In this document: one piece after another, positions 1-64,000 of the stretch
How the letters are laid out: each line of letters opens with the position of its first letter
How positions within the stretch are numbered: position 1 is the stretch's first letter
Assembly: GCA_964188305.1 (NCBI GenBank)
Contig: OZ076889.1
DNA from: Podarcis bocagei
Taxonomy: Eukaryota
Length of the DNA stretch: 64,000 bases
Reading direction: 5' to 3' (one strand)
Notes under the pieces: model-generated
Database searches by the model: none
The model's input: the letters and a program-made list of their open reading frames with translations, nothing else
What the model was told of the DNA's origin: nothing
Position numbers and translations under genes: made by a program

Positions 1-639
1 ACTTTATGCAAAGGGAGCCCTATCACACCACCTTATACTAGTCTGGTTCAGAAGAGGTATGTGGGAGGTATCTTTTCCAGAAAGAGGAAGAGCTGCTTTA
101 TCATCTACAACTGGGAAGATGCACACCCACAAATCCAGGAGGATGCCCAGAAGGAAGCCTTTCCAGCATGCAAACCTGCTGCTTACTTGAGTGCAACACA
201 CAACTTTCCAGTTGAAATTGGTTTTGCGTGGGGTTTCAATTTATTTATCTTACTCAGCTGACTACTAACCTCAGGACAAGGACAAGACTGCCACTGCTGG
301 TTCATATGGAAATGAAATATATATTTAGCTTTGAAAAGCCCTCAAGGAATTCCAGAGGGGGGAAGACAACAGAACCACCCTAAGTACACATAGGGACAAA
401 TATTTTTATTTATTTTTTGGCTTGTGCTTAAAGTGCACAAATTCTGTAAGTACATAGCTCTTTTTTATTATGATATTCCCCAGTGGGCAACATCAACACA
501 GTTAACTTGCAGAAGGATGGGAGGTAAGGTAGCGATAGAACAAAGAAGAATAAAGCTATAGGATAGTCTAGTTTAGTTGCTGAATCGATGTAACAGAAAC
601 AGGCAAGTTTCTGCAAAGGCAGTGGCACACCAGAGATCC

Positions 640-1255
640 ACAAAGTCAGATTGATATCCAGGAATAATCTACAAGATGGATGTAGAAGAAAAAGCTCCCA
701 GATAAACAAGTACAAATCATCATCAAGGATGTACAACCCATCCTGGAGAATGGAACGTCCCTTTTACAGGTCTTGGGGTGGTAGGTCAGTCCTTGCTTAC
801 AGACACCCATCTAACCTAAAACAGCTACCCACCAGCAACAATAGGCCACAGAAAAGAGGCACAGACACAAGCATCAGACCCTGCAATATAGCCAAACACC
901 AGTTTTCTCCCCAAATCTATCTCCTCAGCAATGCTATTATAGATCCTAATAATGTTAATGACAATATCAATGATTTATTAATCTGCTCCATTTTCCACTG
1001 TTGAATGCAACTATCTGCTGGCAAATGAGACAAACAGCCCAGTCCCTAAATAAAATACAAATCTCACAGCAGAAATGGCAATATTCAGAAAACAGCATCC
1101 CAAGAGACACTGCCACTGACCTTAAGGTGGCCTTTCTCAAACAGTGGAACTTCTAAGGAGAGCTGCTGAACTGCAATTTATCAAACAATTTAATTCTATC
1201 AACGGTGACTTGAATTAGGTTAAACGTTTTTTATCACACTGAAAGCGTTAATTAA
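640..1255 (+). mobile_element. Decayed Penelope-like element (PLE) remnant, RT C-terminal/GIY-YIG region
   Basis: Translations contain 'GGRSVLAYRHPSNLKQL' and 'DLKVAFLKQ...ELQFIKQFNSINGDLN', which resemble the vertebrate PLE linker and GIY-YIG end; interrupted by stops and frameshifts; ends approximate. Confidence 0.6.
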
Positions 1256-2211
1256 GATTATTGTGCCATCACTTACACATTCTTTGTGAATGGTCATGGG
1301 TAAAATAGGTCATGTACCGGTACTTCCTGCATTTAACTTCCCTCTGTTTACAACTGTCACCACAGCCGTATATATTTATATAGGCCACTTCTGGACAACT
1401 CACAGAAATAATTCATGCTTCTGATGAGTGGAATTCTAAGTGTATGGATTTTGCACCTAGCACCACTGGTAGGTTCCAGCAAAAACAAAGCAGATTCTCC
1501 AAAACTGTCATCTGCCCAACTCTGTTTTAGACCAATAACGATATTCATTTCCAGACTATCGCCCAATTACTTGTAGTGCTGAATGATTTTTAAATAAGAT
1601 ACATTAAAATCCTGATTTGAAGTGACAAGCAGAAAGCCGATCTGCTGAAAGGGAGCCTATTAAAAAAAAAAAAAAAGGATACAAGACCACCCAAGCGCTT
1701 ACAAGCGTGATGACTTTTCTAGCCTCTTGGAACAAAATCAGACATGACATCAGGAGGTGCATACTTTTCGCTGTGGGGCAAATTCTAGCTTTGAGGAAAG
1801 GACAACTTAAAGCTCAAGTGGCACAGGAGCAAAGTAATTGCAAGCACCATGTCACCTTGCTACTAGTGCTACATGGTTAGATGATGATGACAAGGTAAGA
1901 GATGCATCTCAATAAAAGACAAAGTTAAGTATTCTACCTCCTGCCTCACTCAAGATAGGCCAATATCACACACATACTTGCGCAGCTATCACAGCGCTGC
2001 CAATCTGGGCCCTATGAGCAACATTCATATCGGCATGGCCTTTGCCTATAGAGGGGCAAATAGAATACAAAATGGTTCTGAAAACATGATTTACTACACT
2101 GGTTGCTTTTAGTGTGATAAGGTAGTAAAGTTTACAGTTAGGCTGGAATGAGGTGGTGAGATTTGCCTGTCAACCATGCATTTGTCTCCATGACAGTTGT
2201 CCAACAAAATA

Positions 2212-2844
2212 CCATATTTTTCGCTCTATAACACGCACCCGACCATAACACGCACGTAGTTTTTAGAGGAGGAAAACAAGAAAAAAAATATTCTAAATGA
2301 AACAGTGGATGTATGATTTTTGTGGCTCATGCTGTGGCCACAGACATGTGATCTGACAGCGAGTTTGGAGTAGCCCAATGCAAAAATCCTGAGGATCCAT
2401 GTGGATCCATGCTTTGTAACCATGTTTTTGCACCACTGCGGCCCCAGGCAACAGTGGGTGCGTGATTTTTTTGGTGCAAGATGTAGCCATGGACATGCTA
2501 TGTGATCTGATGGTGAATTTGGGGTGACCCAGTGCAAAAATTCTGAGGATCCATGTGGATCTGTGCTTTACACTTGTGGAAGAGGCTCCTCTCCTCTCCC
2601 GCTTTGTTCCTTCAAAGAAGCAGGATCTCTGTCCCTCTCTCCTCCCCACTCAGCGGCTCTTCTCCCACTTTGCTGTTTCAAAGTGAGCCACGGAGGAGGA
2701 AAGGAAGGGGAACCATGGATCCTCTGCTCATGACTGCAGCAGATCCCCCCCGCCACCCGTAGGCATTCCCTCCATAACACGCACAGACATTTCCCCTTAC
2801 TTTCTAGGAGGAAAAAAGTGAGTGTTATGGTGCAAAAAATACGG
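2212..2844. mobile_element. Tc2-like (TcMar) non-autonomous element, copy 1, with a diverged ~150-bp internal duplication
   Basis: TA|CCATATTTTTCGCTCTATAACACGCAC ... GTGAGTGTTATGGTGCAAAAAATACGG|TA termini; extra subterminal CCATAACACGCAC copies. Confidence 0.85.
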
Positions 2845-5800
2845 TACATTTACTCTGCTCATTAACTGTTTGCCTTGAGGTGTTCTTCCAGTAACCCTAT
2901 CCATCCAAACACCAAGATGCTCCACAAGAAATTCTACTGTAGTGCATAGCTTTGCCTTCTTTAGGCACTTGTATAATTTTACTAGAAGCAATGCATAGAG
3001 CAATAAGCTAGGTGCTTGTTGGCACTTCATCTAATCCAAGAGTTGACCCCTAATTGCTTCCACATGTTACATAACAAAAAAGGTTACTTGGGTTGTTATA
3101 AATATTCATAGCATTGATATTTTATTTAGCATTTCATAATTAACCTATTATACATGCAGATACTTTTCTTATATATATTTCTAATCATAAGTATTACTAT
3201 TTATTATAATTTTAAAGTAGATTAAAAACAAAAGAGAATACACTTTTAAAATGTACCACAGAATCTGTGCAATACATCAACATAAAAGGCAGATCAATGT
3301 GGAAAAAAAGTTTCTTGATGGTACAAAGTTTGAATTCCACACCTTTGCTGAATGCAGATTGCAAGTTGTGATGTCCCCAAGCTGTAAGGATGTATGGCAG
3401 TGTGTCTACCAAACATGGGGGGTAGATATTTACATTTAAGTGAAAGGAGTATTTGACTTGGATCCAAGATGTTCTAAGTTAAGTCAAAGCAAGTAATTTA
3501 TCAGGCCCTAACAGTGCATGTCCAACTTAAATTGCTTTACACCAGACACACATTCATTTTGAAGGAGCCAGGTTGAAAATACACCTCTGGAACTCATCTT
3601 CAGAACCTTTTCTAGCACACGGTAATGCAAGTATTTCTTTAAAAACCGACAAGAAAATCTTCTAGTTTATGCAAAAAGCCATTGATTGTCAATTAAAACC
3701 AATCTAACATGATGTTGGGACAGAGCCAGTAAACCAACTTACTCTGCTGAATTACAGCAATCAACAGGTACTACTGAAATGTATCAGAGCCACAAGATCC
3801 CTGAATGAATACTGCATTTTTCCTCAGTGGGATATTCAAAATAATCAACTAACGAAAAAGTACCTAAACTTTATTTGCTTCACAGAAATGACAGTGTTCA
3901 AAAAATACTAGATTGTGGGTTGCTAGTGAAGTCTAATTGCAATTTATACAATTAGACACGTAGTTGAACAAATGTAACTTTTTTTTACTATAAATAACCT
4001 TTCAAAGGGTTAATAAAGTGAGGCTTTTTCAAGTTGTCAGTGCCAATTAACCTAGAATTGTGAAATAAGAAATGGGCTGCAGCTGTAAGAAGCAATGCTA
4101 ACTCCTGGGTCAATATGTTGGACAAGACAGATAAGCTCCAAAGACTAATTTTTGTAGGCCTGCTACAATTCAACTCATGAAACCACACTTCATATATAAA
4201 ACTGTCATTACTTTTGTATTTGTAGTCTTGGAGTACAATGTCTACTTTCAAAAACAAATAGCCTATTCACTCTTCAAAGAAAGGGAGAGGAACCTCTGGC
4301 TTGTGGGCTACGCTTAGCCTGCCAGGGGGGTTCCCTTTGGCTCATGATGCCATTTCTCCCCAAACCATGCCTACCTGTCACTCAGCTGACATAACTGGGT
4401 GATGTCAGCTGATGGGGGGGATGAGTTCAATCATGCTGACTGCTGGTGAAGCAGACCCCTGCAGAGAGCAAAACTGAAGTATCCACTAATTAGCTGGTGA
4501 GCAGAGTTCCATCCTACCAGGTCCTGCTTCATTTGTGGAGAACACAATGGCAAAGAAGACCCCTCTCCCCACACTGCAAGTCAACTCTGACAGGTGGGTC
4601 TGACAGCCCATGTATCAGTCACCTGACATTATGATGACATCATCTCCACCTCTGGCTGAAAGGCAAATGGATCTTTTGTGGCATATGCGTTCGCAGGCTG
4701 ATGCTGGAGCATACAGTTGCAGCCAATGATCAGACTGAGCAACCACGTTTGCCCGTCACAATAAGCAGCCCAAGTTGCTGTCTTATTGTGGTTCACTGTG
4801 CACAAATAATGTACTTGTGCACGTGGCCCAGCCATTTCCACTTCACTTCTTTCATAAGCGCAAGCAAGAGAAGCAAATCAGAAAACTACAATAAAGACAG
4901 GCTTCTTATTACATCCAAACACGGGATCACAGTTTCTTGCTTCACAAGAAGCCAGGATTTCTAAGCCAACAACAAACCATGACTTAAGGCTGGCGAACAG
5001 TTATGGCTTTTACAAAGCAACAAAGTTTAAAAAGGGTACAAGCCAATACTTAATCTAAATCTGCACCCTTAATATATTTAGATTAATGTGCCCAATAAAA
5101 CTTTTAAGAAGAATACATATAAAACCTGCAGGTCTTACATCCAGTATTTGGACATTAATAGAAAATTGAACTTATTTGCGGCTTCCTGGTTTGCTTCTCC
5201 CACATGTCTCAGGGGAGGAGTGAAGAGGGAGCGATTGGGAAGTGCGCAGCAGCATGCTCCTTATGCACAACAAACCATTAAAAGCCAGTAAATCTAAACA
5301 AAGGCACAGTGTAAGTTCCTCTTGTCCCACTAGGGGAATCAAATAAGCTGTGCATCTTTACAGGCAGACAACCCATTTTAGGTATCAAAAATAAGCCAGT
5401 GAACTTTTCCATCCCTAAGAAAAAGTGCAGAGGTTAATGGGTCTTCAGGTTACCCAATTGATGGAATAGGTCAAGAACAAACATATGCAGTACTACTGAA
5501 ACACAAACCACTTCACCATTCCAATTCAAGGATCAAGGAAAGGATTAATTGAATAAAGTCACTTGAAACAATCAAAACAATGGCAGACACTATACAAACA
5601 GCACATTTACACACTGATAATTGTTTCTCTCAGCAGGAAGCAAAAATGTCTATAAAGCAAATTATGGCTTTCTCTGTGAAGAGGAGTAACAAAATCCATT
5701 TGAAATAAAGGATGTTCTTACTGTCTTTGCTGTGTACACTGTTCTTCAACATTCTACTTAGGTACAAAGAGGATATTATTTCACTCTTTCATACTGTATG

Positions 5801-6064
5801 TCTTATTCCCAACTTTCTGTTCCATCTTCAAGTTAATGTGGAAGACTTACTTGAACCTATTTGATTAAGATTACTTATATGCCACTTTTCCAGCATCAGC
5901 TGTGCCCAAGGTGGCTTACAACAAACATTCAAAACATCCTATAATAATTATATGAAATGGAGGAGCATGTCAATAAATTTAAAAGCAGACCCCTGCTTTT
6001 AAACAATTTAACAAGCATAGAATAAATCCAATATTACTAAAAAACAAAAAAAAAGGTTTAAGTA

Positions 6065-6327
6065 CAGTGGTACCTCGCAAGACGAATGCCTCGGAAGATG
6101 AAAAACTCGCAAGACGAAAGAGTTTTTCGTTTTTTGAGTTGCTTCGCAAGACGAATTTCCCTATGGGCTTGCTTCGCAAGATGAAAACGTCTTGCAAGTT
6201 TGTTTCCTTTTTCTTAAAACCGCTTGAAGAGTTGCAGTTGCGACTTGACCGTGCTTCGCAAGACGAAAAATTCGCAAGACGAAAAAACTCACAGAACGAA
6301 TTAATTTCATCTTGCGAGGCACCACTG
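6065..6327. mobile_element. Tc1/mariner/pogo-type MITE (CAGTGGTACCT termini)
   Basis: TA|CAGTGGTACCTCGCAAGA ... TCTTGCGAGGCACCACTG|TA; internal repeats of TCGCAAGACGAA. Confidence 0.85.
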
Positions 6328-8298
6328 TATGTAACATACAAAGCAGAACAAGAGCTAATTGACAATTGTTTCTGGTACTGGTCTTCCTGCACTCCCAGAA
6401 GCCTGGCTTAAATAAGAGTTTTGAAGGGAGGAGTTCTCTTACCAGGCTAAATAGCGTACAGCTATCTTCCATATTCTTACTCTAGAGGAGGCTGGCAGCA
6501 GCAAAAGGCAAATGCTGGAGAACATAATGATGGTCAGCCGCTTCCCCAACCTCCTGGAAGTGCCAACTGCTGGTACAGTTCTTACTGCACTTCAAAACAC
6601 CTAAGCAGCACAGTTCAGAAGGAAAGGGTCATATCACCAGGAAAGATGACTTACAACAGGCTCCCACATCCCAATTTCAACTGCCTGCAATCTAACATAC
6701 TTCAGTGTCCCATACTTATTCCACAGGCAGTTGCTGTAGTTAGATCAATGCAATAAGCTAGCACCTTAGCAGAGTTAAAGATAAAAGATTGCCTTGCTTG
6801 TGTCCCCCCCCCACCCATAACAACAAATTGCATATCCCCATGTTTAAAATAAATTATTCTTTAATTATTCCTGATCCTATATGCATGTCTGCTTGGAAAT
6901 GCTCTCAGTGAATTCAGTAGGACTTACTGCCCAGAATGAGCCTTACGGCTCATGCACACATCTTCTCTGTACTTGATTACTGTACTCTTGGTGACTAGCA
7001 ACTGAAAATGCAGGAATGCCGTTTCACTTGTTTACCAGACAAGAATGATTTCAACATTACCACAATGTGTTAATTAAGATGTTTTCATGATTGTACCTGC
7101 AGAACTGAATCTTAAGAGGAGTGGGGGAAGAAGAATGTTACACCATTTCAGAAACTTCCCATAGTTAGTTGTCTACAAATTTTCAATAAATCAGCATTTT
7201 CTTACACAAACCCATGATAATTAGAGAGTAGGGGAAAAATGTTTTGCAAAGCACTGAGAAAGATAGTCTGCAGCATCCACAACTAAAACAAAACAAAACA
7301 CTTATTTGATGGCCTACGATAGGACTTGCTATGGTTTGGTTCATTTCCGTGATGTCTGGGTAACCACCTGAGGCACCCCAAAGGCCTTTTGTCATGTCAC
7401 ACACTGCCAGTTTCCAGATGACACGTTTTTAAAAACACACACAAAACCCCCACATATTTTTGCCCTGGTACAATATGCAACAATGCCCTGGCTTCAAATG
7501 CAACAGTTGCAGAATTACAAGGAAGAGGAGGAGGAACCTTTTCCTGTTATTCTACAGACAAAATTATGGGATTGCTATTTCACCTTTCTTTTGGAAGAAT
7601 CATCACTGGTTATTAATGCATGCTATTTAAGAACAACCCATTTAATAGATATATATATATATATATATATATAGCCTAAAATCCTTTGTTCGGAAAGCAA
7701 TCTATTCCAAATAACAAAGCTAGCCTTCCACAAGGCTAGATGATAAGCAGCAGGAAGTCTCTCACCTTTTAGAGAGTATTCAAAGAATTCACTTCAATAC
7801 AATCAAGCAATGGGAATTCCTCATAGGCTGTGAAAGGTGACAAGTGTCATGAAATGCCCTTCTCTCAGGAGGGAACCTTCAGCTCCCACTGACCCAATTA
7901 ACTTCAGGCTATCCTCAGATGTCAAAAACTAACAACGCCCATACATTTCTCCCATTTTCTGTGCCAGCTACTAAATGGGAAAAGGTGTATATTTTATGAC
8001 AAGGGGAGGAGGGAACTGCCTGCACACATCATCTTGCAAGATCTGCATTTTAAGATTTCCCAGAAATACAAGTTGCCATTTATATTTCATGAAAACAATA
8101 GCAGCACCCCCAAAATGAGATTAAATATTGCACAAGCAAAAACACAACACACACCCAGGTTACTTGTCATATATACCACCACCATCCCCTTCCCTGGCAC
8201 AGTCCCCCAACGGCTGGATGATTCACCCCAGTAAAGAGAACCCCGTCAAGAACGACGGATGAGGAAAAGGGAGGTGATAAGAAGACATGCTAACCTAC

Positions 8299-8437
8299 CT
8301 GTCCCGAAGGCTTTGGCCACCAGCCACGCTAGATTACAGGCGATTTTCGCTCTGTTGAAGTCGTAATGATCAAAGGGTTTGATGGCAGGGACAATGAACG
8401 TCTTTCTCATTTCCTTGACGTCTGCGGCATCCCCCAT
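8299..8437 (-). CDS. CAMSAP2: CAMSAP2 coding exon 1 (calmodulin-regulated spectrin-associated protein 2); gene continues beyond the left edge
   Basis: MGDAADVKEMRKTFIVPAIKPFDHYDFNRAKIACNLAWLVAKAFGT matches the CAMSAP2 N-terminus; 139 nt, then donor G|GTAGGT on the minus strand; syntenic with DDX59 and KIF14. Confidence 0.95.
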
Positions 8438-8619
8438 TTTCCTTCCCTCCCCCCCACACCCCGGGCCCACAGAGCCTTAATTTTATTTTATTTTCAAAAA
8501 ATCGATTTACATGATTCACCTTCTAGAAGGCAACCTTCAATATATAGAGAGATATATTATATATAGATGTATATTTTAAAAATCTAGTAATATATAGGTC
8601 TTCCTTTTCTTTTTAGGAG

Positions 8620-9800
8620 ACCGTAGCAAGGGAGGATGGAGGCGGTGCAGCGAACTCAGCTGTGTTTATGGGGCGAAATCCCCCCCGCCACCGCTTCCCC
8701 TCCCGCTGCATAGGAATGTGAAAGAAATGCCCTCTTTTTCTCCTTCTCCCCCACCCTACGCCACCCCACCCCAGGGCCCTTTGTCCGAATGCCCTTTTTC
8801 CGATTCCAAACAAATAAATTGCAACCGCAGCCGATGGCCAGCTCGGAGACTCCTCGGGCGAATGGTGAGGATTATTGCTGCTGCTGTTATTATCAATTAT
8901 TCTGGTTGCTTCTTCTTTTTCGAAAGAGAGTCTTCCCCACAAGCCTGAAGAGGAGGCTCCTGCTCGGCTCGGCTCTCCCCTCCGAAATGCAGAGGGGGCG
9001 GGGAAAAGGGGCCAGACTCTGGAGGGAGGCGGCCGGGATTTTCCTGCAGCGGCTCGGGAGGAAGCGGCGCCCAAGGCAGGGAGATGTCCGGGCGCTCCAG
9101 ATACGGCTCTCCAAGCGGGAAGGCGAGGGAGGGACCCGGCGGCCGAGGCGGCCGCGGCGCTTGTCAGTGCTCCTCCCGGCGCTCTGAGGGCCGCCTCGCT
9201 TTCTCCGGCGTCGCCCCTATGTCGCCCCCTTCCCAAGCTTCGCCACAGCTTCCCTTCCTCCTCCTCCTGCCGCGCTCAAGACTGAGGAAAGCAGCCGCGC
9301 GCAAAGACGCATGCGCGCTCTCCGGGCTAGCCGCTGCCCCCTCCTCATCGTGCGCGCTTCCCCGGCTTGGGCGGAGCTGCCGGGAGAGGAGACGGGGTGG
9401 GGTGGGGGATAGACCAAGGGGAGGCGCAGAGGGGTGTTGCTTCCCCCCCTCCCCACCGATGCCCGGCTTGGGGAAACGGAGGGTCACGTGGCCGGTACAA
9501 TGGGGCATTCTTGACGCGCGCGCTCCAGCTCACCATCATCTGGTTCCAAGGCGCCTCAGCGACCTGGGCGGAGGCTGGCCCACCACCAGGGCGCACGGGG
9601 TGGGGTGGCAAATGGGGAGGGCCTCGGGCAGCTTGAAGGCCTGGGGCAGGCGGGGTGGGCGCCCGGCCCTTCTCTGTACAGGAACAGGCTGAGGATGCAG
9701 GCTGAGAGAGGAAACGAGGCAGCTCCCGGGCATGCATTGGCACCGGCGATGCCCCATGGTAATTATAGACTTAATAGTCTTCCCCCGTCGCCGCCTTTTG
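8620..9800 (-). promoter_or_regulatory. CpG island, promoter and 5' UTR of CAMSAP2
   Basis: GC- and CpG-rich block directly upstream of the ATG; NRF1-like CGCATGCGC (~9308-9316) and E-box GTCACGTG (9483-9490). Confidence 0.8.
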
Positions 9801-10337
9801 GGTAATCATCATGTCTATTATTAGCTCACCTAGTTCAAGAGACGTTAGCCCTGCTATGGGGGGGGGGGAGAACTCATTTTGTTGAGGAGGAGCCCCCCCT
9901 CCCGGATTTCTACCGCAGAGTCCTGCCTTCAGGGCATCAATGACTGGCAGGCCCATTCTGGAGCGCGCTTTTTTTTTTTTTTTTAAGTTGCATTTGACTG
10001 CACTGTGGGAAATGTTGTCCAATTCGTGAAAAATAAATATTTTTTAAAAACACGCATATGTGTCTACATCTTAGTGTCTGGGCCACACAGCAATTGCAAT
10101 TGGTTAATTATCCGTTGTTGTTTTTTTAAAAAAGCTTCTCAAATCCTTGCCTTTCTTCCAACACAGGTCATGCAGTTTGCATGTGGGAACTGAAGCTTTG
10201 ATTTTCACTTGGGCAGCGATAGGATTCTTGGAAAGCACATGTGTCAGTGAGTTATGAACCTTATATAAGCATTTGTGCAGAAATAAAACTGCTTGCACAT
10301 TTGCAAAGCTATGCCAGCCCGGTGTGGTTTCAATACA

Positions 10338-10412
10338 GCATGTTGAGATTCCTGCATTGCAGGGTGTTGGACTAGATTACCCTTGGGGGTCCCTTCCCAC
10401 TCTATGATTCTA
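10338..10412 (+). mobile_element. Short CR1-type 3' tail fragment
   Basis: ...GGACTAGATTACCCTTGGGGGTCCCTTCCCACTCTATGATTCTA, the CR1 3'-end motif. Confidence 0.65.
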
Positions 10413-10734
10413 CGTGCTAATGTAAAATCTTTTTTAAAAAAATTATCTGAGAAAAACATGGGTGGCCACTATCACTAGTGCAATCTCTTCAGAGTCAATG
10501 TAAATTACCCTGATAGATGGGGCAATTAAAACATGTCTTAAATTTGGAACTAGGCATGTTTATCACTAACTGGGCTATCTGGGAAGAGAGCCAGGGAGTA
10601 CTATATGTTATATAGCCTTGCCCTCTCGGGCCAGAGCAGGAAACTGCTACAATTACTTAATTCTAGGCATGTAACAGTGAGGGACAAACTGCACATTACA
10701 TCCACATGTGTATAACCAAGCTCATAACTAGTAT

Positions 10735-11305
10735 TCCAGGCATACTGCCTCTGACAGTAAAGGTAGAACATAGCTAGTAGCCATTGATAGTCATATCGTC
10801 CATGAATTTATCGTCTATGAATTTAAAGCCATACAAGTTGGCAGCCATCAGTACATCTTGTGGGATCAAATTCTATAGTTTAGCTTTGTGCTATGTGAAG
10901 AAACACATTCTTTTGTCGCTCCTGAATCTTCCAACATTCAACTTCATGGCCCTGAGTTCTAGTATTACCAGGGAGAAAAACCTCTTCCTAGCTATCTTAT
11001 CCACACAGTGTATAATATTTCACACCTATCACATAGACACCCCTTCCGCCCCCACCCTCATCTCCCCATATTAAGAATCCCCTTGTTCACTTTGGTTGCC
11101 CTTTTCTGAACCTTTTCCAGGTCTTAATGTTTTCCTTTTTTAGGTAAGGCAATCATAATGGAACATGGTATCCCAAGTTGTGGCCATGCCATCGATTTGT
11201 ATAACAGCATTATAATTATGGCAACTGTATTTTCAATCCCTTTCCTAATGATCTCCAAGATGGAATTGGTCTTTTTCAGAGCTGCTGCATACTAGGTCAA
11301 CATTC
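10735..11305 (-). mobile_element. Old CR1 LINE 3' fragment
   Basis: Reverse complement resembles the CR1 ORF2 end and 3' UTR also seen at 22.7 kb and 37.1-37.7 kb; degenerate; ends approximate. Confidence 0.6.
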
Positions 11306-12357
11306 TGACCTTGAATTCTACAGCGGATAAAACACATCCTCAATTCCCTACATTATCAGTTTGGGATGAAATGTCACACAGCCCCTAAATCCCCTTCCCT
11401 GCCTTGTTAAGTATGGCTCTCAGTCTGTGAACCATCTTATTTTCTAGAGATGTAATTTTCCAACTCTGCTTCATGAAGCTCTGGTGTTAATGTGGAAACA
11501 TCACCATGCTTTTAATAAGAAAATCAGTAATGAAACAAAACCTTCCCTGGATCACTAGCCAGACTACTAGTCTTCCCCTGTAATACATTACCATAAGGGA
11601 ATGTTGGATGTGTTCAGCAGTGCACATTCATGAGTGACAGTAGTGAAACCCAAGATGCCTAGTCACTATTTCATGTGAATTGAGTATATGGACATGCCTC
11701 ATTAATATCTGTAATGTGTGTAGGGGTTATCTGGTAGACAACGTTAAGTAGGGATAAATGTTCCCAGAAGGTATATGGTTTGAAATCCTCTGTTCAATAG
11801 AAGGTAACCAATTACTGTCATGTGGAGAGATTGGGCCTCTGAGCAAAAAACGTTGCACATTGCGTGTAAAGGTCCTTTTTCAACACTTCATTTACATTCA
11901 CTGTGCAAGAGCAACCCATCATCCCACTGCTTGGTTCATTGGTCCACTGTAACCATCACAATGACAGAAAAGGGAGATGAGAACGAAATAGAATCACAAA
12001 GCATCATGCCTTCAGTGTTAGCCAAAACTCTGTAACTCAAGGAGAAAGCAATAGTAGCAGTGCTGAACAGTGTTTGTTTATTTTATTTATTAATTTATTA
12101 AACTTATTACTTGCTTGTCACCCTAAGTAACTTACAGCAATGTTAGTGTGTATGTATACATAAACACACACACACAGAGAGAGAGAGAGAAAGAAAGAAA
12201 TACACACTGCCATAAGGGAAAGGGGGGAAATCATACATCAATATATTGTCTAAAAGAGCTTTCCAAACTTTTCATATTGGTGATACACTTTTTAGACATG
12301 CATCATTTCGTGACACATTAATTCATTTTTACTAGCAAACTGGAAGTTAAACTAACC

Positions 12358-12493
12358 CAGGCTTCCATAAACTCAGCCCTCCAGATGTTTTTGGCTTACA
12401 ACTCCCATGATCCCTAGCTAGCAGGACCAGTGGTCAGGGATGATTGGAACTGTAGTCTCAAAACATCTGGAGGGATGAGTTTGAGGAAGCCTG
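12358..12493. mobile_element. Short palindromic hAT-Charlie-type MITE (nested)
   Basis: CAGGGCTTCC ... GGAAGCCTG termini; 8-bp TSD AACTAACC/AACCAACC; same core as the copies at 20210 and 50595. Confidence 0.8.
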
Positions 12494-12505
12494 AACCAAC
12501 CCTTT

Positions 12506-12860
12506 CGCTGTGGTCTAAACCAATGAGCCTCTTGGGATTGCTGATCGGAAGGTCAGTAGTTTGAATCCGCATGACGGGGTGAGCTCCCGTTGCTCTGTCC
12601 CAGCTTCTGCCAAACTAGCAGTTCGAAAGCACACCAATAAAAGTAGATAAATAGGTACCGCTCTGGCAGGAAAGTAAACGGCATTTCTGTGTGCTCTGGC
12701 TTCCTTTAGTGTTCTGTTGCACCATAAGTGGGCCACATGACCTGGAAAGCTGTCTGTGGACAAACGCCGGCTCCCTTGGCCTGAAAGAGAAATGAGTGCT
12801 GCAACCCCATAGTCACCTTTAACTGGACTTAACTGTCCAGGGGTCCTTTACCTTTTTTTT
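12506..12860 (+). mobile_element. Sauria-type SINE (nested)
   Basis: tRNA-like head (CGCTGTGG...TTGAATCC), body matching the copy at 16643, and GGGGTCCTTTACCTTT tail. Confidence 0.8.
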
Positions 12861-14847
12861 ACCAGTCTTGGGAGCAGCGTGGGCAGCATTTGCCTGACAC
12901 ACCTACATACTGCAGCTGACACACGTGTTGTAACAGTTTGAAAAGCTCTGGTCTAACATATCATTTATGGTGGGGGGGGCAACTGCCTTATAAATAATAA
13001 CAAACAACATTAACTATATATTAATAATAAACAAACAATACTCCCTCCCACTAATTAGCAGATAAAGAACTATTTTCCCCCTTGGAAATTCCCCACCTGA
13101 AAGTCTGTTAGTCTGTTATCAGGCCAGCTGTTGCAAATCGGAAGTGGGTGGGTCCACCTTCTGCTTCCAGGGATGATCCTGCATCTCCTCTCTCTCCAGG
13201 AGGGAGCAGTAGCAAGGCAAAACAGGAAACTAGTAGCAAAAGTTTTACCTGGTTTGCAGTTTGTCTGGCTACTGCTTCCCTCCTGCTGGTGGGGCTGGGG
13301 GTGTTGTCCACCCTTCATTTAGAACAGCAAAGGAAGGGGAATCAAGGAAACAAATAAAGTCACCTTTTGGTCTTGGTTTTTGTGTTCCCAAAATAAAAGG
13401 CCCCAGAAACTCTGTTCTTTGCTAGCACAATGCAGTATAAAAATTCATAATTCACTTCTCTAACAAAGCCTGCAAGAAGCAAAGTACAAAAGGTTATAAT
13501 GCTATATGCACATGGAAGAAAGTCTAAATTGAACTTCAGGACTTGCACAGCAATCCTAGGCATGTCTATTAGAAACAAATACTCTTGTTCAGAGGATTTG
13601 TGTAGACTTCTTCAACTGATATTATTTTATATCTTTGTTACAAATTTTATGAGTTCCCTGCTTTTTGCCAAGGTGGAATTTCAAACTGACTGTAGCACTT
13701 TAAAAAAGCTGCACTTAAGTCCCATTGAAATTAACAGGTCTTAAGTTAGTCACAATCACAACTGATTTCAACAGGACTGCTGTGGATTTCAGAATGCTAC
13801 AGAAGACAGAATTATTTCCCCATAACTACTTGCCTCAATAGCACATGGGGCTGAATGTTTTTTACTTGCAGTAAGTGGGACCCGCAACGAAATATTGCAG
13901 GCTGGAGTGCTCCTATGAAGAGTTCCAACTATCTAGCTATGCCTTCTTTGAGTATACTTCATCCCATCCCTCCATTTTTCTGTTGGTTCTTCCATACACA
14001 CACCTCAGTCTTTGTTGAGCTGTCTTTGGTTCCCCCCAACCCATTGGTTCCCCACCTCTCAAGCCTGCTGATACCCCTTCCTTGTTTGTGTGAGGTGCTA
14101 TTTTGCTACATAAGGATTCATGCTTAGTGAATGAATTCACTCTTAGTACGTAGCATATTGTAGTATGTACAGCAAGAACCACTGTGTGATTAGATCTTAT
14201 GAAAGGGAAACTGCCATAGTCCATTTATTAAGATGTTTTGCTTCAGCAGCCACTACTGTTGCAGAGTAAACAAAACAGAGCTCAGGAAAACTCAGTAGTT
14301 TGGCAGTGTTCAATGGGGTAAGATAGGCAGGGACAGGAGACGACATTCTTTGATCTGAGAATGGAGGTATAATGTTAAGAAGAATGTTCTTATCTGTGAA
14401 GTGTTAGGTGGTGTGCCACTGCATCTGGTCATCCTAGCTGAAATTCAAAGCTATCTACAAGTAAAATATGTGCAAAATGCTGCCTTTTTAAAGGAAACAT
14501 AGCAATTCTTAGGAAAACATGGAAGCAAATACACGCTTCCAGAAGCAAACCCTTGCAGAGTAACAGCGGCATGGATTTGTTCACATTATCTGTGATAAGC
14601 AAAGGTCAAAGACATTCACCTTTGCATGAAATATTTCATCCCTACAAAACGTAAGTGTAAAAAGAGGAAGGCAAAAGAGCCAGCTTTATTAATTTTGTAA
14701 GATCGGCAGCTGAGGAACAGCATTCCGTGACCATAATTCAACTAAGCAGTGAGAATGATAGTTTAACTTGAGAGTGATACAACTGAAAACATGGCTTTTG
14801 CAAGAGTAGGCAGGAAATAATGTTAAGGATGGAACTGTACCACTTCT

Positions 14848-15292
14848 ACCAGAGGAGGGCAACCAAAATGGTCAAAGGCCTGGAAACGATGCCTTATGAG
14901 GAACGGCTAAGGGAGCTGGGCATGTTTAGCCTGGAGAAGAGGAGGTTAAGGGGTGATATGATAGCCATGTTCAAATATATAAAAGGATGTCACATAGAGG
15001 AGGGAGAAAGGTTGTTTTCTGCTGCTCCAGAGAAGCGGACACGGAGCAATGGATCCAAACTACAAGAAAGAAGATTCCACCTAAACATTAGGAAGAACTT
15101 CCTGACAGTAAGAGCTGTTTGACAGTGGAATTTGCTGCCAAGGAGTGTGTTGGAGTCTCCTTCTTTGGAGGTCTTTAAGCAGAGGCTTGACAACCATATG
15201 TCAGGAGTGCTCTGATGGTGTTTCCTGCTTGGCAGGGGGTTGGACTCGATGGCCCTTGTGGTCTATTCCAACTCTATGATTCTATGATTCTA
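14848..15292 (+). mobile_element. Young 5'-truncated CR1 LINE
   Basis: ORF2 C-terminus [12 protein letters not shown]...[20 protein letters not shown]; (ATTCTATG)-type tail; flanking direct repeat TTCTACCAG at 14844-14852 and 15288-15296. Confidence 0.92.
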
Positions 15293-16642
15293 CCAGTCAG
15301 GCTTATCTGCTAATAGACTTTTACAAGCAATAAGAAAAGGTGTGAGTGACCGGAAGAAGAAGAGTCATGTTACCTCAGTTTTGAGAAAATTAGCAATCAA
15401 ATTTTGGCCAAAACTTACACCAAAGTATTTCCATTATTGTAAATATAAAAGTCACTTCAGGCATGACTTTCCCCTCCTACACGGAGTTAAGACAATTATT
15501 TTGTGTGAAGTGGCCATTATAGTAAGGACAGGTTTAGGGAAACAGGAGAGTCAAGAATTGAGGCAGCAGGCACAGGAGGAGGGGGGCAAATATCTGGTTA
15601 GAAAACGAAGAAAGACTGGGAGCCCCAGAGGAGGTTGGGGACAGCTTGGGAAGGTGGAGTCAAAACACATTTCCTCCTCTCTTTCGGGCATGGTCTGTGA
15701 TTTTACGCTCCATGTCCGAGCACCGTTTTTTGCTCCATAACATTCCCCATGAAAACCAGCTCTTTTAAAGCTCAATCAGAGCAAGTATCAATCTGTGGGA
15801 AATCTTAATTGATGCTTGCTCTGATTCAGCTTTAAAGAGTATGTTTTGGGAGGAAAGCCTGGAGCAAAAAACACACCACCACACTCAGCCATGGAGTGTT
15901 GAAACGCAGACCTCTGCCTGGAAAGAGGGGGGTGAAAGGTAAGAAAGTGTGGCCAAGCCCTCAGTCTGGTTACTAGAGGGTGGAGGCAGCACCAACTGTG
16001 GCATGTTCTTGACAAATGTAGCAGGACCTGGTGCATCCCAGGTGGAGCCAACAAAATTTGGAGTTCACCGAGTTTTCAGACCTGTGATGATAACCTGAGA
16101 AAGGGCCAACTCCAGGTTTGAGGGGGCCCTCAGTAAAATGCCCTCCTTTGGACCCCCTCCTCTACTGCTGGGCCCTGGTGGCAGCAGCAGTAGAAGATCT
16201 ACAATCAGTGCTGTTATTTTTGAGCTGCCATTCTAATTTCCATGATGTCCCTGACACAGCATCACACCAGGGCACCATGGGAAATTTAGCTCCCAGAACT
16301 GGCCATCCACTGTGGAGGCACAGGACAGGAGTTGCCACAAAAGTGCTCAAGGATGCTGTACTGTACTGATGCTGAGCCTGACCTGAAAAGTTGCCAGTAC
16401 AGTATTGGGGATATCACTGAGGTGGTATGGGGTAACCTACAATTACTTTGTTTCCAACTGTGTTGGGATGTCAAGGTGTAGCAATAGCAACTTCATGAAC
16501 CTAGACAAAGGTACGTAGGCATTTTCCGTTGCAAGTTGCTATATAGGTATCCAAGGATTCAACCACTGAATAAAGGATTTGATGAAAGCACTGCCAACAC
16601 TTGGGGCATATTTGGGACAAAGCAAGGTATGATGGGGAGTGG

Positions 16643-16995
16643 CGCGAGTGGCGCTGTGGGTTAAACCACAGAGCCTAGGACCTGCTGATCAGAAGGTCGG
16701 CAGTTCGAATCCCCATGACGGGGTGAGCTACCGTTGCTCGGTGCCTGCTCCTGCCCACCTAGCAGTTCAAAAGCACACCAAAAAATGCAAGTAGATAAAT
16801 AGGTACCGCTCCGGCAGGAAGGTAAATGGCATTTCCGTGTGCTGCTCTGGTTCGCCAGAAGCGGCTTAGTCATGCTGGCCACATGACCCAGAAGCTGTAT
16901 GCCGGCTCCCTCGGCCAATAAAGCAAGATGAGAGCCGCAACCCCAAAGTCGGCCATGACTGGACCTAATGGTCAGGGGTCCCTTTACCTTTACCT
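16643..16995 (+). mobile_element. Sauria-type SINE, near full length
   Basis: Pol III A/B-box-like head (GTGGCGCTGTGGG, GTTCGAATCC); ACCTTTACCT tail; long TSD AAGGTATGATG(n)AGTGG on both sides. Confidence 0.9.
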
Positions 16996-17609
16996 AAGGT
17001 ATGATGGGGGGAGTGGGTCTGAATCACCATGCTAGGTTTTAATCCATTTTTGTTTGAGAAGCGCCAGTTTATACAAGAGTACACCATGTAGCACAAATGC
17101 AAAATTTATAAAAGTGTATTGAATATCAAAGGCCATGATGTGCAGATAGAGGACAAAGACATCCTCCCTGTGAAGGTTACTAGTTTTTTTTTTTTAAAGT
17201 TTTATAAATTATAAGTTTAAACACTTAATGCTCCATGTACCAAGGATGAGACTGATGTAATTTGAAGTCACTGATCTGGAGCCTTGGCTATGGTTTCTCA
17301 AAGCAGCAATAAGTCCCAAGATTTTCTGTCTGAGAACCAGAAACATTTTTAACCTAGATTAATCATTCTAAGCCTAAACAAGCTGAGGGCCCTTTTGCCG
17401 TACAGGAAGACTGGGGTGTCAGATTGGGTGACCCATTACAAGGTGTGCCTGTCATGGTGGAAGCAACATAAAAGTTTGGTCCTGACTCTGCTCATTAATC
17501 AGGGACTGAATGGGGCATATGTAAGCAGACTGAAAAGTTCAGCTTGTCATCTTGACTCAGATTTATTTATTTTAGAACTGCTTTTGATTTAAAAAACCAT
17601 CATGTAGAA

Positions 17610-18313
17610 CAGTGTTTCCCAACCTTTTTTGGGCAAAGGCACACTTGTTTCATGAAAAAAATCTCGAGGCACACCACCATTACAGCCCCGTGACGTCAGC
17701 GCGCAGCGTCACGCCGGGAGGGACGCACGAAAGTGTAAGTTTCAATTTTTTCCCCTCCCCCTTGCCTTCCTTCTGTGCCAACCGCCAAAAAGCCAAGAAT
17801 CGCGGGACCGCCGGCGGAGGGGGGGAGGGTGAGCGGAGGCAGCAGCGAGCCCTGTTCCTCCCCATCTGCCCCATTCCGTGCAAGGAGCGCGAACAGGTGT
17901 GAGAAGGGGGTCAAACCTGCGGGTCGGCGCCGGGGAACCTCCAAGCTTTGGGGGTGGGGGGGGAGGCAGCAAAGCGAGGCAGGAAGGAGAGCGCGGCTTG
18001 GCTGGGTGAGCTTTGGCAGGGGCAGGGAATGAGAGCCGTGAGGCGGGCGCTGCGGACGGAGGCGCTGCCCGCCGAGCTCACAGGCAGCCAGGCAGGCAGA
18101 CGGCGAGAGCCCCGCGCTGGGCGGCCTCTCCTCGCCGCCGCCCCGCCTCTCGCCGCCCGACTCGCCCGCCTCCCTCCGGGGACGGCGCCCCAATCGAAAA
18201 TTTGACTTTTTTTAAAAAAAAAATCTTTCGAATTTTTTAATTTTTCCCGCGGCACACCAGGCAACATCTCGCGGCACACTAGTGTGCCGCGGAACAGTGG
18301 TTGAAAAACACTG
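17610..18313. mobile_element. hAT (Charlie-like) non-autonomous transposon with a GC/CpG-rich interior
   Basis: TIRs CAGTGTTTCCCAACC / CAGTGTTTTTCAACC; perfect 8-bp TSD ATGTAGAA (17602-17609, 18314-18321); subterminal GGCACAC repeats. Confidence 0.92.
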
Positions 18314-18547
18314 ATGTAGAATTTGGTTATGCAATCCTAAGAAGTATCTAAATGCAAACAAACAAGTTTCCAAAATATACAGCAGATTTTGTTGCACTTA
18401 GTTTTTAGTCTTTGCAACATCCCTAAGAAAAGGAATCGTTGAAAGGTAGGATTACATTAAGTAATTTTAAAAACATATCTGGTGACCACACCTAGTGCCT
18501 TTTTCTCTTCAACATATTTTGGTGGTGGTGGTTGTATATTAATAATA

Positions 18548-18602
<55 letters not shown>
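18548..18602. repeat. (TAT)n microsatellite
   Basis: Direct reading. Confidence 0.95.
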
Positions 18603-18607
<5 letters not shown>

Positions 18608-20121
18608 TACTGGAACACCCAAAAACTTACAGCTTTACATAAATTTGTTGGCTATAGGTGCCATGGTTCATGTGACAGGTGCTGCAAGAGTATGGGCCAG
18701 CGGCAATTTTGAAATAGGACTTCTGCAGGCCATGTGTATATCTACCCAAAGTCTTTCCCATTCCAGACTACCACTATATGTCATCAAATGAAATCTGCCA
18801 TTAGTCTTGACTTTCCAGTGAATTTTGTGGCCTGTTTGAACTTGGAATAACTTCCCACTTCCATGATTTGTATTCATTATTACTAACATGCATTAGAATC
18901 CCCGCTTCATCTATATTAAGCATGGATCTAAAAGAGTGAGGGAAATCCTCTTTTAAGCAGCCCTTGAGCACTCTGCACTGTAACAGCACAGCTAAAAATC
19001 GCCAAGGAGTAACTAATCCACTTTAAGTGATCATGTATTTGTTCCTCAAGGGTATTTAAGATTGCCACTATAACTGCAAATAGGCTGGGTGCCTGAAAAA
19101 CAGCAGTGCCCCATTCTCACATACCGGTTCATAACAAGAACTGGGGTGCTGGATATGAACAGTGTGATGTAAATGAGGATAAGTACATATCCAACCCTCA
19201 GTGTTTTTATATAGGATGAGTGAGAGACCACAAATTATTGGGTATCATGTGCCTTTATCCATGTTCCTCTCTTTCCAATAAAGTAATTCAGAGTGCAGTG
19301 GTTTGTTATGCTTTGAAGATTTACCTCCCTACCACCTCCTTGCTGTTACAGCCAGAAAGTCTTTTTCCTAGGAATCCACATGAAAAGGAGAATAATGTAA
19401 ATCCTTTACTTCAGCCTGCCACACTCATAAATCACTTCTGCTTTTAAAATCGGTTTCTAGCTATGACTACTAAAAATGTATTAGGCCATACATTTATAAA
19501 ATTAAACATTTTCTGGTTAATTCCCAGCAGTTTGTGCCAGGTAAACATTGTTCCAGCCCAATCATACAGCCAGGTTAGGCAGCTGCCTAATGTAGTTACT
19601 ACTGTAGGGGTTCCTGCCCTGCTGGATGCAATGTATGTGTGGCATTCAACTAAGTTTTACTCAGAGCAGTTTCACTGAAATTAATGAGCATGACTAAGTT
19701 AGGTCCATTAGTTTTAGTATATCTACTATGATTAAAACTTAGTTGAATACTGTACCACCCTGTGTGTTTAATGACTTACACTGCTTCCAACTTGGCTGGC
19801 TTCCCTGCTTTAACAGAAAGTCAATTCCAGAATCCTTTGTGATATCACAAGGGTCCTAGGGTACACTTTTTAGAGAACATTCTTGGCATGTTCAGTTAAC
19901 AGAGATCATTCTTACCCTGCCCTACCTAGGGCTGAAAAATGGAGCTGGAGCTGAGTGTATATGATAGAAAGAGGGAAGGGGGATTAAAAAGAAATAGTCT
20001 AGTGTGCGGGGAGTGGGCTCCATGAACTCTTCCCTCCTGGTGGCGTGGCCCGAAGCATTACGGTATTTTAAAAAAATGAACTGAAACAAAAATTGGCAAA
20101 GTCGAAATCTGCAATCCTGTA

Positions 20122-20152
<31 letters not shown>

Positions 20153-20209
20153 GCAGCACTCACTAAAGAGAAAGTCTTTAAAAATTCTGTTCTAAATTAA
20201 TATGTATAG

Positions 20210-20345
20210 CAGGCATAGGCAAACTCGGCCCTCCAGATGTTTTGGGACTACAATTTCCATCATCCCTGACCACTGGTCCTGTTAGCTAGGGATGATGGGA
20301 GTTGTAGTCCCAAAACATCTGGAGGGCTGAGTTTGCCTATGCCTG
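20210..20345. mobile_element. Short palindromic hAT-Charlie-type MITE
   Basis: CAGGCATAGGCAAACT ... AGTTTGCCTATGCCTG; degenerate 8-bp TSD ATGTATAG/GTGTATAA. Confidence 0.85.
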
Positions 20346-20839
20346 GTGTATAAGATCAGGCTGTTAGTTTTATACAGGAAAGTTATTCCAGTGGCTACAT
20401 CCAGAGACACTCATGTCTTTCATTTCTGCCCCCAAGTCAATTTATCAACCACTGGAATAGAAATCCAAATGCCATGTTTGCCTGAGGCTTTTAAAGGTAG
20501 ATGGCTTTTGTACATTTCTAGTGAGGAAATGTAAGACAACTTGCAGGTTTCTGAATTCCTTTCATTTTTAAAGTGCACTGTCCACTTTCCAAGATAGAAT
20601 ATTAAACACACAAAACTTGCCCCTATACTGTACTAGCTGTTAAAGGCACACAAGGCCTTCGGGGGGGGGGGGGAGAGATTGGCAACCTTAATTGGAACAT
20701 CTATGCAATAAGGCTAATAGTGCAATCCTATATATGTCTACTTAAATAGATGTACAATTTATTTCAAGGGCGCGTACACCCAGGAAAGAGGATAATAAAA
20801 CCCATTGAGAACAATGGGATAAAGTTCAGAATAAGTGTA

Positions 20840-21069
20840 CAGTGGTACCTCAGAACTCGAACGGCTCCGTTTTGGCTACCGAACACCGAAAACCCAGAAG
20901 TGAGTGCTCCAGTTTTCGAACGTTCTTCGTAACACAAATGTCCAATGCAGCTTCCGCTGTGCAAAAACCTAGCTATCGGCCAGTTGGAAGCCGTGCCTTG
21001 GAACTCGAATGTTTTGGAAGTCGAACGGTCTTCCAGAATGGATTGCATTTGAGTTCCGAGGTACCATTG
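20840..21069. mobile_element. Tc1/mariner/pogo-type MITE (CAGTGGTACCT termini)
   Basis: TA|CAGTGGTACCTCAGAACTC ... GAGTTCCGAGGTACCATTG|TA. Confidence 0.85.
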
Positions 21070-22117
21070 TACACAATAGGATGTTGCTATAGGCCTGCAA
21101 TTCTATGTACTTACATGGGAGTAAATCTGCCCTCAACACAGTTAAACTTCTACGTAAAATCTATAGGCTTTCTTTTAAACTGCTTTGAGGTTTTTCCCAC
21201 AACCAAGCAGTATAGAAATTTTATGGCATAAATAACTCTTGAGGTCCCCCCCCCCCAATTCAAACAGTATATAAACTAACAACAACAACAATATACTTGG
21301 GACTAAGCCCCATTGAATTAAGTGGGACTTATTTAAAAGTATTCCTGCACAGAATCTGGGCACACTGTAACATCAACTAGCAAAATTTCTGATACATGTA
21401 TCACTTTCATGTAAATCCCAGTAAAGAAAGCATCATGTGGGTGAGGAAGTTGGCTAATGGTGAGATCATGGAGTCTGCATCTTGTCATAGTCTTAAGACA
21501 GAAAGTAGGAGGAAGGAAGGGGCCTTCCAATGAAGATGTGTAAGGAGCTTTGCAGGATTCAGATTGAACCTAACACTGTTACAGAGAAGGAACGTAGGAT
21601 GGTTGTTGCCTCTTCTTTGAAAATATACAATCCAACTGTCAACTTGATTTCTCTCCATTCTTCCATGAAACAAACAAGTATTGTTTCCCCTCTCTCCATT
21701 GCTCTGTTTATCACCTAGCCTAATGAAGACTTCCTGATAACCCAAAGGCTTGCACACTATTTTGTGACCTTTTGTTGAGCCTAATAAAGGTTGTGCCGTA
21801 GTATGGATTTTTTCTTATGGGCCAACACCACTACCTTTACTGTTTGTGTATTGGATAGAAACGATTTTGCTCGGAGCCATGTAATATTTTATTAATCTCT
21901 ATATAACACATTGGGGGCGGGGTTTGAACGGTTGCTTCATGAGAACACTAGGAATCACTACTGCAGATGATGACAGATCATGAGGCACAGCAATTGCTGC
22001 TCTGTTGGAAATATTAAAAACTATATTAAAAAGCAAGGGGGTGTTTGTCCATAAAAAACACAGGTCCCAAAAAACAAAATGTCACAAAATCGTGACAAGA
22101 GTTTTAATTATCCAATA

Positions 22118-22327
22118 CAGTGGTACCTTGGTTTACAACCATAATCCGTTCCAGAGGTCTGGTTGTAAATTAAAACAGGTTGTAACCCAAGGTGCTCTTT
22201 TGCCAATGGGGCCTCCAAAAAAAGGGGGGTTGTAATAAAAAAGGGGGTTGTAATCCAAAAAAAGGACACACACTTCCAGGTTTGACGTGGTTGTAATCCA
22301 AAACGGTTGCAAACCAAGGTACCACTA
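22118..22327. mobile_element. Tc1/mariner/pogo-type MITE (CAGTGGTACCT termini)
   Basis: TA|CAGTGGTACCTTGGTTT ... AAACCAAGGTACCACTA|TA; internal GGTTGTAA repeats. Confidence 0.85.
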
Positions 22328-22689
22328 TACTCATCATCAGGCAAGATGTTACACTATGAAATGGGGGTGGGTTATGAGGACAAATATAAAACAATAAAAT
22401 ACAAATACTAGGCTGGATGTTGCAGCCATAAGGTCAGCCTCCAGACTCACTTCCAAGGTAAGAGATTGAATAAGTCTCTGCTCAGTGCTGAAATACCAAA
22501 TTAAGCAGCTAGGATTCTGAAATAAAGAAGCAATCACCACTCCTCTTTTTATATATATATAAATAAAACCTAGCTGTTACATGTCTCCCATAATTTAAGC
22601 AAAAAGCATGAGGTCCTGGTTGGGCAAACAGCAGAAATTAAAGCTAGAGGTGAATTTTGGATGGCTTTCCAGGTAAGAGAGGCATAATA

Positions 22690-22990
22690 CTAAAACTTGG
22701 GGTCATCCAGGGTACTAAATGTTGGAGGATTAAAAAAAGACAAAAGGAAATACTTCTTCACACAGCACATAGTTAAACTATACAAATTCATGGAGGACAA
22801 GGCTATCAAACACTACTAGCCATGATAGTTAGATAGTATATCCAGGATCAGAGATTGCATGCCTGTAAATATGGGTTGCCTGAGAACTATTGTGCTTGCT
22901 TGTGGGTTTCCCACAAAGTTGTTTTCTTTGGTAAATGGGCTACTGGACTGGATAGGCCTTTGCTCTTATTGAACAGGGCTCTTTTATGAT
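22690..22990 (+). mobile_element. Old CR1 3' fragment
   Basis: AAAAGGAAATACTTCTTCACACAGCACATAGTTAAACTA and CAAATTCATGGAGGACAAGGCTATC, typical of the CR1 ORF2 end. Confidence 0.65.
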
Positions 22991-25030
22991 ATTTTTAAAG
23001 TGGGAACCTTAATATATATATATATCAATAGGAGCAAACACATAAATTTAATAAGTTCATTGGGTGAGATGAATGAAACCTTGAATGTGTCCTTTCGTAA
23101 CATTTTTCCAGCTTGCCATGCAAATAAGAGATGTAGAAATGTCATAATTCACTGTCATTATTTTGAAATAGTATGCAGCACATTGTCAAAAATAGAAATG
23201 CATTCATTCCATCAGGAATGAATCACCAATTATTTGAGAACAGAAAGCACTCATTCATTTCATTTCCCTTGGACAAACCTCAAACACATACTTTACTAGA
23301 AAATGTGTTGACCGCTACACAATAATCACAACTACCACACACCTTTTATCTGTAACAGGCAGTGTTATTAACCTTCCTCATGTAATCCTTGAAGTACTTA
23401 TGGAATCTTAAATAAATACCAAAGTGAAAACTGCTGCTAAATTGGATGTTTCAGCCTTAGCCTTACTAAATTTCAACATCAAGTCATTTCCATGTCAAGA
23501 TACACTGCTGCCTAATTTTGTTTCTCAAAATTAATCTTTTAGGTCTGTCCCTATCATTAGGCAAAGTGAGGCAGCTGCCTCAGAATGCAGATACTGTCAC
23601 TGCACCCCCAGCTTTCACCCAAGTCTCCCGACTGTTGCCATCCTTCTGAACTGGTGCTGATGCTTGCTGCTGAGCTACTGTGTTTCACAAGATCAAATAA
23701 TCAAATGGACAAACCATTTCCAACACACCACTATCTGACTATCAACTCATCTTCTAAAACACTTTATGTTTTATACTGTATACTGGTACAAAACTGAGTA
23801 AGGTAAGAATGGATTTCTAAAACACGTAAGATCTTGTTTCCAAGTTTTACTCCAGCTGAAACATATAATTTTCATCACTCCAAATAGAGTTAAGATGACT
23901 GATTCAAATAATCTCTATTTCCCTCTTAGAGATGGGTAGCTTAGCCCATAATACACAACATATTATGAATGTAATCCTCCACCCTTGCAGTGTATTTAGC
24001 TGACAAACCATTTGATACTTGCCTTAACCTGCTTTTCTAGGATCAGCTTATTCTGGCTTCAAAAAAGCCTCACTTTTGTGAGGGGATAGTTCAGAACGAT
24101 CTAATGCCCAAACTTGCTGAGATTTGTTAACGGAAGGCTTTGATACTTTTAGTGGACTGACTTATTAAAGCTACTCTTGAGCTAGGTATAATACAGATAA
24201 AGTATGGCACAGGCAATCCCCGGAAGACGTTGATACATTCAGGCAGTGGGGTATGAATAAGAGAAAGGGTGTTTCCTCTGGCTAATTTACAGCTAAAGGA
24301 GAGCAACACTTGAGACACATTTTTTAAATGTAGTTTTTCTATTGTTATATGGTACTGAAAAACTACCTGACATTCTTCCAAAACAAACTGTATAACACTT
24401 CTCAAATGCAAAAGAGATGCTATACCCCCAAAATACATGTATGTCAGGGCAATGAAAAATATTGAGATTTCTAACTTCACAAAGGTCATAACTAATCGCT
24501 ATTGCATTTTCTCTCATTATTGCAATATTGCATTGTTGGAAATAAAGAATTTGAGTCCAAAATTGTATCTATGGTTTCCACTTAATTATAAATAAATCTA
24601 ATGTTTGGCGTCGTTCCTCTCCGTCTCACAGAGTTCGTAAATTTAGCTATTACAGTATACTTTCACATTTTATTAATCCATTCATCCATCTGCAGTATTT
24701 TTGGTCATTCCCAATACTTTGCATACAGCATCTGAGCAGCTGCTGCAATATAAGCTAGGGAGTTTTCAATGTTCCCTTTTTATTGTATCTTTTGCATAGG
24801 AAAATATAATGATGCATCTATTTTTGAAGATTTATTGCTGCAAGTAGGAGGGAAAATGCCAGAGTAGGGGGGTGGGGGTAGACAGAGTTGCATACTTGTC
24901 CTCACTTTTCCTTATCATGCGAGGAATTTAGAACACCTGAATAGGGCTAAATTGTGACCATTAAATATGAAGCACTTGGATATACAAAAAAGTAAGATGA
25001 AAAATATATCTATTCCAATGGCCATTACTC

Positions 25031-25280
25031 CAGGGGTCAGCAAATTTCTTCAGCATGGGGCCAGTCCACTGTCCCTCAGACCTTGTGGGGGGCCAGACCA
25101 TATTTTGGGGAAAAACATGAACGAATTCCTATGCCCTACAAATAACCCAGAGATGCATTTTAAATAAAAGCACACATTCTACTCATGTAAAAACACACTG
25201 ATTCTTGGACCGTCCACGGCCTGGACTGAGAAGGCGATTGGGCTGCATCCAGCAGACGGGCCTTAGTTTGTCTACCCATG
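25031..25280. mobile_element. hAT-type MITE
   Basis: CAGGGGTCAGCAAA ... TTTGTCTACCCATG termini; direct repeat CCATTACTC on both flanks. Confidence 0.8.
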
Positions 25281-25887
25281 CCATTACTCAGTACGTTATA
25301 GGAACATACATACCTATTGTACATTAATTTTGGAACAATTAAATTCAACTTTTTTTGGCTAGGATCCAAAGAACCTCTTGAGAACATGCAAAAAGAGAGA
25401 GAGAGAAAGAGAGAACTCACTGGGGAAAGAGGGGTTCTGTCCATTAATATTTTTGCTATGCAAAAAACATATTCATTCTATTTGTGATCTGTCCATTTTT
25501 CTTGTGGAAAAAAAACCCTCATTTCCCACAGGTTAAAATCCAACACAAGGCACAAAAGCTCTGTATTCCAGGGTCCCAGGCAGACTGTCATCTATGCCAG
25601 CTAGACAGGTACATTTTGCAGATAGTATCTACCCTTAGGTTACAATTTATTATCCCAATTAGCAACTTCCTCGTGCAGTATTATGCCAGCTGAGTAAGTG
25701 CACCTGGAAGGTGTACTATTTGACTCATTAAACTGCTGTTGATTTTTTTGCTTGACTATTAAATAATTAATTTTAAATTTATACCGTGTTAAAACAAATA
25801 TCACCCCTCTGAGCTGTTACGTTTTAAAAAGAAGAGAGAAATAATACAGAATTTACTGGGGAGAAAGGAGACCAAGCTAGGAGTGTA

Positions 25888-26915
25888 GATTCTCCCTATG
25901 CTATTTAACATCTATATGAAGCCGCTGAGAGCTGTCATCAGGATATTTGCAGTGATGTGTCATCAATATGTAGATGATACCCAGCTCTATCTCTCTGTTC
26001 CTTATGAATTAGGAGAGGCTGTTGAGGTGTTATGACTAGTGCTTAGTAGGCAGTGATGGGCTAGATGTGAGCCAACAAATTGAAGCAGAAATCCTTACAA
26101 AGACATGTGTTATGTGTTCCGAGTTCTCGAGTCTGGGGACTGGCGAGATGACCAGTCCTGGACAGAGTTGTATTCCACTGGAAGATGCAGTCCATAGCTT
26201 GCAAGTGCTCCTGGATTCAACTATGTCACTGGAGTACTGGGATTGGAGTACTTTCCCCCAGCTCCAGCTAGTTTGCCAGCTATGGCCCCTTTCGTACAGA
26301 AATGACTTGGCCTCTATACTCTATGCTCTGGTAACTTACTGACTGTATTACTGCAATGCACTCTGTGTGGGGCTGGCCTTGAACAAAACCTCAAGAAACA
26401 TCAACCAGTCCAAAATGCAGTGCCAGATTACCGGCTGGGGTTCCATTTAGACTTCATATAACCTCTGCTTTAAAACAGCTGAATGGGTTGCCAGTTCGTT
26501 TTCAGGCCCAGTTCATGTTAGTGTTTGGAGCCCTAAATGACTTAGGCCCCCAATATCTGAAATACCATCCCCTTCTCTATAGACCCTCTGGGTATTAAGA
26601 TAAGTAGAGGCGGCCATCTTGGCATTTCCCTTGCCCTTAAAAGCTTGGCAGGGTGGTGGTGGTCTGGGACAAGACATCCTTTGTGGCAGCCCCTAAGCTA
26701 TTACACTCCCTCCCCATAGTCTTGCATCTGGCAACTTAACTTACACAGTTTTCACTGAATGCTGAAGATGCGCCTCTTTATCCTGGCCTTTGACCTCTGT
26801 ATACTTACCTTTCTAATTTGTTAAAAACTGTTTTAAATATTGTATTTACATAGTTGTGATCCACCCTGGGATCTCAGCGTGAAGAACAGGTTAACAAATC
26901 AAACTAATAATAAAT
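25888..26915 (+). mobile_element. Decayed L2-type LINE (RT domain to 3' end)
   Basis: Translates to SPMLFNIYMKPL and CHQYVDDTQLY (YxDD catalytic motif); many stops; TAA-rich 3' end. Confidence 0.8.
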
Positions 26916-27723
26916 GTACAGTGCAGTCCTATGTAAATTTACTCAGAACAAAGTCCAGAGTTTAGTGGGACTTATTCCATGCTTTCAGAATGGGACTTGC
27001 TTCTGAATAAACTTGCTTAGGATTCCATTGCATCTCTGAGGCTATGGACTGGAGTAGCCAACCTTTTCCACTGTAGATGTTCTGTGTGAAAATGAAAGGA
27101 CTAGACCCTCTCTCAACAATCTAGCCCTGGCAGATGCAATAAAGTACGTGATAATACTTTAATAAAATCCACTATGCAAAGACTAAACCTAATCCAAATA
27201 TTTATTGATTTATTTATTGATTTATTATTTTTATTTATTAGATTTATATACCACCCTTCATCAAAAGATCTCAGGGCAGTTCACGTGATAAAAACAAGAG
27301 ATAAAAGCAGTTCTATTTTTCTAGAAAAAGGTGAACACCTCCCTTCTTCTCTTATAATGGCAATGGCGCCCACCCGAGAAGTGCCGGAACTCAGTTTCAG
27401 TGAGTTCCGGCTTAAAAAAAGCCCTGGATAAAAGTACCAAGAAATAGTTAAAACAGAAACAACAAAACAATAACTCCCTTCCCACAAACACATTTAAAAG
27501 GCTGTAGAATATTTATCAGCCCAAGGCCTGATTGAAGATGGATGAATGTGCTATAAGGAAGGTACTAGACAAACCTCCCTGGGGAGAGCATTCCACAAAA
27601 GTAACAGACTCAGTCAAAGAAAAATAAAATAAGCATTAATAAGGCTAAATTAATGTAATATTAAATATATGGCTGCTACTATTTAATATATACAGAGCAT
27701 CATAGCTACGTTTAGTATATATA

Positions 27724-27938
27724 CAGTGGTACCTTGGGTTAAGTACTTAATTCGTTCCGGAGATCTGTTCTTAACCTGAAACTGTTCTTAACCTGAAGCA
27801 CCACTTTAGCAAAGGGCCTCCTGCTGCTGCCGCACCGCCGGAACACGATTTCTGTTCTCATCCTGAAGCAAAGTTCTTAACTCGAGGTATTATTTCTGGG
27901 TCTGTAACCTAAAGTGTATGTAACCTGAGGTACCACTG
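27724..27938. mobile_element. Tc1/mariner/pogo-type MITE (CAGTGGTACCT termini)
   Basis: TA|CAGTGGTACCTTGGGTTA ... TAACCTGAGGTACCACTG|TA; internal GTTCTTAACC repeats. Confidence 0.85.
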
Positions 27939-29002
27939 TACCTGTATTTAGAGCATGGTTTTTTTGCTTTCCCCACACTGAATGAATTTAACATGTCCTG
28001 GCATGGAGACGTAGAAAGCAGCTCCTATTGGCTTCCTTCCTATCGTGCCACTGCTAAAGGAACAAGTAGGCAAGTGAAAAGGAGAAAAAAGTGGCAAACA
28101 TATGTTACTTAGAGATAAAGGGTGGGAGGTGCAAAACAAGGTCCGTTTGTAAGCCCTGCTAAACTAAATAAGCCAAGAGCGATAATACGGGTAAAGAATA
28201 TATAAAGTGCAATAGCACCTTTAATTGAATCATTACAGCAATTGTGGGTTTCCAAGGCAACAGCTAGCCTATTTCATCAGATGCAAAAACTGAGTATGGC
28301 AATACCTTAATTTATACAACCGGCTTTCTAAAAGTACAAGAACTGCACAAGTGTACAATCTATACAGAAATTTGCTCCAAAAAGATGTGTTTTTGGAGCT
28401 AGAAAGCAAGAAACCAGTTGAACATCCAGGGTCAGCCACGGCATTTTGCTGCCCGAGGCAAATGAGAATATGTCACTCTCTTCCATTTAACTACAAGTCA
28501 ACAAGATGGGCAGTTAACTCCTAGTTCAACAATGTGGACAAATTAGTGTCCTCTCCTATTCTCTGAGTACATCAAGCCATCTTAGAGGTAGGTGCACTCA
28601 TCCTCACACATACTCTCATATGCTGCATGAAGCAATCACTTTGCTCTGCCTAATTGTGGGTCAGCTCTAAGAACAACTGATGGAAGTAGACTCGTCAACA
28701 AAAAAACATATGCCATTATGCTAGTTTGTAAGCTTAGAAGATTCTTTGTTGCTTTTACTTAAACTTCAAAGGAAACCAAATGCAGATCGCTACATCATTT
28801 ATTACATTGAGTGACTACTGATGACCAGCTCACCCAGTGGTAAATGTGAGGAAGCTGTGCCACTTGATAACTGCCCCCCCATTACATTATACATTATAGA
28901 CATGATTTTTTAAAAAAACTAATTCTGATTAGTAGACAAATCTGTGGTAGACATAGCTAAAGGAAGCTGCTTGTATTGAATTGTCTGCACTGAGTGACAG
29001 CA

Positions 29003-29159
29003 GCTCTCGGTTGGTTAGACCGTTAGAGCATGCTACTGATAATGCCAAGGTTGCAGGTTTCATCCCCGTATGGGAGAGCTGCATATTCCTGGATTACAGG
29101 GGCTTGGACTAGATGATCCTCTGGGTCCCTTCCAACTCTACAATTCTATGATTCTATGA
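29003..29159 (+). mobile_element. tRNA-derived SINE with a CR1-type tail
   Basis: tRNA-like head (GTTAGAGCA...CAAGGTTGCAGGTTTCATCCCC) fused to the GGTCCCTTCCAACTCTACAATTCTATGATTCTATGA tail. Confidence 0.75.
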
Positions 29160-29195
29160 AAGGGGAGTTTTCCCCAGCCCTGGTTGGTATTAGGT

Positions 29196-29380
29196 TGAAG
29201 CTCAGTGGCAGAGCATCTGCCTTTCATTCCAAAGGTTCCAGGTTCAATCCCTGGCATCTCCTGGCGGGGAAGGGAGAAACTCTACAACCCTAGAGAGCCA
29301 CTGCCAATCATTGTAGACAATGTTGAGTTAGATGCACCAAATGGTCTGACTCGATATAAAACAGCTAACTATGTTCTGCT
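29196..29380 (+). mobile_element. tRNA-derived squamate SINE (Squam3-like)
   Basis: AGCTCAGTGGCAGAGCATCTG...GGTTCAATCCC head; body also occurs reversed near 50560-50870 and 57515-57680. Confidence 0.7.
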
Positions 29381-30829
29381 AACCTGGGAACCTCTTCTTC
29401 CACTGATCTACGGCCCTAGAAAATATTAGCACTTGATAAATTGGTCATCTGTTTAGGGTCAGTGTTCCTTCAACAACTCTAAATATAGGAGTCCTAAGCA
29501 AGAAAAATAATGTGCCTTGGTCTGTGAATGAAAAGGTAGTGACAACCCAGTTAGAATGTATATGATCAGTGAGCAGAAGGGCAGTCGAGAGCTTGATCTG
29601 CAGTAGAAGACTTAATCATAATCATATACTGTATACTAACAGCAAACTCATTCCCCAAGTGCCAAAACCATGTAGCAAAAAAACCATGTCATCCATGAAC
29701 AAGAGGGAGGTACTGGCAGGCCTAGGTAAACCCATGTATTTTATAAAGGAAACCTCCTAAGGCAGAACTCCGCAAAATAGTCTAATGAAGACTGAGCATT
29801 CTGTACGCAGTAGCCACAAAGAGGAAAACATCTGAGGATCTATGCTTATCTTTTCCATCAGGTTGTCTCCGAAGGAAAGCAAGAAAGTTTGTGCTTAAGA
29901 AGTTTATCCTGAGCAAAGTAGTGTCATCCATGCCCAACTATCAATTCTAACAGACTCTTCCATCCTTCAGCTTCACCTGGAAAGAGCCTTTTCATCAGTC
30001 TGTGGAAGCTAAGGAACAGATTTGAAGCAGGTCGATTCCTACTTTCATTCTACTGCTTCCATTTCAGCTTAAGAAAAAAATGCTCGAATTTGTTTTGTTT
30101 TACTCTCCTCTCTCTCAACACTCTTTACTTTTGTGTTGTGTCTTTTAGGTTGCAAGCCCAAAAGCAGGACTGTCTTTTTATTACTGATTTTTGAAAGCCA
30201 CTCTGAATGTCTTTTAGACTGAAAAAGCAGAGGGGGAAAGCCTGAAATACACACATAAATAAGGAAGCTAAAGCAACAGTCCAGTGACCAGAACACAAGC
30301 TAAGTCAGATGGCCCTATAGTGTCTAAACAGGTACAACAACCATTATGGAGATACAGTGATGCTGAATTTCTTAAAACCTTTGCTTCAGATCTACCTTGG
30401 CACAGGCATCAAACATATGTGCTATGCATGCAGTGCAGACCTAGTATGTTACTCAAAATATCTCACTGTGTTCAGCTGGGCTTCCTTTCCAGGGAGTGTC
30501 CATATTTTACCTAGGAGTAGGGGCCAAAGAACACAGTGTGCCTTACCTGTGAGCAAAGTGTGTATGGTTAGGTTGTTAAGTCTACAAAAGATCAGTCCCA
30601 CAGACTCCTTTCCATTTCATTCTGACCAAGCAAACAGCTACCTTTTGCAGTCTCTCCTTCCAACTGCCCCTTTCACAACCCCTCTTTTTCTGTGGTTTCC
30701 CCCCTTTTTTCTAGATAATCTGAATGTGGGCTCAACTTCTGCCAGTATGATTGGGGCTGAGGAGACACAGGAGCCCACACTCATTGCAATACCTCCTTGT
30801 GAACCAAAGAACTCCTATTAGAATAAACA

Positions 30830-31180
30830 AGTTCCGTTTTAAATACTGAAATACTAAATAAGATCGATAACAATGTGTAACAGAAAAAGAAGCATGAAAT
30901 TAGGTTAAAGGTGAAAGAAAGGTGTGAAAGAAAGTAATAGAAGTGGAAAGAAATTGCAATTGAGTAGATTGGAAGTCTAACACAAAGGTGGGGTGAGGGG
31001 TGATGGATGGTGATGGGAAAAGGAATTATCTGTGGGATTGAGTGTAGGTATGTTTGAACATTTTAAAGTATTGTATGAAATGTATGTTTGTATGCTTGTA
31101 TATTCGCAATATGTCTGTATTAATGCTGAATTATTTTAATAATAAAAACTTTTCAAAAATTAAAAAAAGAAAAAAAGAAA
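30830..31180 (+). mobile_element. Probable L1-type 3' UTR with an A-rich tail
   Basis: Purine-rich then GT-rich body ending in AATAAA plus an A-rich tail; family assigned by resemblance only. Confidence 0.45.
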
Positions 31181-31319
31181 TCAGTTCTGTAAGCTGAACT
31201 TTACCTTCCTCATACCCAGTTCCTTCTTTATTTTTTTGCTTCCATACCCAGCTACTTTCCTTTTAAAACCCCCAACTCCAGCTCCCTCTCTCTTCCAAAA
31301 GCCAATCACCCAAATCACT

Positions 31320-31700
31320 TTCGGGGGGTGCGGGGGGAATGGGCACGACCATCCCGAAACCACTACAAAGGAACCTTATCCATCTGCTTCGGTTTCCACC
31401 ACCCCGCAGCTCCTGCCATGCACATTCAAACAGGAACCGGAAGTACGGAGCTTATTGTACGTCTCTTCCGCCCCGGTGCTGAGTGCCTAGAGCGGCCACA
31501 AAACATTGCAAAACCCACCGAGGACCATCTGCTGCGGCGGGAGACCATCAAGCCACGGCATCTGGAGGCGTCAGGGTCAAGGGAGGTGGGGGCATGTCGG
31601 ACTAGAGCCCGGAGGCTTTTGCTTCTCCACCACGACCACGTAGGTGATTGTGTTGCATCGGGAACAGTCGCTTTGCTTGCTCTTAGCTTTGAACAGAATC
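31320..31700 (+). promoter_or_regulatory. DDX59 promoter and probable non-coding exon 1
   Basis: Local CpG enrichment ~1 kb upstream of the ATG exon; ETS/GABP motif ACCGGAAGT at 31436-31444; candidate donor near 31640 (GTAGGT) or 31644 (GTGATT). Confidence 0.6.
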
Positions 31701-32460
31701 GTCCCAAACTGCCCCATAGACTTCTATGCGAGCTTGTCTAGCCTGTAAATAATGCATGCTTTTGGGTGAACTGGTTCTAGTAGTTCGGAAAAGCTTGTGC
31801 CACAAAAACAAACAAACACCCAGCTCTTCGGGGCTGTGTCGTTCTTTGCTTCTAACAGCACAAGCCCTGCACTCGTCTGCTCAGAAGTAAGGTAAGGCTG
31901 CATATACACGCCATGCATTCGAAGCATGTTTAAATCTCACGCCCTGGAAACCGTAGTTTGTCAATGTGCCAAGTATAGTTTCCAGGATTCTTGTGTGGGT
32001 GAGTGATTTAAATGTACCTCACACAGCCTAAGCCTTTCTAAGAAGCAGTATGTTGTCTGGGTTTGAGGCTTGCTATTTCGGCAGCAAACAACTTGTCAGC
32101 CATGTGCAGTAAATAGCTCCCTCAGGAGCTATTGTTTGGGTAAATTGTTTTAAGAATGAAAAACCCAAATTATGAATACATAAGTGAATAGGGGCACTGT
32201 GCAGATGACTGCAGCATCATGCTGCAAGAGAACGTTCTCTGTCAGGAAATGGAAAATTACAGCCTGTACTAGTTGAAGCTTTCAGATAGCCATTGCAGTA
32301 ACTCCCATTTGGATGGCATTAATATATTTTGTTATGCTTCATAATTAAGTTTTGGACTATTGGAGTGCATTTTAGTAGTCCCTGAATTATTCTGAAATCC
32401 TACTTTATCAGATTTGAGCAGTAATACATATTCTATGCTTTCATTACAGGCTGTTGAAGA

Positions 32461-33279
32461 ATGTTTGTTCCAAGGTCTATTAAAGTCAAGAGGAATGCTG
32501 GTGATGAGGGGACCTGCGTAACTAAGAAAAATAAGCCATCTCCAAGTGAATCCTCCCTTGAAAATGCCACAGACGTCCGAGATGCTAAGTCAGATACAAA
32601 AGACATGCCAAGCTCAGAGAGTGACTTGTCTGAACCAATGAAAAGAGACACTGAGCTGCACATCTCTCTGGATTCAGCTGCAACTCTTACTGAAGCAACA
32701 TTGGAAAATGCAAACAATGAGGACTCTTCTCTTGCTGAGGATCCCATAAAATCTTTCAGCAAAATGCAGCGTTGGCCACAGCCTGGGGAACCTGTCTGTG
32801 TGGTTTGTGGTCGTTATGGGGAATACATCTGTGACAAGACTGACGAAGATGTTTGTAGCTTGGAGTGCAAAGCCAAACACCTTTTACATATCAAAGAGGA
32901 AAAGGAAAACTCAAAATCTGCTAGCAGTTGTGAAAAAGCAGAGACTCGGTCCACGTTACTTGATGGTACTTACGTCTATGAAGAGAATCCATTTGTGCTA
33001 AGCCTTCAAGAGGAGCAGATTGAAAACTTAAAGCAGCAACTAGGCATTGCTGTTGAAGGTCAAGAAGTTGCAAGACCTATTGTAGAATTTGAACACTGTG
33101 GCTTCCCTGAAATTTTAAACACCAATTTGAAAAAATCAGGCTATGAAGTCCCAACTCCTGTCCAAATGCAGATGATCCCAGTTGGATTACTGGGCAGGGA
33201 TATCATGGCCACGGCTGACACTGGCTCAGGAAAAACTGCTGCTTTCCTGCTTCCTGTTGTAATTAAAGCCTTGGGAGAG
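32461..33279 (+). CDS. DDX59: DDX59 DEAD-box RNA helicase, coding exon 1 (HIT zinc finger, Q motif, motif I)
   Basis: [11 protein letters not shown] start; [28 protein letters not shown] zf-HIT; PTPVQ; ADTGSGKT; acceptor AG at 32448-9; donor GAG|GTAAAG. Confidence 0.96.
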
Positions 33280-34170
33280 GTAAAGTTTAAACCTGCATTT
33301 TCAAAAAGCTGTGGGAATTGTGCAGCACGCTCCTGTACATGTTTACTTAGAAGTAAATCCCAGTGCATTCAAGGGGATTTCTCTTTGGGAAACTCTGCAT
33401 TGAATTTCAACCTTAGTTGCACTGAGAATTCTAGAGAAATTATTTTTAGCTGTTTGTTTCTTCTTTGAACTTATGTCAGTTGACTTGCAAAAAGTGAATG
33501 TTTGGACAACAGTACAGTGCAAACTGATAGAATATCTAATATATTCTTTCAACTGTATACCTGTCAGTTGACGGGATAAACGATACAATTACTAAATCTG
33601 CCAATTGTCCTAAAGCGTCCTCAGTGTCTCTGCTTACACCTGTTGCTCAAGAGTTCAGCTGCAGTTCTGCAGTGGGGATCTTTTTATACACATTGAGGCT
33701 CCCCATTTGACTTCAAACCCTTTCAGGCTTCTAAATACACAGGCAGCAGCCACAAGTAGAAAAGGTTTTCTGCTGCAGAAATTACAGCTGAACTCTTGAG
33801 CAACTGGCACAAGCAGGGGGCAGTGACCTAAAAGCCCTGTCCCACAGCCCCTTTTTCATTTGCTTTACCTCTTCATATGAATAACCACTGAAGAGTGCTC
33901 TAATATTCAGAAATACTCTGTAACAGTTTGTCCACTTACTCTTATTTCTGTACTTAACAGTCTTAGTAGGGTGGGAGTAGATTTCCACAGTTTCTAATGT
34001 TACACTGTGACTATTTGCTGTCGTCTCCATTGACATCTGAATGAAAAGGATGTTGTTGAGCTAATCTGATATGAATTACAGTAACTGTTCTCTTATTTTC
34101 CCCTAATCTGATACTTTTAATTGAGAATGCAGATTGGCAACTCACAACTTTTTCCCACTTTCTGCTTCAG

Positions 34171-34338
34171 GCAGAAACCCCATCTGCTCTTATTCTGACG
34201 CCAACGAGGGAGTTAGCTATACAGATAGAGAAACAAGCTAAAGAGCTCATGATTGGACTGCCCAACATGAGAACTGTTCTTCTGGTTGGAGGATTGCCAT
34301 TACCACCGCAGCTTCATCGCCTGAAACAAAATGTTAAG
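34171..34338 (+). CDS. DDX59: DDX59 coding exon 2
   Basis: AG|[20 protein letters not shown]...LKQNVK|GT; 168 nt; motif Ia. Confidence 0.95.
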
Positions 34339-34895
34339 GTAAAATCTGCTGCTGTGATTTCTGGTATATGGCAAAGAACTAGAGGTGATACTGATTTCGT
34401 TGTTTAAGGCTTCCAGAACATCAGCTCTTGTTGAAGAGATTGGGTCTCAAGTCCTTAAAAAAAATTGCTTGCCCCAGTATCAACCATATTGGGCTTTACA
34501 ATTGGCAGGGGAGGCCTTATTTGGTGTTGGGTGCTGACCCCTTTATAGTGCCTTGCCAGTAATAGTTCCCTGCTTATGGGATGCCCTCCTTGGTGAGGTG
34601 CACCTGCCACCCTCATTAACCTTTAGGTAGAATTCAAAAACATTCCCGTTTACCCAGGTATTAGATGACTGGAATATACTGGTTCTTGCAGCCTTGAAAA
34701 TATTTAGCAGAGTGGATATTTTATTTTATTATTGCAAGGGGCAAAAAGGATTCTTTTTGACCTTTTGTTGTTTTCCACACTGAGTTCTTTTGGGAGGAAT
34801 GGAAGGATAAAAAACGATAAATAATAATGATGAAGCGCTGATCATTGATTTTATTTCTAATGTTGGTGTTTTTGCCTCCACCCTCTTTCTGTTAG

Positions 34896-34985
34896 GTTAT
34901 CATAGCTACACCAGGAAGGTTGCTAGAAATTCTAAAGCAAAGCTCCGTTCAAGTCCATAATATTAAAATTGTTGTAGTGGATGAA
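34896..34985 (+). CDS. DDX59: DDX59 coding exon 3
   Basis: AG|[10 protein letters not shown]...IVVVDE|GT; 90 nt; the DEAD motif is split DE|AD across the intron. Confidence 0.95.
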
Positions 34986-35714
34986 GTAAGTATACATGGT
35001 GGGACAAAAAACAAAATATATGTGTGAGTGTGCATGCAGGTATTACTTAAATATGAAATAACAATGGTTGAAATGGCTTGATTTCTGTCTGGTGACCACT
35101 AGTAGATTTCAAGCACGTGCAATGCGTATGTCCTTTGGCTAGTGCATGGTATGCTTGGAATGCAGTTCAGATGGTGTATTGGCCCATTTATGTGTCAGGA
35201 AGAAAGAGATGAGAGCACACCTGAGGATTAAGCATCTAGGTCACTTTTTTTTCAAAGTGGGAGCAGCCGCTGCAGACACTAGTGTGCATTTTGGACAGTA
35301 GTGAGTTGCTGCCAGGAAAGAGAAGCATAAAGTAGAAGTGGAAGGTGCTGCGAATAGGCATAGTGCAGGGTTGGGGAACCTTTTTTCAGGGCTGCATATC
35401 CTTTTGAACATCCTTCCAAGGGCTGCATATGGTGGGATAGACAAACTCATGGAGGATAAGGCTATCAAAGGCTACTCGTCATGGTGGGAATGGTGGCTGC
35501 ATACAAATCATTGGGGGACAACAGCCAGAGTGGGCTATTTCTATCATTTCCTGCTTGTAGGCTCCCTAGAGGCTGGCCATTGTAGGAAATGGGATACTGC
35601 ACCAAATGATCCAGCAAGGCTGTTCTTCTGACTATGCTGGCAAGGAAAGTGAATTAATCATTTATCTCCTCACCTCTGCTCCTACAATGGAATGTTAATG
35701 CTTACTGGTCTGTC

Positions 35715-35746
<32 letters not shown>

Positions 35747-35759
35747 TTCTTTAACATAG

Positions 35760-36011
35760 GCTGATACCATGTTAAAGATGGGCTTCCAGCAGCAGGTTTT
35801 AGACATTTTGGAAAATATCCCCACAGACCGTCAGACTATTCTGGTGTCTGCCACAATGCCTTTCGGCACTGAGCAGCTGGCCAATCGACTTTTGCAAAAT
35901 CCAGTGAAAATAACCATCGGAGAAAAGAACCAGCCATGTTCCAACGTTCGCCAGATTATCTTGTGGGTAGAAGAACCGTCCAAAAAGAAAAAGCTTTTTG
36001 AAATATTAAAT
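35760..36011 (+). CDS. DDX59: DDX59 coding exon 4
   Basis: AG|ADTMLKMGF...VSATM...LFEILN|GT; 252 nt. Confidence 0.95.
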
Positions 36012-36959
36012 GTTAGTATCCTTGGAAGGGAGAACCTGTTGTTTTTCTTCCACAAATTGTGATTCTTTGCAGATTTGGAGGAGAGAAACTGGAAAATGGC
36101 TGTTTATCTGATTCAGCTTTGTTCTTGAGAGCTCCCCAGCAGAGAGGCATAAACACGTCCCTGCAATTCAGTTTAGCCAATGCTTTTGTTGAAACTTGTG
36201 GAAGAAGAAACAAAATGTATATTGTTTCAGTATTATTGGTGATATTCATTAGCTTATTATTGCATTTTCAGTACTTTATAATCTGTGATTCTGAGAGGCA
36301 TTTAAGTAACCCAGTGTTGACGTGAAATAGGCAGGATCCAAAGCATCATGACTGGGATCCAATGAAAAGTTCCTTTGCAATTCTAACCATCCATACTCAG
36401 AATTAAGTTCTATTGAATTCAGTGGAGCTTACTCCAGGTAAAGGAGGTAGCGGTAGCAACCCTTACCTATGTTTTTCCCCCAAACAGCAGCCCTAGCATG
36501 TTATATGGCAAACTGCTTTTTAAACTGAGGGTTAAAAGCAGTTTGTGATACGGAATAGTGAAAAAGAAAAAGCACCCAGTTCTATTATCCTAGTGCAAGT
36601 ATATTGTTTATACTCTCATCCTCTTGCCAGAAATAGGATATTTTATTTTGGTAAATACATTGTGCAAGCCACATAGAAATAATCGTGCAAAAGCTGCAGT
36701 AATGCTAATATCACTGACAAGATTCCATTTTTAACAGCATTTCAAAGATACCTGCATAATCTACTTTAAACTTGTTAATATTACACAAGCTTGGCAGACT
36801 TGGAAGGGCCACGTTACTCTGTTCAGCTCTGCCACCGCCCAAAGCTCCCTCAGTTTAGCAATATGCTTAACATTCCAGTACGTACCATATAGAATTCTAG
36901 CTGTAGTCATGTGAGACAGCAAAGTTTCCTTCTCATTAGAATTTTTGTTTTATGAAGGT

Positions 36960-37765
36960 CAACAGGAATATTCAAAAGGGGTAACCAAAACGATTGAGTG
37001 GAGCAACTCCCCTAATGTGGAACCGTTTCAGTATTCTGGGCTTTATAGTTTAGAGAAAAACCAAGTAAGAGGTGGCATGATAGAACTGTGTAAGATTATG
37101 CATGGCATGAATAAAGTGGTTGGAGAAAGGCTTTTCTCCCTCTCTCATAATTGTTGAAAGATTCAGGACAGGCAAAACAAAGTACCGTATTTTTTTGCTC
37201 TATAAGACTCACTTTCTCCCTCCTAAAAAGTAAGGGGAAATGTGTGTGCGTCTTATGGAGTGAATGCAGGCTGCGCAGCTATCCCAGAAGCCAGAACAGC
37301 AAGAGGGATTGCTGCTTTCACTGCGCAGCGATCCCTCTTGCTGTTCTGGCTTCTGAGATTCAGAATATTTTTTTTCTTGTTTTCCTCCTCCAAAAACTAG
37401 GTGCGTCTTGTGGTCTGGTGCGTCTTATAGAGTGAAAAATACGGTAGTTATTTATACGGCTCATAGTTAAACTCTGGAATTCGCTCCCATATGAGACAGT
37501 GCTAGCCACCAACTTGGATGGCTTTAAAAGAGGATTAGACAAATTTGAAGTGGTTAAGGCTCTCAGTGGCTACTAGTCACAGTGGCTATGTTTTGCATCT
37601 GTGGCTGAAGGCTGTATGCTTCTGAATACCAGTTGCTGGCAACTGCAGGACCTCCTGTGCTCGGGTCCTGATTACAGCTTCCCACAGGCATCTGACTGAC
37701 TGCTGAAAGAACAGGATATTGGGCGAGATGGGCCATTGGCCTGAGCAGGGAGACTCTTCTTATGT
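36960..37765 (+). mobile_element. Old CR1 3' fragment interrupted by a Tc2-like MITE
   Basis: 'GLYSLEKNQVRGGMIE' CR1-like translation; CR1 sequence resumes after 37446. Confidence 0.7.
37185..37444. mobile_element. Tc2-like MITE, copy 2 (short, single-hairpin cargo)
   Basis: TA|CCGTATTT...CTATAAGACTCAC ... GTGCGTCTTATAGAGTGAAAAATACGG|TA. Confidence 0.9.
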
Positions 37766-38077
37766 TTTTGGGTACCAGGACAATGTAATACTACTCTGCC
37801 TCCAATTCTTACTGATGATTTTTAAAACCTTCCATGGCTGAGTCAATGAATATTATAATTTAAGTAAAAAATAACTATATTTGCACTCGAAACCATCCCT
37901 TAATTTGATAATAAAGGATATATATCTGAAATGCGAAATTGGGAAACGTGTAACATTTTTTAAATTGACATCGTTTCAGTAGAATGTATACACACTAATT
38001 AAGAGAAAGAGTTGTAAGTGCCATTGGTAACTGTGTTGATCATGCAAGACTTTAAATGAGACTTTGCTTTGTTTTAG

Positions 38078-38230
38078 GATAAGAAACTGTTCAAACCTCC
38101 TGTGCTGGTATTTGTAGAATGCAAACTGGGTGCAGATCTCCTGAGCGATGCTGTACATAAAATTACAGGCTTGCAAACAATTTCTATGCATGCTGATAAA
38201 TCACAGATAGAAAGAACTGCCATATTACAG
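38078..38230 (+). CDS. DDX59: DDX59 coding exon 5
   Basis: AG|[22 protein letters not shown]...ERTAILQ|GT; 153 nt. Confidence 0.95.
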
Positions 38231-38890
38231 GTTTGTAGATATCTCTGGTGTCCATTTTCTAAAAGATTCCTATTCTTAAGGCCGTAGTCCTGTACACATT
38301 TACTTGGGAGTAAGTCCCATTGGACTCTGCTGAATTTACTTCTGAGTAGATGTGTATAGGCTTTTACCGCTGAATTATTTGTACTTTCTTGCCACATTTT
38401 TAAAGCAGGTTGCAATTTTCTGTGAATGTCATGATTGCTTTGTATAGGTTCCAGTCCATCACAGTTCTGTTCTGTGCAGCATTCTGGATTGCTGCACAGA
38501 TGCTGCTCTCCAACCAAATTAAGCTGTCCTTTGTAAGCAGCAATGCCTCTCTCCATGTGAACCTACCCAGACCCTGAGATCATCATCTGAGATCCTTCTT
38601 TGTATTCCTCCTGTACGAGAGGTCTGGAGGGTGGCCACCTAAGAATGGGCCTCTTCTGCAGTGGAATGCTCTCCCTAGGGAGGTTTGGCTGGCGCCTTCA
38701 TTGTACACCTTTAGGTGCCAGGTTAAAATGTTCCTTTTTGACTAGGCCTTTGGCTGATTAACATCCGATACCCTTTTAAATGTGGCTGTGGGGGTATTGG
38801 GTTGTTTTTGTTTTTATTACGTATTTTGTTTTTTTTTATCTTGCATTTCTATGTTATGAACCACCCTGAGATCTACAGATTTTAATAAGT

Positions 38891-38980
38891 AGAATCATAG
38901 AATTGTAGAGGTGGAAGGGACCATGAGGGTCATCTAGTCCAACCCCCTGCCTTGCAGGAATCTTTTTGTCCAACATGGGG
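38891..38980 (-). mobile_element. CR1-tailed element abutting the assembly gap
   Basis: AGAATCATAGAATTGTAGAG...GTCATCTAGTCCAACCCC is the reverse of the CR1/SINE tail. Confidence 0.7.
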
Positions 38981-39115
38981 NNNNNNNNNNNNNNNNNNNN
39001 NNNNNNNNNNNNNNNNNNNNNNNNNNNNNNNNNNNNNNNNNNNNNNNNNNNNNNNNNNNNNNNNNNNNNNNNNNNNNNNNNNNNNNNNNNNNNNNNNNNN
39101 NNNNNNNNNNNNNNN
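38981..39115. other. Assembly gap (135 N)
   Basis: Run of n. Confidence 1.
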
Positions 39116-39647
39116 TGCTCATTCTGGGAATTCATCAGTGGTCTGGTAAAATTACTTGATCTGATCCACGTACAATTTTAGGGCTACAACCATATTCCAT
39201 GAGGGTATATTGAAAATAGTGGTCAGCAGGGGGAACAGGGTGCCTGGGGCTTTTAGTATGCAGTAATATTAGTAAGGCTGGCTTTAGATCAGGGGTGGGG
39301 GTCCTGCAGCCAACCAGACGGTGTTTGGCTACAATTCCATTAACCATGTAGGCTGTGACTGATGGGAGTCCAACCACATTTGAAGAGCCACAGCTTACCC
39401 ACCTAGTTTTAGATGCAGTTTATCATTAATGTTTTTAAACATACTTGAACATTCAGAGCAGCAGCTAGACTGACTGTGAGTTCAAGTTCAGAGTATATAT
39501 CTGAGAGGAGCTAGCTTTTAGTTCTATTTAAATACTTTAAAGTTATTTTTCTTCCTTTTTCTTTTTTTGCTTGTTGCCCTGTTGCTCTTTTTTGTTTCCT
39601 TTTGAAATATGTTCAGGATTTGGCTTCACTGTGAATTCTGCGGCTTA

Positions 39648-41332
39648 CCGTATTTTTCGCACCATAGGACGCACTTTTTCCCTCCTAAAAAGCAAGGGAA
39701 AATGTGTGTGCGTCCTATGGAGCGAATGCAGGGGGGGGAGGCAGGTGGGAAAAGCCCCCAAGAGCCGCACACAAGCTCCGTGCGCTCTTGCGGGCTTTTC
39801 CACAGGAGGGAGAAGGGACTGACTGGCCGCATCAGTCCCTTCTCCCACCTCCCAGGAAAGCCAGGAGAAGCCGTGCAGCCCTTTTAAAGTGCGCGCGGCT
39901 TCTGCTGGTTTTGCGGGAGGTGGGGGAATCCCCCCACCTCCCAGAGAAGCCAGGAAAGCCCTGCGCAGCGTCTCCCGGCAAGGAGACGCTGCGCGGGGCT
40001 AAAGGGGAAGGCAAAACAGCGAGCGGGATCCACCCCGCTCGCTGCCTTGCCTTCTTCCCTAGCCAGGAAAGCCCTGCGCAGCGTCTCCCGGCAAGGAGAC
40101 GCTGCGCGGGGCTAAAGGGGAAGGCAAAACAGCGAGCGGGATCCACCCCGCTCGCTGCCTTGCCTTCTTCCCTAGCCAGGAAAGCCCTGCGCAGCGTCTC
40201 CCGGCAAGGAGACGCTGCGCGGGGCTAAAGGGGAAGGCAAAACAGCGAGCGGGATCCACCCCGCTCGCTGCCTTGCCTTCTTCCCTAGCCAGGAAAGCCC
40301 TGCGCAGCGTCTCCCGGCAAGGAGACGCTGCGCGGGGCTAAAGGGGAAGGCAAAACAGCGAGCGGGATCCACTCCGCTCGCTGCCTTGCCTTCTTCCATA
40401 GCCAGGAAAGCCCTGCGCAGCGTCTCCCGGCAAGGAGATGCTGCGCGGGGCTAAAGGGGAAGGCAAAACAGCGAGCGGGATCCACCCCGCTCGCTGCCTT
40501 GCCTTCTTCCCTAGCCAGGAAAGCCCTGCGCAGCGTCTCCCGGCAAGGAGACGCTGCGCGGGGCTAAAGGGGAAGGCAAAACAGCGAGCGGGATCCACCC
40601 CGCTCGCTGCCTTGCCTTCTTCCCTAGCCAGGAAAGCCCTGCGCAGCGTCTCCCGGCAAGGAGACGCTGCGCGGGGCTAAAGGGGAAGGCAAAACAGCGA
40701 GCGGGATCCACTCCGCTCGCTGCCTTGCCTTCTTCCATAGCCAGGAAAGCCCTGCGCAGCGTCTCCCGGCAAGGAGATGCTGCGCGGGGCTAAAGGGGAA
40801 GGCAAAACAGCGAGCGGGATCCACCCCGCTCGCTGCCTTGCCTTCTTCCCTAGCCAGGAAAGCCCTGCGCAGCGTCTCCCGGCAAGGAGACGCTGCGCGG
40901 GGCTAAAGGGGAAGGCAAAACAGCGAGCGGGATCCACTCCGCTCGCTGCCTTGCCTTCTTCCATAGCCAGGAAAGCCCTGCGCAGCGTCTCCCGGCAAGG
41001 AGATGCTGCGCGGGGCTAAAGGGGAAGGCAAAACAGCGAGCGGGATCCATCCCGCTCGCTGCCTTGCCTTCTTCCATAGCTGCGCGCAACCCCTCCGCAA
41101 GGAGAGGCTGCACGGGGCTATGGCTTCTTTAGCGCTGCGCAGCGTCTCCCGGCAAGGAGAGGCTGCATGGGGCTAAAGGGGAAGCCAAAACTTGGCTTGC
41201 TCCATAGCTGCGAGCAACCCCTCCGCTGCTCTCTGGGCCTGGGGGGGGGGAAAAGATTTTTTTCTTGATTTCCCCCCCTAAAAACTGGGTGCGCCCTATG
41301 GTCCGGTGCGCCCTATGGTGCGAAAAATACGG
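39648..41332. mobile_element. Tc2-like non-autonomous element, copy 3, carrying a 113-bp tandem array
   Basis: 27-bp TIRs CCGTATTTTTCGCACCATAGG(A/G)CGCAC (26/27 identical); TA on both sides; lies in a DDX59 intron. Confidence 0.93.
39948..41077. repeat. Tandem array, 10 x 113-bp GC-rich double-hairpin unit
   Basis: Units start at 39948, 40061, 40174, 40287, 40400, 40513, 40626, 40739, 40852, 40965; four variable positions seen; degenerate partial units follow. Confidence 0.97.
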
Positions 41333-41490
41333 TAATTTCCTTTGTTGGAAATCTTGTCTTGTAACTTTTGATTATAAGACAAGCAACAGAATTCTTAATG
41401 TTTAATATTTATTTCTAGTTACATCTTGCACCTTAACAACAAGACAGTTTCAAGGAAGCTGAAATAATGTTTCTATATGCTTTGCATTAG

Positions 41491-41619
41491 GGATTATTTC
41501 AAGGCAAGTATGAAGTTGTCGTAAGCACTGGAGTCCTGGGACGTGGACTTGACCTTGTCAACGTTAAGCTGGTCGTGAATTTTGACATGCCATCAAGTAT
41601 GGATGAATACGTACACCAG
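41491..41619 (+). CDS. DDX59: DDX59 coding exon 6
   Basis: AG|[22 protein letters not shown]...DEYVHQ|GT; 129 nt; motif V. Confidence 0.95.
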
Positions 41620-41976
41620 GTAAATATACTTTTCTGCTGTACTATTTAATTTAATAGTTATTGGTTGCATTTTAACTCTATAAGCTCTGTGAGAAGCATA
41701 CAAAATAATGGAAAAACATTTGATTATCAGTGGTTAACACTGCTACTCTTGAGCAACCTCTGGTGGAATGACTGGTTGTTCATCAGAGTTTCTGGCCCTT
41801 CTGGAAGTTAGCAGAATTTGCTACTTGAGATAAGAGAGGGAGGTTTTCTTACTGTACAGAAACTAAACTTTGATTGTAAACTTTGATAATCTGAGGATTA
41901 CAGCTACCTGAGAGATTCTTTTGGTTTCATGAGACAGATAATTGGGCCAAATTTAAATACAGTTGTTTATTTTCAG

Positions 41977-42240
41977 GTTGGAAGAGCAGGCCGGCTGGGT
42001 CACAGTGGAACTGCAATCACCTTTGTGAATAACAGCAGCAAGAAACTTTTCTGGGATGTTGTGAAGCGTGTTAAACCAACTGGCACTATTCTCCCACCCC
42101 AGTTATTAAATTCCCCATATCTACATGACCAGAAGAGGAAAGAACAGCAGCGAAGTAAACAATCTCAGAATGGCCTTGTAACGAGTGACAATCTTATGGA
42201 CGTTATTAGAAAACACAGCAAAAGCTCTTCTCAGAAGTAA
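41977..42240 (+). CDS. DDX59: DDX59 final coding exon
   Basis: AG|[16 protein letters not shown]...KSSSQK-stop; motif VI; total CDS 1875 nt. Confidence 0.95.
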
Positions 42241-43104
42241 CAAGTGATACTGTCCTTCTAAATACAACTGTTTTGTACAACTTGTACGACTAAGTGATGA
42301 ATTTTTAACTTTGGGGGCGTAATCTAACCAAATTTTAGCATTTTGAAGACTTACTGATTTTGATCGTAGAGTTAAAGCAAAAGCTTAATATTTTTCCTTG
42401 AAATTTAATGGGCCTTCTGCAAGGTTATTAGACTGAAAGAGTGACTTAAGTCGTCCAGCAAGCTTTGTTATGAGAATGCTTTTATACTTCATATTTTGTA
42501 CTCAGTATTAAGTAGTAAAATACGTAACATCATGAACTTTAAACGGAATATGCACATCTTAAAGATCTGGGTTTCCCTTGCAAGAAATGTAACATGTAAT
42601 TCACTGTTATATCACCTTTTGCTATGGGACCCTAAGCAGCATACGTGTGGCAATCGGTTAGCCTCCCATCCATTTACCATCCAGTAACCCAAAAGGTTGT
42701 GGTCTCCTGTCCTTGCAGAGGACAAGTATGATAAGGAGACCAGAGCAAACGTGCTATAGACAAGAGTTGGATATAGCATACCATAAAGATGGTTACTGGG
42801 CACTCAGACCCTTTTAGTTCAGGCAACCAAAATGGCCAGTGCTGAGCACAGCAAGGGTGAAAGAGTTGATTCCGGATGCTCTGTACTTCTTTAAATTTAG
42901 ACCTTGTCCAACTAAGGGAGGTTAGCCATGTGCCTGACAAGCAGAGGGGCTGTGGGGTATGTGACATGCCAGTCTCTTCTGAGTTTGTTTGCTGTGGTGG
43001 TTGGCAAGAGAGCATTGGAGGCATTGAGGAATGTCCAAGAGGAGGGCCAAGGAAAGAATAAGAAAGAGGAGACTCAAGTAAGCCTTCTCGGTAGTCACAC
43101 CCGC

Positions 43105-43298
43105 CCTGTGGAACGCCCTCCCATCAGATGTTAAGGAAATAAACAACTATTTGACTTTTAGAAGACATTTGAAGGCAGCCCTGTTTAGGGAAGTTTTTAA
43201 TTTTTGATGTCGTGTTGTGCTTTAATTCGTTGGAAGCAGCCAAGAGTGGCTGGGGGAGCCCAGTCAGATGGGCGGCAAATAATAATAATAATAATAAT

Positions 43299-43356
<58 letters not shown>

Positions 43357-43362
43357 AATAAA
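43105..43362 (+). mobile_element. L2-type LINE 3' end with an expanded (TAA)n/(TAAA)n tail
   Basis: GAAGGCAGCCCTGTTTAGGGAAG...CAGTCAGATGGGCGG followed by TAA repeats (43278-43362). Confidence 0.7.
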
Positions 43363-43814
43363 AGTCTAACTGTTAGGAAGATCAGTTAAAATATCCCCAT
43401 TTGCAGTCCAGAGGCTTTCCGGGGAAATTGAAGTATAGCTGGATACTTGAAGTTCACTTTCCAGTCAGCCCAGTACTACCCATGGTAAAAATAGGGCCAA
43501 AAATCATTTAAAAAAATAAAATACAAGGCCAGGCAGAATTTATAATACTGGGTTAGATGGTCTGAGCTGCTATAAAGCAGTTTCACATGAAGTGTTCCTT
43601 ATTAGAATGCAGCAATTTCCCTGCCCCTGTTTCAAATCTCTTTAACTTTTTTAAATAATAAAATGTTGGTCATATGGAAGTCCTAATTCAACTGGTCAAA
43701 TGATATCATGAACTCTCATCTGTGAAACCTCATCCCACAAAAAAAGTGTTAGGTCCGGCTTTTTTCAAAATACTCTAATTCTTCTCTTTCGTGATACATT
43801 TTTTCAGATGAGAA

Positions 43815-44520
43815 ATTAATATTTTTTATAAAATATTTTGTAATTAAAGTTTTCAGGTTTTACATTTCTACATTTGCATCTTTCATTATACCCATACATT
43901 CAATAACTTCCCTCCTTCCTCTTCCAAGTTTTTTATTTATTTATCCATAATTCTTGCATATTCTTGTATATCGATCTAAATCAGTTTTTCCCCATTTTAC
44001 ACCCTTTTAAGCATGTTATACTGTTGAATTTACCTTAATACTACCAGGGTTTTCAACTGTGTACAATTATTTTCCACATACTCAACAAAAAAGTTCCACT
44101 CCTCTTTAAATACCTGTTCTTCTTGCTCTCTTATTCTACTTAGACCTGCTAACTCTGCATATTGTTTCACCTTAAATTGCCACTCACCCTCCATTTTGGG
44201 GCTAACAAAATCCGGGCCACTGTTGTCATATACATAAATAGGTTTTTCTGACAATTGGGTACCTCTTCTGAACCATTCCTAACAGGAATGCCTTGGGGGC
44301 TGGGTTGGGGGGAATGTTGTTTTAAACCATTTTTTATCTCATTATATATAATTTCCCAATATTCTTTAACTTTTTTGCATACCCATCACATATGAAAAAA
44401 AGTTCCTTCTGCTTCCTTAGATTTCCAGCACAAATCAGATTCCGATTTGTACAGCTTAGCTAATCTGCTCAGTGTTAAATACTATCTATGAATCAATTTC
44501 ATATAATTTTCCTTCAAATA
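43815..44520 (-). mobile_element. Decayed L1-type LINE ORF2 C-terminus
   Basis: Minus-strand translation gives 'LAKLYKSESDLCWKSKEAEGTFFHM' (degenerate Cys/His knuckle) and 'YAELAGLSRIREQEEQVFKEEWNFF'. Confidence 0.7.
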
Positions 44521-45379
44521 AATTAAATTTGGACACTTAATTGGTCTAAATAAATGCTTTTCCTACATTTTGGGGGTCTTTTTTTAAGCAGAAAATGTCC
44601 ATTGTTCTATTTTTAAAAATGGCAGGGCAAAACTGAAGAGGTTTGGAACAAATGGCAGCTTGAAAATGAAAATGCGTTTATTAACCAAGATGAAACATGG
44701 CTTCATTCATTCATATGTACCGGTAACTTCTTTCAGTTTCAGTCAGATTTAATCTGTAAATCAGATAAATGCAGACAATATTGTTGAATTACCATAGTGA
44801 GAATTTTTTTTTGGGGGGGGGGGTACAGCATACTCTAGTAGGGACTTTAATAATGCATATGAAATTGGTTTCTAGGTTAATTTGGTTATCTTGTTCTTGA
44901 TCATATGTTCACCTTTTGTGTTTTATATATAGAACATAATACAAAGTAAAGACAAGAAGAGTAATGAAACATGGGAGAAACCAAAATGGTAGTAGACCTA
45001 GGCCTGTAGCAGAAAGGAAACGATCATATTCCAAGAGCTCTTCTGTAGGTTTAGACTAGAGGTGCCAACTTGAATAAAATATTAGAGGGGGGGCAAGTAA
45101 CCCGACTGAATAGCTGTACGTGCTGTGGCTGAAAGGTTTGGCTGCATGTTGCTTTGGGCTGCCCTGGGCAAGTGACCGACAAAATTAATAAATAAAATTT
45201 AATAATAATCTCAGCAGGAAAAACTGAGCTGAAAACAAGAAGACTTTCCGTAATGGAGACACAAACAGCACCCGCATCTAGTATCATTTAGTTGAGATTG
45301 CATTTAAGGGGGTTGGACTAGATGACCCTTGGGATCTTTTCCAACTCTCCAATTCTATAATTTAAGAGTGTTTAGATTT

Positions 45380-45750
45380 GCAAGCACGAACGGCACTGCT
45401 TCCCCCCACCTTGCTCCTCTCGGTCTATTAGTGTGGCGGCGGCCCTCCGTTTAATGCTCTTCCCACTAAGAAAGGAGCGGAGTCTTCATTTAAACGCCAC
45501 CCACCCGCTCTGCAAAAGCCGACGGCGCCCTGCCTTCTTCTCCCGCGCATCCGTCACCCCGCAAATGGCCGCAGCTCCGTTGAGAACCGGAGATGTCGCG
45601 AGCAGCCTGGCTTGCTCCGGCTTCCCTCTCGGGACTGCGTGTGACCTCACCGTCCGTCTCAACCAATAGCAGGCGGCGCCGCCTTATTCGAATGGAGAGT
45701 TTAGGAGGCGCCGCAGGAGGATGGGCTGTTGGTCGATCTCCTGAGGACAG
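45380..45750 (+). promoter_or_regulatory. KIF14 CpG promoter and non-coding exon 1 (donor 45750|45751)
   Basis: CpG-rich; CCAAT 45663-45667; GC element; CHR-like TTCGAA 45687-45692; consensus donor CAG|GTGAGT. Confidence 0.75.
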
Positions 45751-46296
45751 GTGAGTCGCTGGACAGGTATCCTTCCTGGACAGGTATCAGCTCTCTCCGA
45801 GAGGTCAGGTCGTCCTTTTCCCCCTGGGTTTCCTGCTTTAAAAATGCGGGACGTGTGGCTTTTTTTTTGGCAGTGGAGAGGGTTGGTCTTCTGCTTCCTG
45901 CCTGTTTAAGAAAGCGGCTCCTTTGCTTCTGCCTACTATTTGATGCGGAGGGAGGACGCTGTTCTTGCAGGGACCAAAAACTAAGCATCGTTTACTTCAA
46001 CGGATATTCTTATTAGTTGCTCTTCCGCCCCGCCCGAAGGCACAAACACTGAGCAGCCCCAAAGGCTTGCTTTTAATCCTTCTCTAAAACTTCGAGCCAG
46101 ATATTTCCTGGTCGCATTCCCTAACCGATTATAAAATTCCCACCTCACCCTGAAATGGAAGAAATATTCACTCTATACACAGACTGTAAACTTCTCTACC
46201 AGGTGGAAAGTACAGTCATTCTCTCTACATACCCCGTTTTTCTTTCCCAATGCTTACTTAAGGTGGCTTTATAGTTTTAAAGCAACAGTAACAAAC

Positions 46297-46297
<1 letters not shown>

Positions 46298-46344
<47 letters not shown>
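46298..46344. repeat. (CA)n microsatellite
   Basis: Direct reading. Confidence 0.95.
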
Positions 46345-46347
<3 letters not shown>

Positions 46348-47683
46348 CCACACAAATTGTATCTTGCTGTTTCAGCTCCCTGCCTGTTGAAACCTGCAGC
46401 AAGCATTTCTATCACCAGAAATAAGTTGCCTGATGGAATTTGCTAGCTTTCCACCTCTCACCTGCAAATCAAGTGTCAGTAGCTAAGCTGAAATGTCTTC
46501 CACCACTTCACCTGGCCAATACTTACTCCACTTTGCACTACCTCCCCCCGCCAGCAGCTGAGGCTGAATATGAACAGGATTTGTATAAGTTTTGAGGTGG
46601 AGAACCTGGATTGGACTGATGGCTGGACGTGGGCAGGAAAAAAATGAGTTCCTCTTGGCAGCTTGACGCCCGTTTTCTCTGGGTAGAGGATTTACATGAG
46701 ATGGGCAGGAAAACATTATTTCCCTTTGGCAACAATATTGCCAAGTAATGGCAAAGGCTGGGTGGGGTTAGACATCAGTGACAGATATTTTAGTAATGCT
46801 GTCTATGGACAGACACAGATCCTGGGAATTTCCTCCCCTCCAGCACCAGCTGTCAAGCACTGATTTAAAGTGATGAAAAAGACCTATGTAAATAATGGCT
46901 TTAAATCAAACCACTATCTTAAAATGTTGAGGCAAGTAGTTTGTGTGACTTTTTGGCACTGTATTATATATACTTAGAAGTAAGAAGCAATGTAACAATG
47001 GCTTTCTGTATGCATACAAGGAAACCAAGCAAGGTAAGATGTCAAAGATCAAGATTCCTATGTTCTGCATTGTAAGCCAAGTACTCTGAACCCTCTTGAA
47101 CAAGTTGTGTTAATGACTGAGCAAAATAATTATCCATGAGATGGAAAGATGCTGTTATGTTTTTAATTCTAAATATTCATAATTTGCTGCAGTACATGTA
47201 ATATATGAAAGTAAGTAAACTATTTTGTTTCTATTTATCCACCTTTACCATAGAAAGGTAGGGATAAATTCAGTTGTCTTTGACAGAGTGATAATTCTGA
47301 GTTTTAAGAGAAGTATAAAATTAATCACTTAAGTTATTTTTTAAATGTGGCATTTTGTGTAAATTGAAGTTTAAACAAAATGAAATTGATACTAAAATAT
47401 CATTTAAAAATCTATTTAAAGTAATTATTTTAAATGTTGATTTATCCATCCTACAAGGAAGACTTTACCTTCAGCATAGGTACGGAAATAGGGTCTAGTA
47501 TATTACCCGCATGACAGTAGTTGAGTATAAATAGAAAATAATAAAGGCTTCTCTTTTTTTAACAGATCCCATAGTGATACATTCTGTGCTGTAGAGAAAA
47601 TAAGATTACAAGTCAAGTATACTCTTCAGGAAGAGCTTGTATGATAGTTTCAGTCCTGCAGTTGCAGCTTGCTTTAGGTCTCA

Positions 47684-48798
47684 ATGCCTATTTATATTGT
47701 TCCTAAGAAAAGCCATATTAGTGCACCTGGTGGATCTTCACAAAAGCATCCTCCAGAAAATGTCATTGCTAGAAACAGGTTTGCACAGACATTTACATCC
47801 CACACACTGGAGAATGAGGGAAGCAATCCTCAGTCACAGTCCCTGAGTAAGACCAAAGAAATAAATACGACCTATGTGCTTTCAGCCTGTAGCAAACTGG
47901 CTGACACTTCAGCTGCTTCTACGACTGAAGGCAGGCTGACACTCCAACGAAGAACTGTGACGAGCAAAGAACAATCTGATACAAATACAACACATGACAG
48001 TGAAAATACACGAGTGGAAAAAAGATTGACGCTGCAGCGCCGAACAAGGACTGCGTCAACTGAGAAGCACAAAACAAATATTCACGAAGCCAGAGCAGAA
48101 AAAGGAGACCCTCTTCCCCAGAAGAGTGGCGAAACATTGTTTCCACCAAAAATTAGCAGCAGTGACCCTCCATTTGTTAAGACTGGCCTTTTGTCACTTC
48201 AAGGCCTCACAGATGGAAAGAGAAATCCTGATATGAAAAGTGATGTACCTTTTAATCAGAATGGTTCAAGTGCTACTGGTAGTTACACACCTTTAAGATA
48301 CAAGACAGTTGTTGGTGATTCTCAGAGTAAAAACAAAGTTCCTAGACCATCATTCTTAACTGTAGGAAAACTTGATGAAAGGACGTCTGTATTAAAACTA
48401 GCTGAAAAGCATAATTCCAGTAAGGAAAATGGAACTGAAAGTCTGCAAAATAGATTTATTAAGAATGAAAATCTGGAAAAGCAGAAGACACCAAGGAAAG
48501 GGTCAACAGAAGGAATGAAATTCACCTCCAGATGTGGAGCTGCTCAGCATGCCAAGACTCCTGCTGCCCCAAGCATAAAGAATAAGATTCTGTGTCCTCA
48601 AACAATATCAGCCAAGAAATCTGGTACTAATGAATTTACTCTAAATAGAAGGTTGCAAGAAAATACCACATATACTCAACAAACTGCTTCACAGAAAGAA
48701 GATACTCTAATGCAGAACATATGTGGTAAAGAAGACCCTTTCAAAATAGAAAACAGCAAAGTGACTGTAGCTGTGCGAATACGACCCTTTAGTGTCAG
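47684..48798 (+). CDS. KIF14: KIF14 coding exon 1 (long N-terminal extension and start of the motor domain)
   Basis: Long ORF ending EDPFKIENSKVTVAVRIRPF; acceptor AG at 47564-5; donor CAG|GTATAT; phase 2. Confidence 0.9.
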
Positions 48799-49974
48799 GT
48801 ATATAACCATTATTTTTTTTTTACTAATATGTGAAATTATACAAGTTGTTACCATGATATTGAGTAGCATAACATGCTCTCCAACCACTTAGATATATTA
48901 CCCAGTTTAATTTCCATTGTGTCTGTATACAAACTGCTGCACTTCTCTTTATTTCCATTGTCCACTTTATAAGGGATCTGTGTGTTCTAACTAAGGCTGA
49001 GACAATTTAACAACTATATGAAATAAATAAAATGGGATGATAGTTGATACTTTGTTAGCTCAGTAGCCCACCTTGCAAGGGAAGCTAATCCAATTCCCTT
49101 TGCATAACTCCATTTTAATAAACCTCAGATTTTGGGGGCAAGAGTATAGTCATATCCAGCACTGTTGTTCCCTTGTGCAGCAGACTTCTAGTTGTGCAAC
49201 AGAACTTGTCATTCCTCTTCCCTGCAGCCCACCATGCATTCACAAAATCTGCTCCAGGGAATTAAAAGACCCTCTGGAGCACAATTTGAGGGCTCACTCA
49301 AGAGGACAGGAAGGGGAAGTCCTGTTGCAAAAGGAACTCTGCATGCACAGTAATGTCCAGCTTTTTGTCCCCCTGTATAAATTTTTTAAAGAAATGCTAT
49401 GCAGCACAGTGGCTTTTGAATTTTTTATCAGTCTTCTGATTTTTAGGCAACAGATCTGCAGATGCTAGCTTACATTTTAGAAACCGGACACTTGCCATGG
49501 AGTTTATATTAGTAGTTAATTTAGTCTTTGATCTTGGAACTATATGTTTTATAAATATATAAATTATTTTCTTTGGCTGATTTACTGTAATCCTGGATTG
49601 GTTTTTGTTACACGTTAGCATTGGATCCTAAACAGTATATTTATGAATTATTTTGATCTAGGTATATTTTGTACATTAGTTCTATGAATGGCTGATGTAG
49701 TATACTGAACTTCAATACAGTCTATCTCTATGCTAACATTTTACATATAATGAAATTTCAAAAACCTTTAAGGAGAAAATTCATATAGAAAATTCATATG
49801 GCTGATGCACAATTAACCTGAAGACTGCCACATATTATAATGATTTAGTTACAACATCAATTAGACAATTTAGATTAAATTTGGTTTATAAGATCAGTTA
49901 CAAAGCTGAATGTGTTCAGTGTTTTGTCGTCCCTCGCCCCCTATAACTAACATTTCTTTTGTGCCTTTATTCAG

Positions 49975-50226
49975 AGATAAGAATGAAGAAACATTACAAG
50001 TGGTTTCCATGACAGGGCAAGAGACTGTTGTGCACCATCCAAATACAAAACAAATCTACAGTTTCACTTTTGACTTCTCATTCTGGTCTTTTGATAAATG
50101 TCAGAATTTTGCAAGCCAAGAGATGGTGTATCAGTCTCTGGCAGTACCTCTCCTAGAAAGAGCCTTTGAAGGATACAACACCTGCCTTTTTGCATATGGA
50201 CAGACTGGTTCTGGAAAGTCATACAC
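49975..50226 (+). CDS. KIF14: KIF14 coding exon 2
   Basis: FTFDFSFWS...[19 protein letters not shown] (P-loop); AG/GT bounded. Confidence 0.95.
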
Positions 50227-50594
50227 GTAAGTTGGACTGGAAGTGTTCCATTTCTGCTGCTGTTGTTGACACCCAATACATGTCATATCCAGATGCTTTT
50301 TTGTCATATGTTTGTTTCTTAAGTGAATGAGATTATTATTGAAATGGAAGACTGACGTGAATGAAGCCAAACTAACAGTACAGAGAACATTTTGTTTGAA
50401 TCTCTCTGAAGAAAATTATGGTATGTTTTAAACAGAAAAACCACCTATCTTCAGGACTGTGATTATCTAGTGCTTTAGGGTAACAGTAACTAAAAGACTA
50501 AGATCCAAAGCAGGAATTTCCTTGTTCAGATCTCATGTATGCTGTTAAGTCACTAGGCTCATAGGAAGCTCTCTTATACCAAGACAGATCATTC

Positions 50595-50746
50595 CGGTGT
50601 TTCCCAAACTAGCTGGAAAGCTGGAAAACTAGTCTAGCTGTTTTTGGACTACAGTTCCCATTATCCATGACCACTGGTCCTACTAGCTAGGGATGATGGG
50701 AGTTGTAGTCCCAAAACAGCTGGAGACCCAAGTTTGGGAAACACTG
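50595..50746. mobile_element. Short palindromic hAT-Charlie-type MITE inserted into a reversed SINE
   Basis: CGGTGTTTCCCAAACT ... AGTTTGGGAAACACTG termini; core shared with the copies at 12358 and 20210. Confidence 0.8.
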
Positions 50747-51384
50747 ATCTAGCCTAATAATGTCTACTACTGACAGCAGCTCTCCAGGGTTTCAGGCAAA
50801 GTATCTCCCTCAGCCCAACCTCAAGATCCCTGGGATCTTTTGCATGCAAGGCAGTGGCTCTACCGAACTTCATTTTACCTTCAGTAAAATGGTGACAGTA
50901 ATGTTGGCCTACCTGGCAGGGTTGTTGGAATAATGGCTGAGATGATACTTGTGAAGTGTGTAGAAAGTTCAAGATAAACACGAGGTATTATAAAAAATAA
51001 TATGGATCTAATATCTTCTCCTAGCAACTCTATGTTGTGAACTGCCCTGAGGTTTGCAGATGAGGTGGTATAAAAATGTAATAAATAAAACAATTAATAT
51101 GGTTAGGTGACCAGAAGCCACACGATAGCCAAAGCTTGCCATATGGCGTGTGGATTGTCTCAACTTCAAACCATGCAGTTAAGAACACCATAGTCACCTG
51201 TCCTCTTTCCTAGCTAATCCATTTTAAGAATCTTATTAGATTTTACAATATTATGCAGAAATTTTCTTCTAGTTGTCTTTTAAAACTGGTGCTCCCTCTG
51301 TATTAATGCCTCGTTAGGAAGTGTGAACGTCGTATTCTGCAGAGTTATAACCTGAGCCTATAATTGCAATATTTGTCATTACAG

Positions 51385-51475
51385 TATGATGGGATTTGAT
51401 GATGACGAAAGAGGAATAATACCAAGATTCTGCGAAGATCTCTTTACTCAAATTGCAGAAAAAGAAACGCAACAG
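51385..51475 (+). CDS. KIF14: KIF14 coding exon 3
   Basis: MMGFDDDERGIIPRFCEDLF; AG/GT bounded; frame-compatible. Confidence 0.95.
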
Positions 51476-52181
51476 GTATTGCTGCAGCATTACTTTTCTT
51501 TCTGAACTTATTGAGGCTGCTCCACTTTCTTCGGGAGTACATGGAACCACCTTTGGGTTCACTTTTGGGCATCACTGTTGTGGAGGCACTGTTAATGTGA
51601 ATCAACACTTCCACATAGATGCATTACATGTGATTGCAATGATTTCCACAGTGGCAGCAGTGCTTTTTTGGAAGTATCCTGCAACAATTGCATGGAGGTT
51701 TTTTGAACTGGGTGATAAATGCTGTTAAGCTGATTGGCTCAATGCTTTTCTTGAGGGCAGGCATGTGGAGGGGTACAGAATAGTACTCTCTCTCTCTATA
51801 TATATATATATATTACTGGTATTCCCTCAGAAATGATTGAACTGGGTAAAAGCCGACCCTGAAATTTGCCCCATCCTTGTGGCTGCTTCATTCAACCCAT
51901 ACTCACCAGCAGGGTGGGATTTCATCACAGCTTCCATGTGGCTGTGCGTAGGAAGCAAATTGCCAGAGCAACATATTTCTAAAGTACTTGATATTTCTGT
52001 GGTTTTTTGGGTTGTTGTTTTTTACCATAAAATAAAAACAGAAATCAATATGTACAGACTACAGCTCCTCTGTTGGCTAGCGAGGCTGATCTTACACCTT
52101 AATAACTGTTGATATATTCTATTGCTGTACTGTGTTTCTTGGGTGTATGGGTAGCAATAAAGCTGTTGTTTTTTTAATTAG

Positions 52182-52280
52182 ACTGATTTTCATCTTGGGA
52201 TGAGCTATTTTGAAGTCTACAATGAAAAAATTCACGACTTGCTAGTCTACAAAGCTGAAACTGGACAGAAGAAACAGCCT
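52182..52280 (+). CDS. KIF14: KIF14 coding exon 4
   Basis: MSYFEVYNEKIHDLL; 99 nt. Confidence 0.95.
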
Positions 52281-52472
52281 GTAAGTAACTAATTACGTTC
52301 TGAACATTGACGTATTGTCTGTGTATAAAACAGTAACTCTCCGGATGTGGGCTAGTCTCATAACCATAAGGAATTTGATCCTTTCTGTTCTTGGCTCTTA
52401 CAAGCATAGAAAAAGATGGGCATCTGTTCAAAGGCTAATGTATGAGCCTCAGTGAGGTTATATAGGGGTGTA

Positions 52473-53379
52473 CCGTATTTTTCGCCCCATAAGACGCACC
52501 GGCCCATAAGACGCACCTAGATTTTTGGGGGGGAAATAAAGGAAAAAAATTTTATTTCCCCCCCAGGTGCGCTGCGCTACACCAGGAGCTTGGGGCGTGC
52601 GGAGCTCAGCGCGCCCCAAGCTTCTGCGTGCCGGCAAGGTCTCCGCTAGCGTGGGAGAGCCGGGCGCCTCTCCCAGGGCTAGCGGACCCCTGCGCTAATC
52701 CAGAAGCTTGGGGCAAGCTGAGGTCAGCGCGCCCCAAGCTTCTGCGTGCCGGCAAGCAGTCCGCTAGCCCTGGGAGAGCCGCGGGGCTCTCCCAGGGCTA
52801 GCGGATCGCTGCGCTACACCAGGAGCTTGGAGCGTGCTGAGCTCAGCGCGCCCCAAGCTTCTAGGTGCGCGCAAGCAGTCCGCTAGCCTTGGGAGAGCCG
52901 CGGGGCTCTCCCAGGGCTAGCGGATCGCTGCGCTACACCAGGAGCTTGGAGCGTGCTGAGCTCAGCGCGCCCCAAGCTTCTAGGTGCGCGCAAGCAGTCC
53001 GCTGCCGCCCCAAGCCTCGCGCACCCGGTGGAACCTCCTGCCGGGTGCGTGAGGCTTGCAGACACTCGCCCGAAGCAGGGGGAGCCCTCCCGAGGGCTCC
53101 CCGTGCTTCGGGCGACAGGCTGCCGCCCCAAGCCTCACGCACCCGGTGGGACCTCCTGCCGGGTGCGCGAGGCTTGCAGACACTCGCCCGAAGCAGGGGG
53201 AGCCCTCCCAAGGGCTCCCCGTGCTTTGGGCGACAGGCTGCCGCCCCAAGCCTCGCGCACGCGGTGGGACCTCCTGCCGGGCGCGCGAGGCTTGCAGGCA
53301 TTCGCCCCATAAGACGCACCCCGATTTCCCCTTCATTTTTGGAGGGGAAAAAGTGCGTCTTATGGGGCGAAAAATACGG
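52473..53379. mobile_element. Tc2-like non-autonomous element, copy 4, carrying two different hairpin arrays
   Basis: Perfect 27-bp TIR CCGTATTTTTCGCCCCATAAGACGCAC; TA flanks; internal ~119-bp and 118-bp tandem units. Confidence 0.93.
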
Positions 53380-54038
53380 TATATAGCCGCTTTCGATCCT
53401 GGCAGCATTTCTGCTGCACGGCACTCTCAGCCCCGTATGGGACTTCCAGCTGGCCATTTAAAGAGCTTCTACTTTGACTTGCAGACTTTTAGTTTTACTC
53501 ATCTCTATTTTGTTTTGATTCCCTGTTTTTGTAGGTTTTGCTTCTTAAGCTGTGCTTGCATACTGTTTTGCATGGTGTGATGCTTGCAGTGAAAAGTTTT
53601 TATTGCTCTTTATGTTTTTTAAAATAAAATGTATCATAAAGATGCATTCTGTTGTTTTCAGGGTTTTCAAAAGTTATTTTGTGGCAAAATAAAACAAAAA
53701 CCATTTGTTTTGTTATCTGTGGTTTACTAGAGTTTTCACATGGTTATAATAAAACGCTTCAGTCTCTTATTTTTCCTCTGTCCCCATGCCCTTTTTAGTT
53801 TTTTCATTTGTGATGTCCAGTTGTTTGGCACATTATTCAGCCCTCAGGTTCACATGTGCAAATATGGATAAGGATACCAATGTCCCTGGTGTTCTGGGAT
53901 CTCAGATTAGCAAACACTGAGTTGGAGAAGTTTCAGTCCTTCTACTTACGGATAATAACTTGTTAGATAGTTCCATAAATGTGCTCTAAATCGCTGAAGC
54001 TTTTAAAACTGATCAACATTGACTTTTCTGATTAACAG

Positions 54039-54091
54039 CTTCGTGTGAGAGAGCATCCTATCTTTGGACCCTATGTGGAAGACCTGACTGT
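54039..54091 (+). CDS. KIF14: KIF14 coding exon 5
   Basis: LRVREHPIFGPYVEDLT; 53 nt. Confidence 0.95.
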
Positions 54092-54858
54092 GTAAGATTT
54101 CACTTTATGATTTTTTCTACAAATCTCTGTTTGCTGACTTAAAATGGACCTATTAGTTATTCACATAACAAGAAGCCTGCAGTCAAGGAAATTGTTGGGT
54201 TTCTCAAACAAATTGTGAAATTAAGCCCCAACCAAACTGGCTATTGACTCTACTTTTTCACAGTATCATTTCTCATTAATTCCCTGTCCCTCAGTTCTCT
54301 GTTTTCCCCCGGAATGCAGTTTCCTCCACCTACTGTCCTCTCAGACTCGTTTCTGTTCCATTGCCTGTCCTCCAGCCTTCCTCCAGCCCCCCTTCCCCTT
54401 CATTTTCTTACTCAGTTTTTTGGTCCTTAATCTGCCCCATGCAAACAATTCTCCTCTTCTGTCTTATATGAATCTCAAAGATATAGTTTGCCCTTTTCTT
54501 TCAGATGGGTAACTACAATTGTTCTGATGCTAAGCATTCTCACATTCTGTAACACCACCTCAATCGTACTGAAGGTGTCACCACCACAAGCAAGATATAA
54601 TATTGATTCTTTTGTAAACTCTGTTGAGCCTATAATAAAGTGTGGGTTTTCATTCCTTCAGGTGTACATATTTGGACCATAATACTGCTAGAATTTTGTG
54701 GTAAATCCATAATTTCTGAGGTATCTGTAGGCTTCATTGAAGCTTCTTGATGAATAATTGTAAGCTGAATGGTTTGTAGGACTGGGTCTGTGTTTATATG
54801 TGTAGAACTTGGTTTTTTTCCCCTTCACAAGAGATAAAAATTATTATTTTTCTTCTAG

Positions 54859-54889
54859 GAATGTTGTTAGCTCTTACTTGGATATTCAG
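54859..54889 (+). CDS. KIF14: KIF14 coding exon 6 (31 nt)
   Basis: AG|G NVVSSYLDIQ|GTAAGG; restores frame between the 53-nt and 108-nt exons. Confidence 0.9.
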
Positions 54890-56591
54890 GTAAGGTTATT
54901 GTTGTTGTATGTATCTCATAAAAAGTCTCATGTAAAAAACTGATTTCTAGTTTTCAGTGATGGTAGATAAGAGATTATTGAGTAATTGAATTCTTCCAGA
55001 CAAATAAGTATTGAAAATAGTTGAACTAGCAATTACTTCTTTGTGGTAGATCCTTGTACTGATAGAAAATTACTTGCAGGATCAAAATTTCTCCTTTTAC
55101 CCATTTCTCCAGAGTTCCTGTGAGAAATTGTAAAAACTTTTGTTTTAATTTATGTTTAATTTTCTGATGTATAACTCTTAATGATAGAAGTATCATTTAA
55201 ATATAAACAAAATGAAAGGCCACCAACCAATTCTGCCATAAAATCAAAGCTACCAATATAGTTGGTAACTGTTGCAGCTCAGATAAAAATGTCTACTCCA
55301 AAATAATGAGGACTTGGGTAAGCTTTTGGGTAGTGATTTGGCCATTTCTTCACACTTAGTGCAGTGTGCAGAGTTGTGCCATAAAGGACAGTATATCCCC
55401 TTGCTTCCCCCACTGATTTCCTGTCAGGTGTGTAGTGTTACAGAAAATCTTAATTATTCCAAGGTGAGACCTTCCACACCTGCGCTGGAAGCATCTAGCT
55501 TCTTGCCATCCCCCAGGATCCTGACAGGCAAGATACTGCTGGGGAAAAACAGGAGTAGAGCCACATGCAGGTCCTTGCATACAAAGACACAATATATGGC
55601 AAGCAAAGTACAATGAATGTGTTCGTCACAATGTACCCGCTATTACAAGACATGTGGTACATACAAGCGGTACTCCAGAATCATCAAAATAAGTACAATT
55701 AATGATATATTTTCATTATATCCAGCACACGGAAATTATTGGAAGCAGCAGAGCTGCTGTAGCAAACAGGACTGGAGCCTGGTGATCCCAGTTTCAAAGA
55801 GAAACTCCTTCTTCAGCCTGTGAAGTTAACAAGGTCCCACATTGGGTACAAGTTGGGGCAGCTGCTAGCTGTCTCTTCGAAACTGGGAACACCGGGCTCC
55901 TGTCATGTTTGCTACAGCTGCTTTGTACTTTGCTTGCCATATATTGTGTCTCTGTATACTAGCTTGAACCCCTGTTTTTTCTTTTTTGAAAAAACACTTG
56001 TAATCTTAAGGACAATGTTTAAAATTGGAAATATTTAAGGATAAGAAAATTATAGACATGTACTATATAAGAAATTATAAAAGAACCGGGGGAGGGAATG
56101 GATCTGAGGAAGTCAAGGGATCTGAGGAATCCCAAAATACGGATTTAATATGGTATGAAAATGTTTTAAATTTATTTATTTATTTTTACTTTAATTGCAT
56201 CTGTTTATTATGGTATGTGAAGATAATGTTTAATTGTGAAAAATATTTTTTTATAAAAGAAAAAGAACCCTTTTTTCTGTTTGTGTATGTTTTATACACA
56301 GTAGGTTCCTTATTTTTGCACAGGATGAGTTGGCGGGAGATGTGTGTAGAATGCCCCACCTTGGAGTGTACAGTCCAAATACATGACTAGCAGAGCACAG
56401 CTGCAACCCAGTAGGGGAGGAAAGAGCTATGCTGTGAGGTGGAGCCACTTGCTATATTTATAGTAAGACCCTACTACTAGGAGCAGCAGATGAGTGATGG
56501 ATTTCAAATCTGTCTTTATTTTTAATATTTCAATGCCCTACTTCATTTTGGCTTTTTAACTTACTGACAGCTTGAAAATCTAGATAAATCA

Positions 56592-56736
56592 TGTGGACTC
56601 TCCTTCACTGGACATTTTTAAGCAGAGGTTGGATGGCCATCTGTCATGGATGCTTTGGTTGAGACTCCTGTATTGTAGGGGGTTAGACTAGATAATCCTC
56701 AAGGTCCCTTTTAACTGCACAGTTCTATGATTCTAT
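56592..56736 (+). mobile_element. CR1 3' end fragment
   Basis: GACTCTCCTTCACTGG...TTTAAGCAGAGG...GTTCTATGATTCTA. Confidence 0.75.
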
Positions 56737-56863
56737 AAGTGGCCTTTGTGTGTGTTAGCACAAGTTGTTCTAGAAGCATTTATTTTATTTTATTTTATTT
56801 TAAAAACCCTCATGGTGCTCACAACTGTTTTCTCAAAAATTTCACATCCTCTCTTTTTATCAG

Positions 56864-56971
56864 AATTGGCTGCAGTTAGGAAATAAACACAGAGCTACTG
56901 CTGCCACAGGAATGAATGACAAGAGTTCTCGATCTCACTCTGTTTTCACCCTGGTGATGACACAAACAAAG
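56864..56971 (+). CDS. KIF14: KIF14 coding exon 7
   Basis: RATAATGMNDKSSRSHSVF (switch I); 108 nt. Confidence 0.96.
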
Positions 56972-57739
56972 GTACTGGGCATTTTGGTTTGCTTTTAAAC
57001 TTACTTTTTTATAACATTTTGTAAATGCAGGTCAAAAATTCAACAAAATTATTCACCCCCTCTCTTCCCTTTTGCATAAAGGGGAACTTTTTAATTTTTT
57101 AAAAAATGTTCAATAATGCAGCAGACGTTGAGCAGAAAATTCACTTATTGATATAAAACCTGGGAAATAATGGTTTGGATCTCAAGGCGTCTGGCACAAG
57201 TGGAGAGACTTAATTCAAGCATCAACAAAAGTTGTTTAATCTTACATAAAGTAATTTTATGTATGGGCAGAGTGACTGCACACTATGCTCCCCATTTTTC
57301 CTTTATACTTTTGTTTTCTACTGTGAACATAATGAAAGCATTAGCTTCCTATTGATGTGGTTGCTAACTTGTTTTATGAAGTTTTAAATGTTAGAGAATT
57401 AGAGCAGGTTAAGGGGGAGATTGTCTAGGTTTCTTTTTTTTAGGTTATACAAATATTCATGATCTCCGGCTTTGTTTTTAAACTGTTCATAGGCTGCAAG
57501 TCAGGTATAGCACAGGAGCATAGGAAATCATTGGTCCATCTAGAGTAGTACTGTATACACTGAATGGCAGCAGCTCCAGAGTTTTAGGCAGGACTCTCCC
57601 AGCCCTATCTGGAGATGCCGGATATTGAATCTGAGACCATCTGCATGTAAGCCAGATACCCTACCACTTACCTACATCCCTTCCTCGCAAGCTGCATCCC
57701 TTCCCAACATGTCCAATTGTAGTCATTTCTTTATTTTAG

Positions 57740-57856
57740 ACGGATATTGTGGAAAAGGAGGAACGCGAACACAGAATTATCAGTCGTGTGAACCTGGTAG
57801 ACCTTGCAGGCAGTGAGCGCTGTTCTACAGCTCAAACCACTGGAGAAAGACTGAAG
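57740..57856 (+). CDS. KIF14: KIF14 coding exon 8
   Basis: SRVNLVDLAGSER (switch II); 117 nt. Confidence 0.96.
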
Positions 57857-58814
57857 GTAAAATGTATATAAGGTACTCTGCTGGGCCTTATATTCTCAGA
57901 AACTGGGCAACTGTCCAGCGGAGCCACCTTGTTAATCCCCACGCCAAGCAAATGGTACTGCAACACAACATGCAATATTATGGCATTGAACTTGAAACAC
58001 AAAGAAGAACCACTTAACAAGGTCTTTTATACAGTGTCAGATTACTGGTCTACCTAGCTCATTACTAGTCCTTTCTACACCCACAGCCTCTTGCCACTTT
58101 ATCCCATTTCTAGATCAGATTCAAGAAAGAAAAGAAAAAACTATGGGCAAGTTCAGCCATCCTGGGGCCCATATTCCCAGGACAACCAGCCATGGGTTCT
58201 GACTTGACCTGACCCCAGTTATGTTTATGGTTCTTCAGTAGCAGCTCCTGAGAATACAGTGGCTGGGAAAGGTGACACCGTGAACTGGTATCGGGACGCC
58301 GTAACAAGAGATGTGCCAGATTGCAACTTCAATATATATGCCCCCTGTTTATGTGCATCTATATAGCCAATTGTAAAATACTATTCTTCCTGTAACAAAT
58401 GTGTGAACTAGATGGATTAAGCATCTTCCGCCTGTGCGCACTTTAAGACATGGAATATTAGTATTGTTAGATACAGGTAGTGATTTGGGTATTGGAATAT
58501 ATAGATGGTGAGGTGACTAGTAGAATGCCTTGGTTATATTTAGGCAAATTATTTATTAATTTATCATTTATTAAATTTGTATACCGCCCTATACACTCAG
58601 GTATCAAAATAATTAATTGTAAAAGTGGCCCAGAATTGAATCTAAATGATGGGGATGTCTCATGCCTCTGAAATGAACAGCAAATAGAAGTGGATATTCC
58701 TCTGCCTTGTGCAATAATGTAACTGGGTTTATGCACCTATATTGTGGCGCCTGTAGGAAAAACTAGGGCATAATATGTTGATGCTATTGACTGTTTCTCT
58801 CCTTCTCAATATAG

Positions 58815-58933
58815 GAAGGTGTGAGTATAAATAAATCCCTGTTAACTCTGGGGAAAGTTATTTCTGCACTGTCTGAGCAAAATCAGAGCAGGAGGAAGGT
58901 GTTCATTCCATACCGTGAATCTGTTCTTACATG
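58815..58933 (+). CDS. KIF14: KIF14 coding exon 9
   Basis: [19 protein letters not shown]...[10 protein letters not shown]. Confidence 0.96.
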
Positions 58934-60005
58934 GTATGTACATATTTTGTGTGCCATAACAGCTTTAAAAAAAAGCTTCATTTTTTTGTAGTGATCCTTT
59001 CTTTCTTGGCAGCATTTAATTATTATCAAAGTTAATAGATTTTCATAGAAACACAGCTTTTAATGGTAAAAAATGGAATTAGATCCAGTTATGTACCACA
59101 TTAATCAAACCACTCTTCCCCCTCTCCACCCATTCATTTTGGTCCTCTGCTTTTCTATTTCCTGACAATGGAACTGAGCTAATTTTCAAAGTGATTTTGA
59201 TTGATCCTGTAGGGCATAAAACTGCAACTGGTAGAGTACATTTACTTTATTCTCAACTGGTTATTCTTGCATATAGGGAAAAAATGGATAATGCCTTAAT
59301 ATTTGGGGCCTATTTCCACTAGCACTTTCAGCTAATATCTGTGGGAAAGGCACTGCTTTTAAGCCAGATAGTGCTTAGACCTCTGAGTTCTGAAGGCCCC
59401 CCAAAACATTCCTTTCTTCAGCACTAGGGGTGGTGGGGTGAGGCATGCATTCTTTGGCCCGGGCTGCACTGTTTCCTGAACAAGTCTTTGGGAAACAGCC
59501 CAGGCCAAGCTGAATGAAGTACGCCTAACAGTTGTGCACCACTTTTGACTTTTGCTGTAGTCCCCACACAGTTTTCTCAGCACTTTGGGGAAAGTCAAGA
59601 GGCCTCTCTAATGGTGCACACACCTCTGGGTATCTGCCTGTTCCAGTACTGGGAGGGATGGGAGGTTTATGAGTTACGCTTCCCAACTCTGTTCTGATGA
59701 GAAGATGCCCCCTGCAAAAAACCATTGGTGTTTCCTTTCCGCTAATGCTAGCAGGAGTCCAAGGGGAAGTGGAAGGTGAATGGTGACATGTTGTTTGGAG
59801 GAAGGAAACCAATTGGGTAGCGAGGTGAATGACCTGGATCTGATTCCACAGGTGAAGAACTTAGGCATCCTTATTCTAATCTACATAAAGAATTGGATCC
59901 TGCAAAATGCTCAAAACATGTACTGTACTTTGTTGTATCTTCAGAGAATATAGTCTTAAAATAAATCCAGACTGGGGAAAAACATTTATTTTCTTTCAAA
60001 TGTAG

Positions 60006-60178
60006 GCTGTTAAAGGAAAGTCTTGGTGGAAACTCAAAAACTGCTATGATCGCCACAATTAGCCCTGCCGCAAGCAATATAGAAGAAACTCTGAGTACCC
60101 TTCGATATGCTAAACAAGCTTGTTTCATAATCAACATTGCCAAAGTCAACGAAGACATAAATGCAAAACTAATCCGAG
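60006..60178 (+). CDS. KIF14: KIF14 coding exon 10
   Basis: [21 protein letters not shown]...ETLSTLRYA (end of the motor domain). Confidence 0.96.
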
Positions 60179-60878
60179 GTAAGCCTGAGAACTATTTTGC
60201 TTCTTGCCGAAATAGCCCTATGCCAAGTTGCTCCTAGATTTCTTACAAAGTATACACTTACTAAGAGGAAGTAATTCAAAAGAAAGCTGCATCAATTTAT
60301 GGACAAATGCTTGCAATTGAAACCCACAAAAATGGCAAGAATCATTATTTTAATGATAATATGATGAAATTGCTTATTGGTAGTCTGAAGTGCAAAATAC
60401 TTTCAAACAGCTCAGAGGTGATCACAGCTCCCTTACAAGCATGTCTGTATGTTACATGTTTGCAAATATGTGGGGTTTTTTTTACACTCATACTGTACAT
60501 TTTTAGGTGTGTAGTTGATATGCTGCATTTTTTTAAAAAAACCAATACTTGCATTTATTCAATATGCAGGTAATTTTTAAATTGCAAACATTGTGGGTAG
60601 GATTCATCTAACAAACCCTGTCAGCAGAAGCCCTGCACAAGGACTTCCACTTGCAAAATGGGTCCTCCCCCTGTGTTCCACGAAATTGGCTGGGGAAGGC
60701 AGAAGAACTCCCAGAACAGCAGAGAGGGGGAGGGGAGTAGGTCCATTCTGTCTGGCAAGCTGAAATGCTTGTGTAGCTATAACATTTGTCACTGTGAGAC
60801 TCATAGATGCCAATCCAGAATATTTGCCAATATAAGAGATGCCATTTTGACTAGCTGCCGAACTCTCGTTAAATGTAG

Positions 60879-61026
60879 AATTGAAAGCTGAAATTGAGAA
60901 ACTGAAATTGGCTCAGAAAAACGCTCAGAATGTTGACCCTGAAAAACAAAAGCTTTATATGCAAGAAATAACATCTTTAAGAGTGAAGCTATACCAGCAA
61001 GAGAGGGAGATGGCAGAGATGCAAAG
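60879..61026 (+). CDS. KIF14: KIF14 coding exon 11
   Basis: LKAEIEKLK...QQEREMAEMQ coiled coil; frame-compatible AG/GT. Confidence 0.92.
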
Positions 61027-61178
61027 GTACTAGTACTTGATGTCTTCTCAAAAATACAGACTGCTAAAGGAAGGTTCCCCTCTATTTTTTTTTACTATTG
61101 AAATATAATCTATACAGTTAATTGTGCATTATTGCATAAAGATTGCACATAAATAATAAATAAATAAATAAATAAATA

Positions 61179-61460
61179 CTGTATTTTTTGCTCTATAAGA
61201 CACACTTTTCCCCTCCTAAAAAATAAGGGGAAATGTGTGTGCGTCTTATGGAGCGAATGCAGGCTGCGCAGCTATCGCTGAAGCCAGAACAGCAAGAGGG
61301 ATTGCTGCGCAGCAATCCCTCTTGCTGTTCTGGCTTCAGCGATAGCTGTACAAAGCCTCTTCAACAACATTTGATTCAGAATATATTTTTTCTTGTTTTC
61401 CTCCTCTAAAAACTAAGTGCGTCTTATGGTCGGGTGTGTCTTATAGAGCCAAAAATACAG
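61179..61460. mobile_element. Tc2-like MITE, copy 5, with a perfect 80-bp palindrome
   Basis: TA|CTGTATTTTTTGCTCTATAAGACACAC ... GTGTGTCTTATAGAGCCAAAAATACAG|TA; close relative of copy 2. Confidence 0.9.
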
Positions 61461-61773
61461 TAATAATAAAAGCAATGTTGGGGCCAGACTGTTTATCTCA
61501 AATTGATAGTTTTAACATTCACCTAAGCAATTGTTGATTTAAGACTCCTCTTATATATTTCCAGTGATCTTAGTAAATTTCCAGTTATGCAAATATAATG
61601 ATGGTTTTTCTAATTGCTTAAACTTTGTTTCCAATAGTGTGTAAGGATATAAATATTATTAAGTGATAACTCAATTCGATTCTAGATAATGTATCCCTTT
61701 TGTTAGCCTCAGAATTACATTTGCGAAACGATAATAAGCTGAACCACCATTTTATTTCCCCTGATAAATAAAG

Positions 61774-61837
61774 GGCCTGGAAAGAAAAACTTGAACAAGC
61801 AGAAAAAAAGAAATTTGAGGAAACAATGGAGTTACAG
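61774..61837 (+). CDS. KIF14: KIF14 coding exon 12
   Basis: AWKEKLEQAEKKKFEETMELQ; 64 nt; AAG acceptor. Confidence 0.88.
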
Positions 61838-61996
61838 GTACCATTTTTCAAGTAAATTCAATTGTGGATGCAAAATAATAGTTTTCCCAAGTGTCATTCT
61901 TCTTCCTTACCTGCATCATATTCCTACAACAGCAAATGAACAAAAAGTTGCTTTCATTTGCATGCAATATGTAATGTTCTGAATCTTTTATTTTAG

Positions 61997-62181
61997 AAAG
62001 CTGGCATTACATTCAAGGTTGACAATAGTTTGCCTAATTTAGTCAATCTCAATGAAGATCCCCAGCTCTCTGAGATGTTGCTATACATGATCAAGGAAGG
62101 ACAAACAACAGTTGGGAAATGCAAGCCAAATTCACGTCATGATATTCAGCTGTCTGGTGTCCTGATTGCAGACGACCATTG
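61997..62181 (+). CDS. KIF14: KIF14 coding exon 13 (start of the FHA domain)
   Basis: LPNLVNLNEDPQLSEMLLYMIKEGQTTVG...DIQLSGVLIADDH. Confidence 0.95.
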
Positions 62182-62984
62182 GTAGGTGTTTCTCTAAATT
62201 AACAAATAATGATAAATGGGTCTTCTGCTCTGCACGATTCCTCTGGTTAATATGCAGCTCCACTGAAATAAATAGGTGCATTAACTTGTGTAGATTTATA
62301 ATCCAGGCTAAAACAAATTTAGCTGAAAGTAAATGGGGCAGACATTGTGTGTTTAGGTTGACAGATAAGGATGGTGATTAGACAGATTCATGGAGGGATA
62401 AGTTTATCAATTGCTACTAGTCAAGGCTATAGGAAAGTTCCATATTAAGAGACAGTGTGCCCTTCAATACCAATTGCTGGCGAGCAACAATGGACGAGGG
62501 CTTACGGATTTTTCACAAGCATTTAGTTGCCAGCTGTAGGAAACGGGATGCTGCACTAGATGGAGGTGAAAAACACCTCCTTCCTATCCCTGCTCATATA
62601 AGTCTGATGCAGTATAATTTCTCTTGTGCTCTCATGTTATATTTGTAATGCAGCATAATCATTTTTTAAAATCCTATTTGTTTTCAAGCGTATTGGCTAC
62701 TGTGCTGAAGCTATGATCCAAAGAAACTAGTTACGTGAATGCAAAGAAGTTAAAACTGCTTCTTCCTCTCTCCTCTCCCCCGGCAGCAGTTTCTCATGTG
62801 GAATGCCTTTGAAACACAGGCTTGTTTCCAAAGTAGGATGTCATGATGTGGCAAAGGGGTCAAAAATTTGATTGGGGTAGGAATCAGCTGTTTGATTCCT
62901 GGTATACGTGTGTATCCCAAAGTGATTTGTCACACTTTTCCTTACTTGAAGCTTTACTGATAATAACATATTTCTTATTTGTAG

Positions 62985-63087
62985 TATTATCAAACACATG
63001 GATGGTGTTGTGAGTATTATTCCACTGGGAGGAGCGAATACATACGTTAACGGAAAATGCATTTCAAGCCCTACATTTCTCCATCAC
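62985..63087 (+). CDS. KIF14: KIF14 coding exon 14
   Basis: VVSIIPLGGANTYVNGK...LHH; FHA domain. Confidence 0.94.
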
Positions 63088-63297
63088 GTGAGTTGGTTGG
63101 AACAGAGATTTATTTGCATGTCAAATTGGGACAGAAGTTTAAATTCATGTGTCATATGCTGGTTTAGTGTAGATTTTGAATGACTAAGCATGATACTATT
63201 TGATGTCACTCATGTGCCTAAGCGCTTGCATGCAAGCACACACACACACAAAAATTCATTTTTAACATGCATCAAACATATATCTTGGGTTTTTTAG

Positions 63298-63458
63298 GGT
63301 GACCGTGTCATTCTTGGAGGAGACCACTATTTTCGGTTTAATCATCCCGTAGAAGTTCAGAAAGTCAAAAGTCTTTCTTGTGGCACTTCCCTTCCTGAGG
63401 ACGGTCCAAGTGGCTTTGAATTTGCGAAGAATGAATTGCTGGCTTCACAAAGGGCTCA
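63298..63458 (+). CDS. KIF14: KIF14 coding exon 15; gene continues beyond the right edge
   Basis: GDRVILGGDHYFRFNHP...FEFAKNELL; donor CA|GTGAGT. Confidence 0.94.
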
Positions 63459-64000
63459 GTGAGTACTAGTAGAAATTCTGACTTAAATGGTAAATGTGTT
63501 TTCCTTCTTGTGTGTGACATGAATGTTGCACCCTAGTTTTTAGAACTTTGATTTTTGTATAGGTTGGAGATACTAAAATGAACAAACATTTACTTTCTAT
63601 GTAAGAAAGGTGTCTTGCTGAATTCCCATCAACATCTAGAAATCCCGTTGCCACTAAAAGCTTAAGTTTAGACAACTTAGAGCCCACTGTTGCTCTTAGA
63701 GCTGATATGGTAAGTTTCATTGGTGTTCATGCAAAAAGTAGCATTAAATTTTGTTATGGTGCTAACAGGAATATAGCAAAGCGATGAGTGGCAAGACAAG
63801 TTACATTACCATGTAGCCTTCCTTCATGTTATCTTTGGAACAAATGGGTCTCCTAATAGCAGAAAAAAATTATTTTGAAATATGAAAAACTAATCTCTTC
63901 ACTTTTGGAAAAGTAGTGCTTTTCAGACTTGTATTTATACTGTAATGTAGGTGAAAGGATTGTTTAAAGGTCCTGCACAGCATATTAAGATGATTGAAGC

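Follow-up and report, generated by a model that had tools for sequence, protein, structure and literature searches.

Hairpin-Built Interiors and Tandem Arrays in a TA-Flanked MITE Family at DDX59 and KIF14 of a Lizard

Genes and Elements in the Window

The window, a stretch of 64,000 nucleotides from Podarcis bocagei (contig OZ076889.1), covers introns of DDX59 and KIF14 and holds five TA-flanked elements of 260-1685 bp. All five were recovered where the first-pass annotation had placed them, with TA on both sides of every copy (5/5) as in a TA target-site duplication, and no sixth was found. The previously reported split in orientation was reproduced, copies 1 and 4 lying on the plus strand and copies 2, 3, and 5 on the minus strand.

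Copy 1 (2212-2844, plus strand) is an old MITE of 633 bp, the interior of which is not hairpin-rich and consists of two tandem units of ~150 bp (2301-2569, plus strand; 75-84% identity) with a ~190-bp tail behind them. Copy 2 (37185-37444, minus strand; 260 bp, one internal hairpin) and copy 3 (39648-41332, minus strand; 1685 bp, ends near-intact) are located in DDX59 introns, and copy 3 terminates ~160 bp before an open frame at 41491 that holds DDX59 helicase motif V. Copy 4 (52473-53379, plus strand; 907 bp) lies in an intron within the KIF14 motor domain. Copy 5 (61179-61460, minus strand; 282 bp), which belongs to the copy 2 type and whose ends show CpG decay, lies on the downstream side of the KIF14 switch II exon and is probably intronic as well. 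A gap of N (38981-39115), with SINE-like sequence to its left, is situated inside a DDX59 intron between copies 2 and 3, 1.5 kb from the former and 0.5 kb from the latter; since it meets no element or exon, continuity or reading frame across it is irrelevant to the finding.

The open reading frames of all five elements were devoid of Pfam domains, and no transposase was found in the window. An origin of the interiors from transposase or other protein remnants was rejected, none having been found there.

Anatomy and Divergence of the Ends

The terminal inverted repeats are 27 bp long and perfect in copy 4. When the window was scanned with the 13-nt terminus, nine matches with at most two mismatches were obtained (0.44 expected); the tenth terminus, at 37185, carries one extra T. 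The 12-nt core gave 20 matches (2.9 expected), exactly four per element, in agreement with the extra subterminal copies of the core that had been noticed earlier. End A is composed of an outer core and a direct inner core 17 bp in, and end B of an outer core and an inverted inner core ~45 bp in. Around each end ~85 bp are common to the family and give a gap-free alignment of the five copies. A search of the window for additional copies of either end or of the interiors returned none.

Within an element the core variant is uniform across all four sites (AACAC at each of the four in copy 1, AGG at each of the four in copy 3). Comparison between interior types gave identities of 66-86% for end A and 71-81% for end B, and the subtypes of end A go with the interior, copies 1, 2, and 5 standing against copies 3 and 4; end A of copy 1 is 84-86% identical to those of copies 2 and 5. 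The single chassis with interchangeable cargo that had been proposed for these elements does not agree with ends that are 14-34% different from one interior type to another and that covary with the interior.

Hairpins and Tandem Arrays

The interiors of copies 2-5 had been described as built from fold-back stems, and their predicted folds (z of -6 to -13) lie beyond those of shuffled sequences and of the background (-0.23 +/- 1.13). For the interior of copy 1 the z was -1.6, without hairpin excess, which keeps it outside the hairpin-rich group as the earlier description had implied. The hairpin of copy 2 (37281-37359) has a loop of 9 nt and a DNA fold z of -10.6, and the palindrome of copy 5 (61269-61348) has a centre of 4 nt enclosed by 38 perfect pairs (z -12.2).

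Tandem arrays are present in two copies, as had been claimed. The main array of copy 3 (39948-41080) holds ten units of 113 bp at 98% identity with two hairpins per unit, the second hairpin of the first unit being located at 40007-40054. It is bordered by two more double-hairpin units, W and X (39739-39947; ~97-112 nt), and by degenerate edge units (41081-41215). Copy 4 contains array A (52570-53003; 119 bp x 3.7, 90% identity) and array B (53001-53307; 118 bp x 2.6, 94% identity, z -12.7), both made of double-hairpin units. All arrays are unidirectional, and the inverted symmetry of the two ends of an element is confined to the 27 bp and the cores. Along the main array of copy 3 the variants of the unit run a a a b c a b c b c', and this repeating order together with the 98% identity suggests that the array grew in place.

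Compensated changes between units within one array were looked for and none were seen in copy 3, in array B, or in array A after realignment. The whole window, searched on either strand, gave no Rfam match at the gathering score.

Relatedness of the Interiors

The first-pass annotation had sorted the interiors into four types with no evident similarity. This no longer holds for the 113-bp unit of copy 3, which when aligned with copy 5 scored higher than each of 200 shuffles (0/200; z 5-7), the reversed-sequence control giving a low score; judged by this alignment, the unit shares ancestry with the hairpin of copies 2 and 5, the second hairpin of the unit being the matching part. The assignment of copies 2 and 5 to one interior type was retained, each having a single hairpin unit homologous to the unit of copy 3.

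In the 21-pair stem shared by the copy 3 unit and copies 2 and 5 all four differences (4/4) are double-sided and keep the pairing, and when the partners were slid by 1-3 columns as a control the number of double-sided pair-keeping changes fell to zero. The covariation score of the stem, calculated from five rows representing three lineages, was 0.205 as compared with 0.093 for shuffles (0/500). The stem of the copy 3 edge units (41181/41192) is in a state intermediate between copy 5 and the main unit. Stem identity (17/21) is about equal to the identity of the ends, which fits vertical descent. The earlier suggestion of fold-back synthesis is supported in so far as these double-sided, still paired differences speak for hairpins in which one arm serves as template for the other.

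Nothing significantly similar emerged from the shuffle tests for the two arrays of copy 4, the W and X units of copy 3, or the interior of copy 1. Only the copy 3 unit could be linked to another interior type, that of copies 2 and 5. Two further candidate relationships noticed by eye were dropped, namely that of arrays A and B via a shared CGCCCCAAGC-type stretch (15-24 of 200 shuffles as good) and, within copy 3, that of unit X with unit M (7-12 of 200 shuffles as good). A derivation of the interiors from the element's own ends was likewise rejected, local alignment yielding nothing significant against shuffles. The matches in these own-end alignments were boundary overlaps and, in copy 1, low-complexity matches of 10-14 nt. 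The interiors of copies 4 and 1 and units W and X may have arisen independently or by capture. In copy 1, where ends close to those of copies 2 and 5 enclose an unrelated, non-hairpin interior, the comparison looks like replacement and not drift.

Insertion of Copy 4 and Abundance of the Family

The state of the copy 4 site was read from organisms A, B, and E, no contig of organism F running across the junctions. In organism B, a related species, a 1523-bp contig joins 52469 to 53379 and thereby bypasses 909 bp, i.e., the 907 bp of the element plus 2, leaving an empty site with a single TA; organism E, another related species, likewise lacks the insertion at this site. In a second individual of organism A (same species) both junctions of copy 4 are crossed and the site is filled. 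Copy 4 is thus a real and recent insertion, and the search for an orthologous empty TA site that the first-pass annotation had called for ended in a precise one in organism B and an empty one in organism E. With this precise empty site and the positions in DDX59 and KIF14 introns, the view that TA-duplicating MITEs have brought hairpin arrays into introns was upheld.

The array units and ends of copy 4 are highly repeated in all four runs, and for the units the contig depths of organisms A and B sum to 200-7000x that of single-copy sequence, values that are depths and not copy numbers. In other contigs the end-A sequence CCCCCCCAGGTGCG adjoins the second A unit (52690), and the A unit at 52765 continues into the start of array B; such alternative unit joins suggest other copies with different unit counts. 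The loose contig ends outside both termini of copy 4 agree poorly with each other (0.36-0.40) and therefore belong to many different loci. At loose ends other sequences also adjoin versions of end B that match the copy 4 version at 90% or better, which favors some real exchange of interiors.

Origin of the Hairpin Interiors

We consider it somewhat more probable than the opposite that an abundant MITE family inherited a palindromic module, remodelled it in place, and then moved it as a whole. The five elements would represent one very abundant family of non-autonomous, TA-duplicating MITEs of the Tc1/mariner type, with the cores as likely binding sites of a transposase supplied in trans. The region between the ~85-bp ends would be dispensable for movement without being foreign cargo, and would go back to a palindromic module of the ancestral MITE that was remodelled in each subfamily. 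An arm may be re-copied repeatedly from its partner arm, with template switching, fold-back synthesis, and hairpin-directed repair as candidate mechanisms, so that a change in one arm would recur in the other. Whole double-hairpin units of ~100-120 bp would also multiply in tandem, through slippage or unequal exchange, and subfamilies would drift until their interiors can no longer be aligned. The composite element would finally be mobilised whole and leave GC- and CpG-rich minisatellites in introns. That the interiors of copies 4 and 1 share this origin with the others is presumed here. Since the ends diverge alongside the interiors and at least two of the supposed types share ancestry, descent with remodelling is indicated and not swapping or capture.

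Alternatively, the hairpins may have been created afresh in each subfamily through fold-back or snap-back synthesis during repair of the excision break, which would leave the interiors unrelated. At least ten different hairpins with loops of 0-9 nt are present, most unit types are without detectable mutual similarity, and the ends themselves contain small hairpins (the inverted inner core of end B and, in copies 3 and 4, a stem of a G-run and a C-run in end A), all of which would suit such repeated creation. Repair templated nearby should, however, have left interiors significantly similar to their own ends, which they are not, and the sole testable pair, formed by the unit of copy 3 and the hairpin of copies 2 and 5, proved homologous. 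We regard this alternative as unlikely.

Somewhat more doubtful is the capture of existing palindromic tandem repeats or host DNA by a MITE that then spread them. It would account for copy 1, whose non-hairpin interior is unlike the interiors of its closest relatives, and a model of this kind was proposed for the Xenopus Tc1/mariner MITE miDNA4 (summarised in PMC12628747). On the other hand, none of the interiors occurs outside the elements in the window, and the unit of copy 3 descends, by the alignment above, from the hairpin that the short form seen in copies 2 and 5 already possesses.

A structure under selection, with hairpins kept because a folded single strand aids the copying or movement of the element or because the host makes use of them in introns, e.g., as small-RNA precursors, is more doubtful again. 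Pairing survives four double-sided changes and the unit lengths are alike (113, 119, and 118 bp) despite unrelated sequences, but copying from arm to arm in a DNA palindrome yields double-sided changes without selection, and old copies decay. The absence of Rfam matches from the window speaks against this reading, as does the fact that the copy 4 stretch occurs in none of the runs recorded as RNA. That the arrays or elements are misassembled is very improbable, given that independent contigs span both junctions of copy 4, that the exact empty site is present in other species, and that the same fine anatomy recurs in five separate elements, even if tandem arrays of 98% identity are hard to assemble and a gap lies 0.5 kb from copy 3.

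A bolder reading would make the hairpin interior a working part of the element instead of a passenger. A folded single-strand intermediate might copy arm from arm in each round and so renew the pairing with every transposition, and the family would then plant CpG-island-like palindromic minisatellites in lacertid genes, with unit types expanding by species. We offer this reading as a conjecture that is probably wrong.

Implications

It is recognised that satellites can arise from transposons by way of tandem-repeat MITEs, and how the repeats of such MITEs are born, by capture or by growth in place, is debated. The present family may permit a direct test, since it includes a short form with one hairpin that is homologous to the unit of a ten-unit array form. 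Its value for such a test may lie in the double-sided stem differences between the two forms and in at least one array-bearing copy that was inserted after a close species split. On the practical side, the family is very abundant, resides in introns of essential genes, and adds CpG-island-like, hairpin-forming DNA with its young copies; such sequence can disturb assembly, replication, and methylation calls, and perhaps splicing.

Comparison With Known Elements

The literature was searched for a lizard or lacertid MITE with hairpin arrays and none was found, and the end and core sequences, when searched as text, matched unrelated primers only. Among lizard elements the closest in appearance are TcMar-N4_AC and TcMar-N6_AC of Anolis, which are MITEs with TA duplication and ends of 23-25 bp that start with CCGTAT and contain TATAA (PMC3014272). 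TcMar-N4 was reported to be similar to the Tc2-related frog element DNA5_Xt, and an autonomous partner of the Anolis MITEs was not found (PMC3014272). The family described here matches their ends in the initial 6 nt and in TATAA only, and hairpin arrays were not reported for the Anolis elements (PMC3014272). The evidence on a putative Tc2-group affinity of the lizard family is indirect, consisting of these shared motifs and of the reported likeness of TcMar-N4 to DNA5_Xt.

Foldback-type elements, e.g., Tetris of Drosophila virilis, are also non-autonomous, have internal repeats and secondary structure, and seed tandem arrays (PMC4079207). Their long inverted ends are made of tandem subrepeats (PMC4079207), whereas the lizard arrays are unidirectional and lie between short ends. 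Assignment to the Foldback elements (FB, Tetris) was therefore rejected, inverted halves of subrepeats being absent from the unidirectional arrays.

The DTC84/pearl-type elements of bivalves resemble the lizard family in that conserved flanks form a "cassette" for core repeats of variable unit number, and the palindrome in each of their units was proposed to be a hotspot of length change (PMC3879986). They differ by an AA target duplication, a microsatellite tail, and a palindrome of only 12 nt (PMC3879986); the lizard elements have a TA target and 27-bp inverted ends, and their whole units are hairpins.

For Xmix/Xstir of Xenopus (Hikosaka and Kawahara 2004) a later source describes repeats that come from a MITE interior and stem-loops that were invoked for array formation (PMC12628747). 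Host and element are different, and in the model outlined there two neighbouring elements are joined (PMC12628747), in contrast to the lizard family, in which arrays grow inside single elements with intact ends and TA duplication.

miDNA4 of Xenopus tropicalis (Scalvenzi and Pollet 2014) is a Tc1/mariner MITE with an internal satellite, and is like the lizard family in its TA-type target, in an interior that is either a monomer or an array of variable length, and in its high copy number, as summarised in two later sources (PMC12628747, PMC9659126). The lizard family differs in having units of one or two long GC-rich hairpins and several unit types, two of which are linked by double-sided stem changes. 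Capture of an existing repeat was proposed for miDNA4 (PMC12628747), a model without support in the lizard family. A variable-number array between conserved mobile ends, the hallmark of tandem-repeat MITEs, is found here with one unit in copies 2 and 5 and ten in copy 3, and the family is a clear lizard case of the known kind of repeat-carrying MITE represented by miDNA4, Xstir, and DTC84.

Anatomy of the five elements

Five TA-flanked MITEs were found at the positions claimed for them by the first-pass annotation (copy 1, 2212-2844; copy 2, 37185-37444; copy 3, 39648-41332; copy 4, 52473-53379; copy 5, 61179-61460), each with TA on either side, and the claimed orientations (copies 1 and 4 on the + strand; copies 2, 3 and 5 on the - strand) were borne out. 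Allowing ≤2 mismatches, a 13-nt terminus gave nine matches in the window where 0.44 were expected; the tenth terminus (37185) has one T too many. The 12-nt core CATAAGACGCAC gave 20 matches against 2.9 expected, four of them in every element. At one end of each element (end A) the inner core is direct and lies 17 bp inside the outer core; at the other (end B) it is inverted and lies ~45 bp inside, forming a subterminal hairpin. Neither the ends nor any of the interiors recur elsewhere in the window, no Pfam domains were found in the ORFs of the five elements, and the window had no Rfam matches.

The earlier reading held that one Tc2-like chassis carries interchangeable hairpin cargo, with four interior types of no evident similarity. 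The feature is real and that reading partly right, but neither a constant shell nor the unrelatedness of all four interiors held. All five copies could be aligned gap-free over ~84 bp (end A) and ~86 bp (end B). Between elements of differing interior type, identity was only 66-86% at end A and 71-81% at end B; the pair with a common interior, copies 2 and 5, reached 84% and 94% at their two ends. By its end-A spacer the set falls into copies 1, 2 and 5 on one side and copies 3 and 4 on the other, and core variants are shared within elements: AACAC occurs at 4/4 sites in copy 1 and AGG at 4/4 sites in copy 3, which has an extra change at both end-A sites. Because of the end identities, the spacer split and these within-element variants, the five elements are diverged subfamilies in which ends and interior change jointly.

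A different TA-flanked MITE of 263 bp (6065-6327) has ends starting CAGTGGTACCTCGCAAGACGAA and about six internal CGCAAGACGAA-type cores, two of them within 16-bp repeats reported by TRF. As in the main family, the end core is repeated inside the element.

Homology between the copy 3 unit and the copy 2/5 hairpin

In an initial word-based search, copies 2 and 5 were the only ones to be linked. Using a softer-scored alignment, with 200 dinucleotide shuffles and the reversed sequence as controls, the main 113-bp unit of copy 3 was homologous to the copy 5/copy 2 interior (0/200 shuffles as good, z 5-7). Every other unit pairing, with arrays A and B in copy 4, units W and X in copy 3, and copy 1 included, gave no significant similarity in the shuffle-tested alignment. 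The homologous part comprises a GCTGCGC..GCTA stretch and, after it, a 21-bp stem. Both stem arms are GAAGCCAGAACAGCAAGAGGG in copies 2 and 5; in the copy 3 unit the left arm is GAAGGCAAAACAGCGAGCGGG and the right arm is complementary except for a 2-nt bulge. All four stem differences (positions 5, 8, 15 and 18) are altered on both arms with pairing kept. In one degenerate edge unit of copy 3, position 5 matches copy 5 and position 8 matches the main unit. The four double-sided changed pairs compare with none when partners were slid by 1-3 columns, and the covariation score of 0.205 (0.093 shuffled) was reached in 0/500 shuffles, the sample being a small one of three lineages. One further double-sided change (A.T to T.A), in the outer stem, distinguishes copy 2 from copy 5.

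Hairpins, arrays and base composition

The interiors were folded as single-stranded DNA and z-scores were obtained for each interior; 150 random windows from the remainder of the sequence gave a background z of -0.23 ± 1.13. Hairpin richness far beyond shuffles, as had been claimed for the interiors of copies 2-5, was found in copy 2 (z -10.6), copy 5 (z -12.2), copy 3 (z -10.5 for the 113-bp unit, -3.5 to -8.3 outside the array) and copy 4 (A units, z -4.0; B units, z -12.7), and 113-nt windows slid over copies 2-5 mostly gave z -6 to -12.8. The outcome named beforehand as refuting the claim, interiors with no hairpin excess over shuffles, was therefore not obtained for copies 2-5. Such richness was not found in the interior of copy 1 (z -1.6), which holds two diverged tandem units of ~150 bp each. 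The copy 3 array has ten 113-bp units at 98% identity, and the copy 4 arrays have 3.7 units of 119 bp at 90% and 2.6 units of 118 bp at 94% identity. Unit variants in the copy 3 array recur in a repeating order, which points to recent multi-unit duplication.

The stem of copy 5 (61269-61348) has 38 perfect pairs around a 4-nt centre, its ends are CpG-decayed (CTGTA at both), and it diverges from copy 2 by 6-16%. Since the stem is perfect despite this decay and divergence, homogenisation of the arms after insertion is suggested, though only suggestively, by this one copy. The interiors of the two young copies, 3 and 4, are CpG-island-like (39732-41246, GC 0.65, CpG observed/expected 0.73; 52557-53293, GC 0.71, observed/expected 0.77; 0.35 window-wide) and jointly hold 189 of the 979 CpGs in the window.

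Origin of the interiors

The copy 3 unit and copies 2/5 agree at 17/21 stem positions, about the level of identity seen in their ends, and the simplest reading is that an ancestral MITE already holding the hairpin would have given rise by descent to both forms, the hairpin unit having been multiplied to ten copies in one lineage. The double-sided changes show that neither stem arm evolves independently of its partner. Template switching, by which one arm is corrected from the other, is a well-established source of mutation in DNA palindromes of bacteria and yeast and needs no selection; the copying could occur at replication, in hairpin-directed repair or, as the first-pass annotation suggested, in gap repair after excision. 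The same remodelling may also have produced the copy 4 units and the interior of copy 1, or these may have been newly created or captured. Since copy 1 has ends similar to the copy 2 and copy 5 ends, it most resembles a replacement.

Mobility of copy 4 and abundance of the family

Contigs from four public sequencing runs were placed on 51900-53950, junction data being obtained from another individual of the source species (organism A) and two related species (organisms B and E); in organism F no contig reached the junctions. Contigs of organism A span both copy 4 junctions. The proposed check for empty TA sites in relatives, run at copy 4, revealed an exact empty site in organism B, where a 1523-bp contig connects 52469 to 53379, because the 909 bp skipped equal the 907-bp element plus one TA. 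The site is also empty in organism E, with a slight flank difference.

Summed contig depth of the termini was 2.4e5-8.9e5 against ~13-26 for single-copy flanks in three runs, and the copy 4 array units reached 200-7000 times flank level in organisms A and B and much less in E; as such sums are not copy numbers, they are read solely as a family that is very abundant and whose level differs between species. Loose ends past both termini (26-64 contigs, in poor agreement) show that numerous distinct loci are involved. There are also contigs where the end-A sequence (CCCCCCCAGGTGCG) directly adjoins the second A unit and where an A unit at 52765 continues into the start of array B; we read these as other subfamily copies differing in unit number. 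Some real interior diversity on similar ends exists, since other sequences adjoin an end B that resembles the copy 4 one by at least 90%.

Scaled to single-copy flanks, the summed depth of the copy 4 array B units (52935-53279) was ~4 times higher in organism B than in A, and the MITE ends differed only ~1.3-fold, a hint that one unit type has expanded in a species-specific way. A separate repeat just upstream of copy 4 (52038-52175) had summed depths of 100-970 against ~13-26 for single-copy neighbours in three of the four runs.

Gene context and assembly gap

An ORF on the + strand (32461-33468) encodes a zf-HIT domain and the opening part of a DEAD domain, and DDX59 helicase motifs were located in + strand open frames at 34075, 35760, 38078 (to 38284), 41491 and 41890, identifying the gene as DDX59. 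Kinesin motifs were located, also on the + strand, in frames 49910-50227 (P-loop), 56804-56995 and 57740-57868, preceded by a 402-aa ORF (47684-48892, +) whose open frame ends in the start of the motor domain; this gene is KIF14. Both genes are on the + strand in head-to-tail order, with the N-terminal coding exon of KIF14 beginning just ~5.5 kb past the last DDX59 motif frame.

Copies 2 and 3 are housed in DDX59 introns and copy 4 in a KIF14 motor-domain intron; copy 5, downstream of the KIF14 switch II exon, is presumably intronic. Copy 3 ends (41332) ~160 bp upstream of the frame at 41491, which holds helicase motif V; the end of this 1.7-kb hairpin-array copy is near the likely 3' splice site of DDX59 (41332-41491).

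The sole run of N (38981-39115) lies 1.5 kb past the end of copy 2 (37444) and 0.5 kb ahead of the start of copy 3 (39648). Because the nearest DDX59-motif frames are at 38078-38284 and from 41491, the gap is intronic and touches no element or exon, so continuity or reading frame across it is irrelevant to the MITE finding. SINE-like sequence (CATAGAATTGTAGAGGTGGAAGGGACC..., 38890-38980) reaches the left edge of the gap, which may have arisen at a repeat.

Comparison with known systems

In Anolis, TA-flanked MITEs have ends starting CCGTAT, and for one of these families, TcMar-N4, a link to a Tc2-related frog element was reported, with no autonomous partner found (PMC3014272). Tc2 is a candidate label for the main family here, for which the Anolis CCGTAT-end MITEs are the one line of support. 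Papers on such hairpin-array MITEs in lacertids were not found in a literature search. Internal tandem repeats are well documented in other MITEs, including miDNA4, Xstir (Xenopus), DTC84, pearl (bivalves) and Tetris (Drosophila) (PMC12628747, PMC9659126, PMC3879986, PMC4079207), and the flanks of DTC84 were already termed a "cassette" for internal repeats by its authors (PMC3879986). Less ordinary in comparison with these known repeat-bearing MITEs are that whole units are long hairpins, that the composition is CpG-island-like, and that two subfamilies are tied by double-sided stem changes.
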